Part shown: piece after piece, positions 1-64,000 of the stretch
How positions within the stretch are numbered: the first letter of the stretch is position 1
How the letters are laid out: each line of letters begins with the position of its first letter
Assembly (NCBI GenBank): GCA_965644315.1
Contig: CBFFRQ010000081.1
Location: 124,001-188,000, forward strand
Direction of reading: 5' to 3'
Length of the DNA stretch: 64,000 nucleotides
From: Caecitellus pseudoparvulus
Taxonomy: Eukaryota > Protista > Bigyra: Bicosoecida
Position numbers and translations under genes: made by a program
Notes under the pieces: model-generated
Told to the model about the DNA's origin: nothing
The model's input: the letters and a program-made list of their open reading frames with translations, nothing else
Database searches by the model: none

Positions 1-216
1 CCCCTCGGCGCGGAGGACTGAACAAGGAGGTGCAGGACCAAGTGGCACAGCTGGAGGCACGGTGCAATTCACGCCCATGTCCTGCACTGCTTCCAGGTTG
101 CCTCACCGAGCAGCCCCTCCATTGTGCTTGTGCAAAGGATGGAGGAGGCAGGGTGAGTCGGTCGATTTCCGCACTGCGCGAAGTGGACGCCAAGTGGAGA
201 GCAGGGCCGGCGCGTC

Positions 217-1531
217 ATGGGGCCAGTCCTGCAAGCGCTGCTCGCGACGACATTTACGTACCTGCTCACGGCAGTGGGTGCGAGTCTGGTCTTTTGCGTT
301 GACACTCTGGGCAATGACCACCAGACCAGCGTGGTCATGGGCGTTGCGGCTGGCATGATGCTTGCAGCAGTGAACGAGCTGCTGACGTCCATGGCAGAAG
401 AGAGTGCCCCCATGGGCATGTGGTCGTGGCTGCCCCTGGCGGTGGGCTTTGCCGTCGCGTGTGCCATGATGCGTGGCATGGACTGGTGCTTGCAGCAATC
501 GGTGGCGCCTGTGTCTGGGCCCACAGCTGCGCTGCAAGGGCACCGGCCAGCGCGATCCAGATCAGGATCCCACAGCGGACATATGGAACTTACGGTAAGT
601 GCTGGCACGTCCCTTGTTTCCATGCAAGGCGCCCTGGAGTGTGCAAGCAACGCGTGTGACCGTCCCGATTTCCGCACAGGCTCCACTCGCTGCAAGCCCC
701 GCCTCGCATGGCCTGAAACAAGCAGCACCCCAGGCAAGTGGCCCAGGGGGTCAAGCATCGGCCATCCTTGCCGCATCAGGGTACCACACAGCCTCCAGCT
801 CGCCAAGTCGACCCACCGGGCATGAGGTGGTGGTGGCCATGGCCAGGGGCAGCGGCGCAACGCCACCTCAGCGATCCCGCACTGGTTCCAGCGCGTCAGC
901 CGACGGCCTGTTGCTGGGAGCAGGTGGAGAGGAGGGTGTACGCATGCTGGGCAGCTCGGGACCCGTGGCTGGCACCGGCTCCACCGCCGAGGCAGGCGAA
1001 GGGAGCGTGGAGCCGGTGGCGGAGCCCACGCCCGAGGCTCTGCGCAAGGCCCAGTTGCTGGTGTTCGCGCTGGCTGTGCAGCACATCCCTGAGGCCCTGG
1101 CGTGCGGCGTGGCGTTCGCAGCGGTGACGCCCGCCGCAGACAAGGACGGCGACGGCGCCACGCTGGGCTCTGCGCTGTCCCTCACCCTGGCCATTGGCCT
1201 GCAAGACATCCCCGAGGGCATGATGGCCGCCTTTGTCCTGCGGAATCTGGGGTGGAGTCGCTGGAAGGCGTTCGCGTACGGGCAGTTGACGGGCCTGGTG
1301 CAGCCGCTGGCGGGGATGGTGGGCGCGGCAGCAGTGCTGGCGGTGCAGAGCGCGCTGCCATACGCGCTGGCCTTTGCCTCAGCGGCCATGCTGTTCGTAG
1401 TGGTGAAGGACATGGTGCCAGATGTCCTGGAAGGCACCAGCGACCGCGGCTTCCTGACACTGGTCATGATGGGGGCCTTTGTGTTCATGGCAGCGGTCAG
1501 CACACTCATTGACCAGGTGGACTTCCTGTAG
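217..1531 (+). CDS. ZIP (ZupT/ZIP11-like) divalent metal transporter, 2 exons
   Basis: Exon 217-594, intron 595-679 (GTAAGT...CACAG, phase 0), exon 680-1531. Joins N-terminal TM helices (VLQALLATTFTYLLTAVGASLVF; GVAAGMMLAA) to TM4/TM5 motifs QHIPEA and IGLQDIPEG and the C-terminal LPYALAFASAAMLFVVVKDMVPD. Confidence 0.92.
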
Positions 1532-1917
1532 CAGAGCCTTCATTGTGCATGGATGGGGGACTGCGTGTCGTGCGAATTCACGGTGTTTAGCAGTGCAGCC
1601 GGGACGCCAGGCATAGCACGACTGGAAGGCTGCTGAGCGCGGAGGATTGACCCCTCCTGTCGCTCCTCCAATCTGAAGACACCAAAGTGAGAACTGACCT
1701 GCCGTTTGAATTAATGCATGTGGCATCAGGCGTGCTTCGTGGTGCAGTAACCGGTCACTTGTTTCCGGCTGGCACCGTTGCGGGTAAATTCAGCAGGATT
1801 GTGCACGTCAATTTCCGCACACTTCCTACTCTGCACCAATTTCCACCCTGCCGCGATCTACCACGAACCCTCGTCCGCGCCCCTACGCATGTGCGTGGTT
1901 TTACCTTTGTCGTAGTC

Positions 1918-2787
1918 ATGGCCATCTCCGCTCAGCCCGCCAAAGCTGGCCGCACCAGGGCCGGGGTGGCCGCGACCTCCGAGCCGTCAGCTCAGCCAAG
2001 ACCCTGTGCACAGCACACCGCTGCTGTGAGCCGGGGCGTCCTTCGGGGCCTGCGCTTGCTGCTCGTGGCATGCGTGTGCCTGTTTGTGGCGCTGGTGGCC
2101 GACACACACGAGCTGCTCAGTGCGCCGCTGCTCCGCCGACTTGAAGCGTGGCTTGGCAAGCAGCAGACGCTGCAAGTGGAGCACAGCAACCCAGCCTGGG
2201 CGCAGGCTGGCCCTGCCCTGCCCGCCATGGCAGCCGTGCACGACAAGGTCTTGCAGCACTGTGCCGTGCAGCACGTGCCAGCTGGCGCGGTGCCAGCACT
2301 GTGGCTGCGTGTGCACGGCCAGCGGACCTGGGCGCTTGGCGTTCTGCCGCCTGTCGTCGCAGATGCCCTCGCCAACGGCATGACCACCCCCGACGCCGCC
2401 ATCCTTGCCCTGCCCGCCAACGCACACAAGCTGCCTCTTGTATTGCACGAGGCACGGCCCGGCCTGACGCAGACCTTGACGTTGCTGCGTGGCGGCGGCG
2501 TGCAGGTGGTGCGGGACGGAACAGACTTGGTGACTCTGGGCGGAGCAGGGGCTTCCGTGGGGGTGCCGAATCAAGAACAAGTGTTCCTGTCGACAGGCCC
2601 ATCCCCTGCCCTGCTGCTGGCCGTGGCTCGCACTGCAGACATGCAGCACTGGCCTGCTTCTGCCCTGAACCACGTGTTGTTGTTGGCTGAGTGGCTGCGT
2701 GACGAAACGCATCTGCCGGAGTATGCCCAGACGGTGCCCGCGTGGGGGTGCCGCGCACGTAGCGGTGCCTTTCCCGACGGGCTGTAA
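1918..2787 (+). CDS. Hypothetical protein with one N-terminal TM helix
   Basis: First plausible ATG at 1918 (MAISAQ...), hydrophobic segment LLLVACVCLFVALVA, coding-like composition. No family recognised. Confidence 0.55.
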   Translation: MAISAQPAKAGRTRAGVAATSEPSAQPRPCAQHTAAVSRGVLRGLRLLLVACVCLFVALVADTHELLSAPLLRRLEAWLGKQQTLQVEHSNPAWAQAGPALPAMAAVHDKVLQHCAVQHVPAGAVPALWLRVHGQRTWALGVLPPVVADALANGMTTPDAAILALPANAHKLPLVLHEARPGLTQTLTLLRGGGVQVVRDGTDLVTLGGAGASVGVPNQEQVFLSTGPSPALLLAVARTADMQHWPASALNHVLLLAEWLRDETHLPEYAQTVPAWGCRARSGAFPDGL

Positions 2788-2795
2788 GCGCCGCC

Positions 2796-3710
2796 TCAGC
2801 CTTCGTCTGTGGCGTGCACCAGTGCCAGAGCACTGACAGCAAACGCGGGCAGTGGGTTTGCCGGGTGGGGCTTGCGTGAGCTGGCACACTGCACGGCGGC
2901 CTGCACCGCCCAGTGCGGCCCGTCCACTGCTGTGCATGTGTGTCGCAGAGGGGTGGGCACGTCGCCGTCCAGCTCCAGGAGGCCCCCAGCGGCCAGGCCT
3001 GGTGTCGGGAGGTACGTCACTAAGTGGTGCCCTTCCGGACAACTGGCGATGGAGCTGCCGTCACTGCCAGGGCCGCCCTCGGCAGCTTGCACAGCGGCGG
3101 CGTGCAAACTGGCCAACTCGGCGTCACGCTCGAGGGCCACTCCTGCTGCCGCCCATGCCTCCTGCCTGTGCTTGGCTGCAAAGCGGCCGAGCCAGCTGGT
3201 CGCGGGCGCTGACGGCAAGCCCGTGCAGTTCAGCAATGCATGCAGCAGCGCCAGGGTTCCACAAGCGTTGCCGATGACCTGCTGGGCGTGCCAGATGGTT
3301 GGCGTGCGTGGCCGCCCCTCTGAAGCATTCGTGACCAGACATGTGCCCACAGAGGCTGCCGAGTCTGCGCTGTCGTCACAAATCCAGGGCTCGCCTGTGG
3401 AGGTGCTGCCGTCAGGAACTGCGACTATCACTGCGGCAGCGGGGCTGGGCAACAGCTGGGTGCATGCTGGCCCAGTGCCCAGCACTTCCTCCCAGCGCCA
3501 GCCAGCAGATGCTAGAGCGCCGTCCGCCATACGAGACATGAGTGTGTTGAAGACCGTCGCAGAGCACTCCAGCTCTTCCCACACCAGGCCAAGCTCCCCG
3601 ATGGCGCCAATGGCACACTTTTGTCCCTCACTCAGCGTCCGGCTTTGCTTCTCCACAGCTCGTGCGGCAGCACCCTGCTGCCCATGCTCTGGGGGCTCCG
3701 CAGAAGCCAT
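2796..3710 (-). CDS. Ubiquitin C-terminal hydrolase (peptidase C12, UCHL1/L3-like)
   Basis: WEELECSATVFN, QQVIGNACGTLALLHALLN (oxyanion Q, catalytic C), HHLVTY (H), LLELDG (D). Start assumed at ATG 3710. Confidence 0.9.
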   Translation of the reverse strand: MASAEPPEHGQQGAAARAVEKQSRTLSEGQKCAIGAIGELGLVWEELECSATVFNTLMSRMADGALASAGWRWEEVLGTGPACTQLLPSPAAAVIVAVPDGSTSTGEPWICDDSADSAASVGTCLVTNASEGRPRTPTIWHAQQVIGNACGTLALLHALLNCTGLPSAPATSWLGRFAAKHRQEAWAAAGVALERDAELASLHAAAVQAAEGGPGSDGSSIASCPEGHHLVTYLPTPGLAAGGLLELDGDVPTPLRHTCTAVDGPHWAVQAAVQCASSRKPHPANPLPAFAVSALALVHATDEG

Positions 3711-3946
3711 GCAGCTTGATGCGGAAATTGCTCCTGCCCGCAACGCAATGCTCGGCCTCCTGCAAAACCAGCACGACACCCGCGTCTTGGACTAGATGCA
3801 TTGCAGTTCACAGCGTGATTCGCTTACTCCACTTCCGTGCAGTTTTGGGGAATCTGACCGCGTTGTGCCACACAAGGTCGCAGGGACACCAGCAGCGCAC
3901 CTTCTTTGCCCCGGCCCAGTCGCCTACCCCGGGACGAGACGCCGTC

Positions 3947-6320
3947 ATGAAGCTGCACAGTTTCGTTCTTCTGGTCTGCCTGTTGTCCGTGGCGTGGGGC
4001 ATGGAGGTGCCGGCGCACCAGCTCCGTAAAACGGTGCGTGCGCTGGGCCGAAGCGAGCCTCCGCACTGCGCCGCGTGCTCACGAACGCCTGCTGCCACGG
4101 TGCCCGGCACAGTTCAAGGGCGCTGTCGGGGTGATGAACTTGGAGGGGCAACTGTACGCGTCCATTCAGGACCTCGGCGCGGAGGTGGGCTCCGTGCTGA
4201 AGCTGAACGCCAGTGCCGTGTGGGTGACGGTGCGGGCTTCGGCCGTGACGAGCCTGTGCAACCCAGGCGCTGTGCTGCTGAACGCCACCGGCACCATCAG
4301 CGTGTCGCCTGAGCTAATGGGGGACATCCAGCAAGTGTGTGCCCTGACTTGTGACGACGTGGATGGCTTCGCAGACAGGCAGGCGTGCCGCCTGGCGCTG
4401 GGGCGTCGCAGCGTCGGCGACATCATGCGAGACGTGATCGGGGGCGGTTTCCAGTGCGAGGACCTGACGACTCCAACGTACGATTTCCCGCTGCTGGACA
4501 AGGTTGTGGAGATTCCTGCCCTGCGGCAGGCCCTGGGGGCCGCCTCTGCCTTTGACCCCACCGTGCTGCGCCTGGGCGTGTCAGATTTCCTGCTGGCCAC
4601 ACCTGAGCCGGTGCTGCAGGTGATTGGGCGGGTGCTGCGCTTCACTGGCACTGACCTGTCGGCATACGTGAAGAACTTCAGGGTCATGTCCACCGGCGTG
4701 CAGATGGACCTGTGGTCGGACATTGACGTCCTGAACACCCGTAGGTCCCGTGTGTGCGACACGTGGGCGGACCTCATGGAAACACGCCTGTTTCTGACAG
4801 TCACTGTGGGCAAACTCCTGGACAAGCTGGGCCTGGACGAGCTGAAGACGTGCCCTGTGGGCCTGGTGGTGTCCCTCGTCGAGCGCGCGCTGGACGCCCT
4901 GAATAGTCGCAGGCAGCGCGAGCTGGGCGTGGACGCCAGCGGGGTGGTGCAGGAGGGTCCGCCTAGCCTGCCGCACGGCATGACCGGCTCAGGCGCCCTG
5001 CTGCACGGGACTCCGCAGCAACTCCTGGCTGCTCTGGAGGGCGGCCTGTCTTGCTCTGCACCCACCTGCCTCGCCTCTGCCGCCCGCCTGGCGTTGAACC
5101 GTGCATTCGCTCTTGTGACGCCGGAGGGGCGAGCTGCCACATCGGCAGCCCTGAAGCAGCTGCGTGCCGAGGCGCAGGAACAGGTGGGGACTGTGCATGA
5201 GGGCGAGGGGCGTGGGCTGCAGGGCGTGCAGCACTTTGCCCTGCTGAACATCAGCAGCAACCTCGTGAACGTGGTGCGGGGCATTCTCGGCCCACGGTCG
5301 AAGTGGCCCACCTTCCTGTCCTTCGACTACCCCGCAACCGGCCTGGGTGTCATCACAGTGGGGCGCCCGGGGCCCACATGCGACATGCTGGCACGCGAGA
5401 TGCAGCTGCGCGTGAGTGGCGCCACGCTGGCCCAGTTGGCGGGGCAGGAACGGCAGCTCGCGGCGGCACTGGCTAGGTGGGTGGTGGCCAAGTGGGGCAT
5501 GGGCATGCCGGGCCTCATGGCCACTCAGTTCCGTGACATTGTCCTGCAGGCGGCAGACGCGCCGTCTGGGCAGCGCTCCCGGCGACTGCAAGGCGCCGAC
5601 CACGTGCTGGTCACATTCAACACCCTGTCTGGGTCAGGCGTGTCGTCTGGCAGGCTGAACGCGGAGCTGCAGGCAGGCGCTCGTAGCGGCGACATGTCGC
5701 TGGCTGTCTCGCCCACCCTCACGCTCACTGTGCACGGCGGCGAAGGCGACACGCAGTGCGACGAGGAAGGCGCCGCGGCCGTCACGTGCGACGACCCCCG
5801 CGCCGCGCAGGACGCCATGGTCGGCGTCGTGGAGGTAGTAGGTAATGACGGCAAGAACGAAGGCACTGCGGAGGTGGATGGCACGGGCGGTGCCTTGCCA
5901 GGAGCAGGCAACGCAGCAGACACGAACACGAACACGAGCAGCTCGCCTTCTGCCGCTGCCACTGCAGGGTGGGCGGTGGCGGGTGTCGCACTGGCCGTCC
6001 TGCTCGCTGCAGTGGTGTTCCTGGCCCTGGCTGTGGCTGGCCAGCTGCCTCCGGGCCTGACGCCGGCGTGGATCAAGCCGCGTGGAGCGGCAGCACGCCG
6101 CATCGGCCGCATCCGCCAGGCCAACGAGGCCCAGGGCCCAGCGTGTGACGTGGTGGGCATCACGGTGCCACCCGTGGTCGGACGAGGTTCTCGCTCTGGT
6201 TCGCGCTCCGCCCGGCGAGGCAGCACCAGCAGCCGCAAAGGCAGCGTGGGGCGGAACCCGCTTGTGGCCAAGATCGCGCGCTCCGGTTCACGCGGCGGCG
6301 GGTCGGCCGCCGCTCAGTGA
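3947..6320 (+). CDS. Type I membrane protein (signal peptide, Cys-containing ectodomain, SEA-like domain, TM, basic tail)
   Basis: Signal peptide MKLHSFVLLVCLLSVAWG. Intron 4034-4112 (GTGCGT...CACAG) joins it to ORF 4038-6320. TM AGWAVAGVALAVLLAAVVFLALAVA. Contains RGLQ and RRLQ motifs and RNPL in the tail. Confidence 0.8.
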
Positions 6321-6547
6321 AGCGGCGCTGTGCACAGCTAAGTTTGGCTATTTGTACGATTCTTACTCCTCCCGGCGCGGTGGGCGTGGCCAGGGCGCGA
6401 GACCGCCTTGTGCGCCCAAATGCATGCGCTGGCTATGGCATCGCATTCCGCCCGCGAAGCCACAATTGGCCTGCATCCGCCAAGACCCACCACGGCCTGG
6501 CCTGTCTTCGCGGCGGGCGCATCGTCCTAAGCAAGCTGTCGGCTGGC

Positions 6548-9139
6548 ATGGACTGGATTGTGGGCGCCTGGACAAGTGCCCTGTGGGCTGCAGACTCGGC
6601 ATGGCAGGTGGTGGCGGGCCCTGTGACGCTGGCAGCGACGGGCACAGCAGTCTTGCTGGCCTGTGCAGCCCTGCTGCTCACTGGGCTGGTGGTGTGGTTG
6701 TGGGCCCTGCACAACTCGCTCAAGGCCAAGGGAGCTGGACCACACCCTGTGCTCTTCACGGACGCAAAGCCAGTGCCGACGGCGCTCAGCTTCCCGGTGC
6801 TGGAGGGGCGCGGAGCGGCCCCTGCGGAAATTGAAGCCGCACTGTACATGCCTGCAACCGCCATCGCAGCCCGCATCCGGGAGCAGCGATGGACGTCGCG
6901 TGCAGTCGTGCGAGTCTTCATGCAGCAGCTGGTGCGCGTGGATGCTGTGGCCAATGCTGTGGTTCACGAGCGGTTCGCCGGCGCCGCATGGGAAGCAGCG
7001 CTGGCTGACGCGTGTGTGGCAGTGGGGCGCTTCCCTCCCCACGGCATGGCCTCGGCGGGTGAACTGCTGGAGAGCCTGCTGGAGGGGCTGCCCCTTCCCC
7101 GAGACGTGGCGGGGCTGCCCTGGCTGGAGGCCCACTTTGCAGTGCTGCCGAGTGCGCGGGCCATGACTGCAGCGGTGCGGCAGCTGTCAGACACACATGC
7201 GTCGCAGGGTTTTCCGTGGGTGGAGGGCGCGCCGCCACTCTGGGGCGTGCCCTGCAGCCTGAAGGAGTGTTTTGCCGCCAAGGACATGCCTGGCTGCGGC
7301 ACGGCTGGGCTGCTGTCCCGGTGGGGGAATGCCTCGTCGCGCGACGCGCCTGTCGTGCACCGCATGCGAGCTGCCGGGCTGGTCGCGTTGTGCAACACCA
7401 ACACCAGCGAGCTGTGCATGTGGTACGAGAGCTCCAACCGCCTGCACGGCCGCACGAACAACGTGTACCACGCGGGGCGCATGGTGGGGGGCAGTTCTGG
7501 AGGGGAGGGTGCTGTGTTGGCGGGGGCAGGTGCCGCTGTTGGGCTTGGTTCGGATGTGGGCGGCAGCATCCGCCTGCCGGCGCACTTCAGCGGTGTGTGG
7601 GGCCACAAGCCCACAGGGGGCCTTGTGCCCAACCTCGCGCAGTACCCGTGTCTGGAGTCACCCATCCTGTGCACTGGGCCCATGACGCGGCACGCGGCGG
7701 ATTTGTGGCCGCTGCTGCAGATCCTCGCCGGCGCGCCATGTGGCCGCGTGCGTGTGGACGAGGCGGGGCGACCAGTCAGCGCAGTGCTGGAGGAGGATCT
7801 GAATCCCCTCATGGGAGACCCAGCTGGGCTGCATGTGGCGTCGCCACACCACACCGTGTTGGGCGGGGATGGCGGGTGGTTTCTGCCGGCGGCAGTGCCT
7901 GGGCCGCAGCAAGGCTTCATGCGGAACGACCCATCACACGGTGTGGCGCACCACATTGCCAAAGTGTACGCCGGGGAAGACACAGGCGGTCAGCTGGACA
8001 GCAAGGGGCGCCCCACACTGCGCGGTGTGGACCTGACTTCCGCCGTGTCGAACCTGCTCGCGCGTTCGGGCAGCCACGCAGAGCCGCCCAAGGCTGCTGC
8101 AAGTGAAAGGGTCGCACAACTGGCGGGTAAGGAGCATTGGAACGCCTGCCATCCCGGCATTGGGTCGCTGGCTGGCCTGCACGCTGCACTTGCGCGCAAG
8201 GTGCGGGTATTTGCGCCGTCCATGAAAGAGCTGGAACACCCGTTCGGGCTGACCAGTGCGACGGAACCACATGTGGCAGAAGCATGCTCCGCCTTGGCTG
8301 AGCAGGTGGCTGGGGCTCTGGAGACGACCGTGCAGCACTTCCCCATGCCAGACATGCCATCGGCATTCGACTTGTGGAGCGCGCTGCTGGCAGCCGAGGG
8401 CGGACTGCTGTTCACGCAGCTCATGGGGGACACGCCTCACTACCAGCCTGTGGGGGTGCGGAACTTGCTGCAGCAGCTGTGGAACACGGCGCACTTTGAC
8501 TGGGCCCACGCCCACGATGCGCCTGACCAGCGTGTGCACCCTCGCGCCCTGCCAACACAGCCTGACCAGCCCACGACCCGAGCACAGGCCATTCAACTGG
8601 GCAGGGCAGGGGCGTCCAGTGGCTCAGCCAGCCCACCCCCTGAGCTGCAGCGACATGGGGAGGGAGACACGCCCACGGAGCGCATCGCGGGACACCCAGC
8701 CCCTTTCACATTGCCAGGTATCGGCCTTGCCCTCATCGAGACCATCCCGCGTACACTCATGCCCAGCGCCGTGGAGCGCTTCAAACAGCGGGGCTTGCGC
8801 CTGCGCCAAGACCTCACCCGTGCCCTGGGCACCAACGGCGTCCTGATCCTCCCGACACAGCCCACGACTGCGCCTGCGCACAGTGTCGCGCTGTGGCGCA
8901 TCCACAACGCAGGGTACACCATGCTCTTCAACGCGACACTGAACCCCGTCACTGTCGTGCCTGCCGGTCTGGACGGTGACGGCCTCCCAGCTGGTGTGCA
9001 GGTGGTGGGAGCAATGGGGTCGGACGCCCTCACTGTTTCAGTGGGCGTGCTGGCAGAAGCACTGGGCACACGGTTTGGCTGGACACCGCCCACCTTGCTC
9101 ACATCCGCCGCGCCACACCCTGCCCTTGCCGCGAAATGA
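6548..9139 (+). CDS. Amidase-signature enzyme, FAAH2-like
   Basis: LWGVPCSLKE (Lys), GGSSGGEGA, GSDVGGSIRLPA (Ser-cisSer-Lys triad), GLPAGVQVVG, and an N-terminal TM. ATG at 6548 assumed. Confidence 0.92.
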   Translation: MDWIVGAWTSALWAADSAWQVVAGPVTLAATGTAVLLACAALLLTGLVVWLWALHNSLKAKGAGPHPVLFTDAKPVPTALSFPVLEGRGAAPAEIEAALYMPATAIAARIREQRWTSRAVVRVFMQQLVRVDAVANAVVHERFAGAAWEAALADACVAVGRFPPHGMASAGELLESLLEGLPLPRDVAGLPWLEAHFAVLPSARAMTAAVRQLSDTHASQGFPWVEGAPPLWGVPCSLKECFAAKDMPGCGTAGLLSRWGNASSRDAPVVHRMRAAGLVALCNTNTSELCMWYESSNRLHGRTNNVYHAGRMVGGSSGGEGAVLAGAGAAVGLGSDVGGSIRLPAHFSGVWGHKPTGGLVPNLAQYPCLESPILCTGPMTRHAADLWPLLQILAGAPCGRVRVDEAGRPVSAVLEEDLNPLMGDPAGLHVASPHHTVLGGDGGWFLPAAVPGPQQGFMRNDPSHGVAHHIAKVYAGEDTGGQLDSKGRPTLRGVDLTSAVSNLLARSGSHAEPPKAAASERVAQLAGKEHWNACHPGIGSLAGLHAALARKVRVFAPSMKELEHPFGLTSATEPHVAEACSALAEQVAGALETTVQHFPMPDMPSAFDLWSALLAAEGGLLFTQLMGDTPHYQPVGVRNLLQQLWNTAHFDWAHAHDAPDQRVHPRALPTQPDQPTTRAQAIQLGRAGASSGSASPPPELQRHGEGDTPTERIAGHPAPFTLPGIGLALIETIPRTLMPSAVERFKQRGLRLRQDLTRALGTNGVLILPTQPTTAPAHSVALWRIHNAGYTMLFNATLNPVTVVPAGLDGDGLPAGVQVVGAMGSDALTVSVGVLAEALGTRFGWTPPTLLTSAAPHPALAAK

Positions 9140-9169
9140 ATTCAATCAAGTGGCAAAGTTGGGGGTGCA

Positions 9170-12067
9170 TCACTCCAGTCCAGCGTACAAGTCCGCCATG
9201 CCCGCTACTGTCGCACCTGCTGCCGGGAGGGTTGTGCGCGTCGGCTTGCTTGCCCCCGATCCACTGCCTCTGCCAGCACCGCGTCCGCCTGTGCGTCGAG
9301 CACCCCCCCTTCGCCTCCTTCCTCGTGACGCAGATGGCACGCCATGCAGAGGCGACGAGCGCCGAGATGGTGACTGTGGAGAGGTCGTCGCGCCGCTTGG
9401 AAGGTCAGGCAGGAACGGCATCGCCCGTCCTTGTGTCGGGAGCGCACTGGATGATGCCGGAGCCCCAGCCGCTTTCTGTGCAGGCTCCAGGGTAACGGGG
9501 TGGGTGCTCAGCACGGTCAGAGTGAACTTGCCCATGTTGCCGTGTTTCGCGCCGCCAGCGCTGCAAGGCACCAGCACCACTGGCAGAGAAACGCTGGGAC
9601 CATCCGTTGCAAGCTCTGGCGCTGCTGCTGCGCCTGCAGCTGGTGAGTGCAACTGCAACGGCAGTCGCACAAGCGCCTCGGACGCGTTGATGAGCTGCAC
9701 TTTGCCAACAACCCGGCTGGCAATGTCATCGCCGTGCTGCAGCTTGTGTCCACCCGAAAGAGTTACCACGCCGACACTCATGGCCGGCTTCAACTTGGGC
9801 GCCTCTGTGTCACGGGTAGGTGCCGCAAGGCACGCGTTTCGTACGATTTTCATCATGTCCGCCTGTAACCCTGGAAGCCCTGCAAAACTGTCATGAAACC
9901 CGGTATCACCTTCGCTTGCCGCTTCAGCCGGGGTAGGAGCAGCAGCCAGCTGGCGCTTCGACGCGCGCTTCAGGAGCCGCGGGTGCTGTGTAAGGACTAC
10001 GAGAACATGCGGGGAAGTGGCAGACGTGGACTTCGTCGCTGCTGCACCGTCTGCCTCCGCCAGCTTCAATGTGAACTGGGGATTGTTGTGAAAAAATCCG
10101 CCAGTTGTTGGGGGGCCCCCTGCCGTCTTGGTGGCCCAAGCGCCACTCGTGCTCACAGCATGCGGGTAGATCTCATCCCAGCGCATAGGCAACAGCGTCA
10201 AGCCTGCTGCCGCCAGCACAGGTGCTGTTCGATCCACTTCGCTCAGTGCACGTCCAAGTGATGGGTTGGGCGGCGGGTTGGCCACCTCGGAGTCTGCTGC
10301 TGCGACTGCTTCAGTTGGTGCATGGGGCGTGGAAGGTGGGCCGGGGGTCAGCTCCGGCTTGCCAGCCGCGCCGAGCTCAGCCAGCAGCACGGCACCCTTT
10401 TCAGAAGCTGGAAGCAGCGTCAGGGATACGCGGAATCGCCCAACCTTCCCTGGAAAGTACGTGGAAGGAACGACCAGCAGCTCTAGCGCGTCTGCGCCTG
10501 TCGGAATCAAGGAGTGCAGGTCGCCCGAGGCTGGGTCGGAAGCGGCACCTGCACTGCTGTGTGCAGTCCCCAGCATGACAGACGTCTCCCGCTTGTTCCA
10601 GAAGGAGCTCTTGCCGACGACAGAGTACTTTGCGTTCACAAGGCCCGCGTGCAGTGCCGTCGCAGCACCGTGCACGCCTTCGCCTGCCTTGCCAGGGAGA
10701 CGCGCCCCGCTCAAATCGTGCAAACGAACGACAGCAAGGCCAATGGCGTTGTACGATAGCGTGGACAGGGAGGATGCGGCAGCCCCTGCTTGCACCGCAG
10801 CCGAGTGCGCCGTGCGTCCGTCAGGCTGAGAAACTGTCAAGTACAGCTGCAAGTCTGTGGGCACGGCTGCCAGCAACTTGCGAGGCAGGCGCAGCTTGAA
10901 CACTGGGTTCATGCGCCAGGAACTGAACGAGCTGCAGCCTCCAGCCGTGTGGGGTGCCCAGACAGCATCCACTGCAATGCTCTCCATGTGCGACGTCGCC
11001 ATGTACAGCCTGTTGAACAGCTTCACAAACGCTGCAAAAGGCATCCATGCAACACCCGCCCCGCCCGAGGCTGCGGCGCCCTTCAGGTGTTCCGGAAGCC
11101 GCGGCGCTGGTAAACCTGCCGCTGAGCGCAGCAGCCCACTGTCCACGGCAGTGGAAATCGCGCCAGACCACTCGGTCGCCTTTGCGTGCTTGGTCCAGTT
11201 CACGATGCCAGCCTTGCGTGCCAGGACGCCGGTCAAATCCGTGGACCAAGGGTTGCGAAACTGCACCAGCGCCTCCCCGCCGCCGACGTCCACGACCCCC
11301 ATGACAGAATACGCGTGGTTGTACTGGATGCCGATGTTTGGCAGGGGGCCCTTGCGAGGCGCCTCGCTCTGCACATTGGCGCACCCCATCAGCCAGCCAC
11401 CCGTGGAAGCCGCTTGCATGTGCTGCAGCAGCCGCCCCGACACGATCCAGTCCTGCTGGGTCTGCTTGCAGTGCAGATTGAAGTCTTGCACGGCACAGCC
11501 AGTCAAGTCCCGCAGGCACTCTGACAGGTTCCCGCCCACCAGGGCAGCGTACCCACCGTACAGCTTCGCGTACGCCTTCTCCAGCAACGGCAGCCAGAAC
11601 ACGTTCGTGTCTGGCGTGCGAGCAAAGTACAGCGCATCATTCTTGCCACAAGGTAGGCGGTCATCCACAGTGACCACCTCCCACCGCCCTTCGTGGCGCC
11701 AGAACCGGAACGACGCCTGTCCGCTCTCGGCAGACCATGGCCGCACCACCAACGCACGCAGCTTCTCAGGCACAGCCGCAACCAAACTACAAGCAGCGAC
11801 AAAGAAGCAGTTCTTCAAGTGCCCTTGAATGCAGTCTGTGGCGACGGGGTCCCTGTCTGCCGCGTCGACGGCGCTGGACTGCCCGGGCCAAAATCGCGGC
11901 GCAGTGGCGACCGCCTCATCGCCGCTGCGACGAGCGGCAAGCTCCACGACCTCTGCTGGGCGCAGCCACGCGTCCCGCACGCCCATGTTCGAACCACCCA
12001 TCCAAGTTGCCTCAGCAGCCTCCTTCGTAGCAGGGAACGACGCGTCAGTGAACAACTCCGATGCCAT
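9170..12067 (-). CDS. Calpain-family cysteine protease (CysPc plus domain III repeats)
   Basis: FTDASFP, IQGHLKNCFF (Cys), VDDRLP, WLPLLEKAYAKLYGGY, HAYSV (His), FRNPW (Asn). Two W...TAGG...NP.F domain-III starts. Confidence 0.93.
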   Translation of the reverse strand: MASELFTDASFPATKEAAEATWMGGSNMGVRDAWLRPAEVVELAARRSGDEAVATAPRFWPGQSSAVDAADRDPVATDCIQGHLKNCFFVAACSLVAAVPEKLRALVVRPWSAESGQASFRFWRHEGRWEVVTVDDRLPCGKNDALYFARTPDTNVFWLPLLEKAYAKLYGGYAALVGGNLSECLRDLTGCAVQDFNLHCKQTQQDWIVSGRLLQHMQAASTGGWLMGCANVQSEAPRKGPLPNIGIQYNHAYSVMGVVDVGGGEALVQFRNPWSTDLTGVLARKAGIVNWTKHAKATEWSGAISTAVDSGLLRSAAGLPAPRLPEHLKGAAASGGAGVAWMPFAAFVKLFNRLYMATSHMESIAVDAVWAPHTAGGCSSFSSWRMNPVFKLRLPRKLLAAVPTDLQLYLTVSQPDGRTAHSAAVQAGAAASSLSTLSYNAIGLAVVRLHDLSGARLPGKAGEGVHGAATALHAGLVNAKYSVVGKSSFWNKRETSVMLGTAHSSAGAASDPASGDLHSLIPTGADALELLVVPSTYFPGKVGRFRVSLTLLPASEKGAVLLAELGAAGKPELTPGPPSTPHAPTEAVAAADSEVANPPPNPSLGRALSEVDRTAPVLAAAGLTLLPMRWDEIYPHAVSTSGAWATKTAGGPPTTGGFFHNNPQFTLKLAEADGAAATKSTSATSPHVLVVLTQHPRLLKRASKRQLAAAPTPAEAASEGDTGFHDSFAGLPGLQADMMKIVRNACLAAPTRDTEAPKLKPAMSVGVVTLSGGHKLQHGDDIASRVVGKVQLINASEALVRLPLQLHSPAAGAAAAPELATDGPSVSLPVVLVPCSAGGAKHGNMGKFTLTVLSTHPVTLEPAQKAAGAPASSSALPTQGRAMPFLPDLPSGATTSPQSPSRRSSPLHGVPSASRGRRRRGGARRTGGRGAGRGSGSGASKPTRTTLPAAGATVAGMADLYAGLE

Positions 12068-12162
12068 GGCGCCGCGGAAGCGTTGGCGTGGTGAAGAGGG
12101 CCGAAGCAGTTTCCGCTACGTGCCCCAGCTCTCCTCCGATCGGAATCCTGCAGAGAGCTCAA

Positions 12163-13621
12163 GAGAGAACAGGGGGGACGATCAAGTTCGAGCAGATTAA
12201 TAGCTATGATTGGAAGTGATGTCTGTTTCTATGTGGATGTCTGATTTGTGCACTAGTGCCCGAACTGGCTTTGTGGCCTGCGGGATCTTCGACGGGAGTA
12301 ATTGCCAACCGCGGATGTTTTTGCAAAAGGGCAGCGCGCCAAGCAAAGGGTGCAGCATATCTGTGATATGAGTACTTTCAGATTGGGTGCATTGCTTTTT
12401 GCAACTTTCGCTCCGGTGCTGAAAGCCTCTGGAAGACTTAGCTTGTGTTGTTCGACATGGTACGAAAGAATCAACCGACGTAAGCGGCCTCCCTATCCAC
12501 GTCCAACAGTCCATAAAACCAAGTCTTCATCTTCTCAAGTTGAGGTGACTTTGCAGAACTCTCTCCTGTCAGCACTGCCCATACGAATGCGTCACACACT
12601 CTGGCTCGTGCCACACTGTACACCCTGAAGAAACCACCTGGCGCACAGAGTTTCCAGAAAGTCTCCTCAATATAACTCTCGATCATGGAGAACTTTTGTC
12701 CGTTTTCCAGTGCGTAAACTAGAAAGAGGCTGCTAGTACGTGGAAACCTACGCTGTCCTTTCTCTGCTTCCTTCATCCATTTACCTGGGGAGGTGCCGAT
12801 TCTGACGTACTTGCCATTGGGTTGAGGATCTTGGTTCATATCCGCGATGAAACACTGGCCTCCGTTCTTGTACATTACCCCATGATGTCGGAACCCAGGG
12901 TTAAAGTAGTAGGCGATGCCGCAGACATTCGTCCCGCACTTTTGCATGAGGTACTTGGCTGTTTGAATGGCGTTCGACGCTCGCACTTCAGCTTTCCAAA
13001 CTCGTCCTGAATTGGAGGTCTTGACGCCCTGAGGCAACAGTTGGCCAAAACTCTGCCAGTCAGTTTTGCCATCCCATGGCTGGACATTGGAACTTGCTGC
13101 GGAGGTTGCTTGTGAACTTGACGATAAGTACCTACCCCAACCTCCAGCAACTGCACCACTCCCAGCCGCCGCATCTGTGGGGAGTGCAGCCCCCCTCTGC
13201 AGATAGTTTTCAACATCCACTTGGGCACCAATCTGCTCCTGATAACCCTCTCTAGAAGCCATGGCTTGTCCCAGGTGCAGCCTTCGTCGCACGCAACTTG
13301 ACGTTGAACTTCACAGATCGCAAGCGGACACCCACGAAACTCGCATTGACACGGGTCGAGTTGGGAGCTATGCTTGAGGTGAACGAGCTTCTGAAGGACG
13401 TGGTGTGGGTGGACCGGTTGATTGGAATTGAATTGAGAGGTGGAACTGCTCTCAGGCAGGTGGTTCTGATGCACTGCACTTGCGGAGAGCAACACCAACT
13501 GCTCAATGCCACTGCTCGAAACCCTCTCATAAAACGAAACAGAGACTTACTTTCCCAAGGCATATCTTTGCTTCAGGTTGCAAACATATAGTGCAATCGA
13601 AATCGTGACACCTGTTCTCTC
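12163..13621. mobile_element. Candidate inserted low-GC segment bounded by an 11-bp inverted repeat
   Basis: GAGAGAACAGG at 12163-12173 and CCTGTTCTCTC at 13611-13621. Sampled interior lines are ~37-55% GC versus visibly richer flanks. No transposase or target-site duplication seen. Confidence 0.3.
12471..13262 (-). CDS. Hypothetical protein, possibly permuted NlpC/P60 papain-like (LRAT/PPPDE-type), in a low-GC island
   Basis: 263-aa ORF from ATG 13262 with FRHHGVMY followed by VYSVARARVCDAFVWAVLTG. Upstream exons cannot be excluded (GTAAGT on the minus strand near 13550). Confidence 0.55.
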   Translation of the reverse strand: MASREGYQEQIGAQVDVENYLQRGAALPTDAAAGSGAVAGGWGRYLSSSSQATSAASSNVQPWDGKTDWQSFGQLLPQGVKTSNSGRVWKAEVRASNAIQTAKYLMQKCGTNVCGIAYYFNPGFRHHGVMYKNGGQCFIADMNQDPQPNGKYVRIGTSPGKWMKEAEKGQRRFPRTSSLFLVYALENGQKFSMIESYIEETFWKLCAPGGFFRVYSVARARVCDAFVWAVLTGESSAKSPQLEKMKTWFYGLLDVDREAAYVG

Positions 13622-13666
13622 AATGATGAGAGTCCTGGCAAAGAATCCACATTCGCACCAGTGACC

Positions 13667-15820
13667 ATGGCGGCTCCCTCGCAAGATGATGCTGGGAAGC
13701 TCGCTGAGGCTGCTGTGGCAGGGGAGAGTGGACGAGCTCGAAGAAGTGCATGGGACATGATTCCAGTGCAGGAGGCCATCGACATGGTGCTCCAGGCGGC
13801 AGCAGAAGTCTCGGGTGGAAGCCGCAAAATCCGCAGGGTTCGAGCCGGGCAGGAAGCACTCGGCTTGGTCCTCGCAGAGCCGCTTTTGGCAAAGGGTGCA
13901 CACCCACCCTTTGATGCATCTATCTTTGACGGCTATGCCATTGGCTCCGGCTCTGAAACCTGCGAGCTGCAGCTTGTGGGGGCAGTGGCGGCCGGGGATG
14001 CCAGTGGGCGAGTGGCTTTGCAGCCCGGCACATGTGCCTGGGTGACCACAGGCGCGCCAGTTCCGCCGGGCACTGCCAGCGTGGTGAAGATCGAAGACAC
14101 GACCTCTGCGTCTGGTGTCATCACGGTCAGCGAGTTGCCTGGCCCGGGGCAAGGCGTGCGGGCCGCTGGATGTGACGTGGCGGCTGGCGCTGAAGTGTTG
14201 CCGGCTGGCCACGCTCTCTCAGCGGGGGACATCGGGACGGCGATCAGTGCAGGGTACGATGAGTTGCCTGTCTGGGCTGGCCTTCGTGTGGCAGTGCTGT
14301 CGACAGGCTCCGAGCTGGCTGCGCCCGGGGCGGAGCTCTGCGACGGCCAGATCTGGGACTCAAATGGCCCCATGCTGGCTGCACAGGTCGCCGAGGCGGC
14401 TCCTGGTGCAGAGGTTGAGTGTCATCGCATTCCAGACGATGTGGACGAAACACTTGCAGTTTTGCAGCGAGTATGTGCGGCTTGCGACGTCGTCATTTCA
14501 AGTGGCGGCGTGAGCATGGGTGACCGGGACTTTGTCGCACCGTCTTTAGCGCAGCTCGGGACACAACACTTTGGACGGGTGTTCATGAAGCCAGGCAAGC
14601 CGACATGCTTTGCGACAGTATCCAAGGCAGGGGGGGGCGCCTGCCTGGCCTTTGGGCTGCCTGGCAACCCTGTGTCGGCGTGGACCACCTTCCAGCTGTT
14701 CGTGCGACCAACTCTCCGTGTGTTGGGCGGCGCTGCAGGGGTGGACGACGCGGTGTGTCCCGTCACAGCTGGGGTTCCCCTCCTCACGCCACTTTCACTG
14801 GACCCTGTCCGGCCTGAGTACCACAGGGTGCTGCTGGTGTCGCTGAGCGGAGTTGCGCACGGCTCAAGCCGCAGCAGCATCGATCCCACCGCTTGGTGGT
14901 CAGACAAGCGCACCCAGCCGTCCATTGCATCCTGGGCACATCCTCTTCACGCTGCAAATGTCCCCCTCTCGCGTGGAACTCTTCTTGCCGTGTCAACGGG
15001 CGTTCAGCGCTCGTCACGCTTGCTCAGCACGCGGCGTGCCAACGGCCTGCTCCTGCTGCCCCCCGCCTCTGCAACCAGGCAGGTCCTGGGCGCTGGGGAG
15101 CGAGCCCCGGTGCTGTGGCTTGGAAACCCGATTACGCTTTGTGCTGCAGAGGAGGAGGAGCTGCTGAAGTCCGCGGCCAGCCAAGTGCAATCCCCGGCTC
15201 CTTCCGTGTGTGGCTGTGGGGCGGTGCACCGCGCTGGCCCCAGTAGCGCCGAGTCGCATGCAGCACACCCCACTGGGGCAAAGCCAAAAAGCACCAAGCC
15301 CCCACTTGATGTCTTCCTGTCCGTCATCACCGTCTCGACGCGAGCCAGCGTCGGCGCATACGCCGATGAGTCAGGCCCCGCCACAGTGGCCGCAGTGAGC
15401 AGCATCTCGGCGCTCAACGTGGTGCACACGCACACTGCAATCGTGCCGGATGGGCTGGAGGCCGTGCGAGGTGCGGTGCGGGACGCAGAGGCGAAGTGGG
15501 AGGATGCCTGCAGTGCCCAGCAAGGGGACACTGCCCACCTCATTCTGACGTCGGGAGGCACAGGATTTAGCAAGACTGACTGCACGCCAGAGGCCGTGCA
15601 GCCACTGCTGGCTAAGCAGGCGCCTGGCTTCGTGCACGCGCTGTTGGCCGGTGGACTGCAGCACACGCCCATGGCGGTGTTGGCACGGCCTGTGGCGGGA
15701 GTCACTCTGGCCGGGTCACTGCTGGTCACGCTGCCTGGCTCTGTGAAGGCTGTCAAAGAAGGCGTGCAGGCCTTGCAGCGTGTGCTGCCGCATGCTTTGG
15801 CATTGACATGCAAAGAGTGA
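13667..15820 (+). CDS. CNX1: Molybdopterin insertase, MoeA(E)-MogA(G) fusion (Cnx1/gephyrin family, E-G order)
   Basis: PPFDASIFDGYA, VTTGAPVP, LSTGSEL, SSGGVSMGDRD, MKPGKP, LPGNPVSA, RPEYHR, QRSSRLLS, then G domain ITVS...LILTSGGTGFSKTDCTPEA...TLPGS. Confidence 0.93.
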   Translation: MAAPSQDDAGKLAEAAVAGESGRARRSAWDMIPVQEAIDMVLQAAAEVSGGSRKIRRVRAGQEALGLVLAEPLLAKGAHPPFDASIFDGYAIGSGSETCELQLVGAVAAGDASGRVALQPGTCAWVTTGAPVPPGTASVVKIEDTTSASGVITVSELPGPGQGVRAAGCDVAAGAEVLPAGHALSAGDIGTAISAGYDELPVWAGLRVAVLSTGSELAAPGAELCDGQIWDSNGPMLAAQVAEAAPGAEVECHRIPDDVDETLAVLQRVCAACDVVISSGGVSMGDRDFVAPSLAQLGTQHFGRVFMKPGKPTCFATVSKAGGGACLAFGLPGNPVSAWTTFQLFVRPTLRVLGGAAGVDDAVCPVTAGVPLLTPLSLDPVRPEYHRVLLVSLSGVAHGSSRSSIDPTAWWSDKRTQPSIASWAHPLHAANVPLSRGTLLAVSTGVQRSSRLLSTRRANGLLLLPPASATRQVLGAGERAPVLWLGNPITLCAAEEEELLKSAASQVQSPAPSVCGCGAVHRAGPSSAESHAAHPTGAKPKSTKPPLDVFLSVITVSTRASVGAYADESGPATVAAVSSISALNVVHTHTAIVPDGLEAVRGAVRDAEAKWEDACSAQQGDTAHLILTSGGTGFSKTDCTPEAVQPLLAKQAPGFVHALLAGGLQHTPMAVLARPVAGVTLAGSLLVTLPGSVKAVKEGVQALQRVLPHALALTCKE

Positions 15821-16074
15821 AAAGTTGGTCAGTCATAATGAACATGAGGCGCTTTGCGCCACAAGGGTTGCAAGTTGAAGCACACGGTGATTTCTTCCTC
15901 ACAAGCCGGATTTCTTCACTGTCTCACGAACAATTGCACAATTTGAAAAAAAAATCCAACAAAGGCGACACAAATCCGACCTTTCAAGTTTCATTATACT
16001 CCTCTTCCACTTTTCAGACCCCTCGGGCATTTTTTCGCGCTCAATGTTCGGCGTGTTGGGCGCATTTGCTGAGC

Positions 16075-17124
16075 ATGGCAGCAGTCAGCGTCGACAGCCA
16101 CAACGAGCACTTTGCCACTCTCAAGGTGCTGCTGGACAAGCAGTTCCGTGTCTGTCATGATGATGCGTTCTGTGCAGTTTTATCAGCCATCGTCCGCTGC
16201 TGCGAGCCTGGGCAGGGCGTGTGGGCAAACACTGGCGTGGCGGGTCAATTTCCGCAGGTGAGCGTGCCTTTGCTGGCTGACGCAGCCGTGGTGGGGGCGC
16301 TACGCAATGGCATTGCAGCCTTGGCAACTTTGAGCTCCCTTTCAAGTGCTTGCGAGGCCGCCAAGGATGCTGACGCGCCGCTGGCTTTGCTTCACGGACG
16401 TGAGTGGTGGGATGCGCCTGAGTTTCAGCCAGTGCTGAGTTTGAAGGGGGGCAAGCAGACGCTGGGGCTGTGGAGGGACGACTCAGAGGGTGGCCCTGTG
16501 TGTGTTGTCCAACGCCGCAGTGGGGCAGAGCCCTCGCCGTACTCTGTCGTGGGCAGCAGTCTCGCTGGCGTGCTGGCTGAGAAGGTGGGAGCTGTGCCGG
16601 GCGCTGATGCGCTGCTGAGTGCGCTGCGCCAAGTGCCCGAGCCAGCGCAGGCCACGCACGGCACGGCGAAAGCTCGAAAAGGCGCCTCAGTGGGCAAGAC
16701 CTTGGACGGCATGGGTGTGGGCGTGCCGTGGAATGCTGAGGCGCAGGCTGGGTGGCGTCCGGTGCACCTGCCGCCGTCCGAGGTGGCTCGCCTGCTCGCA
16801 CGAGCGACGGTGCCGCCCAAGCTGCGTGAGCTGCTTACATTTGCTCACATTGCGAATGATGAGCGGGACCACGGCATGCCCCTGCAGCTTGGGCGGGATG
16901 TGTGGCGCCACAGCCTGTCCGCCACTGACACGGCGGTGAGCCTGCTCACACCGACGTACACTCTCCTGCAGCGGAAGGGCTTCGTGAAGCTGCTGAAGCG
17001 CCTTGCAGCATGGCGCAAGGAACTTGCCACCGCCGAGGGCAGCAAGTCATCGCCCGCTGGCGGTGTGAAACGCACTCGGGGAAGTGGCAGCGGGAAGGGG
17101 GCCTCAAAGAGACGAAAAGCCTGA
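16075..17124 (+). CDS. HPF1: Histone PARylation factor 1 homolog
   Basis: DAPEFQPV, GLWRD, KTLDGMGVGVP, GWRP and LLTFAHIANDERDHGMPLQLG parallel the HPF1 motifs DPPEFQ, GYFRD, KTFHGAGLVVP, GYRE and FANDECDYGMGLELG. Basic NLS-like C-terminus KRRK. Confidence 0.85.
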   Translation: MAAVSVDSHNEHFATLKVLLDKQFRVCHDDAFCAVLSAIVRCCEPGQGVWANTGVAGQFPQVSVPLLADAAVVGALRNGIAALATLSSLSSACEAAKDADAPLALLHGREWWDAPEFQPVLSLKGGKQTLGLWRDDSEGGPVCVVQRRSGAEPSPYSVVGSSLAGVLAEKVGAVPGADALLSALRQVPEPAQATHGTAKARKGASVGKTLDGMGVGVPWNAEAQAGWRPVHLPPSEVARLLARATVPPKLRELLTFAHIANDERDHGMPLQLGRDVWRHSLSATDTAVSLLTPTYTLLQRKGFVKLLKRLAAWRKELATAEGSKSSPAGGVKRTRGSGSGKGASKRRKA

Positions 17125-17262
17125 AGGGGGAGTTGTTGTACTTGTCGCACACAATTCATCACACGGTACAGAAGCAGGTGCATTTTCCTGTGTATCTGTG
17201 GTTTCTGGTGTTGGTGCGCAGTTCGTCCGCTCCGTGTTTGCAGCGTTTCGCGGCCCGCTGTC

Positions 17263-18443
17263 ATGGACGCCTTTCTGGACACAACCTTGTCAGGGCGCAA
17301 GCTGTACCTGGCCATTGGCTTCGGCCTCGCAGCTGCAGCCTCGGCAGGCGCCTGGGTGTGGACTGTGTCTGCGGAGGTGCGTCGTGATACGCGTTTGGAC
17401 CAGAAGGCCACGGGCACGCTCAACTGGCTTGTGTTCTCAACGCTGCGCAGAAAGCAGCGACGACCAAGCCGAAGGAGCCAAAGGTTGATAGTCAGACGTT
17501 CGGAGATGCGCTGACTGCGCTCGCCAAGGAAGTCGCTGCCGAGAACGTGCGTGTGCGGTGGGTCTGCGTGGCTGTGCGGAATTTGGACGGCATTTCACGA
17601 TCCGCGCAGGGCCTCATCAAGCGCGCCATCCTGGCAGAGACCGACCCTGTAGAGCGCCAGAAGTTGTCCAAGTGCGGCACATATGCGCTCAGGAAGTTCT
17701 CGGACAAGGCAGAGGCGAAGGTGCGGAGTGGCGTTGTGCTTGCTCTGGCCTGAGCTGGATGCCACACTGCATTGCGCTGCTCTCGCCGCAGATGCTGGCG
17801 GGGCTGGGGCTGACAAAGGCCGAGGGCGAGGCAGCGCTCGCGTACTTCGTGCACCCTGCCGTGGCCGACCCCCTCGTAACCCGAGCCAGCATCGCAGTCA
17901 AGATGTCAGCAGCGCCCACGGTGTACAGCCCGGACAAGGCCCTGTCCATCCTGGCGTCCGTATCCTCCCCGGAGTCGATGAGCGCAGTGCAGGAGGTGCG
18001 TGCAGCGCGCAGAGCGAGCAGCGGTGCCTCCAACCACACCCTTCTCGCGCCACACCCCTGCACAGACGTTGGTGAAGCAAGGTGCCAACCTGATGGCCCA
18101 GTTGCGCAACCCACAGGCGGTGGCGTCACAGCTCGTTCGCCTGTGCGTGATGCGCTCCGGGCTGCACGCCGTGTGTGTGTGCTGGGGTTGTTCAACCCCC
18201 CCCCCCCGCTCCCACCCCCACAGGGCACAAGCCGAGTGGAACCAGCGTCTGTACGACGAGTACGGCTGCAACATCGAGCAGGCCATGAACCACGTCAAGT
18301 TTTCTCTGGGCTGTGACGCGATGGCGAAGCTGACGCCACACCTGCACAGCCTGGACAAGGCCCTGCAGGGCATGATCAACACAGTCATGCAGCAGGTCAT
18401 GATGGGCGGCATGGGCGGTATGGGCGGCATGCGCATGATGTGA
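17263..18443 (+). CDS. Hypothetical N-terminally anchored helical protein, 6 exons
   Basis: Frame-consistent introns 17377-17450, 17547-17609, 17721-17791, 17996-18065, 18143-18223. N-terminal TM YLAIGFGLAAAASAGAWVW. Ends in MGGMGGMGGMRMM. Confidence 0.75.
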
Positions 18444-18453
18444 TATGCACGGC

Positions 18454-19043
18454 TCAAGTCTGCACAGGAGTGGCTTGGAGGTAGTTCCCTGCCTCCACGA
18501 AAATGAACAGCGCGACTGCCAGGAGGACGGCGATGATCTCCCACACCACCATGAAGCCCATGCCGATGGTGAAGGTCTGTGTGATCTGCTCCACGCGGGG
18601 GGCAGGCGGCGGCGTGGGGTGCTTGCGCGTAGGTGGTTTGCGTGCCAGCACGCACTGGAGGCCTCTCGTCTGTCTCGCCTGCAGCCTTGCGGGGCAGCAA
18701 GCCCAAGAACACCGCAACGATAGCCACAAACATAACGCCAATGAAAATAAACAGCCTGCGCGCCGGAAAGCGGTGGTAGTGGCCCCCGTCACGATGAGCG
18801 GGCGTCGCCAGCGGCCTGCCGTTGGCGGTGAAACGCGCACGCAACGCCAACTCACTTGGGCGAGGGAGTGGCCACGCCGAATCCGCAAATGAACACTGCG
18901 ATGATACCACACAGTAAAACAATGAAGCTACCCGCTCCGAGCGTCATCACACGCGTCCCACTGTCATCGAACACTCCTGGGTTGACATTCTGCAGGTGGC
19001 GTGGCCCGTCGGCCAGGCCTGACTGGCCTGCCAAGTCTTCCAT
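18454..19043 (-). CDS. TMEM218: TMEM218-like ciliary transition-zone membrane protein, 3 exons
   Basis: Introns 18756-18855 and 18586-18655. Three TMs with VMTLGAGSFIVLL, LLPR, ITQTFTIG and YLQATPV, matching the TMEM218 pattern (VLGVGAGVFIL / LFPR / IVDDFFIG / IYAKPL). Confidence 0.72.
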
Positions 19044-19161
19044 CGCGTGCTGAGAGCGCTTCACTGCCAGGGCAGTCTTTGGAAGCAACGAAAAATTCTG
19101 CGGAGCTGAAGGCGGGGAGTTTGAATTTACGCGGCTGTCACGGTGCCCGGGCTCAGGTGTT

Positions 19162-21525
19162 TCACTTCTGCAGCACGGAGGTCATGCGCACCACATCCCT
19201 TGCCAGCCTTACCAGGCCCCGTGCCCCTGGTTCCACGGCAGTTGCCACGGCGAGGCACTGCTTGTGTTCGACCAGGCGTTCCAGGGACTGCAGGCGCTCC
19301 AGGGGCAGCTTCCGAACCTCGCGCAGCAGGTGGTGGGGTGTGTTGCAGGGGGGGATGTGTGCCTCAGCATCGCTGGCATCCTCTGGCAGCGCGACTCCAA
19401 GGCCAGCAGTGAGGGCCTGCAGGGCTTCACGCGATTCCACGTCGTGTGTTTTCTGCCCCAGTTTCCACTGCACCTGGCCCAGCACCCATGCTGCGAAGGC
19501 TTCGTCCCCCAGCGCACCGCAGACCTTCGACAAGGCACCTGTGAGCGGGGGGCGCAAGGCGCCCAGCTCGCACGTTTGCAGCAGCTCGCTGGTCAGGCTG
19601 TGCAGCAGCAGCGCCGCATCAGGCTCAAGTTCACAGGGCAAGGGGGGCAAGGCCTGGCCCAAGGCTATCAGCGCAGACTGCGCGTCTCCACTGCGCAGCG
19701 TTTCAAACGCCGCCTCCACAACTGCTTCGTCGTGGTCGGAGGGCGCGACCAGGCTCGCGGCAGCTGACACAAGCGCACATGGCAGCACCTGTTCACGTAT
19801 CTGATGGCCTGGCGGTTGTGACTTGCCCTCTGCGGGAGCGCGGTGTTCCCAGCGTTTCACGAGGCCATGCGTTGTGGGCAACCCGCCAACGGTTTGCAGC
19901 GCCTTTGCGATGCCGGTGGCTACGTGCCAGGAGTCGGCGAGCTGCCGAGGCGGGTTCGAGTGGGCAATGGTTAGGAGCACGCTGCGCACGCTCTTCGAAG
20001 CTGCTTCGTAGTCAGCGGCGAGCGAAGCCCACGCCGGCGAGTCAATGGCTGCCACTTCAGCCGCCCATGTGAATGCCAAAGCACGGTGTTTGGAGTCTAG
20101 ACACGCCCGGGCGACTTTGGCGCTGGCCTTCAGCGCAATCAATGCGCGGTGTCGCAGTGACTCAACGTGGCCGGGGGGCATGCTTGGTTGAGACACGCCG
20201 CCTGCAAGCACCGCTTGCAGCGGGTCCAGAGATATTTCTTGTGGAGGGCTGGCGAGCACGCCCACGCAACTCGCTGCGACGTCGGCCAGGTGTTGAAGCG
20301 GCAGGGGCTGCCTGCTGACAGCCAGGCACCTCTGCGGCAGGGTTTCGCGCGGCCCCTGCATCAGCAACGCACGACCTGCGCAGCGAGACTCAAGGTGAGC
20401 CAGCACGTTAGATGCCGGCGAACTTTCTTGGCAGTGCTGCAGAAGGAGCAGCAGAGCAGACACGTCCAGCGGGCCAAGCAGCTCTTCAGCAGAGTAGTGA
20501 TGCAGTAGGAAAGACAGGCTGGTCAGGGGGTCGTCGTGAGAACTGTCAAGGTCGTGCTGGAGCTGGAGGTGTGGCTGTGCGACCGCACTGCCCAAAACGC
20601 CCAGCGATGGCGAGGCAGTGCTGGCAAGCGGAGTGGCGGCCAGGGGCGCCGCACGGGGCACAGGCAAGGCTGTGACGCCGACTCTGTCCCCACCGGAGGC
20701 TAGGACTTGCTGCAGCGCGCCTGCCACCGCTGCTGGCGTGTCAGTTGCAGTGCAGAGAAACCGCTGCACTTTGCGCACAAGCCGGCGGTGTTGCACCAGC
20801 GGCAAGGCAGGCAGGAGCGAAGGCAGCAAAGCAGCTGCACGTGTGCGCTGTGTGGTATCTCGCTGAGACCCGTTGGCGCTCTGTGAGTCAGCTCTTGACT
20901 CCGTGGCCCGCTGAAACGCCGCCTCACACGCTTCAAGCAACACGGACAGCTCCTCTGCACCCATGAGCCCGGAAAACTGCCCTGCAGCGGCACAGATGGA
21001 ACCTGTGAGCACCATGGCACTGTGGTGCAGTGGGCCGTGTTGGAGGGCCGTCGTGACGCCGCCCAGTAGTGCGAGGGCGACTGACGGCGGGTGGGGCGCG
21101 GTGGTCCGGGTCCAGTCGCGGATGGCCCGCAGAGCGGGGGCATCTGCACCCAGCAGCGCAGCCGCCACGCGTTGCTGGAAGACGCCCAGGAACACACTCG
21201 CCGCCTGCCCCATGTCTGGCAGGCGCGTGACCATGCCCAGCAGTTGCGTAATGTGCACGTCTGTGGCCGCGGCAGCACTGCTCAGCGCCTGCGCTTGTTC
21301 GGACAGGGGCGCGTCGGGTGCAGTCGTCGAAGCACTGCTGCAATAGGCTTGCTGACCAGGCAGACATGGCAGGCAAGCCGCGGCCCCGCCACCAGCTGCG
21401 TAGGCTGGCTTGTGCAGCGGCCACAGGTGGGGGCTTGTGAAGTGGCTGGCGCAGCAGCTGATGTGCACGTGGTGTGCGGAGGAGAAAGGGAGAAGAGCGC
21501 GACGAAGCGCCAGCCTCCGAGACAT
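19162..21525 (-). CDS. Hypothetical protein, probably mitochondrion-targeted, helical
   Basis: Long ORF. N-terminus MSRRLALRRALLPFSS resembles a mitochondrial presequence. No family recognised. Confidence 0.6.
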   Translation of the reverse strand: MSRRLALRRALLPFSSAHHVHISCCASHFTSPHLWPLHKPAYAAGGGAAACLPCLPGQQAYCSSASTTAPDAPLSEQAQALSSAAAATDVHITQLLGMVTRLPDMGQAASVFLGVFQQRVAAALLGADAPALRAIRDWTRTTAPHPPSVALALLGGVTTALQHGPLHHSAMVLTGSICAAAGQFSGLMGAEELSVLLEACEAAFQRATESRADSQSANGSQRDTTQRTRAAALLPSLLPALPLVQHRRLVRKVQRFLCTATDTPAAVAGALQQVLASGGDRVGVTALPVPRAAPLAATPLASTASPSLGVLGSAVAQPHLQLQHDLDSSHDDPLTSLSFLLHHYSAEELLGPLDVSALLLLLQHCQESSPASNVLAHLESRCAGRALLMQGPRETLPQRCLAVSRQPLPLQHLADVAASCVGVLASPPQEISLDPLQAVLAGGVSQPSMPPGHVESLRHRALIALKASAKVARACLDSKHRALAFTWAAEVAAIDSPAWASLAADYEAASKSVRSVLLTIAHSNPPRQLADSWHVATGIAKALQTVGGLPTTHGLVKRWEHRAPAEGKSQPPGHQIREQVLPCALVSAAASLVAPSDHDEAVVEAAFETLRSGDAQSALIALGQALPPLPCELEPDAALLLHSLTSELLQTCELGALRPPLTGALSKVCGALGDEAFAAWVLGQVQWKLGQKTHDVESREALQALTAGLGVALPEDASDAEAHIPPCNTPHHLLREVRKLPLERLQSLERLVEHKQCLAVATAVEPGARGLVRLARDVVRMTSVLQK

Positions 21526-21880
21526 GTCGTCCAAGAAATTAGGGGGCACTCTGAAACGGAAAAGGGGTGGTGGGCCAGCCACACATGAGATGCAATTCCG
21601 GCGGCACACGCAGCGCTGGTGTTGGCCCGCTTCCGTTTCACGCGAAACGCCGTGACGTCAGCTGAAAGATGCCTTGGCAGCGCGCTGTACCGCTCAGGCT
21701 GCAGAAAGACAGGTGGGCACACTTTGGTGCACCTCATGTATTGGCCCTCGGTTGAAGAATGACATGGTCCGGGTCTCTGTCACGTCAGGGGCCACCTGGG
21801 ACGGTGGCGAAGCCAAGCCAAGTTTGTGAACCAATATGTCTCGGGCCCAAGTGCAGCACATGCTCTCGCAACTGACTGCC

Positions 21881-22618
21881 TCACTTGCTTTGTATCCCCG
21901 GCAAGATGCGCTGCACAGCAGCTGCTGCCTGTGTGCCCACCACCGACACAGAGCTGTCCCCGAGACTATCGGTGGCTTCACTGCCCACTGCTGCGAGAAG
22001 GCGTTTCTGCAGCTCAGCATCTGTCGCAAGGGTGAACTCGTCAAAGTGGAAGCCAGGGGATACCGTGCACCCCACAAAGGCGTAGGGGGAGTTCTCTGGC
22101 AGAAACGCGCCGAACCAAGCCCCTGAACGCACCACATGCTGAGGTGCTGCGTTCACGTGGGCGTCTCCCGCGCTGCCCGCCGCGCTGTGTTCATGCACAG
22201 GGCATGTTGAGTCCAGGGCTGATACTCGCTGTGTGGGCCCTCCCAGGGCAGTGGCGGTGACAGAGCAAGGCACTTGGTCGCTGGACTGGGCTGTGCCGGC
22301 GAGAGCGGGTGCCGGCCGCACCTCCAGCACGACCAGAGGCCCGCCAGCATAGTGGTGCCATGTCTCATCACTGGCAATGCGGTGCAGGTGTGACACGCTG
22401 CCTTGCGTGAGGAGGAAGTAGATCATCGTCGCCACAGGACGGGGGCCGGAGAAGCGCCCAGCTGGCAGGGTGTCCACTGGCAACTGCAGCTGGCTTTCGT
22501 ACGTCCGAGCGTACCAGCCGCCCTCTGGATGGCGCTGCAGCTTGAACCGCTCGATGATGGCCTGTGCTTCCGCCGGCACCTCAGCCTCATCAACCTTGCC
22601 TTGGTCCTGGCTTGCCAT
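21881..22618 (-). CDS. DUF985 / Cupin_5 family protein
   Basis: LQRHPEGGWY, TMIYFLL, HLHRIASDETWHHYAG, PQHVV..GAWFGA, VGCTVSPGFHFDEF. Confidence 0.9.
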   Translation of the reverse strand: MASQDQGKVDEAEVPAEAQAIIERFKLQRHPEGGWYARTYESQLQLPVDTLPAGRFSGPRPVATMIYFLLTQGSVSHLHRIASDETWHHYAGGPLVVLEVRPAPALAGTAQSSDQVPCSVTATALGGPTQRVSALDSTCPVHEHSAAGSAGDAHVNAAPQHVVRSGAWFGAFLPENSPYAFVGCTVSPGFHFDEFTLATDAELQKRLLAAVGSEATDSLGDSSVSVVGTQAAAAVQRILPGIQSK

Positions 22619-22859
22619 GTGCGCCGTTTCACTTGCGTTTCGATCCGCGCAGTGTCCGATGCAAATGCTGCTCTGTGTCAAACGCCGGGGTTACCGATCC
22701 CTTTGGGTTGATGGTGTGGATAAAATACATCGTACTACATGGTAGGCATATCGAGAGTCAGCCGCTTTGGATTTCCTCGCCTTGGTGCAGTGCTGGTGTT
22801 GGTTCGCTGCGGCGAGACTGCAACGATACAAGCTTGGCCAGCAAACACCTGCCGCGAGC

Positions 22860-23303
22860 ATGGCTGCCGGCCACTCGTGGCATGGTGTGCTGCGTCGACT
22901 TGTAAAGCACAGCCAGGAATGGGGCGTGGTCCCCCAGCGAGTGGGTCCCACACCCCTTGACGTGTCCAAGTTCCGCTGGTCCAAGCACCAGACATTCCAG
23001 GAGTCACGCGCTGACCCCGTCAGCTTCGCCCTGGACCAGGTGCACGGGGCACTGCACCGCGTGGTCGCCCACAAAGAACACCGTCTGTTCCTGCGGGCAG
23101 CCCACGCCATTCGCGCACGGGCGCCAGACAGCCCCGGCGCAGCGGCAGAGGTGCAGGCAGCTGCGCTGCATGAGGCGATTGACCTGCTAAACACCGTCAA
23201 CACGCGCTGGCCACCGCCGCCAGCCTGGGCGCAGTACGTGCCGTATCCCCAGCGGCCCGATGATACACACCTGATGCGGCAGCCGCCTAGTGTTTCCCGG
23301 TGA
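22860..23303 (+). CDS. Small hypothetical protein
   Basis: ATG 22860, 147-aa ORF with coding-like composition, lying between a divergent and a convergent neighbour. Confidence 0.5.
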   Translation: MAAGHSWHGVLRRLVKHSQEWGVVPQRVGPTPLDVSKFRWSKHQTFQESRADPVSFALDQVHGALHRVVAHKEHRLFLRAAHAIRARAPDSPGAAAEVQAAALHEAIDLLNTVNTRWPPPPAWAQYVPYPQRPDDTHLMRQPPSVSR

Positions 23304-23396
23304 GGTGCTGGTGTATGCGGCCAGCCTGCCTGTTTGAGGGTCCCAAGCGACAATTCGCATGCCCCAGCGTTGCATGCATTTGGAAAGCGCTTGGCA

Positions 23397-24507
23397 TCAC
23401 CTGCGTGCGGCTTTTGCTGCACGGGCATGCACGGCGCCATCAGTTACCCGCTCAGCTGCGGCTGTGGCCGCTGAGCCAGCGTCTGTGGCGCCCTCTCCAC
23501 CGCCCAGGCGCTGCATGGCGCGCGTGAGCCACGTCAGAGCTGCCTGGGACACCTTTTCCACTTCATCTGACGCCGACTGCAGCGCTGAGCGGGCAGTGCT
23601 CTGCGCTTGGGCCGCCGCGAACGTCAGTCGGTTCAGCGTCGGCACTTTCATGGCTTCCAGGGACACGCCACGCGCCATGTTGCGAGCAATGTACTCATTG
23701 TACCTCTGAATGACACGCACGATGATGTCAGTGGTGGAGACGCTGGGCGTGCGCTGCGTTTCCAAGAAACGCCCCATGCGCTTCAGCTCGCCGTAAATGT
23801 CACCCGAGTCGCCGGAAGCACCGCTGGTGTCAGTGTACGGCGCGGCATCGTGGCAGACGAAGTCGATGTCGTGCTCTGTGCAGGTGCAGTGCAGGGGTGC
23901 ACGCGCATGCTCGCCCTGTGTGGCGCTTGCACGACGCACCGTCCAGAAACGCCGGCGTCAACACCCACGGCGCATTCTCCACCACCTCATCTACGTGGGC
24001 ACAGTGCGACAGGGCCGCGTAGCGTTCCGTGTCCAGCAGCACGGTCTGTCCCTTGTAGCTGTGGGTGAGGGCGTCGGAGCAGCACCCCACGATGAGGGTG
24101 GTGTTTGGGAACATGGTTTTGGCTTGTTGCAGTGCCTGCGCGAGTGAAGGGGGGGCGAGGCAGTGCAGCTTGGCAGCGCCTGCAGCACGGCCACGACCAC
24201 ACACCCTCGCATGGCCGTGGTGGAACAGGTCGAACACGCCATCTGCGAGGAAAGCACACGGACGGGTGGCGGTGCGACGAGGCGGATCAGCTGGTCTGCG
24301 CCAGCAGCTGCAAGGCCTACCTGCGTAGATTCTGACCGGCTTGTCGCCTCTGGCCTTCACACGCTGCATGACGTGGTCAGGGTACTTGGCAGCGAGTTCT
24401 TTGAAAACCTTGGGTTTGTTGTTGGACACTGGCTCAGGGCGGTGCAGGACGATGCGGCGTGGGGTTTCTTGCGGCGGCTCCCCGTTTCGCCCGCGTTTCG
24501 TCGCCAT
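23397..24507 (-). CDS. PCYT1: Choline-phosphate cytidylyltransferase (CCT), 4 exons
   Basis: Introns 24243-24320, 24136-24204, 23876-23939. [18 protein letters not shown] (HxGH), KGQTV, ERY...[40 protein letters not shown]. Confidence 0.93.
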
Positions 24508-24653
24508 CCCAGAAGAGTTGCGAGCGTCTCCTGTGCACAACGGAACCAATCAGAGGGGGAGCGTAACAGGACAGAAAGAAACACGCTCGCCCGGTTTCGG
24601 AGCAACCCAGTGTGTGTCTGAATTGCCAGGTGCGCGGCAGTGGTTTGGCAGCC

Positions 24654-26654
24654 TCACTTCTTGGACTTGCGCCCTGCCGCCTTGCGAGCGCTGGGGTCCA
24701 GCACTGCCTTGCGGATGCGGAAGATGTCCGGCGTCACCTCCAGCAGCTCATCCTCCCGCAGACTGGTGATGGCTTCCTCCAGGGTGAACTCCCGTGGCGG
24801 CGCCAGGCGGATGTTCTCGTCCGAACCGGCCGCACGCATGTTGGTCAGCTTCTTGGCTCGCACGGGGTTCACATCCAAGTCTGCAGACCGCACGTGTTCC
24901 CCCACGACCTGCCCCGTGTACACGGCGTCCCCTGGCTTCACGAACAGCACGCCTCGCGCCTCCAAATCGCGCAAGGCGTAAGCTGACACGACGCCGGGCG
25001 AGTTCGAGATGAGAGCGCCCTTGGCCGAGCGAGGGGCAGAGGAAGACACCTTGGGGCCGTAGTCGTAGTAGGCGCGGTGCAGGACCCCCGAGCCTCGGGT
25101 GTCCGTGCGGAATTCGCTCTGCAGCCCCAGCAGGCACCGAGAGGGAGCCCGGAACACCAGGCGCACACGGCCATCTGGTTCAGAGACGTAGTCCACTTGT
25201 TCTGCACCACGAACACGCATGCGGTCCAGCTGCACGGCGGTGTGTTCTTCCTGCACGTCCATCGTCACTTCCTCGTACGGTTCCAGCTCATTCCCGTCTT
25301 CGTCCGTCTTGAACACGACTCGGGGCGGAGAAACGCTCATCTCGTAGCCCTCGCGGCGCATGGTCTCCAGAATCACCGCCAGCTGCAGCTCGCCACGACC
25401 ACGCACCTCCACAGCCTCGCTGCGGCCGCCAGCGGACGCGGCTGCGTCCACAGTGATGGCGACATTGGACTCTGCTTCGCGTGCGAGGCGTTTCGCGATT
25501 TGTGCTGACGTCATGAACTTCCCCGCCTTGCCTGCCAGCGGCGAGTCATTCACGCCCACGACAATGCCCAGGGTGGGTGGGTCGATGGGGTCAGCAGGCA
25601 GCGGCGCGAGCACTGACTTGGACGCCACCGTCATGGACGGCGTCGCGTCACCGGCGCCAGCGAGAGTCACGATGTCACCAGGAAACGCCTGAGTCACCTC
25701 CACCCTGGCCGTGCCCTGTTGGGCCAGCACCTTTGTGATGCGCCCGTCAGGGAACGCCACGTCCCCCGTGCGAGTCAGGGCGTGCACGGAGTCACCCACT
25801 TTCACTGACCCAGACGACACCTTGCCCGTCACCAGCCTGCCCATGAACGGGTCCCCTGACATCTGCGTCACCAGGAAACGCAGGGGGTCCTCTGCGCTGC
25901 CACAGATGCTGGGGCGCGGCACGGTGTCCACGATGGCGTCCAGGATGGGCGTGACTCCAGCTGCGGCACGGGCCGCCTCGTCGAACACCAAATCCACATC
26001 GTCTGTCGCCCAGCCGTCCCGCGCTGAGGCGTACAGCGTCGGGTACTCGAGTTGGTCCTCATTCGCACCCAGTGCAATGAGCAGGTCCAGCACCTCGTCC
26101 TCCACGGGGCCGCCAACACGGCTGTCCTCCCGATCACATTTGTTGAACACCACTAGGGGTGTTAAGCCCCGGCGCAGAGCTTCAGACAGCACGAAGCGGG
26201 TCTGGGGACACACACCCTCCCGGGCATCCACCAGTAGCAGTGCCCCATCCACCATGGAGCAGATGCGCTGCACCTCGCCCGAGAAGTCAGCGTGGCCTGG
26301 CGTGTCCACCAGCTGCACTTTCGTGGCTCCGTGGTGGATGCTGGTGACCTTGCTGAGGATGGTGATGCCCCGCTCACGCTCCAAGTCGTTGGAGTCCATC
26401 ATGCGGTCCCCGGTCACAGACTCGGCCTGCCCACCCGCCTGCATCAGCCGGTCAACCATGGTGGTCTTGCCGTGGTCCACGTGGGCAATCACAGCGACAT
26501 TACGAATGTCGCTGTCCACACGCGTCCAGCTCAGCTCGGCGGCCGTGCTGCACGCCCGACGAGCCACAAACAGCGGAGTCGTCACTGGCACAGGGAAAGT
26601 TTGGGGAACCGCGCTGCGCCAGGCAAACGCGAATCGCCGCGCTGATTGCTGCAT
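24654..26654 (-). CDS. typA: TypA/BipA translational GTPase, organellar
   Basis: IRNVAVIAHVDHGKTT, ERERGITILSK, DTPGHADF, NKCD, GRGELQL..L.ETMRREGYE, KKLTNMRAAGSDE. Presequence-like N-terminus. Confidence 0.95.
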   Translation of the reverse strand: MQQSARRFAFAWRSAVPQTFPVPVTTPLFVARRACSTAAELSWTRVDSDIRNVAVIAHVDHGKTTMVDRLMQAGGQAESVTGDRMMDSNDLERERGITILSKVTSIHHGATKVQLVDTPGHADFSGEVQRICSMVDGALLLVDAREGVCPQTRFVLSEALRRGLTPLVVFNKCDREDSRVGGPVEDEVLDLLIALGANEDQLEYPTLYASARDGWATDDVDLVFDEAARAAAGVTPILDAIVDTVPRPSICGSAEDPLRFLVTQMSGDPFMGRLVTGKVSSGSVKVGDSVHALTRTGDVAFPDGRITKVLAQQGTARVEVTQAFPGDIVTLAGAGDATPSMTVASKSVLAPLPADPIDPPTLGIVVGVNDSPLAGKAGKFMTSAQIAKRLAREAESNVAITVDAAASAGGRSEAVEVRGRGELQLAVILETMRREGYEMSVSPPRVVFKTDEDGNELEPYEEVTMDVQEEHTAVQLDRMRVRGAEQVDYVSEPDGRVRLVFRAPSRCLLGLQSEFRTDTRGSGVLHRAYYDYGPKVSSSAPRSAKGALISNSPGVVSAYALRDLEARGVLFVKPGDAVYTGQVVGEHVRSADLDVNPVRAKKLTNMRAAGSDENIRLAPPREFTLEEAITSLREDELLEVTPDIFRIRKAVLDPSARKAAGRKSKK

Positions 26655-26932
26655 GGCGTGTGTGAGAACGGCGGCCAATTTCCGCACGGCACGCCGAGCC
26701 ACCCAACAGCGCACGCACTGCCACAGCGCAGGCAGCACTGGAGGAGTGCTGTTGTGAAGGACAGGATACAGCAGTTGCAAACCTCTTCGTGTCGTGTTGT
26801 GGCCGATGCCGCGGTTTGTGGAGGTGCACTTCATGTGCCTGCCTGCTGCGCTGCGAAGTGCATTCTTGCCAAGGCCGCTGCGCACACAACTGCGCAGCTG
26901 CAAACATGTGGAGTGCAAGGAAGGCAGGCCAT

Positions 26933-27878
26933 TTAGGCCTTGCTCTCCCCAGTGCTCTCCAAGTTCGTCGCCACGCGCTCCAGCAGCCCGTTCATGCGCT
27001 CCAGCAACGCAAGCACTGGCGCATCACTGGTGGCAGCGCCGCTCGCGCTGCCGGCTGGCGTGTACCCGTGCATGGAGCTGTCGATGGCAACTGCCTGCTC
27101 CTTGCCATCACCCACGAGGGTGGGCAAGCGCGCGTGGTCCTCTTCGTTCCCGCGGCCCAGCAGGATGCGGCGCGCTGAGAGGACGGCCGCCCGAAACGCA
27201 TCAGGGTCTGCCAGGGCCACCACGACCACCTCTGGCGCAGAGCTCTTCTCACCGCCGCCGGAGTTCCCAGCTGTCTGGATGGCCAACTTGAAGTGCGTCG
27301 TGCCGGGGGGCGTGTAGCCACAGAAGTCAGCGCAGCAGTTGGCTTCCAGAGCAACGTCTTGGATCTTCTCCAGCGGCACCATCTTGCGCTTCTGGCTGTA
27401 GCAGCAGCAGCCGCAGGTGTAGAAGTACGAGTCAAAGTACACGGCAGACTTCGTCAGCAGCAGGCGTGTCTTGGTCGCCTCCTCAGTGCGGGATTTGCCG
27501 CCCACACACGCATACACCAGCCCTGCCAGCGCACCCACGCCGTAAATGGCTGCCGTGCCAGCTACACACGTGCAAATGCGGAAGCAGGAGTATGAATCCC
27601 GGTGCACGAGGGCTGCGCGGGTGTGCGGGTGTGCGGGTGTGCTGTGCGGTGGCTGGCTGGCGAAGCTGGACATTTCCGAGAAGCACCCACCAGATGCGAG
27701 GACCTCCTCGCCGTCCACCTCACGGGGCACCTCATCCGACAACGGCGTTCGAGATGAATCTGTGGGCGTTTAAAGGGCAGGGTGAGCTCCAAGTGCAGTG
27801 CGGAGCGTGCCCGTCGCTGGGCGCGGAAATAGCGACATTGCCGCACCCCAGCGCAGCAGTCGCACCTGTCCCAGCCAT
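26933..27878 (-). CDS. Membrane protein with bacterial-type PH (bPH_2/YdbT-like) domain
   Basis: Probable introns 27760-27865 and 27613-27690. TM followed by LLLTKSAVYF...KMVPLEKIQDV...LAIQTAG...LADPDAFRAAVL. Cys clusters CGCCC and NCC. Confidence 0.7.
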
Positions 27879-28594
27879 GGCTGCAGGCGAGGATAGCTCG
27901 GCTATTGGGGATTAAAAATTAATAAAGATGTTCATTCACAGGTGCCTGGTTCTCAGGTGGAGTGTTTTTGCTCATGTGCCGGCAGTGCCCGGTCAAGCTT
28001 GCAGAGCGGCACATCGCCTGCGCAGCTGCAGAATCGTGCGGGGCTCAATTCACAGCGCACCAAACGCGAAGTTGAAGCATCAGAGGCTAATGCACTATCC
28101 GGCCGCGGCTTGCCTCAGCGCAAGTTTGCTTGGACTGGCCCTGGCCTGGCTTGCCGAGTCACCGCGCTCTGCTCGGACGAGGGAGAGGTTTGTCTCGCCC
28201 TTCTCGCCGTCCAGGGTTTAGCCTGCGCGTCTTGCTTCTGAGTTGTACCTTAGATCTCCCACTAGGTGGTTGTGCTGGCACTTCTGCTGCGGTGTTGAGA
28301 GCAGTGTGGTGGCTTCTGACCACGCCACTGTTTGCTTGCCAGCCACAGCATGCAGGGGGCTGGGGGTCCACCCGAGTCGCGAGCATGGAGCGAAGGGCAT
28401 CTGATGCAGCAGTTGCAGCGACTGCGAGTGGTGCAAGATCCATTGGCCTTCCAGGAGCAGCTGCGTGGCAGCTTGGAGCGTGGGGGGGGAAACGCTGATG
28501 AAACTGCGCCAGTTGGCGCTGACGCCTCCCACAGCCCGGCACCGGCGATTTCCGGCAAGCACAGCCCACACCCAGCCAGGTCCACTAGCCCATC

Positions 28595-31033
28595 GTGGAA
28601 GGCGATGACTTCATTGTGCGTCTGCCATCAGCTGGCGCGGCCCTGCCCTCTTCACCCTGCGTCCGCTCAACACACAGACAACGAGAGGCAGCCCGAGCGG
28701 CAGAGGCTGAGCGCCTCCTGGCCAGCATGGCGCGTTTCGAGCGACGCATGGCAAGGGCGAGGCGACGCAGGCTGGACCCGCTCTTGGCTGCCTTCCCCAC
28801 CTCAGTGCAGTGGGTGCAGTGCTCTGAACCCACCAGTATCACTCCTTGGCGTGTGCCGGTCATGGCCAGCCTGGGGCACAGCTGTGTGGGGTGGAGCCCC
28901 CTGCCACCCAGTGCTTGGAGCTTGCCTCGCAGTGTGCGCGTGCAGTTATGTGGTACGGAGGCCCAGGGGAGTGCGGGGGACACCGTGCAGCCAGCTGAAC
29001 TGCAGGGGCACAAACTGCCCGTTCTGAGTCTCAAACAAGCGCTGGCTGATGCGGAGAACCTGGAAGCCGACGCAAGTGTGAGTTTGTTAGGTGGCAGCAC
29101 CCATGGTGGCGCTGAGGAGGAGGTGGCTGAGGTCAGTCCACCCCAATCTGCCTTGCAGCCGCCACCTGAAGTTCGGCGCCGCCGAGAAACGCCCGTGCCT
29201 GAGTCAGAGCAATCTGCCTTGCCACCTGCCGAGGACGCAGTGGAGGGAGCCCAACAGGCGCAGTCAGGCACAAGTGCCATGCAGGCTCTGCACGCCCTGC
29301 GGCAGCGAGTGGGTTCGGCGGCAGAGGCGACAAACAAGCCGTCAGTGTCAACGCCGCCAACCAGTGCGACCAGCGTCAGCAGTGTGGCAGCGACGCTGCT
29401 GGGACAGGCGAGGGGGATTTTCAGTGGCAGTGCTGGCGTGAAGGTCGGGTGGGGGCAGTCCGACGCCAGTGGCGGGCTGCTGAGTGGGTTTGCGTGGGGA
29501 GCTGGGGCAACCCAGCGGCGTCCGCCACCCCGCCCCACCTCCACGCCCCAAACGCCACCCGTGCACCGTGTCAAGGCACGTGGGGGGGGCATTTCAGCAG
29601 TGGTGGAGGACTATGTTCCGGATGGCCACGCGGGCGAGGCGCTGCCCCCCCTGCACACCCCTGTGAGGGGCACTGAGTCACGGCCCCGGCGGCTGGAGGA
29701 GTCACCGCTGGTGAAGAGTCACCGCATCTCCACATCCCGCGGGGCGCCCGTGTCCGGCCCCGCCCTCATTCGTGTGCCCCTGCCAGTGGTGGTGGCGCAC
29801 GTCTCCACTCACCTGCAAGCTGGTCTGTGCGGCATTCCTGTCCCGCTGTGGCGGCGCCACGCTGAAGCGGCGTGGTTCCTGCACGTCGCATGTGTCACGC
29901 TGCGCAGCGCTGCACGGCGCATCAAGCGGGAGCTGGCGCGGCGCATGCCATGGAGCTCACCTGCACCCCTCCAGGGCGAGCCTGTCAGCGTGCGACGCAG
30001 TGACTCGGGGGCCACGTTGGCGTTTCCTGCGCGCGTTTTCACACTCGCAGCGCCACGGCTGAAACGCGGCCACTTGGCGACATTCCGCGCGCCGGCGGCT
30101 TTTGTCGGGCACGAAACGTCGTCAGAAACTGTTTCCTGCGAAGTCGGCGTCGCAGCGGGCGTGCTCGCAGCTGCGACGCGGGAGAAACAGGCCCGTCGCA
30201 GTGTGGAGCGGGCGGACGCCGCCTGCAAGTGCATCCTGCAGTGCTTGGTGGATGTGCAGGCAGTGCTGCAGCTGCTGCCGCCACCTGGCGTGACGCTGCA
30301 GCCCCTGCTGGGTGGCATTTCCCCTGCACTGGGCTTGTCTGGTTCCCACGACAGCGACGCAGGCAGCGACGCGCTGCCCAGCACACCCACTTCTGGGCGG
30401 TACGCAGCGAACCCCTTCGGCCCCCCCACACCCGGGCAGCGCCACCAAGCCAGCCCCCCGCCGCCCATCCGTGCACCACGAGGCAACCCCAGCCCCGGCA
30501 CAGTGCCGTCGTCTCCCATTTCGTGGGTGGACGTGGGCAGCCTTCCAGCCCGGCGTACCGGCACCCTGGCGACATCCGCCCCCTCCACCCTCAGTGATGA
30601 CCTCGCCGTGCCCAGCACCACCCGGCAGAGCTCCTACGAAGGCCAGGCGCCCAGTCTGAACACCGCCGCGGCGGCACTGCCTTACCCCCCCCTGCCCAAG
30701 CACGGCACGTTGGTGCTGCCACTGCCTCGCCCGTCGTACGCTGCGGCGTTGCGCCCCCCAGTGCAGTATGCTGTGCGCCTGCGCATGCGCCCCGCCAGCA
30801 CAGGTGTGCCGGTGTTCGCCCAGCAACCCGGCGAAGCAAGGGCTGAGCATTTGCGGCGCATGCTGGACTGCACAGGGGAAGCGCTGCGCACGTGCCGTCT
30901 GCCTGAGGCGGACGCGGCCTGGGCGGAATGGAACATGGCAGCGGCGCTGCTGGTGGTGAACCTGCGCACAGTGCTGCAGTCAACGGCAGAGCTGTGTCCG
31001 TGGAGCAGGCAAGGCACCACCAGCCATGCATGA
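28595..31033 (+). CDS. Large protein, possibly UVRAG/ATG14(VPS38)-like; 5' end unresolved
   Basis: 812-aa ORF. Coiled segment ending RRRRLDPLLAAFP, LCGIPVP...AAWFLHVA and C-terminal EWNMAAALLVVNLRTVL weakly recall the UVRAG/ATG14 BARA region. Upstream coding-like frame 28332-28560 is not cleanly joined. Confidence 0.45.
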   Translation: MEGDDFIVRLPSAGAALPSSPCVRSTHRQREAARAAEAERLLASMARFERRMARARRRRLDPLLAAFPTSVQWVQCSEPTSITPWRVPVMASLGHSCVGWSPLPPSAWSLPRSVRVQLCGTEAQGSAGDTVQPAELQGHKLPVLSLKQALADAENLEADASVSLLGGSTHGGAEEEVAEVSPPQSALQPPPEVRRRRETPVPESEQSALPPAEDAVEGAQQAQSGTSAMQALHALRQRVGSAAEATNKPSVSTPPTSATSVSSVAATLLGQARGIFSGSAGVKVGWGQSDASGGLLSGFAWGAGATQRRPPPRPTSTPQTPPVHRVKARGGGISAVVEDYVPDGHAGEALPPLHTPVRGTESRPRRLEESPLVKSHRISTSRGAPVSGPALIRVPLPVVVAHVSTHLQAGLCGIPVPLWRRHAEAAWFLHVACVTLRSAARRIKRELARRMPWSSPAPLQGEPVSVRRSDSGATLAFPARVFTLAAPRLKRGHLATFRAPAAFVGHETSSETVSCEVGVAAGVLAAATREKQARRSVERADAACKCILQCLVDVQAVLQLLPPPGVTLQPLLGGISPALGLSGSHDSDAGSDALPSTPTSGRYAANPFGPPTPGQRHQASPPPPIRAPRGNPSPGTVPSSPISWVDVGSLPARRTGTLATSAPSTLSDDLAVPSTTRQSSYEGQAPSLNTAAAALPYPPLPKHGTLVLPLPRPSYAAALRPPVQYAVRLRMRPASTGVPVFAQQPGEARAEHLRRMLDCTGEALRTCRLPEADAAWAEWNMAAALLVVNLRTVLQSTAELCPWSRQGTTSHA

Positions 31034-31058
31034 ATTTAAGCCTGTCGCGTCGGCGCAC

Positions 31059-33060
31059 TCAAAAGTGCACCTTGCACATTGCACGAATGGCCGCCAACCG
31101 TTCCTGCACGCAGCCCGAGGATTGGTGTTCGAAGTGCGCCCGGCGCATGTGTTCCAGCACGCTGGCGCCATTGGACTTGATGAACTCAGTCGTCGTGTCA
31201 GAAAAGGCCATGAGCCAGAGCACCCCCAGCGCGTTCTCTGTGACGGGCAGGTTGTCGCAGAAGTGGCGCAGCGTGCGGCTCATCAGCTGCGCGCCGCCCT
31301 GCCGAGCCAGGCACCGGCGGTGCGAGCCGTGGAACGCCAGCTGCATCAGGCGTGCTGCGACGCAGCTGACGAGGTCTGCGGCGCTGCCCTCGCTGGGCAC
31401 CACATCCGCCTCCTCGCCAGGCACGACCCGGTCCAAAAGCCGCAGCAGTGGAACGGGGGAGGGGCACTTGCGCACGGCGTGCATGAGGTCAGCAGGGTCA
31501 GTGATGTTGTCCAGGAACACACCACACACGTGCCCGAGCAGCAACATTACCTTGGCGCTGTGCCTGAAGAGGTGCGTGCCCATGAGTGCCTCGACAGTGT
31601 CCATGCTCTCGCTGCGTCGGCTCAAGCACTGCACCACCTCGTGTTCGGGCTGGGGGGCTCCATCGCGCTCAGCCTCAGCCGAGCCAAGGAATGCACACAC
31701 CAAGTTGCCCTGGGGTTCAGTGGACTCTGGCAGCTCGCCGCTGGAAGGGTGCTTCAGGCAGCTCGTCATGGCTTCCAGGCCGCCCGCGTTCGCCAGAGCG
31801 ACTTTGAACTCCACACCACACCGACACCAGCAGGTGGAGCCGCGCAGGGCAACCAGGCCGAACCTCTCGACAGGGTTCGCATTCTGCAGTGCCATGGCCA
31901 GGATGTCGCCCCACTTGGCGTGCTCTGTGCAGGCTTTCAAGAGCTTGGCGCCCTGTTCTTCCGGCAGGGCTGGGCCGCTCGTGGGCCGCACGTGGTTCAG
32001 CAAGTGGTACACGAGGGTAGATGCCATAGTCACCACATCACGCGCCTCCAGATGACGGGAGGCCACATTTGCTGCGATGGTGAAGATGTCTTGGCTTGCC
32101 ATGCTGAGTGCGGTCTGGGGGGTCAGTGCCAGGTTGGAGAGAGTCACGAGGAGGTTGGACGTCGTGCGCATGTCCATCTGGTGCGCTACGACGCTCTCGA
32201 GAATGACGGCGGTGCGCCCCGCAGACCCAATGGACATCTTGTTCCCGTCGGATCGTGAGAGGCACCACAGCAGGCGTGACGACTGCCGCAGCACTGGAAG
32301 CGATTTGCTAGACTGTGAATGAGCGGTGGTAGGGTGTGGGTGGGTGTGGGCGCATCTGCGGAGCGGGGTCGCCGCTCAGCACGCACCTGCAGCAGCAACA
32401 GCAGTGCCTCTGTGACGTTGTCCCCCAAAAATTGCAGCATGGGGTCTGTGGCGTGCGGTTGACGGAGGTTGACAGCGGGTGAGGTGTGACGGGCGGCGGG
32501 CGACGCACGGTCTTTCCAGGCTGTGGAGGGTATGCTGGAGGCATGCTCCACGAGATTCGCCAGGCACTCCAGAACGGTGGAGGTGTGGGCGCCATCAGCG
32601 GCTGCTGCAGCATCGGGGATGAGGTCGCGCAGCTGCTCCGCTTTGCCTCTCCACGCGCCTCGCATCAGGCCAGAGCTTGCCGCAGCTGCTGCTGGTGACG
32701 TCGATGCAGGCTCGGCAGTGACATCTAAAGTACTGTGCTCCAAGGCACCATGTTCCAAAGCAAACTCAAGAGTGGCCTCCAGCGTCTGGTCCATGGAGTG
32801 AGTCTGCGAGTGGGGGCGACGCAGCAGGTGCGGAGATGAGCGATGGGCGAAACGCCAGCAGAAACCCTCACGGCATCGGCTTCCACAGCTTCTCTCTCGC
32901 GCGCCCGGCTCCGCAACGTGGCAATACGAGCCGCTGCAGCTCTAGCCCTCGTTCGGGCTCCGCGCTCGCCCTCGCTCCCCGAGTGAACTTGAAAGCCAAA
33001 GCTGAGTCCTCCAGCAGTTGGCGGGGTGAACTCGCCAGACCGCTGCCGAGGCACAGACAT
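31059..33060 (-). CDS. Armadillo-repeat protein, 3 exons
   Basis: Frame-consistent introns 32804-32871 and 32313-32386. ARM-like repeats (LANAGGLEAM...KHP; LARQGGAQLM...VTENALGVLWLMA; IKSNGASVL..M..H). Confidence 0.7.
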
Positions 33061-33267
33061 GGCGATCGATGGCCCCAAGGCTGACGTGGGAAGCGGGCCA
33101 CAACAGAGGGGGTGCATTGCCACATTGATGGTTGGGTTCGAAATGCCCTGCGAGTGCAAGTGCTGTAAGCTGCGGCGCAGAGTGCCCTTCCAGCCTGCAC
33201 TGCTCTCAAAGCCCCGTGCAGTGAGGCAGCCCCACCCCAGCTGACCCGGCCCACTCACCCGCGCAAG

Positions 33268-34222
33268 CTAGCCCTGTTGGGACTGCTTTTCGACTCCCCT
33301 CTGCCCCTCCCCTTCACCGCCTGGCTGCAGTGGTGCCCCTGAGGCATCTGTGGTTTGCCCGGCGGGGTGGGCGATGTAGGTGTTTGGGAGAGGCACGCTG
33401 TGCGGGAAGGGCAGCTTGGCGCTGCTCTGCACCTCCTCTGTCGTGGGGGGGAAGGCCACGGTCAGCGTGCGGCACTCGCAGTTCATGAAGCGCTTCGCGG
33501 CCACCCGTTCGTCGCCGCTGGACAGCACGTGGTACAGCAGCGTCTCCAGGAAGACGCCGTGAGAAACGACAGCGATGTTCTTCTGAGGCAGGGCGCGTAG
33601 AAACTTGACGAACTGTGTGCCTCGCTCCGCGACCTCCCGCAGCGTCTCCCTCCGCTCTTCGTCGTGCCAGGTGTCTGTGCAGCGGCGGAAATTGAGACGT
33701 TTGCGTTCACCACGCCGCGCTGCCCCGGCGTCGCGGGCACGCACCAGCGTCTGTTTTGATGAGTGAAAAGTCCACTTCTGGGAAGTCTCCTTGCACTGCA
33801 CTGACTGGGCCGCGTTTGGAGGAGAAATGCACTCCGAACGCTTCCCGCACCACTTCCACAGCCAGCATGGGCAGCGGCACCGACGTGCCACTCGCCGTGT
33901 GAAGCGCTGACAAAGACGGCTGGCCATCCTGCTCGCCGAAGAGGGTGGCAGCCGTCTGCAGCGTGCGCAGCAGCGGTGACACGATGACTAGATCGAACTT
34001 CACGCCCGACTGCAGCAGGGTCTGCCGCAGATCTGCTGCTTGGGCGAGGCCGGTTTCAGTGAGCGGCGAGTCTGTCAGTCGAGGGTCAGCGAAGGAGGCC
34101 TCTGCACCTACGTCCCGTGCCGCGACATTGTGCACCGCCTCCCCGTGGCGAATGAACGACACCTGCTTTGTGCAGTCGGCCACAAACGCATAGGCGGGTG
34201 GCGCCGCCTGGCCAGCTGCCAT
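33268..34222 (-). CDS. Histidine phosphatase / phosphoglycerate-mutase-like protein, 2 exons
   Basis: FIRHGEAVHN, DSPLTETG, IVSPLLRTLQTA, intron 33675-33744, IAVVSHGVFL, FMNCE. Confidence 0.9.
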
Positions 34223-34557
34223 GGTGCCCAGCGCTCCGTCCGCAAGGGGGGGCTGAGACCTGCAGCAGGGGGGACACGGTTATCAACGCAGTCCTGTGCT
34301 GCAGTGCCGAGTGTCCGTGTGTTGTGTGTTTTTTGCACGGCGTTTTGCGAGCGCCGTGCAGTTGGGCTGCCTGCTCTGCTCGGCGCAGAAACCCAGGGGG
34401 GGGGGGGTTCGAAGAGCCCTGCCAGGGACCGTGCGTGACACAAGCACCCGAAAAGTACAACTCTCCGACCCACAGCTCACGTGCCCTCTTTGCGTTTCTT
34501 CTGCGATCTCGACACACTCCGCCAGCTTGCGGAATTCGACCTGACCACCCCGCCAAA

Positions 34558-35309
34558 ATGCTGAGTGCTGCACGCGCTGCCGCTGCGGTGGCTGCTCGCC
34601 CGCTGGCGCCTGCCATGGCTCGTGGCATCGCTGTCGGGACGAAGATCCCCTCCGAGAGCATGAAGGTCGTCACTGGCGACGAGGTCGCCGACGCCGTCGC
34701 TTCCGAGTACTTCGCTGGCAAGAAGGTGTGTCTGGAAGCCACGTCAGTGCGAGGCACCGGCGCAGCGCACGGCTCGCCCCTCTCCCAGGTCGTGCTGGTG
34801 GGCATCCCAGGTGCATTCACAGGCACCTGTTACGGCACCCACATCCCAGACTTCGTGCAGCATGCTGACGAGATCAAGGCGAAGGTACGGAGTGTAACAC
34901 TCGAACGCAGAGACGTCCTACACACACGATCCCGCCGCTGGCACAGGGCGCGGATGCCATTGCTGTGCTGGGCGTGAATGATTTCTTCGTCATGAAGGAG
35001 TTCGCCAAGGCCCTGGGCGCAGGCGACAAGGTGTGTACTGCGTGTTCTGCACAACGCGTTGGCTCAGCGCGCCCTCAAACGAAACGCCCCCCCACCCCCT
35101 CCGCGCAGCTGTCCTTCATCGCCGACGGCAACGGTACGCTCACCGCTGCCCTGGACGCAAGCGTGGACTTTTCAGGGGCCCATTTCGGCACTCGCACGAC
35201 GCGTTTCAGCGCGGTGGTGGAGGACGGCACAGTCACTGCAGCCAACGTGGAGTCTGACCCTGGTGCTGTGGCAGCTTCCGACGCCGCCACCATCCTCAAG
35301 CAGCTGTGA
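34558..35309 (+). CDS. PRDX5: Type II peroxiredoxin (PRDX5-like), probably mitochondrial, 4 exons
   Basis: Introns 34726-34788, 34885-34946, 35031-35108. KKVVLVGIPGAFTGTC, HIPDF, VNDFFVM, FIADGNG, RTTRFSAVVEDG. Presequence MLSAARAAA. Confidence 0.92.
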
Positions 35310-35337
35310 GGCGCAGCCACTGCCGTCGTCTTGGCTG

Positions 35338-35961
35338 TCAGAGCGCCGACGTGGCCGCGTGCAGCTCAGCCAATGCACTGTCCAGCAAGTCACTCGTGGC
35401 GCCATCAGATTCCGCAGCAGCTGGTGACGCAGCTTGCACCAGGTGCGCTGTGCTGGCGTCAAAGAGGGCTTGGGCTGCGGGCCGCAGTGTGCGAGTCGTG
35501 GAGACGACTTTGTGAACGCGGAAGGACAGCTTCACCTTGCCAACCTCTGTCACACAGGCCAGGGCTGCCCACACCATGTCGAGGCAGTCCGACGAGCAAC
35601 GGATGATGCCAAGGTGTGACACTGCATCCCACCATCGCACTGTGCACGTACATATTGGTGATGTGTGCCTCCGGGTGAAGCAGAGCGCCCGCTCGCACGA
35701 GGGATGTGCGGAAATTGATCACGCACCCTGCAGCTGCATTTGCGCCTTGCCCAGCCCAACGTTGCCGTAGTCTGTCACGATCGCATCCTGCGAGGGGGAA
35801 ACAATGAACCGTACAATATGGTAATCTTGCAGGTGTGCCACGTCCTGACGTACCTTCAAGGCAGCCCAGATCTCGTGCGATGACACAGAACCGGGTGCGA
35901 GTGCCCGACCTGGTCCGGGGTTGGCCTGCACCAGAAGGAAGCGCTGCTTCAGGCGCACCAT
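35338..35961 (-). CDS. POP5: RNase P/MRP subunit Pop5 (Rpp14/Pop5 family), 3 exons
   Basis: MVRLKQRFLL; introns 35788-35853 and 35640-35726; DYGNVG, LGIIRC, VWAAL, FRVHKVVST. Confidence 0.85.
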
Positions 35962-36470
35962 GGCCGATGTGGAGATGAGTGGAGACAGGTGGGGGGGTGC
36001 AAGGGCAAGCGCTGTGGGTGCCTGGCCAGAGGCATCGGAGAGAAGACTGGATTGTGTGTGATGCGTCCTGCTTTCCAGGGCGCCTTGCTCACTCCAAGCG
36101 CACGTGGTGCAACGCTGCAAAATTGTATGCACCAACATCATGAACAGGGCCTGCCTCGAGCGTCAACGCAAGCATCGCGCTCAGACCTTGCCGAAGCTCC
36201 GGGTTACCTTGCTTGCCGGAGTACACCAGAGAACTCTGCGTGGGTTCCTCTTGCAGACTTCTCCACGCACAGGGGCTGTTCGTGTCCCACGTGGACCACG
36301 CTGAACCACACGTTCAGAGTGCACAGGCGGCTCCCCTCTCCTGCTGCGGCTGTGGGCGGCGTGGGTTGCCCTGTGCCGGGAATTCGGGCCGCGTTACGAG
36401 GCGCTGTCTCCGGCTGCCAGGAGTCCAACCAAGCCAGGCGACGCCTGCATCTCCTCCAAAACTCTTCGAC

Positions 36471-39400
36471 ATGTTTGGTTTGATGTCCATGCAGATCCTT
36501 GCTTGCCTCGCGGCGTTTGGGGCCTCGGTGGCGCCTCGTGCGTGGTGCCGGCAGCTGCTGCGTCGCTTGCGGCCGAGCACCCTTTCTTTCCCTCCCTTCC
36601 ACAGGCGAATCCAGGGCAAACTACTTCTTTTGTACGTGTGAAGCGCACCAGTGGACAAAGGCGCTGGTCGAGGCACGCACCGCTTCTTCGCTCCACTCGC
36701 AGATGATGACACACGGTTCACGCCAAACGTGTCTGGCCTGGGGAGCAGTCTCTCCCACAGCGGGCAGCTTCTTGCTCACTCGCACATGAACTACTCCGCG
36801 GCGTATGCCGGCACAGCAGATGTAGTGCAAGCGTCGTCTCACATCCACGAGGTGCCGCACGACCACCGTGCGTGGCTGTATGATGGCCCAGGTCGTGTCG
36901 GCGACCGCCTTCTAACAGCAGCAGGTCGCACCAGCTGGGCAGTGGGGATCGGTGGCAGGGTGGTGCTGTTCCGGGCGAACTCCTCTGTCTCCCCCTCAGC
37001 TGGCGGTGTCTCACCTGTGCCCACTGTGCAGGCGCTGCAGTCCTCTGGGCTGGGCATGGAGCCGTCGTCAAGTGGCCTGTATGCAGAGGCCGTGCAAGGG
37101 TCCACGCAGCACACACTTGACGCACAGCTGGAGCTGGGTGCGCTGATCGGCGAAGATCTCGCGCCCAATGTCTCTACTGTGCGCATGCTTGACCTGGCAG
37201 CAGCGCAGGGTGGAGCAGAGGACGTCCTTGCTCACGTGTATCGGCACGTCGCAAAAGCCGAGGAAGCTGCCGCGCAGGCGCGGTCCACAGCTTGGGGTGG
37301 GCTGTACGCTGCTTCCTTTCACATTGTCCTACACAATGCTACTGCCTTGCGGGTGGTTGTGGCACTCCGCCGAGTGCCCTTCGACTTGTGTGTCGCTTCC
37401 CCCGTGCAACCGTGTCTCAACTCGACCCAGCCTGGCTTTGCTTGGCGACGCGCCTTCCTGGCCGTGAGGGACTGGGCAAGCCCGTGGGATTGGGCTGCAT
37501 CCATTGACATCGATGGCGGCGACGCGTTGGCTGTGGGCGCACCAGGTGCAAACCGCGTGGACGTTGCCACGTGCAGCCATGTTGGAGAGCTGGTGCGGCA
37601 GCATGGACTCTCTTATCCCGCGGCTGAGCAGTGGGAGTTTACCCACGTGGCACATATTCCAACTCCTGACACGTCCCCAAATTATACCGCTGTCAGTGAT
37701 GGGAGCACGTATTCTCTCAGTGGCCTGGAGCGATTTGGCGCAGTTGTGCACTTGGACGAACGATTCCTCGTCGTGGCGGCGCCGAATCACCATGGGCTGC
37801 GCAACGACTTTGACACTGAAATGACGGTCCTACAGCTGACCGGAGGCCCGAGCAAGGGGGCAGTGTATGTGTTTGATGCCCCCCAGCGGCGGTACTTCTC
37901 GCCAAAAGGTCGTGCCTTTGACTTCACAGCGCGGCGATTTGGGGGCGCCTCTCCCCTGACCCAGCTGCCCTGGGGTGCAGCAGTCTCACAAGTCTGCATT
38001 GCTGGGCAGCCTGTCGCAGCACCGAGCTCCCCTTGCACTGCCCTGGCAACTCCTTTGAGGCCAGTGTCCAGGGCTGGCGCTCCAGCTGCATCGGCCGGGC
38101 CGCTGGGCATCTCCCTTGCCGTGCTGCACTTTCGTAGCTGGAGTTTGGTGGCCGTTGGGTCTGGAGACAAGCGCGTCATCATGCTGGCACTGGGAGACGA
38201 AGATGCAGTTCTGGGGAGGCAGGACCCTGCCCGTCCTGCGACACACTGGGTGGGCTGGCTCCTGCCACAGGATGGCTCGTCTGACTTTGGAGCTGAGGTG
38301 GCAGTGGGATTGGAGCACCTGTACATCGGCTCCCCCTCAGTCACCAACGCTGGTGTGGAGGAGCAGCCGTACGCGCTACCTGCGACTGCCCTGCCAGGCC
38401 GCATGTACGTTGCGCGGAATTGTGCGCCTGGCAGAGCATGGGTGCCCGGCCAACCAGCCGGCACCTCCGCCTACTTCGGTCGCTGCGGCAACTGTCCAGC
38501 AGGCACATTCTCACACGGCGGTACCGAAAGTGCTGCGAATATGTGCCGCCCCTGCCCCACTGCGCTGCCAGCGAACGCCGTTTGGGTTCGTGGCGGCAAC
38601 TGCGACATCCAGTGCATCTCTGGCTTCCACTACTTCTTGCAAGGGTCGGTGGACACTTGCGTCACTTGCGCAGCGTTCGCTTCCGCCCAAGGCTGGTTCC
38701 TGCCCGCCAATGCCTCATGGGTCGAAGGGGGCTCATCGTGTGACTGGGCCTGTGAGCCAGGGCTGGCTCTGAATGGAAACGGCACAGCGTGTGTGGTGCA
38801 ACAGGCCCCCCTGGCGCCCCTTACCCCCCATGCCTTGGAAGTCAATGCCTCTTCAGTGCTGCTGGCAGTGTGGCTGCCAACAGTTCTGCCTCGGGGTGCA
38901 CCGTTTACTTCTCTGCGCTTGGTGCTGCATGGAAGCAGGGGTGCTGGCGAATGGCGCCGCAACGTGAGCGTGGTCATTCTTCCCCACGAAGGCCGGTCTT
39001 TGCTCCCGCAGGCAAAACACCTGGGCGGAGCTTTCACGAAGCTTTCCTCAGCGCACGTGGCAGATGAAACTGCCCGTCAGGCTGGGCGCAATGTCTCCGC
39101 CTTCACCCTCACCGGTGTGCTTCTCACTGGGCTGTCGGCTGGGACCAACTTCAGCGTCTCTGCACAAGTCAAGCGCGCCTTGACCACCTTCGGGCAGCTG
39201 TCGCCCCCTTCTCCCACTTTCAAGACCACGCCCAGGAGAGACCCGCCGGTGTGCATGCCCCCTGCTCCCCTCGCAGTGGATGCAGTGTTTTCTTCAGCGA
39301 TACTTCTGCGCTGGCACGTGGTGGCCGTCCCCGCAGACTGGCAGGCTCAAGGCTGGGCACACCCGCGGCATGTCCATCACGTCCTTGGGGACTCGGAGGA

Positions 39401-42400
39401 GGGGTTCGTGTGTGTGTCTGCAGCTGGTGTGCAACTACCTGCGTGCAACGCGTCTGTAGCCCCCCCTCCCGCCGGTTCTGCACCGCTGAACCTCTCCACA
39501 TGTGTCGTTCTTGTGAACCAGAGCAGTCGCGCGCAGGGAAACCCCCTGGAGGCGCCTGAGTTGCCAGACACCGTGTGGGTCTCAGGCTTGCAGCCATCAA
39601 CAACGTATCAAATCGTGGCATGGGGAGTCTCGGCGAGTGGTGTGAGCTGGCCTTCAACTGGAGTCACCATCACTACTGCCCCGCCGTCCCCACCATCTCC
39701 ACCAACTCGCCTTAAGTGCGAGTCGTCTACTGCACCTCACGGCAGCGTGGATTTATCTTGGGCCCCACCCACCATCGGTGCGCAGGATGTGGAAGGGTAC
39801 ACCGTTGTTGCTGCCCGGCGCTTCAGAGGCTCCACACGTCCCAGCGGGGGCAGCGAGGTGCTGCCCGAGGAGGACTTCGCGCCCTATTATGGGCCCATCT
39901 TGGGTTTGCCGGAGCCAGGTCAGTTCCTTGGCGCCGACCTTGTGCACGGTGTTTTTGGTGCTGGTGCAGGCGATGTTTCGTCCAGCATGGATGCGAGTGC
40001 CTCAGAAGCACGCGCGGCCCAGCCAGGGGCTGACGTGTCAGACGACGTCTGGCGCCTAACCTCAGCAGAGTCATGGACCCCTGACCCTCAAGAATCTTGG
40101 GGCCTGCCTCTGTCCGCTGGCGCAGCCGATGCAACGACAGCAGCAGACGGCCACGGCCGCCTTCGCAGCATTCATGATCTGGTTGCCGTACGGCACGTAG
40201 CAGGAGCAGAATTGGCAGATGCTCTTGTTGCAGGTACACTCGGTCGATTGCACGTGACGCTGCCTGACGTGCTGGATGGGTCGACCGGGAAGAATGTGAC
40301 ACTGTTTGTGTTCGCGCGGAGCAGGCATGGCGTTAGCCTGCTTTCCGGTGGGTGTTCAGCCATGCCCGCACCGGCGAGCACTCCATCTCAGCCATCTTGG
40401 TCCCATGCCTACCATAACGTCACGAGAGTGACGGCATCCTCTGCTGAAGTCGCTTTTCGGCTTCCCGACTCTCTGGCTGGGTGGCGGTACCAAGACATAG
40501 TCGTGCACGTTGAAGCTGAGGCTCAGCGCCCAGGGGCCACACCCATTGTCAGTGAGCTGCCCCTGTTGAATTGCTTGCCTGTGCCCGGTTCGTGGGCGCC
40601 AGGCGGCAATCGGGTTCAGTCGCTCACGGTGTTGGGCTTGAGTCCCAGCACTCCGTACGCCATTCGCACCCGCCTGCGGCATTCTGCCCTTCCTGGTACT
40701 TCGCCGTTCTCAGAAGTGCTTCAGGTTTCCACCCATGCAGCCACGCGGCCTTCTACACCACAGAACGTGCGTGTATCCTTCCCAGCTGAGAGTCTACAGC
40801 CTCCGCTGCGCGTCCGGTGGACAGACCCTGCTGACACAGGGTCTGAAGCCCTGGTCGGGTTTGCTTTGGCGTGGTCTGGAGATTCCACTGCTCTGCAGCA
40901 GTGGTCAAGTAGCATTGCATCACATGAACTTCGCACTGCAACGTCAGGAGCAGCTGCCTTGTCTCAGTCGAAAATTGAAACTGTGAACGTTCTGTATTGC
41001 CGCTTCAGTGAGCCAGCAGTGGAGGTTCCTGGCAGTGCTTCGACGCCTGCGCAGCGAAGACTCGACCTTGTCGGGCTTGCCCCAGGCACGGTTGGCTTTT
41101 TACAGCTCTTGGCCGTGAATGACGCTGGGAGGGCAGTGGCATCAGGCGTGCTAGGGCCGTGGAGTGTGCCTCCGCGCCCGAGAAAAGACAGGCTGCGCGG
41201 GCCCGCCTTGCGGGTGCTGCAGAGCTCCTCCACGAGCCTGACCATTGGCATTGATGCCGCACTTGCACCGGCAGGCATGTGGACGGTCGGTGCAGCGGTG
41301 ACATTGGAAGCGGCATCGTCTGCTGGCGGCCCAGTGTTTTCCTTTGCCCCCAATGACACGCTGGTGCAGCTCCCCATTGCAGCCAGCCTGTTTGCAGCTG
41401 AGGCAGCTTTGGCGCGCTCACGCACAGCTCCCGCATGGGCACGGTTTGAGCAAGAATCGACACCGCGCCTCGCCGAGCACGGACCAAGAGCTTTTTTGGG
41501 CAGGGGTAGTTGGGACGCCCTTCTTGCTGCTGGCCTCAACTCGAGCCTGGTGTTTGCTCCATGTGGTGATTGGGGGCCATTGGCCGTAGTGTTACCGCAA
41601 ACAGCTGCCTGGGTGTCTGGCCCAATGGCCGATTCCATTCTGCACCTGCTTCGGGGCTCCTTGCACCTGGCGCCAGACGCGATGATGGAGCATGTATCCA
41701 GGAATCGGGCATGGAATTGCTCACCTCCAAGCCTTCCTCGGCGTGTGTCACCTGGTACTTTCGCTGTTACCAACCAGTCTCAGCGGCAGACAAACAGCTC
41801 AGCCTACTTGATTGTCGCAGGCCTGCGCAGTTCAACAGAGTACAGGGTAGAATCTCAGGTGATGCTGGCGTCAAATGACTCGCTCCACCACGTCATCGGG
41901 CCCCGGTCTTCTGGCGTCTGGACCCGAACGAGTTCAGCTGAACCCCGGTCTCCAGAGCTCATTGGCGGCATATTTACCTCGGAGCGTGGGTCTGCGCTAA
42001 ACAAGACAACGTTTTCCCTCCACATTCGCGTCCCTGAGTGGGGGACTGCTGGGGATTTCACAGTTTTGGCAGCAGTGGCAGCGCCAACTCCCCATCACGC
42101 AACTGACGCGCTGGGGAGCATCGTCCCTGCCCTGCCTGTCCAAGCGGAAGCTGTGGCAAGGAATCTCTCTGCTCCAGGAGGGGAAGTGGTTAATTGCTCA
42201 TCTTTGCTGCTCTTTCGCCCATTGCCTGGGGAAGGGGTGGTAGGCCATCGAGGTCGACCAGGGCTGACATTGGCCTTACCCCTGCAGCTCGGGGTGCAGC
42301 AAGTTGGCCCGACTGCTTGGGCAAATGTGACCGTGGCGCTGTCAGCCTGTTCTCTAGCTTCATCACATACCGAAGTCCCATCGCAGTGCAGTGCGCCTTC

Positions 42401-45400
42401 GGTGCACACATTCCACTTGCCACCTGGGTCAGCTTTGCCTGGAACATTGAATACGAGCAGCCTTCCCCCGTCTGCTGTGCAGAGCACCTGCTCTGGGTTC
42501 CCTGCTCTTGGGGTCCTGTCTGACCCCAACCAGCCACTCGCAGGGGTCGTAGAATCACCTGAACCGTCATGGATTGATCAAGTGCACCGATTCAACATCG
42601 CCCGCCGTAGGGGCACACCATCTCCACCTGGTCTTTCCTTTGCGCCCACGCTCCGGGCTGGCGGGTCCACTCTGAGCGTCGGCTGGGCTGCCCCACCCAG
42701 TTGGTCAGGCATGCAAGTGGACGGCTTCAATGTGATGATTCAGGCGCTTGGACCCGTTGACAACTCAACTGGTGATGCTGTGGACGCACTGACCTCGGTG
42801 TGGTCTCCTGAGTGCCAATTGGGGCAAGGGCAGGGACTTTGTGCAAAGCTCCCGGCTCAAGGAGCGTGGTGCTCTCACTCATGGCCCGCTGAGAATCTGA
42901 TCCACGTCACTGCTGTAGAGGCATTTGGGTGGCTGCGGGCGAATCAATCTTCAAGTGGGTCCAACCGCCAGTCTGCAAGCCACCCAAGTGTGTCCATTTC
43001 GACGGCACCCGATGGATTGTGGGAGCCGTCTCTTCGTCCCAATTCCATGGACTGCAGCACAGCCCCAGGGGGTGCCTGCTTTCATGCTTCCGCGACGTTT
43101 CCTGTGTGTGCAGGGGTGCAGTACAGCGTGTCAGTTTCAGCGGTCCAGCAGCTGGTTCCAGGGCTGCCGTCCCCCAGCTCCACTGTGCCTGTGCCGCTGC
43201 CAGTAGCTTCTCAAGGCACCCCTCCACCCATACCACCAGCCGCAACTCAGCTGCATCTTGCTCTTGAGAGCGAAACGGCCGTGTCCATGGCAATGATGGC
43301 GAGTATTCCTCTCAATCTGTGCCCTTCCCTGAGCAACACATCTTCAGCCTCCGGCACGTCGCTCCCTGGCTCAGGATCAACGAACTTGCTCGCATTGGTC
43401 GTTCGTGCCCGCACGTTGGCACCACTCTTTCGTGCGGGTATTTCAGAAGGTGCGCGGGTGCTAGCAGGCGGGGCTGAGACAGTCGGTGAGGCGCTGGGGG
43501 CAAGCACATCTGTTTCCGTCTCTGTGGGATCCAGCACGGTCGAGGTCGTGCCCCTCTCGCCAAGCAGCCTTTCAGTTGCCTCTGACAGCAGTGGGCGCTG
43601 GTTCCTACACACTCCGCTGGAGGTTTCGAATCTGCAGCCAAAGCTGGGTGTGGAAGTGGAGGTTGAGCTGCTCTCCCACCTAGATGACGCAGTTTGGAGG
43701 AGCCCTGCGTCGTCTCCTCTGGTACGCACCCCAAAACTCGACATCAGCAGCATCCCAGGGGTGCGGCCGGCGCAGCCCAGGGAGGGCCGCCAACTTCAAA
43801 CCACCCCTTCTTCAGCTTCATCGTCCCCAGCATCTGCCCCTGGGAACGTGTCTGTGCGGAACATCGAGCCTGGGCTCCTCGAGTTGACATGGGAGGACAG
43901 CACCGACCTCGGAGGAGACGCCCTTCTTTGCTACGAGGTCTCCGTCGCTGTGGATGGTCGCGTGAGCCGGCCATGCACTGCGAACTTGACCAGCACAGCC
44001 CATCCAACGTCCGGCGTCCTGTACAAGCCTGCGGAGGGTGCATGTGGGGTGACCTCTGCAGCGTCTGCCGCAGCCCCCCCTGATCCGAACATGCACGCTC
44101 CCTGGGCAGCGTATGGTGCTGGCGTCTTGGGCGGTCTTGAAGGCACGCTCTCGTTGCATGACCAGTACCTTGACTTCCCCCCCCCTCCAGCATCTGTTGG
44201 GCCGGCCCCGCGGGCAGGTGGGTTTGCTGTGGCCGAGTACGGCGAGTACCCGCCCGGATTCGACCCATCTGACCCCATTGCATCCCAAGATGTATCAGGG
44301 CAGAGTATTTACTCGTGGACATCTATTGGGTGTGTTCGGGAGACGTGGGAGCCGGGTCAGGCCTATCTCAGGGCCTCAGGGTGGAGCAATGCCGGTGCTG
44401 AGCCGCTACCACGCCCCGTCGAGCTGAGTATGGTCATGAGTGCAGGCAGCGTGCCAGCCACGATCATGAGTGGCGAGACACGCCTAAACGCGCTGCAGCC
44501 TGTGTCAGGCTCGAGTGTCCAAGGGAATGACACTGGCGACGCTGTGTGCCCTCCGGGAACGCTACCCAGCACAGGCTTGGCTGCAGGCTGCCTCCTGGGG
44601 GCCCCCTCTCCCGGGCCTATGACACCGCGCACGCTTCGACACCGAGTGCAGGTTGACCCGAACACGCTGTACCGTTTCCGCGTGCGAGCTGTGACGTCGC
44701 CTATTGAGGTGGAAACACAACTGGCTCTTCGTTCCGAAGTGGTCAGCAACGCGTCTGATTCCCGAAGGGGCTTGCGGCTTGCCCAGCACGCTTCCCCCCT
44801 CGAGCAAGTAGGGAAGGAGGGTGCAACTGCCCGCAATCGTAGGCGGCTGGCTCTGCGGGTCCCGGGGTTCCAGCTCGGCCCCACTCCCGAGTGCCTGCCG
44901 AACGCCACTGACTGCCTAATTTGGCACACTCAAGCAAGTATTGATTTGTCTCTCGTGCACCGGGGGCCGTCTTCAGACATACTATTTGCACTGACAGGCG
45001 TGCAGGCAGGAGCACTGACGCCAGGTGGCTTCTCTGTGACTCGGGTGGCGGACCCGTCCAGTATCCCTCCAGCCTCGCCAGCGCAGCCCATCATCGACGT
45101 TCAGATTGACATTCGTTTTACAGAAGCAGTCGCACCTCCTGGAAGCGAGTTTCTTTGTGCTGTCGACGCTGCACAGCTGTCAGTCGGTCACTGCCAGGTG
45201 TCGCAGCGGCCGCCATTTCTCGCGACGTTTTCAGCCCAAGACCCTCCGAGTACGCTACCAATATGTACTTCAACACCCCCTTCAGGGTACTCTCCACTCC
45301 CATTGGCTTATGAAGTTATGGACCCCAGCGACCCTGTCATTGGATTGCAGGGTCAACGGCAATTGACTCTCTCTCAGGCACAGGGTCTCCAGCGGGCCAG

Positions 45401-48400
45401 CTCGTACTTTGCCTCTATTGACATGCAGTCCTCCGCTGGCAACTCAAGTATAACTGCCTTGTTTGCAACATTCACGTCCAGGGTCCCAGGCAAGGTGGTG
45501 AATGTGTCCTCGCGGAGCCCTGGCTTAGGCAGGGGGGAGCACGCGTTGCATTTCTGCAGGCCGGCAAACGATGGAGGCTCTTATCCCACGTCTTATGAAA
45601 TTGACCTTGTTCCGAGCTCAGCTGTGAATCCGAACACGACACAGTGCTGTTCTACTGGCTTGCAGAGCCAGAGTGTTTCCCTTCTTGCTCTGCAGGCCCA
45701 GGGTGGAGTGCCTGCTGAGTGCACAACCGCGTATACCCAGTCTGATCTTCGCTCGCCTTTCGACAGCACCTGCCCCATCCACGCCAGCGGTGTCATTGCA
45801 TTGTGCCCAGAGGTGGGGTACACTGTAGGCATTCGACCCGTGTCTGTAGCTGGCCTGGGCATGGTGCGGGCCGAGTCGACTTTCAGCTACACCTGCCCAG
45901 GCAGCCCCATCCCATGCTCAGGTCATGGAACATGTGTAAAGTGGGATGGTGTGTGTGACTGCGATACTTCATGGGGTCTTGACGATTGCTCGGAATTGCT
46001 TGGGGTAGTCATTGATGCCCGGCTGTGGCTGGACGCGGGCGCCCTCATGGGTCTGGGTGGCGTTTCAGGGTTGGTGCTGGACCTCGGCGTTGGTCCCCAG
46101 TTCAGGACGTATGCGCGGAATCTCGTCGTTCATGTGCTCATCGACTCCCTTCTTCGTGCCGTCAACCAACCTGATGCCGAGTGGCAGGCTCTTCTCTCGT
46201 CTGCAGTGTTCGAGTTTGTGTCCACGCGGGTCAGTTCAGGTGAAGCTCTCCCTGGTGAGACAGTTGACACTTGGGGTTCTTTCTCATCAAGGGACCCACC
46301 TCAGCCTGGAACTCCACCAACGTCGCAGGCATTCATTGCTGCCCAAGTTTCCCCGACCCCAACTCTGTCCATTCGCGCAGTGCTCTCCCCGCGTCTCAAT
46401 GTGGCAGCGCACCTTGACCGCGTTGCACTGGAACTTGTTCGACTCATGCACGAGGGCCAAGCTGCCCTCCGCGGCATGGGGATTGTGTCGCTTGCTGTCC
46501 GCGACACCCGACGTGCGGCGCAAGTCAAGCAACGAGAAGTTGTGAATTTGCCACCGCCGACCACGTGTGCCACTCGAGGGACTTGTGCAGCGTGCGCAGA
46601 GGATGCATCCTGTGCTTGGGATTTGCAGCTGCGAGGCTGTGTGGCGGCGCCGTCCTTGTCGGAGCGGGGGTCTCAGCAGGTTCAGCGAGCCTTCCCCGCC
46701 CCAGGCACGGCTGCTCCCGGTGGTGGCACTCCCCTCGCAAGCCAGTTATCGCCCGCACTATCGACGCCCCCAGCGTATGTGTACACACCCCACGCTCGCA
46801 CGTGTGTCAATGACGCTGTGCGGAGGCAGCGTGAAGACATGGATCCGAGCAGCCCATTCACTGCCGAGTGGCGGCACTTGGATGGCAATACTTCTTTTGT
46901 GCGACAGCCAATCGGTACAATGTGGCTGTACGGCATTGACCGTTGCCAATGTCCAGTAGCGTGTGAGGCACTGTCCCAGCGCCTGGCCTTTCTGAGTGAA
47001 GGCGCGGGAGCAACGAGTGATGCTTCTGGCGGCTGTGCAGCCTGCGCGGCGCGGCCCGATTGCTTGTTCTGCCAAACTACGCAGACATGCTATGACCACG
47101 CAGATGACCGGCTGACATCGACCGACTTCCTAGAGAGCGCGTGCCCTGCCGTGAGCCTCTTCCCCAGGCAGCTGGAGTCTGGAAAACTGGTGACAGGCTG
47201 GGTTTCGCCGACAGCCCAGTCTTGGGCGGGTGGGTGTGGCAGCTCGGTGGTCTGCAGAGAAGAGTGCACAGCATGCGATGGCAAGACTTCCCAGGCAACG
47301 TGTGTGGACGACCTGGCCTGTGCATGGTGTGCGGATCCAAACCTCCCCGCGGGTGGGAAGTGTGCGGAAGGAAATGCCGCGGGATGGTATGATGGCGAGT
47401 CCTGCGCAGGGCAGTATTTCTATGGCTCCGTCACTGTTTCTTGCACGCTTGGCACCAACGTTGGAGCCACGCTGTCTCAGTGCCAGCTGTGTACTCTGGC
47501 GGGGGGCTCTCCCGGAGCGGTGGCCACCCCAGACACCCTAGCTTGTGGCTGGTGCCCAACGACGAAAACTTGCATGGTATCTGACTTGGCTTCCGAAGCG
47601 CCTCTGCTCAGTCATTGCCCAAGCAACGGTAGTTTGAGCGTGATGGGCATTTCCGACCCCAACGAGATGTCGGCCCAACAGACAGTGCTGGCTTCCTTGC
47701 TCCTGCCCCCTGTATCTGCCGGCATCCAACAACTACATTCCCTTCCGACTTCGACAACTCAAGCGCCGGACGAGGAAAGAGACAGTCTTCGCCAGTCACC
47801 ATTCGTTAAGCGCGCTGACTCAGGCACTTGCCCGGTGACAGCTTCCTTGCGTTGCAGCCAGCAAACTCTTTGTTCATCCTGCCTCAGCACTGACGTATCC
47901 GGACTGCAGGGTGCAGGGCCAGGCGACAAATGTCACTGGTGCCCGTCGTCTGTTTCGCCAGGGGGCAGGGTGGCAGGTCGTGACGATTCTGTTCAACTTG
48001 CTGCTGGGCAATCAGGCGGCCGCTGCATGCTGAGCAGTACGGCTGCGTCCGAGTGCCCTGTCGAAGTCTCAGACAGCTTCTGTGTGACTGGAGGGTGTGC
48101 TGAAGGCGCATCTCTGCTTCTCTCATTCACAAATGGATCGCTTCAGCTGGGCTCTGCCGGGCAGAGCCCTTGTACAGGTCGAGGTGTCGGCGCTGTTCTC
48201 ACCCCACGACTGACGTTGATCGAAGAGCCTGTGCAAGGGTCTGCCACGCTCGGGGGCCGATGGGACAGGCCGCTGCAGCTTCGTGGCAAGCAAGTGCACG
48301 ACCGAGGTTTGCAGAGTTCAGCGACCTGCACCCCGCTGGCGGCGGGCGCTCCAGTGCCCACGGTCTACGCCCCGGGATCTCAGTGCTCATGGATCATTGC

Positions 48401-50081
48401 TCCGACTGAGATTGACACGGCCACAGGACAAGGAGTGCGCAATAGCCACATCACCTTGCAGCTGACCCATGTCGATTTAGCTCCTGGGGACACTCTGTCA
48501 CTAACGGTGTCAGGGGACGCCAGACAGCCAGATGCCGAGAACACCATTCTTGTGCTCGCTGGAACATCTTTGCCTGGCTCAGAAGTTGTGCGTGGCTTGG
48601 GCACTGCGCAGGAGATCGAAGCGTGGGTAGAGCAAGTCTCTGGGTTGCAAGCAGCAGGAGCTGACACGTCGGCCTTGAAGCCACCCTCTCACGAGTCATT
48701 CGACAGTACTTGGAAGGATGTGAGCTTGACAACATCCAGTGGGTACATGCGGGTGTTCTTGAATGGACAGAATGGGGGTGGAGCAGGGATTCGTGGTGTT
48801 TACAATAGCCACAGGCCAGAGTCTGTGAACTATTACTTTGTCGCCGCGGTAGCCGTGAGCGTCTCTGCAGGGGTGATTGTCCTTGCATGCATCGGCCACA
48901 GGTACTGGCAGTATCGCAGGCGCGCTGCAGATGCCCGGGAGGCAGAGCGGGAGCTCGGCCTGTTGGACACTACTTCTGATGAGGAAGAAACTGATGGCGA
49001 TGACTCAGAGCTCGCTGTTCCCGCGTCAGTGCTGGTTGCCCTACCGACTTTTAGATTCGACTCAGACAAGATGGCACAGACCCCGCTTAAGGGCTTGGAG
49101 AAAGAAGACCTTACGTGCGCCATTTCGCTTGCCGAGTACTCGGAGGGAGACGCGATTACCGTACTTCCTTGTGGGCACCACTTCCTCCATGAGAGCATTT
49201 TACATTGGTTGAAGAGCAAGAAAATGTGCCCCATGTGTAAACGGGACGTATTAGAGACTTGGGTTTTGTATTCTTCCAAGGCCGGTGCTGATGATGGACC
49301 TGGCGGAGCGCAGGATCCGCTCGCTCTGGGCCCTGGTGTGCACAGGCATGTGAACCCTGAGCTCAAGTCCCAGGCAGATCGGGAACGCGACTTTGAGCTT
49401 GGGGTTGAGTCCACTGCACAGCGTCGCTCCCGAACCTTTTCCAACGCCTCTTCCCGCGGGGAAGGTGGTGCAGGCGAGCCTGACACTGCTCTGAGCGCCA
49501 ACATGTCCAGGACGCTGCCTGAAAGCAGCACTAGAGCGGCCACAGGGTTTGGAGCAGCAGCTCCTCGCAGGGGGCGGCGGATGCGCCCTGTTGTACTGTC
49601 TCCAAGTAGTGAACGGGGTTCTTCATCTGAAGACGAGTTTGTTCCTGTGTCTATTCCGAACCCACTCAGGAGTGCAGTTCATCACGGCTCGCAAGCAACC
49701 CTTGCAAGTGGGCCGCTTCCTCGACGACGAGGTCCAGAGGAAGGTAGCTCGACAGAGTCCCATGTCTCCACTGTCAGTTCACTCGGCAGCATCGTTGACT
49801 CAATGTCAGGAACTGCTGTCATCTCCATTCCCTCTCCCATCCGCCAACAGCGTCCGGGTCCTGCAACTGGCCAGCTACGTCAGCCACGCCACCAAGGCCG
49901 CATGGCAGCCCCGGAGCAGGGTTCCATCATTGACGCTCATCCAGCTTCACCACCTTCGCAGCGGTCAGTGCTTGCCATTCCTGCCGGCGCCGCATCAGGG
50001 CAGCGGCGGCAAGGGGCTGTCAGCGACGTGCGTGACCAAGTTAACCCCATGATGGTGCGCACGCATGGCCGAGCTCGCTGA
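36471..50081 (+). CDS. Giant (~4500 aa) type I receptor with cytosolic RING-H2-variant E3-like domain
   Basis: Signal-peptide-like exon (MFGLMSMQILACLAAFGASVAP) joined by introns 36538-36604 and 36632-36702. FG-GAP-like blades (LAVGAPGA, FGA...LVVAAP, GAVYVF, LYIGSP), CPAGTFS Cys-rich repeats, many FN3 (L.P.T.Y...V), EGF CSGHGTC...CDCDTSWGLDDCS, PSI repeats (CxxC...CxWC), CUB (YAPGSQCSWII), TM ~48830-48900, RING 49116-49241. Confidence 0.88.
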
Positions 50082-50561
50082 CGGAGGTTCTGCGATCATT
50101 GACTCTTGCAACTTGGAAATACCGAGGGGTCCCACCTCTCACCGCACAGTGGCGCACAGGAGGGGACAGTTCCGTCAAAGTCTTTTGCTTGCCGTTGCTT
50201 TCACTAGTGAGATTCTTGCAGATTTGTGCAGAAGCGAAATTCACGTGATCCATGGACTCCTCTCACTTGCATGCATGGCACAGCGGGTTTGAGATGGGCT
50301 GCCAGTGGTAGAGAGAGCACAGAAGCTGCATTGAAATGCTGGCGGGAATGGAAACTGGCGCCGCAACGATGGTCACACAGCCGCCTCCACACCAGCATGG
50401 GCTCAAAAATCACTACACGTCAATGCCAGCTTGCTCGGCACGAATGAGAAAAACTCTCAATCTGCACGGAGCAGGGACAGCGAAAAAGGAAAGAAAACTT
50501 CGGGGTCGCTCTTACAACTGCACGCTGAGCGAGGCAACGTGGAGCTCCGATGGTTGACACA

Positions 50562-53065
50562 TCAAGCTCGCCCTGGGCTTGCCTTCATGAGGGGATTGCG
50601 GGTGTCGAAAGATTTGCTCACAGGAGCAGCAGCAGGGGCTTCAGGCGCCTCCTCATCGGAGTGCACACGCTGGGCATGCTTCTTGGGCGCGGCGGAGCGC
50701 CGTTTGTAGACAACCACAGCAGCGACGCCAACGGCTACCGCAGCAAGTGCGGCAACGATTCCACCCACAGCGCCAGCTGAGATGCCTGTACCTGGTGCAC
50801 CACCTCTGGGAGAAGCAGAGCCCCCTGATTCATCAACGGAGCCTGACTGAGACACCGTTGCAGAGCCAGAGACAGTTGCCTCTTGAAACGTGGCTGTCCA
50901 CTCGGAACTGCTGCCAGCCTCTTCTGATGCAGCAACATGCAGAGTGGACGCGAAAGTCCCATCTTGAACGGACCTATCAACGGTACCAGCGATGTCTTCC
51001 GCATCGTCCTCGTCATCGACATTGATTGTGACGTCCACCTCCAAGCCGCCATCTTGGAGGTGTCGGCGAAGTGCAGCTGAGTCACGAGAGCAAGGCTTTC
51101 GCAGCTCAACAATTACATCTTCGACCGATACACCTGCAATGCGTGCAACAACCTTGGCGATGAATGCGCGGATGCGATCATCTGAGGGAGCGTTCTCGCA
51201 CGAAACACCCTGAACCTGCATAGTAACGGAAACAACTGGGCGTGGCCGTGTGGTGGCCGACGGGCGAGGACGCTTAGGCGTAGGAGATGCAGTGCGGTCG
51301 GGGTCGCCGCCGTTGCCGTTGCCACCAGCGGAATCGCGTTTTGGCGTCGCAGATGCAGAAGGGCGGGTCGTATCGGGCTTGGGCGTAGGAGATGCAGTGC
51401 GGTCGGGGTCGCCGCCGTTGCCGCCAGTGGAGTCGTGCTTAGGCGTAGGAGATGCAGTGCGGTCAGGGTCGCCGCCGTTGCCGCCAGTGGAGTCGTGCTT
51501 GGGCGTAGGAGATGCAGTGCGGTCAGGGTCGCCGCCGTTGCCGCCAGTGGAGTCGTGCTTGGGCGTAGGAGATGCAGTGCGGTCAGGGTCGCCGCCGTTG
51601 CCGCCAGTGGAGTCGTGCTTGGGCGTAGGAGATGCAGTGCGGTCGGGGTCGCCGCCGTTGCCGCCAGTGGAGTCGTGCTTGGGTGTAGGGGATGCAGTGC
51701 GGTCGGGGTCGCCGCCGTTGCCGCCAGTGGAGTCGTGCTTGGGTGTAGGGGATGCAGTGCGGTCGGGGTCGCCGCCGTTGCCGCCAGTGGAGTCAGGGCG
51801 AGTGGTAGCCGTGGCTGAGGGCTGGGTGCCGTCACCACCGTTGCCGCCAGTGGAGTCAGGGCGAGTGGTAGCCGTGGCTGAGGGCTGGGTGCCGTCACCA
51901 CCGTTGCCGCCAGTGGAGTCAGGGCGAGTGGTAGCCGTGGCTGAGGGCTGGGTGCCGTCACCACCGTTGCCGCCAGTGGTGTCAGGGCGAGTGGTAGCCG
52001 TGGCTGAGGGCTGGGTGCCGTCACCGCCGTTGCCGCCAGTGGAGTCAGGGCGAGTGGTAGCCGTGGCTGAGGGCTGGGTGCCGTCACCACCGTTGCCGCC
52101 AGTGGAGTCAGGGCGAGTGGTAGCCGTGGCTGAGGGCTGGGTGCCGTCGCCGCCGTTGCCGCCAGTGGAGTCAGGGCGAGTGGTAGCCGTGGCTGAGGGC
52201 TGGGTGCCGTCACCGCCGTTGCCGCCAGTGGAGTCAGGGCGAGTGGTAGCTGTGGCTGAGGGGTGGGTGCCGTCGCCGCCGTTGCCGCCAGCTGCGTTGT
52301 GAGGCGAGGGGGTGGCTGAGGGCTGGGTGCCGTCACCGCCGTTGCCGCCAGTGGAGTCAGGGCGAGTGGTAGCCGTGGCTGAGGGCTGGGTGCCGTCACC
52401 GCCGTTGCCGCCAGTGGAGTCAGGGCGAGTGGTAGCCGTGGCTGAGGGCTGGGTGCCGTCACCGCCGTTGCCGCCAGTGGAGTCAGGGCGAGTGGTAGCC
52501 GTGGCTGAGGGCTGGGTGCCGTCACCACCGTTGCCGCCAGTGGAGTCGGGGCGAGTGGTAGCCGTGGCTGAGGGCTGGGTGCCGTCACCGCCGTTGCCGC
52601 CAGCTGCGTTGTGAGGCGAGGGCGTGGCAGACCGGTCAGGGTCACCGCCAGCGGGGTCTGGGTGTTTGGATGGAGATGGAGTCGGAGCAGGTTGGCTTGG
52701 GTCGTTTAATTGCCGCTGCGCACGGGTCGCGCCGTTGATTAGCGCAGCGTGAATGGTGGAAACGCCAATGTGAGCTGCCTCGGTTTGGCGTGTTGGAAGG
52801 GTATCCGCAGCACCCGCAGCAAGGTTTGCCAGACAAGCAAAGGTGAAACCTAGCGCAGCTAAAGTGAGCCAGAGGCCTGTGAAAGTAAAGATAATGAATG
52901 TGTTCACTCATTTGGCGCTTCGCCTGAGTCGACGCTTGCAAGTAGCACGAGTTCAACCAGATTGATGCAACATGCAGGTTGAGAGCAAACGCGGGCTGAG
53001 CGGAAGACCCGGCGAAAGCAGCACCTACCATGTCTCTTGGAAGCTGGCCGTGAATGAGTGACCAT
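50562..53065 (-). CDS. Mucin-like type I membrane protein A (repeats, SEA-like domain, TM)
   Basis: Exon 53065-53029 (MVTHSRPASKRH), intron 52877-53028 (GTAGGT...TCACAG, phase 1), signal peptide GLWLTLAALGFTFACLA, RQL, repeats, SEA-like domain, TM AVGGIVAALAAVAVGVAAVVVY, tail with RNPL. Confidence 0.85.
51375..52615 (-). repeat. Coding tandem repeats: ~7 x 60 bp (GGNGGDPDRTASPTPKHDST) and ~13 x 63 bp (GGNGGDGTQPSATATTRPDST)
   Basis: Directly visible: consecutive 60-nt lines from 51421 to 51780 are nearly identical, and a 63-nt period follows. Confidence 0.95.
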
Positions 53066-53520
53066 GGTTGACGATTAATTGGACTGTAGGCTTCCTTTTT
53101 TTAGCTAGCAGCTTTCGAATAGTGGGCTTGAGGTGCGCCGGGGTGGGGTGTAACGGTGTGGTGGTGGCAACGAGCTCGGCTCGATGCTGGGCAGCTCGAT
53201 AGGGTGGCGTAGGTGAGAATCAAGCACTTGCCAGGGGAACTGCTGTAGAGTGAGGATGTCGGTAGTTGGAAAAAGTTTGAGCTGCAGCCCAGACTGTTTG
53301 CCCTGCACTGGCTCGAGAGCCCACTGTCATCGCACATGAAACGCTGCTCGTCGCAACGCTACCATGCGGATGAAGCGGAGCCTGCTGGCAAGGTGCAGAA
53401 TGCGCGCTGGAAACGCAGCTAAGTGACCCGGCCCCCTTACACAGAGAAGACTTTTGAATTCGTTTCACAATTTGAAGCCCGAGACTGCACAGGCCCAGAA
53501 GCGTCTGCTGAACTTCGGAA

Positions 53521-56500
53521 TTACTTGGTCCAAGCAGTCCCGTACATGTCTTGCAGCGGAGCGGGAGGAGGACGGGCACCTTGATTCCACTGCCGATGAG
53601 CAGGCTTTGACTTGATGAACATTGGGTTCTCATCATGTTCGTCAGCAGCCCCTGCCCTCATGTAGCGCGGCAAGGATATCGGGTTCGGAACACTGAAAGG
53701 ACGCCTCCTGGGGGGCCGCGGGTACATATCAGGCGAGGGAGGTGCAGCTGCGTGTGGAATCTGTCTTGGCGGCAGTGCTGGCTCGCTGCCCCGGCTTTTG
53801 CGGAGCCTGGCCACGCCAGCAACAACAGCTAACGTAATCAGAACCACGCCGACTACCAGCAGCACTACACCGACAGCTGGAAAGCTATCCTCAGGTGCTG
53901 GTGATGACGCTTGCGCTGGTGGAGCGCTCTCAGCCACAGCAGCTGTGGTGCCAGTCACGCTCACAGATTCAAACACCTTCACAAGGTCGCTTCCTGTACC
54001 TGCTTCATCAGCTGCTGAACTTTTCAGGATGTTGACCATACTGCCGTCAGAGACAGACCTGTCCACGGTCGTTGCCAGGGACCTGGCTTCAGTCAAATCA
54101 GCAGCATTGATGGTGACATTAGCCTCAAGAGTCTCTATCTGAAGAGCCCGTCGCAGACCAGACCTTTGCGTTGAACATGGCCGCGTCAAAACCACAAGCA
54201 CAGCTTCAACGCTCACGCGGGCAACCCGCGCGACCGCCCTAGCGATGATGCGGATCAAAAATGAAGGTCTCGGAGCTGTGGCACAATTAACCCCTATGAC
54301 TTGCATCGCAACATTCACAGCTGCAACACCCGGTGAGGGAGCTGCAATCACTGTCGCTTGAGGAGTAACAGATGCGGAAACAGATGCCGTCGCAGAGGAT
54401 GAGGGTGAAGCCGTGAAGGATGCAGTCATTGACGGCGAGGAGCTGGAAGACACAAAGCTAGAAACGCTTGCTGTTGGCGTAGCGCTCACACTGCTCGTGG
54501 GTGTACCCGACACTGTCCCCGACGGTGACGACGACGGCGTGCCAGAGCTGGATGGCGTGCCAGATGGACTGCCCGTCGGCGTGCCGCTCACACTGCTCGT
54601 GGGTGTACCCGACACTGTCCCCGACGGTGACGACGACGGCGTGCCAGAGCTGGATGGCGTGCCAGATGGACTGCCCGTCGGTGTGCCGCTCACACTGCTC
54701 GTGGGTGTACCCGACACTGTCCCCGACGGTGACGACGACGGCGTGCCAGAGCTGGATGGCGTGCCAGATGGACTGCCCGTCGGTGTGCCGCTCGCACTGC
54801 TCGTGGGTGTACCCGACACTGTCCCCGACGGTGACGACGACGGCGTACCAGAGCTGGATGGCGTGCCAGATGGACTGCCCGTCGGTGTGCCGCTCGCACT
54901 GCTCGTGGGTGTACCCGACACTGTCCCCGACGGTGACGACGACGGCGTGCCAGAGCTGGATGGCGTGCCAGATGGACTGCCCGTCGGCGTGCCGCTCACA
55001 CTGCTCGTGGGTGTACCCGACACTGTCCCCGACGGTGACGACGACGGCGTACCGCTCACACTGCTCGTGGGTGTACCCGACACTGTCCCCGACGGTGACG
55101 ACGACGGCGTGCCAGAGCTGGATGGCGTGCCAGATGGACTGCCCGTCGGTGTGCCGCTCACACTGCTCGTGGGTGTACCCGACACTGTCCCCGACGGTGA
55201 CGACGACGGCGTGCCAGAGCTGGATGGCGTGCCAGATGGACTGCCCGTCGGTGTGCCGCTCACACTGCTCGTGGGTGTACCCGACACTGTCCCCGACGGT
55301 GACGACGACGGCGTGCCAGAGCTGGATGGCGTGCCAGATGGACTGCCCGTCGGTGTGCCGCTCACACTGCTCGTGGGTGTACCCGACACTGTCCCCGACG
55401 GTGACGACGACGGCGTGCCAGAGCTGGATGGCGTGCCAGATGGACTGCCCGTCGGTGTGCCGCTCACACTGCTCGTGGGTGTACCCGACACTGTCCCCGA
55501 CGGTGACGACGACGGCGTACCAGAGCTGGATGGCGTGCCAGATGGACTGCCCGTCGGTGTGCCGCTCACACTGCTCGTGGGTGTACCCGACACTGTCCCC
55601 GACGGTGACGACGACGGCGTGCCAGAGCTGGATGGCGTGCCAGATGGACTGCCCGTCGGTGTGCCGCTCACACTGCTCGTGGGTGTACCCGACACTGTCC
55701 CCGACGGTGACGACGACGGCGTGCCAGAGCTGGATGGCGTGCCAGATGGACTGCCCGTCGGTGTGCCGCTCACACTGCTCGTGGGTGTACCCGACACTGT
55801 CCCCGACGGTGACGACGACGGCGTGCCAGAGCTGGATGGCGTGCCAGATGGACTGCCCGTCGGTGTGCCGCTCACACTGCTCGTGGGTGTACCCGACACT
55901 GTCCCCGACGGTGACGACGACGGCGTGCCAGAGCTGGATGGCGTGCCAGATGGACTGCCCGTCGGTGTGCCGCTCACACTGCTCGTGGGTGTACCCGACA
56001 CTGTCCCCGACGGTGACGACGACGGCGTGCCAGAGCTGGATGGCGTGCCAGATGGACTGCCCGTCGGTGTGCCGCTCACACTGCTCGTGGGTGTACCCGA
56101 CACTGTCCCCGACGGTGACGACGACGGCGTGCCAGAGCTGGATGGCGTGCCAGATGGACTGCCCGTCGGTGTGCCGCTCACACTGCTCGTGGGTGTACCC
56201 GACACTGTCCCCGACGGCGACGACGACGGCGTGCCAGAGCTGGATGGCGTGCCAGATGGACTGCCCGTCGGCGTGCCGCTCACACTGCTCGTGGGTGTAC
56301 CCGACACTGTCCCCGACGGTGACGACGACGGCGTGCCAGAGCTGGATGGCGTGCCAGATGGACTGCCCGTCGGCGTGCCGCTCACACTGCTCGTGGGTGT
56401 ACCCGACACTGTCCCCGACGGCGACGACGACGGCGTGCCAGAGCTGGATGGCGTGCCAGATGGACTGCCCGTCGGTGTGCCGCTCACACTGCTCGTGGGT

Positions 56501-59500
56501 GTACCCGACACTGTCCCCGACGGCGACGACGACGGCGTGCCAGAGCTGGATGGCGTGCCAGATGGACTGCCCGTCGGTGTGCCGCTCACACTGCTCGTGG
56601 GTGTACCCGACACTGTCCCCGACGGTGACGACGACGGCGTGCCAGAGCTGGATGGCGTGCCAGATGGACTGCCCGTCGGTGTGCCGCTCACACTGCTCGT
56701 GGGTGTACCCGACACTGTCCCCGACGGTGACGACGACGGCGTGCCAGAGCTGGATGGCGTGCCAGATGGACTGCCCGTCGGCGTGCCGCTCACACTGCTC
56801 GTGGGTGTACCCGACACTGTCCCCGACGGTGACGACGACGGCGTACCAGAGCTGGATGGCGTGCCAGATGGACTGCCCGTCGGCGTGCCGCTCACACTGC
56901 TCGTGGGTGTACCCGACACTGTCCCCGACGGCGACGACGACGGCGTACCGCTCACACTGCTCGTGGGTGTACCCGACACTGTCCCCGACGGTGACGACGA
57001 CGGCGTGCCAGAGCTGGATGGCGTGCCAGATGGACTGCCCGTCGGCGTGCCGCTCACACTGCTCGTGGGTGTACCCGACACTGTCCCCGACGGCGACGAC
57101 GACGGCGTGCCAGAGCTGGATGGCGTGCCAGATGGACTGCCCGTCGGTGTGCCGCTCACACTGCTCGTGGGTGTACCCGACACTGTCCCCGACGGTGACG
57201 ACGACGGCGTGCCAGAGCTGGATGGCGTGCCACATGGACTGCCCGTCGGCGTGCCGCTCACACTGCTCGTGGGTGTACCCGACACTGTCCCCGACGGTGA
57301 CGACGACGGCGTACCAGAGCTGGATGGCGTGCCAGATGGACTGCCCGTCGGTGTGCCGCTCGCACTGCTCGTGGGTGTACCCGACACTGTCCCCGACGGT
57401 GACGACGACGGCGTGCCAGAGCTGGATGGCGTGCCAGATGGACTGCCCGTCGGTGTGCCGCTCACACTGCTCGTGGGTGTACCCGACACTGTCCCCGACG
57501 GTGACGACGACGGCGTACCAGAGCTGGATGGCGTGCCAGATGGACTGCCCGTCGGTGTGCCGCTCACACTGCTCGTGGGTGTACCCGACACTGTCCCCGA
57601 CGGTGACGACGACGGCGTACCAGAGCTGGATGGCGTGCCAGATGGACTGCCCGTCGGTGTGCCGCTCGCACTGCTCGTGGGTGTACCCGACACTGTCCCC
57701 GACGGCGACGACGACGGCGTGCCGCTCACACTGCTCGTGGGTGTACCCGACACTGTCCCCGACGGTGACGACGACGGCGTACCAGAGCTGGATGGCGTGC
57801 CAGATGGACTGCCCGTCGGCGTGCCGCTCACACTGCTCGTGGGTGTACCCGACACTGTCCCCGACGGCGACGACGACGGCGTGCCAGAGCTGGATGGCGT
57901 GCCAGATGGACTGCCCGTCGGTGTGCCGCTCACACTGCTCGTGGGTGTACCAGACACTGTCCCCGACGGTGACGACGACGGCGTGCCGCTCACACTGCTC
58001 GTGGGTGTACCCGACACTGTCCCCGACGGTGACGACGACGGCGTGCCAGAGCTGGATGGCGTGCCAGATGGACTGCCCGTCGGTGTGCCGCTCACACTGC
58101 TCGTGGGTGTACCCGACACTGTCCCCGACGGTGACGAGGACGGCGTACCGCTCACACTGCTCGTGGGTGTACCCGACACTGTCCCCGACGGTGACGACGA
58201 CGGCGTGCCAGAGCTGGATGGCGTGCCAGATGGACTTCCCGTCGGCGTGCCGCTCACACTGCTCGTGGGTGTACCCGACACTGTCCCCGACGGCGACGAC
58301 GACGGCGTGCCAGAGCTGGATGGCGTGCCAGATGGACTGCCCGTCGGTGTGCCGCTCACACTGCTCGTGGGTGTACCCGACACTGTCCCCGACGGTGACG
58401 ACGACGGCGTGCCAGAGCTGGATGGCGTGCCAGATGGACTGCCCGTCGGCGTGCCGCTCACACTGCTCGTGGGTGTACCCGACACTGTCCCCGACGGTGA
58501 CGACGACGGCGTGCCAGAGCTGGATGGCGTGCCAGATGGACTGCCCGTCGGTGTGCCGCTCACACTGCTCGTGGGTGTACCCGACACTGTCCCCGACGGC
58601 GACGACGACGGCGTGCCAGAGCTGGATGGCGTGCCAGATGGACTGCCCGTCGGTGTGCCGCTCACACTGCTCGTGGGTGTACCCGACACTGTCCCCGACG
58701 GTGACGACGACGGCGTGCCAGAGCTGGATGGCGTGCCAGATGGACTGCCCGTCGGTGTGCCGCTCACACTGCTCGTGGGTGTACCCGACACTGTCCCCGA
58801 CGGTGACGACGACGGCGTGCCAGAGCTGGATGGCGTGCCAGATGGACTGCCCGTCGGCGTGCCGCTCACACTGCTCGTGGGTGTACCCGACACTGTCCCC
58901 GACGGTGACGACGACGGCGTACCAGAGCTGGATGGCGTGCCAGATGGACTGCCCGTCGGTGTGCCGCTCACACTGCTCGTGGGTGTACCCGACACTGTCC
59001 CCGACGGCGACGACGACGGCGTACCGCTCACACTGCTCGTGGGTGTACCCGACACTGTCCCCGACGGTGACGACGACGGCGTGCCAGAGCTGGATGGCGT
59101 GCCAGATGGACTGCCCGTCGGTGTGCCGCTCACACTGCTCGTGGGTGTACCCGACACTGTCCCCGACGGCGACGACGACGGCGTACCGCTCACACTGCTC
59201 GTGGGTGTACCCGACACTGTCCCCGACGGTGACGACGACGGCGTGCCAGAGCTGGATGGCGTGCCAGATGGACTGCCCGTCGGTGTGCCGCTCACACTGC
59301 TCGTGGGTGTACCCGACACTGTCCCCGACGGTGACGACGACGGCGTACCGCTCACACTGCTCGTGGGTGTACCCGACACTGTCCCCGACGGTGACGACGA
59401 CGGCGTACCGCTCACACTGCTCGTGGGTGTACCCGACACTGTCCCCGACGGTGACGACGACGGCGTGCCAGAGCTGGATGGCGTGCCAGATGGACTGCCC

Positions 59501-62500
59501 GTCGGTGTGCCGCTCGCACTGCTCGTGGGTGTACCCGACACTGTCCCCGACGGTGACGACGACGGCGTGCCAGAGCTGGATGGCGTGCCAGATGGACTGC
59601 CCGTCGGTGTGCCGCTCGCACTGCTCGTGGGTGTACCCGACACTGTCCCCGACGGTGACGACGACGGCGTGCCAGAGCTGGATGGCGTGCCAGATGGACT
59701 GCCCGTCGGTGTACCGCTCACACTGCTCGTGGGTGTACCCGACACTGTCCCCGACGGTGACGACGACGGCGTGCCAGAGCTGGATGGCGTGCCAGATGGA
59801 CTGCCCGTCGGCGTGCCGCTCACACTGCTCGTGGGTGTACCCGACACTGTCCCCGACGGTGACGAGGACGGCGTACCGCTCACACTGCTCGTGGGTGTAC
59901 CCGACACTGTCCCCGACGGTGACGACGACGGCGTGCCAGAGCTGGATGGCGTGCCAGATGGACTGCCCGTCGGTGTACCGCTCGCACTGCTCGTGGGTGT
60001 ACCCGACACTGTCCCCGACGGTGACGACGACGGCGTGCCAGAGCTGGATGGCGTGCCAGATGGACTGCCCGTCGGTGTGCCGCTCACACTGCTCGTGGGT
60101 GTACCCGACACTGTCCCCGACGGTGACGACGACGGCGTGCCAGAGCTGGATGGCGTGCCAGATGGACTGCCCGTCGGTGTGCCGCTCACACTGCTCGTGG
60201 GTGTACCCGACACTGTCCCCGACGGTGACGACGACGGCGTGCCAGAGCTGGATGGCGTGCCAGATGGACTGCCCGTCGGCGTGCCGCTCACACTGCTCGT
60301 GGGTGTACCCGACACTGTCCCCGACGGTGACGACGACGACGTACCGCTCACACTGCTCGTGGGTGTACCCGACACTGTCCCCGACGGTGACGACGACGGC
60401 GTGCCAGAGCTGGATGGCGTGCCAGATGGACTGCCCGTCGGTGTGCCGCTCACACTGCTCGTGGGTGTACCCGACACTGTCCCCGACGGTGACGACGACG
60501 GCGTGCCGCTCGCACTGCTCGTGGGTGTACCCGACACTGTCCCCGACGGTGACGACGACGGCGTGCCAGAGCTGGATGGCGTGCCAGATGGACTGCCCGT
60601 CGGTGTGCCGCTCACACTGCTCGTGGGTGTACCCGACACTGTCCCCGACGGTGACGACGACGGCGTACCGCTCACACTGCTGGATGGCGTGCCCGAGACT
60701 GTCCCCGAGGGTGACGCCGTCGGCGTGCCGCTCACACTGCTCGTGGGTGTACCCGACACTGTCCCCGACGGTGACGACGACGGCGTGCCAGAGCTGGATG
60801 GCGTGCCAGATGGACTGCCCGTCGGTGTGCCGCTCGCACTGCTCGTGGGTGTACCCGACACTGTCCCCGACGGTGACGACGACGGCGTGCCAGAGCTGGA
60901 TGGCGTGCCAGATGGACTGCCCGTCGGCGTGCCGCTCACACTGCTCGTGGGTGTACCCGACACTGTCCCCGACGGTGACGACGACGGCGTGCCAGAGCTG
61001 GATGGCGTGCCAGATGGACTGCCCGTCGGTGTGCCGCTCACACTGCTCGTGGGTGTACCCGACACTGTCCCCGACGGTGACGACGACGGCGTACCAGAGC
61101 TGGATGGCGTGCCAGATGGACTGCCCGTCGGTGTGCCGCTCGCACTGCTCGTGGGTGTACCCGACACTGTCCCCGACGGTGACGACGACGGCGTGCCAGA
61201 GCTGGATGGCGTGCCAGATGGACTGCCCGTCGGTGTGCCGCTCACACTGCTCGTGGGTGTACCCGACACTGTCCCCGACGGCGACGACGACGGCGTGCCA
61301 GAGCTGGATGGCGTGCCAGATGGACTGCCCGTCGGTGTGCCGCTCACACTGCTCGTGGGTGTACCCGACACTGTCCCCGACGGTGACGACGACGGCGTGC
61401 CAGAGCTGGATGGCGTGCCAGATGGACTGCCCGTCGGTGTGCCGCTCGCACTGCTCGTGGGTGTACCCGACACTGTCCCCGACGGTGACGACGACGGCGT
61501 GCCAGAGCTGGATGGCGTGCCAGATGGACTGCCCGTCGGTGTGCCGCTCGCACTGCTCGTGGGTGTACCCGACACTGTCCCCGACGGTGACGACGACGGC
61601 GTGCCGCTCACACTGCTCGTGGGTGTACCCGACACTGTCCCCGACGGTGACGACGACGGCGTGCCAGAGCTGGATGGCGTGCCAGATGGACTGCCCGTCG
61701 GCGTGCCGCTCGCACTGCTCGTGGGTGTACCCGACACTGTCCCCGACGGTGACGACGACGGCGTGCCAGAGCTGGATGGCGTGCCAGATGGACTGCCCGT
61801 CGGTGTGCCGCTCACACTGCTCGTGGGTGTACCCGACACTGTCCCCGACGGTGACGACGACGGCGTGCCAGAGCTGGATGGCGTGCCAGATGGACTGCCC
61901 GTCGGTGTGCCGCTCACACTGCTCGTGGGTGTACCCGACACTGTCCCCGACGGTGACGACGACGGCGTACCGCTCGCACTGCTCGTGGGTGTACCCGACA
62001 CTGTCCCCGACGGCGACGACGACGGCGTGCCAGAGCTGGATGGCGTGCCAGATGGACTGCCCGTCGGTGTGCCGCTCACACTGCTCGTGGGTGTACCCGA
62101 CACTGTCCCCGACGGTGACGACGACGGCGTGCCAGAGCTGGATGGCGTGCCAGATGGACTGCCCGTCGGTGTGCCGCTCACACTACTCGTGGGTGTACCC
62201 GACACTGTCCCCGACGGTGACGACGACGGCGTGCCAGAGCTGGATGGCGTGCCAGATGGACTGCCCGTCGGTGTGCCGCTCACACTGCTCGTGGGTGTAC
62301 CCGACACTGTCCCCGACGGTGACGACGACGGCGTGCCAGAGCTGGATGGCGTGCCAGATGGACTGGATGTTGGTGAGGTTGAGGCGGTGGCACTCAGCTA
62401 TCGAAGGGATGGACTATGGTTTACAGAGGTGACTTCTTGAGTATACGTTGTGTGGCTTGATTTTGTAGTTTGCAGCTCGACACTGTTGTTTGGCCCAAGC

Positions 62501-62556
62501 GTTCTCTTTTCGCCAAGGGCAGAAGCAGCTGCTACACATAGGGCTAAAAGGAACAT
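53521..62556 (-). CDS. Giant S/G/T/P mucin-like type I membrane protein B, with in-frame TAG at 62398-62400 (nonsense allele, readthrough, intron or error)
   Basis: Signal peptide MFLLALCVAAASA is in the same frame as the 2928-aa repeat ORF. SEA-like domain paralogous to protein A, TM VGVVLLVVGVVLITLAVVAGVA, tail with NPI and NPM. True start may lie on an upstream exon (acceptor at 62568-62570). Confidence 0.8.
54481..62365 (-). repeat. ~7.9-kb coding minisatellite: 102-bp unit (SGTVSGTPTSSVSGTPTGSPSGTPSSSGTPSSSP) with interspersed 60-bp short units, roughly 80 units
   Basis: Period 102 (GCTCACACTG at 54484 and 54586) and 60-bp variants (e.g. 54990-55050). Units are near-identical. Copy number is estimated by eye. 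Confidence 0.97.
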
Positions 62557-63526
62557 CAGCACTAGGCCTGCACAAGACGATAAGAATACGTGGTGATCGT
62601 GTGTGACTCGGCAGCCCGTAACTGGGGGAAGGCAATGGCGCCTGAAGGATGGAGACGGCAAACCGGAAACACCGACGGCAGCGCAAGTTCTTGCAGCAGC
62701 GCGCTCGGCTCATCGAGAATGCCACTGGCTGGGTTCCCTGCCACTGGGGCGTGGAGCCGGCACACGAAAGGATACCACAAGCAATATGTAAGGGATACAG
62801 TGCACAGCAAGCTGCTGGGGGCGCAGGCACTCTCTTGGTCATCTGCCTCACTGCACGTGAAACCATTCACCCGCGCACACCATACACCGTCCACGTACCT
62901 GTGCTTCTCACGCGCCGCCACCCTCCACGGTGGGCCTTCAGCAAAGTCGGCATCTCAATGATACCGATGGTGCAAGGGGGCCTCTTGGATCTGCCCAGGT
63001 GGACGGGGCGAGGTGGGCCGGAATCACACGCGAACCTCGGAGCCCCGCGAGGTTTGGCACGTTCCTCCTTGTCTGTCCTTGTGGCGCCCCTGGCGACCTA
63101 CGTGGTCCAGGGGGTGCCAAGCAGACAACCGCACATTCACTCCATAGCAGCTCGGCCCTTCAAGCCTGTAGTTGGTCAGTTTTGCCGCGAAGGCGCTCCT
63201 CGTCACGGGTGCGCCGAGCCCCCCCCTCCCACCCCAAGGAACGGCGGCGCCTCGCTTTGCGGCCTCCCGAGTGCGCTGGGGCACACTGTTGCACTTTGCG
63301 AAAAGCACTTCGAGCAGCACACCAAACTTACTCCAACCCGCGTTATTCTCAATGTTGCCCCAACCTCCGAGCTCGACCTCCTGTTACCTGTTTTCGGGCG
63401 CGGTACCCGGAGCGGAAGTTGGCGTGGCGAGGAACGATCTGACCTACGGTACTCCATTGTCGGCCTCCTGGGATCGGAATACAACCAGGAAAGTCAGTCC
63501 CCTCACCCTTATCAGAGTCCGCTATC

Positions 63527-64000
63527 ATGGCATTTATATTTAGTCTGATCGCTTTCGGGCTCCTTCCAGTGCGTGCTGGGCGTCGAGGCAAGCTCGCATA
63601 TTGCCACGTGACCTCCTCCCACACCTGCCTTTCAGCTGGCGGTGGCACTCTTTTTCCTCGTCTCACTACCATTACCAAGATTCATTAACAAGTGGATCAC
63701 CTGGTTCACCGACAAGGTGCTTTTTTTCAAGTGCGTGTGCCTTTGAAGGGACATGTGAAACGCCCACGAAACGTCCCCGAACTGGCTTCCCCCGCAGGCT
63801 TCATGCACTCGTTGTGACGCTGCCCTTCATCGGAATCGTCATTCTCATTTCGGGTGTGACGCTGGTGGTGGCTATGCTGGGGGCTGCAGCGAAAGCAGAA
63901 GCCGTGGCAACTGCAAAGGCTGCTGGTCAGACGCAAGTGTCACACAGTCCCCTTGCCTTGAAGTGGCGTGAGGAGAGAAATGCCTGGTTGGCTGGATTCA
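63527..64000 (+). CDS. BAP29/BAP31 (Yet) family ER membrane protein, 3'-truncated by window edge
   Basis: Not in the ORF track. Introns 63569-63635 and 63731-63797 give MAFIFSLIAFGLLPLAVALFFLVSLPLP...KWREERNAWLAGF, matching the BAP31 motif FRAQRNLYIAGF. Confidence 0.75.

What the first reader, a model, noticed from the sequence alone, without database searches (positions are those of the whole stretch)
5211..62403. Recurrent RxL(Q) motif at domain boundaries of secreted and membrane proteins
Seen: RGLQ (5211) and RRLQ (5580) in the 3947-6320 protein; RHLQ (~18990) before the first TM of TMEM218; RQLQ (43788), RRRL (~44838) and RGLQ (48303, just before CUB) in the giant receptor; RQL (~52710) and RHLQ (~51055) in mucin A; RALQ (~54140) and R*L (62395-62403) in mucin B. 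Known: RxL-type cleavage occurs in diatom wall proteins (RXL), oomycete RxLR effectors and apicomplexan PEXEL/TEXEL. Inference: a general RxL^Q maturation pathway for surface proteins in this organism; a P1' Gln could cyclise to pyroglutamate.
Basis: partly seen in the sequence, partly recalled or inferred. Interest (0 to 1): 0.72.

Follow-up and report, generated by a model that had tools for sequence, protein, structure and literature searches.

The report
RxLQ cut site in SEA loops
Surface proteins of this marine single-celled eukaryote carry an over-represented Arg-x-Leu-Gln motif, three times in the same loop of a predicted SEA domain (the loop where animal mucins and Notch are cut), so it is likely a protease maturation site akin to those of diatoms, oomycetes and malaria parasites, though no cutting has been shown.

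Summary
All ten listed sites are in frame at the stated places. RxLQ occurs 9 times in 5,347 lumenal residues (1.2 expected; 0 of 2,000 shuffles reach 9) and 2 times in 6,957 other residues (1.7 expected). Bare RxL is not enriched (36 vs 28). The best sites are not domain boundaries. In gene 3947-6320 and mucins A and B, RxLQ aligns in one column, in the beta2-beta3 loop of a juxtamembrane domain. Its AlphaFold model (pLDDT 83) best matches animal SEA-type domains (Z 8.5-6). That loop is cut in MUC1, Notch2 and GPR126, but the GSVVV and furin motifs are absent here. R and L are invariant in 7 of 7 aligned domains. Both mucins also carry a diatom-style RxL 30-40 residues after the signal peptide. 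Mucin B's R*L reads Arg-Lys-Leu in a relative's contig. Likely mechanism: a secretory-pathway maturase of the plasmepsin V/ASP5 type cuts after Leu, leaving interlocked SEA halves. Cleavage, protease, proteome-wide reach and pyroglutamate are untested, as no genome is held. RxL maturation is known; the SEA-loop use was not found in 10 searches or in earlier scan notes.

The parts
3947..6320 (+). Gene 1, type I membrane protein: signal-peptide exon 3947-4033, predicted GT-AG intron 4034-4112, TM about 5973-6029
   Evidence: intron predicted from sequence, not RNA-tested; close relative P0003
5211..5222 (+). RGLQ in a linker of gene 1; conservation in distant relatives untested
5370..5738 (+). 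SEA-like domain of gene 1 (assigned by alignment to the modelled mucin A domain, 17-20% identity)
5580..5591 (+). RRLQ in the beta2-beta3 loop of the gene 1 SEA-like domain
18856..19043 (-).
18990..19001 (-). RHLQ, residues 15-18, before TM1; lumenal position inferred
36642..50081 (+). Giant receptor ORF (4,479 codons): FN3, PSI, CUB-like (by eye), TM about 48837-48893, cytosolic RING
   Evidence: 3' part covered by run X7
41211..41222 (+). RVLQ, apparently in the first strand of an FN3-like repeat; probably chance
   Evidence: strand assignment by eye from a recalled FN3 pattern
43788..43799 (+). RQLQ in a linker just before an FN3 repeat
   Evidence: weak fn3 match starting just downstream
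44838..44849 (+). RRRL(A); not separable from chance, since bare RxL is not enriched
48267..48314 (+). RPLQ and RGLQ in a low-complexity stretch in or before a CUB-like domain near the TM
   Evidence: CUB not confirmed
50562..53065 (-). Mucin A: exon 1 53065-53029, predicted intron 53028-52877, signal peptide, pro-peptide, repeats, SEA-like domain, TM
   Evidence: polyadenylated contig end at 50315 in run X7
52704..52715 (-). RQL(N) about 30 residues after the signal peptide of mucin A, before the repeats (diatom RXL-domain layout)
50838..51251 (-). SEA-like domain of mucin A (modelled)
51054..51065 (-). RHLQ in the beta2-beta3 loop (model residues 63-66)
53521..62556 (-). Mucin B: signal peptide from 62556, pro-peptide, in-frame stop at 62400-62398, about 2,600 aa of S/T/P/G repeats, SEA-like domain, TM
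53923..54336 (-). SEA-like domain of mucin B (41-44% identical to that of mucin A)
54139..54150 (-). RALQ in the beta2-beta3 loop of mucin B
62395..62403 (-). R-stop-L about 38 residues after the signal peptide of mucin B; a contig of run X5 reads Arg-Lys-Leu here

Best explanation
RxLQ is over-represented in the lumenal parts of this window's membrane proteins and sits in one aligned loop of three predicted SEA domains; it is likely a site cut after the Leu by a secretory-pathway aspartyl protease of the plasmepsin V/ASP5 type. The same signal would be used in two layouts. (1) About 30-40 residues after the signal peptide, where a cut would remove a pro-peptide (both mucins). (2) Inside the ectodomain, above all in the SEA beta2-beta3 loop, where a cut would leave two halves interlocked in one sheet. 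The large mucin stalk would then be tethered non-covalently to a membrane stub and could be shed by force, as in MUC1, Notch and GPR126. Shown: the motif, its enrichment, its aligned position, conservation of R and L, and expression of mucin A. Predicted: the SEA fold. Inferred: cleavage, the register after Leu, the protease class, retention of the halves, and any pyroglutamate at the new Gln or Glu terminus.
For: Enrichment confined to lumenal segments: 9 vs 1.21, against 2 vs 1.72 elsewhere; it holds without mucin B (8 vs 1.21), without the giant ORF (5 vs 0.38) and in the giant ORF alone (4 vs 0.85, p=0.011). In 7 domains at 17-41% identity only 4 columns are invariant, and R63 and L65 are two of them; Q66 is kept in 6 of 7. 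The model places them in the least confident stretch (pLDDT 59-68 for residues 51-70), between beta2 (46-52) and beta3 (69-77). The top six fold matches are ectodomains of SorCS2, dystroglycan, TMPRSS6 and Trop2, and MUC16 and Gpr126 SEA domains are also listed. That loop is the one cut in MUC1, Notch2 and GPR126 (10.1101/805515, passages). P0004 is found with the loop masked (86.9 bits) and still has R-x-L. In run X5 the mucin B pro-peptide keeps R and L through synonymous changes while 4 of the 7 codons before R change residue. ASP5 cuts internal RRL sites, including one in an inserted element and one before a TM (PMC6212819, passages). P. infestans RXLR is cut after Leu (PMC11754927, passages).
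Against: No cleavage data. No genome, so no protease gene was sought. One window only; mucins A and B are paralogues. The homologues were retrieved with a profile that contained the motif; with the loop masked P0006 and P0007 fall to E 0.045 and 2.7, and P0013 (8.5 bits) is within its shuffle range. Only one fold match reaches Z 8, and the tool warns that Z under 8 can be a common arrangement; Foldseek gave nothing at E<=0.001, and Pfam SEA is not hit. The model puts a short helix at 58-64, so L65 may pack structurally. Bare RxL is not enriched. A strong Gln preference is not part of the PEXEL, TEXEL or RXLR consensus. The non-SEA RxLQ sites have no distant homologues to test.
Confidence: 0.5

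Rival explanations
1. The motif is a cleavage site, but for a site-1 protease (SKI-1/S1P, subtilase family) cutting after the fourth residue. Gln would then be P1 and no pyroglutamate would form.
For: The enriched unit is four residues, RxLQ, not RxL. The recalled S1P consensus R-x-(L/I/V)-Z, cut after Z, fits. S1P is a widespread Golgi enzyme (recalled).
Against: P0004 has Glu at the fourth position, which S1P is recalled to disfavour. RxI/V is not enriched (33 vs 32.4). The RxL cuts mapped in oomycetes and apicomplexans fall after Leu.
Confidence: 0.2
2. The motif is conserved but not cut: it is a structural cap of the SEA loop, or a lumenal sorting or binding signal.
For: AlphaFold draws a short helix at 58-64 next to L65. 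SEA domains need not be cut; zebrafish Gpr126 lacks the furin site.
Against: The same motif recurs outside SEA domains, in linkers and before a TM. The loop has the lowest confidence in the model. A fourth SEA-like stretch in the giant ORF (about 46000-46540, judged by eye) lacks it.
Confidence: 0.2
3. The recurrence is a chance and selection effect in an R/L-rich proteome, inflated by paralogy.
For: The motif was picked after looking. Bare RxL is at background. RVLQ 41211 and RRRL 44838 are probably chance, and about 1 of the 9 RxLQ is expected by chance.
Against: Only 2 of 150 shuffles produce any A.BC pattern this extreme. There is no excess in cytosolic proteins or in the six frames (0.45 per 1,000 codons vs 1.69 lumenal). 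The column is aligned across domains at 17-41% identity. The codons differ among sites, so it is not a DNA repeat.
Confidence: 0.07

Closest known systems
Toxoplasma ASP5 / TEXEL (RRL) maturation; Plasmodium plasmepsin V / PEXEL
   Same: R-x-L in secretory proteins. ASP5 sites can be internal, in insertions or before a TM. PMV is proposed as a more general secretory maturase (PMC10900883, abstract).
   Different: The second residue varies (RRL in 1 of 9 lumenal RxLQ), the fourth is Gln, and the fifth is E/Q/D in only 1 of 9. The organism appears free-living (inferred), and the sites lie in SEA loops.
Diatom RXL domain (silaffins, Sin1, SAPs)
   Same: Signal peptide followed by about 30 residues ending in RxL; both mucins have this layout.
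   Different: Described as found only in biosilica-associated proteins, with the protease unknown. Here it is on mucin-like proteins, with additional internal sites.
Oomycete RXLR-EER effectors
   Same: RxL within about 40 residues of the signal peptide, cut after Leu.
   Different: The fourth residue is not Arg at the pro-peptide sites, the proteins are membrane-anchored, and most sites lie far from the N-terminus.
Cleaved SEA domains of MUC1, Notch2, GPR126 and KIAA1549
   Same: Juxtamembrane ferredoxin-like domain behind an S/T-rich stalk; the candidate site is in the beta2-beta3 loop.
   Different: No GSVVV autoproteolysis motif and no furin site; RxLQ instead. No Pfam SEA hit.

Membership tests
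SEA domain | Ferredoxin-like beta-alpha-beta-beta-alpha-beta fold | tested here: met
   Model pLDDT 83.2, pTM 0.75: E5-14, H24-39, E46-52, E69-77, H81-97, E126-135. Best match SorCS2 957-1065, Z 8.5, rmsd 2.7, 95 aligned; MUC16 SEA Z 6.3, rmsd 3.8, 106 aligned. That the SorCS2, dystroglycan, TMPRSS6 and Trop2 ranges are SEA domains is recalled.
SEA domain | Extracellular, membrane-proximal position in a surface protein | tested here: met
   All three domains lie just before the single TM.
SEA domain | Sequence match to Pfam PF01390 | tested here: not met
   0 of 7 domains hit SEA at E<=1; no SEA chain in the PDB profile search. The Atlas lists SEA clusters only at lead level, 0.80-0.81.
Autocleaving SEA (MUC1 type) | GSVVV-type motif in the beta2-beta3 loop | tested here: not met
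   Pattern absent from the three window domains.
Furin-cleaved SEA (Notch2, GPR126) | (R/K)-x-K-R or R-x-x-R ending at the cut | tested here: not met
   The invariant residues are R-x-L, read from the alignment.
Diatom RXL domain | Signal peptide plus about 30 residues ending in RxL | tested here: met
   Mucin A RQL and mucin B R*L (Arg-Lys-Leu in run X5); signal peptides judged by eye.
Diatom RXL domain | Proteolytic removal; association with biosilica | not testable with these tools
   Needs protein work.
PEXEL | RxLx(E/Q/D) within about 40 residues of the signal peptide | tested here: not met
   Fifth residue is E/Q/D in 1 of 9 lumenal RxLQ, and none of the 9 follows a signal peptide closely. 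Mucin A's pro-peptide RQLND does fit the pentamer.
TEXEL / ASP5 substrates | RRL | tested here: not met
   RRL in 1 of 9 lumenal RxLQ; RRL overall 4 vs 1.48 expected, p=0.06.
TEXEL / PEXEL systems | A plasmepsin V/ASP5-type protease in the genome that cuts the site | not testable with these tools
   No genome held.
Oomycete RXLR effectors | RxLR after the signal peptide of a soluble effector | tested here: not met
   The pro-peptide sites read RQLN and R*LS, and the proteins have TMs. EER was not searched.
SKI-1/S1P substrates | Cut after the fourth residue of R-x-(L/I/V)-Z (consensus recalled) | not testable with these tools
   The register cannot be read from sequence.

The most novel reading that the evidence does not exclude
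Free-living marine flagellates run a general RxL maturase that plays the part of furin: it trims pro-peptides and cuts SEA domains in the Notch/MUC1 loop to make force-sheddable surface mucins. The diatom RXL, oomycete RXLR and apicomplexan PEXEL/TEXEL motifs would be specialisations of this older housekeeping pathway.
Probability: 0.3. Interest if true: 0.75.

Novelty: new variant of a known kind. Interest (0 to 1): 0.5.

Why it matters
The protease that cuts diatom RXL and oomycete RXLR motifs is unidentified, and the origin of these motifs is open. A housekeeping RxL signal on ordinary surface proteins of an apparently free-living flagellate would point to an ancestral role and give small, testable substrates. 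It would also add a third way, beside self-cleavage and furin, of cutting the same SEA loop.

Tried and rejected
Whole-proteome test: no genome held. Single-sequence model (pLDDT 56) gave MIF/tautomerase matches; rejected as low-confidence and replaced by the 7-sequence model. Foldseek on the better model: nothing at E<=0.001. Homologue searches: none for the TMEM218-like exon (41 candidates) or the giant ORF region 2300-4210 (1,421 candidates, only proteins of 2,463-7,839 aa); 4 hits of 7,999 candidates with A2. P0005 matched only the motif stretch in a repeat and was dropped from all alignments; P0001-P0003 are near-copies of the window's own proteins and count as no independent support. Metagenome scans for held-out genes: 0 of 142 with A4 and 1 weak calpain-like locus of 161 (L001, not analysed); viral contigs 0 of 29. 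Exact look-up of 10 window proteins: 0 of 10, so the lineage was not fixed. TAG as a sense codon: 0 of 14 long ORFs end in TAG, but a 4,479-codon ORF has no in-frame TAG and run X5 reads Lys at the mucin B site, so recoding is rejected; X1, X7 and X12 did not cover that site. RxxL (30 vs 28.3) and KxL (4 vs 5.2) are not enriched. The cyclin-docking RxL was rejected because the sites are lumenal. No intron joints were seen over 36200-51260, so the giant's 5' exon is unresolved. Pei and Grishin 2017 is not held. No complex prediction was run: two halves of one domain would pass by likeness.
Full report
Setting. The window is gene-dense, about 63% GC, with few short GT-AG introns (two 67-base introns are shown by spliced contigs). 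Its holders are marine runs. No whole genome is held. A near-identical copy of the mucin A C-terminus is filed at NCBI as Symbiodinium sp. KB8. From recalled knowledge, this gene layout is not dinoflagellate-like. I infer a co-cultured heterotrophic flagellate, perhaps Cafeteria-like; KB8 is also reported to hold mavirus-like genes (PMC10120064, passages). The lineage was not tested successfully.

Observation. All 10 sites are in frame at the stated places, and their codons differ, so no DNA repeat is involved. I split the window's ORFs by hand into 9 lumenal segments (5,347 aa, mucin repeats excluded) and 16 other segments (6,957 aa). RxLQ occurs 9 times against 1.21 expected in the first set (0 of 2,000 within-segment shuffles reach 9) and 2 times against 1.72 in the second. 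Of 35 lumenal LQ pairs, 9 have R two residues before (binomial p 8e-5); in the other set 2 of 44 do. RxLQ ranks first among all A.BC patterns, ahead of the glycosylation pattern NxS-S, and 2 of 150 shuffles gave any pattern as extreme. The Fisher test between the sets gives p=0.011. Against this, bare RxL is not enriched (36 vs 28.25, p=0.08), the motif was chosen after looking, and the two mucins are paralogues.

Three kinds of site. (A) SEA loop. RRLQ 5580, RHLQ 51065 and RALQ 54150 fall in one column when the three juxtamembrane domains are aligned. A profile search of 1.84 billion representatives gave 7 hits: 3 near-copies of the window's proteins, 1 repeat matching only the motif (dropped), and P0004, P0006 and P0007. 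P0013 came from a second search. In the 7-row alignment (17-41% identity) the invariant columns are A36, R63, L65 and G98, and Q66 is kept in 6 of 7. Because the profile held the motif, I masked the loop and rescored: P0004 86.9 bits (E 1e-19), P0006 29.9, P0007 24.2, P0013 8.5; the shuffle maxima were 6.1, 8.4, 5.7 and 11.1. So one homologue is clearly motif-independent (it reads R-S-L-E), two exceed their shuffles but are not significant library-wide, and one is unsupported.

The fold. The alignment-based model has pLDDT 83.2 and a ferredoxin-like order of elements, with the motif (63-66) between beta2 and beta3 in its least confident stretch. Among 48,161 chains, 140 reach Z 5 and 1 reaches Z 8. 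The first six rows are SorCS2 (8.5), dystroglycan (7.4, 6.9), TMPRSS6 (7.2) and Trop2 (7.0, 6.9); entries for MUC16 SEA (6.3), Gpr126 (6.1) and a transmembrane-protease SEA (5.7) follow among unrelated ferredoxin-like folds. Foldseek found nothing at E<=0.001, and Pfam SEA is not hit. The call is therefore 'SEA-like by fold and position', not Pfam membership. The Gpr126 preprint states that MUC1, Notch2 and GPR126 are all cut in the loop between strands 2 and 3, and that the GPR126 fragments likely stay associated until pulled apart (10.1101/805515, passages). KIAA1549 is a mucin-like protein with a furin site in its last SEA-like domain (PMC13570299, passages). Bacterial SEAL domains autocleave and their halves stay together (PMC10556640, passages). 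The window's domains have neither a GSVVV motif nor a furin motif as the conserved element.

(B) Pro-peptide sites. Both mucins have a signal peptide, 30-40 residues, and then R-x-L just before the repeats. This is the layout of the diatom RXL domain (PMC5525289 and PMC5647440, passages). In mucin B the middle codon is a stop. A contig of run X5 reads Arg-Lys-Leu there, with synonymous changes in the R and L codons, while 4 of the 7 codons before R change residue. That table was cut to its 40 best-supported rows and rests on one contig, which may be an allele or a paralogue and has indels upstream. The window's copy is thus a nonsense variant or an assembly error, and the residue after L is Ser (Asn in mucin A), not Gln.

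(C) Other sites. RGLQ 5211, RQLQ 43788 (just before a weak fn3 match), RPLQ and RGLQ at 48267-48314, and RHLQ 19001 lie in linker-like stretches. They contribute to the enrichment (giant ORF alone 4 vs 0.85), but no distant homologue was found to test them. RVLQ 41211 and RRRL 44838 are probably chance. Run X7 behaves as polyadenylated RNA: it shows a poly(T) end at 50315 below mucin A and covers parts of the giant ORF, including 48088-48406.

Mechanism. The most likely reading is a secretory-pathway protease recognising R-x-L, with a preference for Gln next at internal sites, and cutting after Leu. The mapped RxL cuts in related lineages fall after Leu: P. infestans RXLR (PMC11754927, passages), plasmepsin V, described as possibly a general secretory maturase (PMC10900883, abstract and outline), and ASP5, which cuts internal RRL sites in an inserted element and before a TM (PMC6212819, passages). 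Oomycetes and a diatom have related aspartyl proteases (PMC3116508, passages), though tested P. infestans candidates showed no or weak activity. In the SEA loop a cut would leave two halves sharing one sheet. All of this is inferred; I give it 0.5, an S1P-type cut after Gln 0.2, an uncut structural or sorting role 0.2, and chance 0.07.

Novelty. I found no report of RxL in a SEA loop, or in a free-living heterotrophic flagellate, in 10 full-text searches (listings and abstract starts, apart from the papers named above). Five look-ups in earlier scan notes found no such finding; one note concerned bacterial SEA-like modules with the GS motif. Pei and Grishin 2017, the main survey of divergent SEA domains, is not held and may already mention it; no supplements were read. 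Verdict: a real, ordered feature and a new variant of a known kind, untested at the bench; interest 0.5.

Noticed in passing
window 36642-50081 +: A 4,479-codon single-pass receptor joins an FN3/PSI/CUB-like ectodomain to a cytosolic RING finger (Pfam zf-RING_2, E 8e-9). By recall this resembles an attractin/MEGF8-type ectodomain and its partner ubiquitin ligase in one chain. No homologue among proteins of 2,463-7,839 aa.
   Followed up: partly
C-terminal tails of gene 1, giant ORF, mucins A and B: All 4 type I membrane proteins have Asn-Pro-Leu/Met 11-35 residues from the C-terminus; P0004 has Asn-Pro-Val. Possibly a sorting or endocytosis signal.
   Followed up: no
window 62398-62400 -: In-frame stop in the mucin B pro-peptide, ahead of a 2,958-codon open frame; a relative's contig has Lys.
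   Followed up: partly
14 long ORFs across the window: Stop codons are 12 TGA, 2 TAA and 0 TAG.
   Followed up: partly
window 12471-13310 -: A 279-codon ORF without Pfam match in a stretch of 53% GC against about 63% around it; possibly foreign DNA.
   Followed up: no
window 63364-64000 +: A spliced transcript with two 67-base GT-AG introns (joints 63568-63636 and 63730-63798) in runs X7 and X12; not annotated here.
   Followed up: no
P0002 (CAE7911791.1): A near-identical copy of mucin A's C-terminus is filed as Symbiodinium sp. KB8, although the window's gene layout does not look dinoflagellate; that assembly may contain a second organism.
   Followed up: partly
window 46000-46540 +: A further SEA-like-looking stretch in the giant ORF (by eye) lacks RxLQ; no Pfam match.
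   Followed up: no

What the first reader, a model, noticed from the sequence alone, without database searches (positions are those of the whole stretch)
36471..50081. Giant adhesion-type receptor fused directly to a RING E3-like domain
Seen: a single ~4500-aa chain with propeller-like blades, Cys-rich repeats, an FN3 array, EGF, several PSI repeats, CUB, one TM, an ATL/RNF13-like 'LVALPTFRF' pre-RING motif and a RING. Known: animal attractin and MEGF8 (CUB/EGF/PSI ectodomains) act as substrate adaptors that recruit the separate RING ligase MGRN1 to ubiquitinate surface receptors, while known membrane RING-H2 ligases (RNF43/ZNRF3, ATL, RMR) have small ectodomains. Inference: this may be a self-contained receptor ubiquitin ligase in a protist, coupling extracellular recognition to ubiquitination.
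Basis: partly seen in the sequence, partly recalled or inferred. Interest (0 to 1): 0.85.

Follow-up and report, generated by a model that had tools for sequence, protein, structure and literature searches.

The report
Giant receptor with built-in RING ligase
A marine stramenopile protist encodes a real, conserved protein of about 4,480 residues that joins a huge adhesion-type outer part through one membrane helix to an RNF13-like RING domain that has lost one of its two zinc sites, so it is a candidate single-chain receptor ubiquitin ligase from an uncharacterised protist family.

Summary
The observation largely holds. One frame of 4,479 codons (36642-50081, +) is open. It is intact in an independent metagenome assembly: 67 substitutions, no indel. 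It is collinear with two distant giants (4,920 and 4,511 aa).

Supported parts:
- FN3 domains, but scattered and not a regular array
- an EGF
- about five PSI-like repeats
- a CUB domain next to the membrane
- one TM helix
- a RING nearest to RNF13 and RMR1

The N-terminal propeller is only weakly supported.

Two corrections:
It most likely belongs to a signal-peptide exon joined over a 114-135 nt intron. This is inferred from the orthologue and not shown by RNA.
- The RING ligands read C-S-C-H-L-S-C-C, so zinc site 1 is lost and site 2 is kept. The E2-contact residues Ile, Trp, Pro and Lys are conserved across the class.

The architecture is not unique. Cafeteria, environmental contigs, a diatom cluster and at least four other genes of this genome have a large ectodomain, a TM helix and a RING. 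This scan also noted one on another contig (s1-661279). No paper describing them was found. Ligase activity is inferred, not shown.

Verdict: a new variant of transmembrane RING E3s; interest 0.55.

The parts
36471..36537 (+). Putative exon 1 encoding the signal peptide (MFGLMSMQILACLAAFGASVAP). The orthologue's ATG aligns with the second ATG, at 36483.
   Evidence: The exon aligns without gaps to the orthologue's MYTFILLCLAASAVALAP exon. Both end at the same phase-1 donor: C|GTGCGT here and C|GTGAGT in L008. A third giant (L012) also has an upstream signal-peptide exon with a GTATGT donor. No RNA evidence was obtained.
36538..36672 (+). Putative intron holding the in-frame TGA (36639-41). The acceptor is either the AG at 36671-72, conserved with the orthologue, or the AG at 36650-51. 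The intron is 135 or 114 nt long.
   Evidence: Reading of the sequence. In L008 the only phase-compatible acceptor in this span is the homologous cgAG|G. A 75-nt GT..AG intron elsewhere in this genome shows that short introns occur. This part is inferred and not shown by RNA.
36673..50081 (+). Giant exon: the rest of the protein plus the stop codon TGA (50079-81).
   Evidence: The frame is open from 36642. P0171 from an ENA metagenome contig is 98.5% identical over 4,431 aa with no indel. The exon is collinear with P0001 and P0003.
36669..38411 (+). N-terminal region (aa 10-590), probably FG-GAP-type beta-propeller blades.
   Evidence: FG-GAP_2 scores 12.7-14.7 bits at equivalent places in the window, P0001 and P0163. 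Motifs FGAVVHLDERFLVVAAP, GAVYVFD and FGAEVAVGLEHLYIGSP are present. The atlas feature search gives 0.93 to FG-GAP_2 clusters. The AF2 model failed.
38412..38777 (+). Cys-rich repeats (aa 591-712), TNFR- or ephrin-receptor-like.
   Evidence: The profile hits HVEM 1jma at E 0.0094. Ephrin_rec_like is weak. There are 13 invariant Cys across four family members. AF2 pLDDT is 70-83 here only.
38778..45881 (+). Middle region (aa 713-3080), beta-rich, with scattered FN3 domains at aa 726-856, 1019-1056, 1373-1501 and 2400-2485.
   Evidence: Pfam fn3 scores 30.8 and 29.8 bits on pieces. A family HMM scores 70, 82 and 42 bits. The atlas features point to FN3/Ig-like at 0.90, which is weak.
45894..45989 (+). 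EGF-like domain (aa 3085-3116).
   Evidence: Six-Cys EGF spacing. EGF_2 scores 18.9 bits, E 0.002. The domain is conserved in the orthologues, and relatives show EGF_Teneurin hits.
45990..46541 (+). Unassigned domain between the EGF and the PSI repeats (aa 3117-3300).
   Evidence: No family hit. It is 35% identical to P0001.
46542..48122 (+). PSI-like repeat region (aa 3301-3827), about five repeats.
   Evidence: C..C...C.WC cores lie at aa 3309, 3532, 3601 and 3738. Pfam PSI scores 13 bits here, but 24.5 bits in P0001 and 23.4 bits in P0003, both over the 23.1 cut-off. There are 30+ invariant Cys/Trp columns.
48123..48815 (+). CUB domain with inserts (aa 3828-4058), ending just before the TM helix.
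   Evidence: The family profile hits cubilin at 1.8e-6, PCPE-1 at 5e-6 and neuropilin-2. Foldseek hits Kremen at 7e-4. VIA gives Z 9.3 to 8.3 for a run of CUB domains. Pfam CUB is over its cut-off in relatives P0040 and P0116.
48825..48899 (+). Single transmembrane helix (aa 4062-4086), with a positive cluster on the C-terminal side.
   Evidence: This is the only hydropathy peak above 1.7, with a value of 2.65. AF2 models a helix with pLDDT 81-97.
48900..49112 (+). Cytosolic linker with an acidic Ser/Thr cluster (TTSDEEETDGDDSE) and the conserved pre-RING motif (ALPTFRF...QTPL).
   Evidence: The family consensus is PxFxF.......TPL. The stretch is partly alignable to the pre-RING part of RNF13.
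49113..49241 (+). One-zinc RING (aa 4158-4200). The ligands read C4159, S4162, C4177, H4179, L4182, S4185, C4196 and C4199.
   Evidence: zf-RING_2 scores 41.3 bits. RNF13 5zbu scores E 6.9e-11 by sequence. Foldseek gives E 9e-6 with TM 0.83. VIA gives Z 10.7-11.2.
49242..50078 (+). C-terminal tail (aa 4201-4479). The first ~55 residues are conserved and helical. The rest is Ser/Pro/Arg/Gly-rich and probably disordered.
   Evidence: Identity to P0001 is 50% over aa 4207-4260. AF2 models a helix after the RING. No Pfam hit.

Best explanation
This is one gene of a marine stramenopile. It has a short signal-peptide exon, one short intron and a 13.4-kb exon. The product is a type I membrane protein.

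Outside the membrane, about 4,050 residues form an adhesion or recognition stalk in this order: FG-GAP-like blades, TNFR-like Cys-rich repeats, scattered FN3 or Ig-like domains, an EGF, about five PSI repeats, and a CUB domain next to the membrane.

Inside, about 70 residues after the single TM helix, sits a RING. It derives from the RNF13 / RMR / ATL-like RING-H2 type, keeps only the second zinc site, and keeps the E2-binding surface.

The most likely working (inferred): the cytosolic RING recruits a ubiquitin-charged E2. It then ubiquitinates the receptor's own tail or neighbouring membrane proteins. Binding or clustering of the ectodomain is thereby coupled to ubiquitin-dependent endocytosis or turnover. 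This would make it a receptor-type E3 in one chain, analogous to ZNRF3/RNF43 and to the two-chain attractin/MEGF8-MGRN1 system.

Shown: the gene, its architecture, its conservation and the domain folds. Inferred: the splice, the topology, E2 binding, ligase activity and the ligand.
For: - The open frame and its end are established.
- An independent assembly, P0171, is 98.5% identical with no indel.
- Strain differences are 19 synonymous to 15 non-synonymous.
- Orthologues P0001 and P0003 are collinear from the N-terminus to past the RING, and P0001 shares the upstream Redoxin neighbour.
- The signal-peptide exon and donor are conserved.
- There is a single TM helix with positive residues on the inside.
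- The RING matches by Pfam, by PDB sequence and by fold. RNF13 and RMR1 are the top matches.
- Pre-RING plus RING is the best conserved block: 57.5% and 46.8% identity with 0-1 gaps.
- I, W, P and K/R at the E2-contact and linchpin positions are invariant across the whole one-zinc class, although ligands 2, 5 and 6 vary. All four cytosolic Cys are RING ligands.
- The CUB domain is supported by profile and by fold.
- Relatives with canonical RING-H2 domains carry the same fn3-EGF-PSI-CUB-TM-RING order.
Against: - Zinc site 1 has lost three of its four ligands, so the domain could be inactive. No assay and no E2 docking was possible.
- No RNA covers the proposed intron or shows a single transcript. 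The only RNA-library signal is five short metatranscriptome contigs inside the ORF.
- The N-terminal and middle parts are poorly assigned.
- The ligand, the localisation and the substrates are unknown. The nearest solved RINGs, RNF13 and RMR1, belong to endosomal or vacuolar proteins, not to surface receptors.
Confidence: 0.55

Rival explanations
1. The protein is an adhesion or recognition receptor whose degenerate RING is a dead relic. It may be a pseudo-ligase that only scaffolds or binds partners. The protein works purely as a surface adhesin or matrix receptor and does not itself transfer ubiquitin.
For: Ligands 2, 5 and 6 of zinc site 1 are S, L and S. Across the class these positions drift between S/T, A/D/E/S/T and S/A/G. 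Pfam scores are lower than those of canonical relatives: 36-41 bits against 50-54 bits.
Against: The RING block is the most conserved part of a 4,479-aa protein. Site 2 and the E2-contact I, W, P and K/R residues are invariant in all members of the class. From established knowledge, U-box and SP-RING domains are active without site 1. AF2 models the domain at pLDDT 94-97 with a RING fold.
Confidence: 0.25
2. The one-zinc domain works as an SP-RING-like ligase for SUMO or another ubiquitin-like protein, not for ubiquitin.
For: The ligand layout, with site 1 absent and C-H-C-C of site 2 kept after a C-x-I-[ST] start, is that of the Nse2/PIAS SP-RING. Pfam zf-Nse gives sub-threshold hits in every class member, from 14 to 26.5 bits against a cut-off of 27.
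Against: zf-RING_2 always scores higher. The nearest sequences and structures are ubiquitin RING-H2 ligases, with RNF13 at 36% identity. Canonical RING-H2 relatives share the flanking FPxFxF...TPL motif, so the class derives from RING-H2. A membrane-anchored SUMO E3 would be unusual.
Confidence: 0.07
3. The protein is an endomembrane sorting receptor of the RMR/RNF13 kind. It would cycle between the Golgi and endosome or vacuole and carry lumenal cargo, and would not be a cell-surface receptor.
For: The RING is closest to the PA-TM-RING proteins RNF13 and RMR1. An acidic Ser/Thr cluster lies between the TM helix and the RING, which is a typical trafficking signal.
Against: No PA domain was found. 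A 4,050-residue ectodomain with FG-GAP-like, FN3, EGF, PSI and CUB domains and 43 N-glycosylation sequons is typical of surface adhesion proteins.
Confidence: 0.1
4. The chain is a gene-model or assembly artefact, made of two or more genes or a chimeric contig read as one.
For: No transcript evidence spans the gene. The 5' end needs a splice.
Against: 4,479 codons without a stop in 61% GC DNA. The same frame is found in independent metagenome contigs and in three separate assemblies. End-to-end collinearity with P0001 at 32-58% identity runs across the CUB-TM-RING junction.
Confidence: 0.02

Closest known systems
PA-TM-RING ligases (RNF13, Goliath/GRAIL family; plant RMR1)
   Same: Both are type I single-pass proteins with a cytosolic RING-H2-type domain shortly after the TM helix. 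These are the nearest solved RINGs: RNF13 5zbu/5zc4 at E 6.9e-11 and 34-36% identity, and RMR1 7bvw. A hydrophobic pre-RING LP..F-type motif is shared.
   Different: Their lumenal part is a small PA domain of about 150 aa. Here it is about 4,050 aa of adhesion-type domains with no PA domain. Their RING binds two zincs, whereas here site 1 is lost.
Attractin/MEGF8 with MGRN1 (receptor-like E3 made of adaptor plus separate RING ligase)
   Same: Both have a large ectodomain with PSI and EGF modules and a CUB-like domain directly before the single TM helix. The MEGF8/ATRN 'Stem' is CUB-like (bioRxiv 10.1101/2025.09.11.675358). Both illustrate the idea of coupling an ectodomain to ubiquitination at the membrane.
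   Different: Here the RING is in cis. There is no MASRPF motif and no Kelch or C-type lectin hit. No sequence relation beyond shared domain types is shown. The RING type is RNF13-like, not MGRN1-like.
ZNRF3/RNF43
   Same: Both are single-chain transmembrane RING E3s with a ligand-binding ectodomain. The ZNRF3 RING is among the sequence hits (9ozx at 2.4e-7).
   Different: ZNRF3/RNF43 have a small PA-like ectodomain and a canonical two-zinc RING, and they are animal-specific Wnt regulators.
SP-RING (Nse2, PIAS), U-box, and the plant 'RING-S/T' modified type
   Same: All involve loss of zinc ligands with the RING fold retained. The SP-RING keeps only the site made by ligands 3, 4, 7 and 8. RING-S/T has Ser or Thr at ligand 2 and/or 6 (PMC5240574). 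The start motif C-P/A-I-S/T is shared.
   Different: This domain scores best as RING-H2 and sits in a RING-H2 family. Unlike the U-box it keeps site 2. Unlike RING-S/T it has also lost ligand 5. zf-Nse stays below its cut-off.
Uncharacterised protist proteins: Cafeteria KAA0149027.1 'RING-type domain-containing protein', P0001, P0003, P0163, and a diatom Kelch-RING cluster
   Same: These belong to the same family. They share homologous CUB-TM-RING parts, the giants also share the N-terminus, and Cafeteria has the same one-zinc pattern.
   Different: They are shorter (2,200-2,950 aa) or have other ectodomain modules. Several keep a canonical RING-H2. None has a described function.

Membership tests
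RING-H2 finger (Pfam zf-RING_2, C3H2C3) | Profile match over the curated cut-off | tested here: met
   36.1 bits on the whole protein and 41.3 bits on a piece, against a cut-off of 27.3.
RING-H2 finger (Pfam zf-RING_2, C3H2C3) | Eight metal ligands C-C-C-H-H-C-C-C binding two zincs in a cross-brace | tested here: not met
   Anchored on RNF13, the ligands read C-S-C-H-L-S-C-C. Site 1 keeps one ligand of four, and site 2 is complete.
RING-H2 finger (Pfam zf-RING_2, C3H2C3) | RING fold | tested here: met
   AF2 pLDDT is 94-97. Foldseek TM is 0.79-0.88 to RNF13, RMR1, RNF38 and RNF12. VIA gives Z 10.7-11.2 with rmsd 1.6-2.1 over 70-74 residues.
RING-H2 finger (Pfam zf-RING_2, C3H2C3) | E2-contact residues (Ile after ligand 1, Trp of the helix, Pro after ligand 7) and a basic linchpin after ligand 8 | tested here: met
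   I4161, W4189, P4197 and K4200 are present and are invariant in all one-zinc class members. Their role is taken from established RING-E2~Ub structures, not tested here.
RING-H2 finger (Pfam zf-RING_2, C3H2C3) | E3 ubiquitin ligase activity | not testable with these tools
   This needs an in vitro assay. Docking to an E2 was not run because the UBC4/5-type E2 genes of this genome are split by introns.
PA-TM-RING (RNF13/Goliath/RMR) | Lumenal protease-associated (PA) domain | tested here: not met
   No PA hit on the whole protein or on pieces.
PA-TM-RING (RNF13/Goliath/RMR) | Single TM helix followed by a RING-H2 of the RNF13 type | tested here: met
   The TM helix is at aa 4062-4086 and the RING at aa 4158-4200. 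RNF13 is the best PDB hit.
Attractin/MEGF8 adaptors of MGRN1 | Cytosolic MASRPF(A) motif that links to MGRN1 | tested here: not met
   No MASRPF or loose variant occurs in this protein or in the three paralogues.
Attractin/MEGF8 adaptors of MGRN1 | Ectodomain with Kelch propeller, CUB, EGF, PSI and (in attractin) a C-type lectin domain | tested here: inconclusive
   PSI, EGF and CUB are present. No Kelch or lectin hit was found, and the propeller here looks FG-GAP-like.
Attractin/MEGF8 adaptors of MGRN1 | CUB-like Stem domain directly before the TM helix | tested here: met
   A CUB fold ends a few residues before the TM helix. The Stem description comes from 10.1101/2025.09.11.675358. No direct structural comparison with MEGF8 was possible.
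SP-RING (Nse2/PIAS) | One zinc site only (ligands 3, 4, 7, 8), with site 1 replaced | tested here: met
   The pattern is C-S-C-H-L-S-C-C.
SP-RING (Nse2/PIAS) | Profile match (zf-Nse / zf-MIZ) over the cut-off | tested here: not met
   zf-Nse scores 14-17.6 bits against 27, and zf-RING_2 scores far higher.
U-box | No zinc ligands at either site | tested here: not met
   Site 2 (C4177, H4179, C4196, C4199) is intact and invariant. There is no U-box Pfam hit.
RING-S/T modified type (plants) | Ser or Thr at ligand 2 and/or 6, with the other ligands intact | tested here: inconclusive
   S is at ligands 2 and 6, as in RING-S/T (definition from PMC5240574). However, ligand 5 is Leu, and the domain derives from RING-H2, not RING-HC.
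CUB domain | Profile and fold match to CUB | tested here: met
   Pfam CUB is not hit in the window itself but scores 22.3-22.4 bits (cut-off 21.4) in relatives P0040 and P0116. The family profile hits cubilin, PCPE-1 and neuropilin at 1.8e-6 to 2e-3. VIA gives Z 8.3-9.3.
PSI (plexin repeat) | Profile match over the cut-off | tested here: inconclusive
   The window scores 13 bits against 23.1. The aligned regions of P0001 (24.5 bits) and P0003 (23.4 bits) pass. The Cys/Trp cores are conserved. The profile found nothing in the PDB.
Fibronectin type III | Profile match over the cut-off | tested here: met
   52.7 bits overall, and 30.8 and 29.8 bits on single pieces.
FG-GAP / integrin-alpha-type beta-propeller | Repeated FG-GAP blades forming a propeller | tested here: inconclusive
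   Only sub-threshold FG-GAP_2 hits, three to four motif copies and a language-model lead are available. The AF2 model had pLDDT 36.

The most novel reading that the evidence does not exclude
Stramenopile flagellates, and perhaps other protists, may use a family of single-chain receptor ligases in which a giant adhesion ectodomain directly drives a cytosolic one-zinc RING. Contact with prey, a surface or another cell would then be converted into ubiquitin-dependent uptake or receptor turnover without a separate ligase. The one-zinc domain would be a living intermediate between RING-H2 and U-box/SP-RING that is still an active E3.
Probability: 0.25. Interest if true: 0.75.

Novelty: new variant of a known kind. 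Interest (0 to 1): 0.55.

Why it matters
Receptor-type ubiquitin ligases are known from a few animal and plant systems: ZNRF3/RNF43, MEGF8/attractin with MGRN1, and the PA-TM-RING proteins. This gene belongs to an unstudied protist family that puts an adhesion-scale ectodomain, with a CUB domain at the membrane as in MEGF8 and attractin, on the same chain as the RING.

If it is active, it would show that direct coupling of outside recognition to ubiquitination arose independently and on a much larger scale in protists.

The family also holds both canonical RING-H2 members and members that have lost zinc site 1 while keeping the E2 surface. That is a natural series for asking how RING domains turn into U-box or SP-RING-like domains. 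The Cafeteria homologue offers a culturable organism in which to test it.

Tried and rejected
- **RNA test of the 5' intron and of one transcript.** The only RNA-library run held five short contigs inside the ORF and none at the intron. The run of unknown kind (X6) carried the unspliced genomic form. There is no verdict either way.
- **AlphaFold of the N-terminal 751 aa with a 4-sequence alignment.** The model had pLDDT 36 and was unusable, so no fold search was made with it.
- **Profile of the N-terminal region against PDB sequences.** Only the Cys-rich part hit, matching HVEM.
- **Profile of the PSI region against PDB sequences.** No hit at E up to 1.
- **Internal repeats by self-BLAST.** None were found. 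An iterated family FN3 HMM found only three domains. 'FN3 array' was therefore downgraded.
- **MASRPF motif.** Absent.
- **MEGF8/attractin structures.** They did not appear among the fold matches, so no direct comparison of the Stem domain was possible.
- **Complex prediction of the RING with an E2.** Not run. The UBC4/5-type E2 genes of this genome are split into exons, a joined model may not be submitted, and the one single-exon piece (Rad6-like, L013) lacks helix 1.
- **Alternative genetic code as an explanation of the in-frame TGA.** Rejected. The ORF holds no TGA, TAA or TAG in 4,479 codons and itself ends in TGA.
- **Literature.** Five searches found no description of a fused FN3/PSI/CUB-TM-RING protein. 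This covers the held library only.

Full report
**What is in the sequence**

On the + strand one frame is open for 4,479 codons, from 36642 to 50078, and ends with TGA at 50079-81. The window is 59-68% GC. It carries ordinary eukaryotic genes (calpain, HPF1, a gephyrin-like gene, an amidase, BipA) on both strands. The genome is 30.6 Mb in 215 contigs. Its HSP90 finds oomycetes and diatoms as the best named relatives, at only 72-75% identity. The DNA also occurs in several marine metagenomes. The organism is therefore a marine stramenopile without a close named relative. This rests on best hits, not on a tree.

**Is it one real gene?**

Yes, with high confidence.
- An ENA metagenome contig encodes the same protein from the first in-frame ATG (P0171, 4,431 aa). 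It has 67 substitutions and no indel.
- Genomic contigs of other runs cover the first 6 kb without indels. Of the 34 listed differences inside the ORF for one strain, 19 are synonymous and 15 are not. This is fewer non-synonymous changes than the roughly 3:1 excess expected without constraint.
- A 4,920-aa protein from another assembly (P0001, locus L008) aligns from residue 10 to beyond the RING at 32-58% identity. It has the same upstream Redoxin neighbour.
- A third giant (P0003, 4,511 aa) aligns at the N-terminal Cys-rich part and from the PSI region to the RING.
- The alignments run straight across the CUB-TM-RING junction.

**The 5' end**

The orthologue locus has an ATG exon 136 bases upstream of its big frame. 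It encodes MYTFILLCLAASAVALAP and ends in C|GTGAGT. The window has MFGLMSMQILACLAAFGASVAP ending in C|GTGCGT at the aligned position. The two exons align without gaps from the ATG (the window's second ATG, 36483) to the donor, and the alignment breaks down after it.

With this phase-1 donor, the only compatible acceptor in that span of the orthologue is cgAG|G inside the aligned 'RG' codons. The window has the same cgAG|G at 36671-72. A second compatible AG lies at 36650-51.

P0003's locus also has an upstream signal-peptide exon with a GTATGT donor. The shorter relative P0163 starts directly with a signal-peptide-like sequence. A 75-nt GT..AG intron in a Rad6-like E2 gene shows that short introns exist in this genome.

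I therefore read the gene as exon 1 (36471 or 36483 to 36537), an intron of 114-135 nt that holds the TGA, and one 13.4-kb exon. This is inferred. The one reads call gave no RNA over the intron.

**Domains, from the N-terminus**

- **aa 10-590.** Only weak evidence supports FG-GAP-type blades. FG-GAP_2 scores 12.7-14.7 bits at equivalent places in three family members. Motifs such as FGAVVHLDERFLVVAAP and GAVYVFD are present. A language-model lead scores 0.93, with the tool's own caveats. The AlphaFold model of this part was useless, with pLDDT 36 on four sequences.
- **aa 591-712.** Cys-rich repeats of the TNFR or ephrin-receptor kind (HVEM E 0.009).
- **aa 713-3080.** This is not a regular FN3 array. 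Pfam and a family HMM find FN3 domains at aa 726-856, 1019-1056, 1373-1501 and 2400-2485. Self-comparison shows no repeats. The rest is unassigned, with only a weak FN3/Ig-like lead.
- **aa 3085-3116.** A six-Cys EGF. Pfam is just under its cut-off, the spacing is exact, and the domain is conserved.
- **aa 3117-3300.** Unassigned.
- **aa 3301-3827.** About five PSI-like repeats. The window scores below the cut-off, but the aligned regions of both orthologues pass it, and the Cys/Trp columns are invariant.
- **aa 3828-4058.** A CUB domain with inserts.
  - The family consensus carries the CUB hallmarks Y.P...C.W.I.P, DL..GD.L.V.DG and G.GF.A.Y.
  - The family profile finds only CUB proteins in the PDB: cubilin at 1.8e-6, PCPE-1 at 5e-6, and neuropilin-2.
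  - The AlphaFold model (17 sequences, mean pLDDT 76) matches CUB domains of Kremen, enteropeptidase, neuropilin, PCPE-1, TSG-6 and C1s, at Foldseek E 7e-4 and VIA Z 8.3-9.3.
- **aa 4062-4086.** The only hydrophobic helix, followed by RYWQYRRR.
- **Linker.** An acidic Ser/Thr cluster, then the conserved pre-RING motif (family consensus PxFxF.......TPL).
- **aa 4158-4200.** The RING.
- **Tail.** About 280 residues, of which the first ~55 are conserved.
- **Overall.** The ectodomain has 105 Cys and 43 N-glycosylation sequons. The cytosolic part has 4 Cys, all of them RING ligands.

**The RING**

It passes Pfam zf-RING_2. Its best solved relatives are RNF13 (E 6.9e-11 by sequence, 34-36% identity, TM 0.83-0.85), Arabidopsis RMR1, RNF12, RNF38 and ZNRF3.

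Anchored on RNF13, however, the eight metal positions read C-S-C-H-L-S-C-C. Zinc site 1 (ligands 1, 2, 5, 6) keeps one ligand, and site 2 (ligands 3, 4, 7, 8) is intact.

The same loss is seen in P0001, P0003, P0005, P0007, P0009 and the Cafeteria protein. All of them read C-[ST]-C-H-x-[SAG]-C-C, often with a U-box- or Nse2-like 'CPIT' start. A small paralogue in this genome shows it too. Other family members (P0004, P0034, P0040, P0116, P0163, Cyanophora P0042) and most RINGs of this genome are canonical.

In every one-zinc member four residues are unchanged: the Ile two residues after ligand 1, the Trp of the helix, the Pro after ligand 7 and a Lys/Arg after ligand 8. In solved RING-E2~Ub complexes these are the E2 contacts and the linchpin; that is established knowledge, not tested here. 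The pre-RING plus RING block is also the best conserved part of the protein (57.5% and 46.8% identity).

This is the pattern expected of a working E2-binding domain that no longer needs site 1, as in U-box and SP-RING domains. A decaying relic would not show it. The nearest named modified type is the plant 'RING-S/T', with Ser or Thr at ligand 2 and/or 6 (PMC5240574). This domain has lost ligand 5 as well.

**How common is the architecture?**

An exhaustive HMMER search with the EGF-to-RING part found only 20 cluster representatives below 1e-10. Among the hits were:
- the two giants;
- 2,200-2,400-aa proteins, including Cafeteria roenbergensis/burkhardae KAA0149027.1, annotated only as 'RING-type domain-containing protein';
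- environmental proteins in which Pfam itself calls fn3, EGF, PSI, CUB and RING in that order (P0040 and P0116; the 2,946-aa P0163 also shares the N-terminal region).

A search of the ESM Atlas by shape adds a diatom cluster of 58 members that combines an attractin-like Kelch propeller with a RING.

In this genome four more ORFs have a large ectodomain, one TM helix and a canonical RING-H2. They are 960, 1,183, 1,552 and 1,986 aa long. Cysteine richness was checked for the three larger ones, and one of them carries strong PSI repeats.

The fusion of a big ectodomain to a RING is therefore a recurrent, uncharacterised protist theme, not a one-off. Five literature searches found no description of it.

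**Most likely working**

The protein is a type I surface protein whose ectodomain binds something outside the cell, such as prey, a substrate or another cell. Its cytosolic one-zinc RING recruits a ubiquitin-charged E2 and marks the receptor's own tail or neighbouring membrane proteins. Binding or clustering is thereby coupled to endocytosis or turnover.

This is the logic of ZNRF3/RNF43 and of MEGF8/attractin with MGRN1. A further structural parallel is that MEGF8 and attractin also place a CUB-like 'Stem' directly before the TM helix.

It is an analogy, not membership. There is no MASRPF motif, no Kelch or lectin domain and no PA domain. Ligase activity, the E2, the ligand and the localisation are all inferred.

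The rivals are a dead RING on a pure adhesin (0.25), an endomembrane sorting receptor of the RMR/RNF13 kind (0.10), an SP-RING-like SUMO ligase (0.07) and an artefact (0.02).

The exons were handled apart by reference. No RING-E2 docking was run, because the suitable E2 genes are split by introns.

**Verdict**

The chain, the TM helix, the RING, the CUB domain, the EGF, the PSI repeats and some FN3 domains are there. The start, the 'array', the propeller and the RING type need correction. This is a new variant of transmembrane RING E3s in an unstudied family. It is moderately surprising to a ubiquitin specialist and is testable in Cafeteria.

Noticed in passing
window 50562-52907 (-) and 53521-62307 (-): Two large ORFs (781 and 2,928 aa) lie downstream, convergent with this gene, and have no Pfam hit. 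The 54-62 kb stretch is open in several frames on both strands, which points to a repetitive, GC-rich, mucin-like gene. Earlier notes of this scan call them mucin paralogues.
   Followed up: partly
G000 contigs C29 (L009 3050-7705 -), C31 (L010 2005-7962 +), C94 (L011 3314-6862 -), C89 (L033): Four more ORFs of 960-1,986 aa have a large ectodomain, one TM helix 75-105 residues before a canonical RING-H2. Cysteine richness was checked for L009-L011 only. L009 has PSI at 44 bits and PSI_integrin at 34.5 bits, and L011 has a weak IPT/TIG hit. This genome has a small family of receptor-type RING proteins.
   Followed up: partly
G000:C52:91055-91261 (L002/L031) and G000:C68:1205336-1205479 (L038): Two further RINGs of this genome lack zinc site 1. 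Their ligand patterns are C-S-C-H-S-A-C-C in a small protein and D-S-C-H-H-S-C-C. The other ten complete RINGs among the nearest hits in this genome are canonical; four more were aligned only in part. The loss therefore affects a subset, not the whole lineage.
   Followed up: partly
ESM Atlas cluster (row 1): A cluster of 58 mostly diatom proteins of about 920 aa combines an attractin/Kelch-type beta-propeller with zf-RING_2. It aligns to the CUB-TM-RING model over 206 residues. This looks like another fused ectodomain-RING architecture in stramenopiles.
   Followed up: no
window 24657-26918 (-): A TypA/BipA GTPase has an N-terminal extension of about 136 residues before the GTP_EFTU domain, which suggests an organelle-targeted copy.
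   Followed up: no
window 15808-17121 (+): A homologue of histone PARylation factor 1 (HPF1, 84 bits) is present in this stramenopile.
   Followed up: no
window 12001-14000: GC drops to 0.53 in a window that is otherwise 0.59-0.68 GC. The dip lies between the calpain gene and the gephyrin-like gene and is not explained.
   Followed up: no
window 45990-46541 (ORF aa 3117-3300): A conserved stretch of about 180 residues between the EGF and the first PSI repeat has almost no Cys and matches no family. It may be a distinct, undescribed ectodomain module.
   Followed up: no
L013 1369-1908 (G000:C91): A Rad6/UBE2A-like E2 is split by a 75-nt GTAAGG...CAG intron after the N-terminal helix. Most other UQ_con matches in this genome are also split into two or three exons.
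   Followed up: partly
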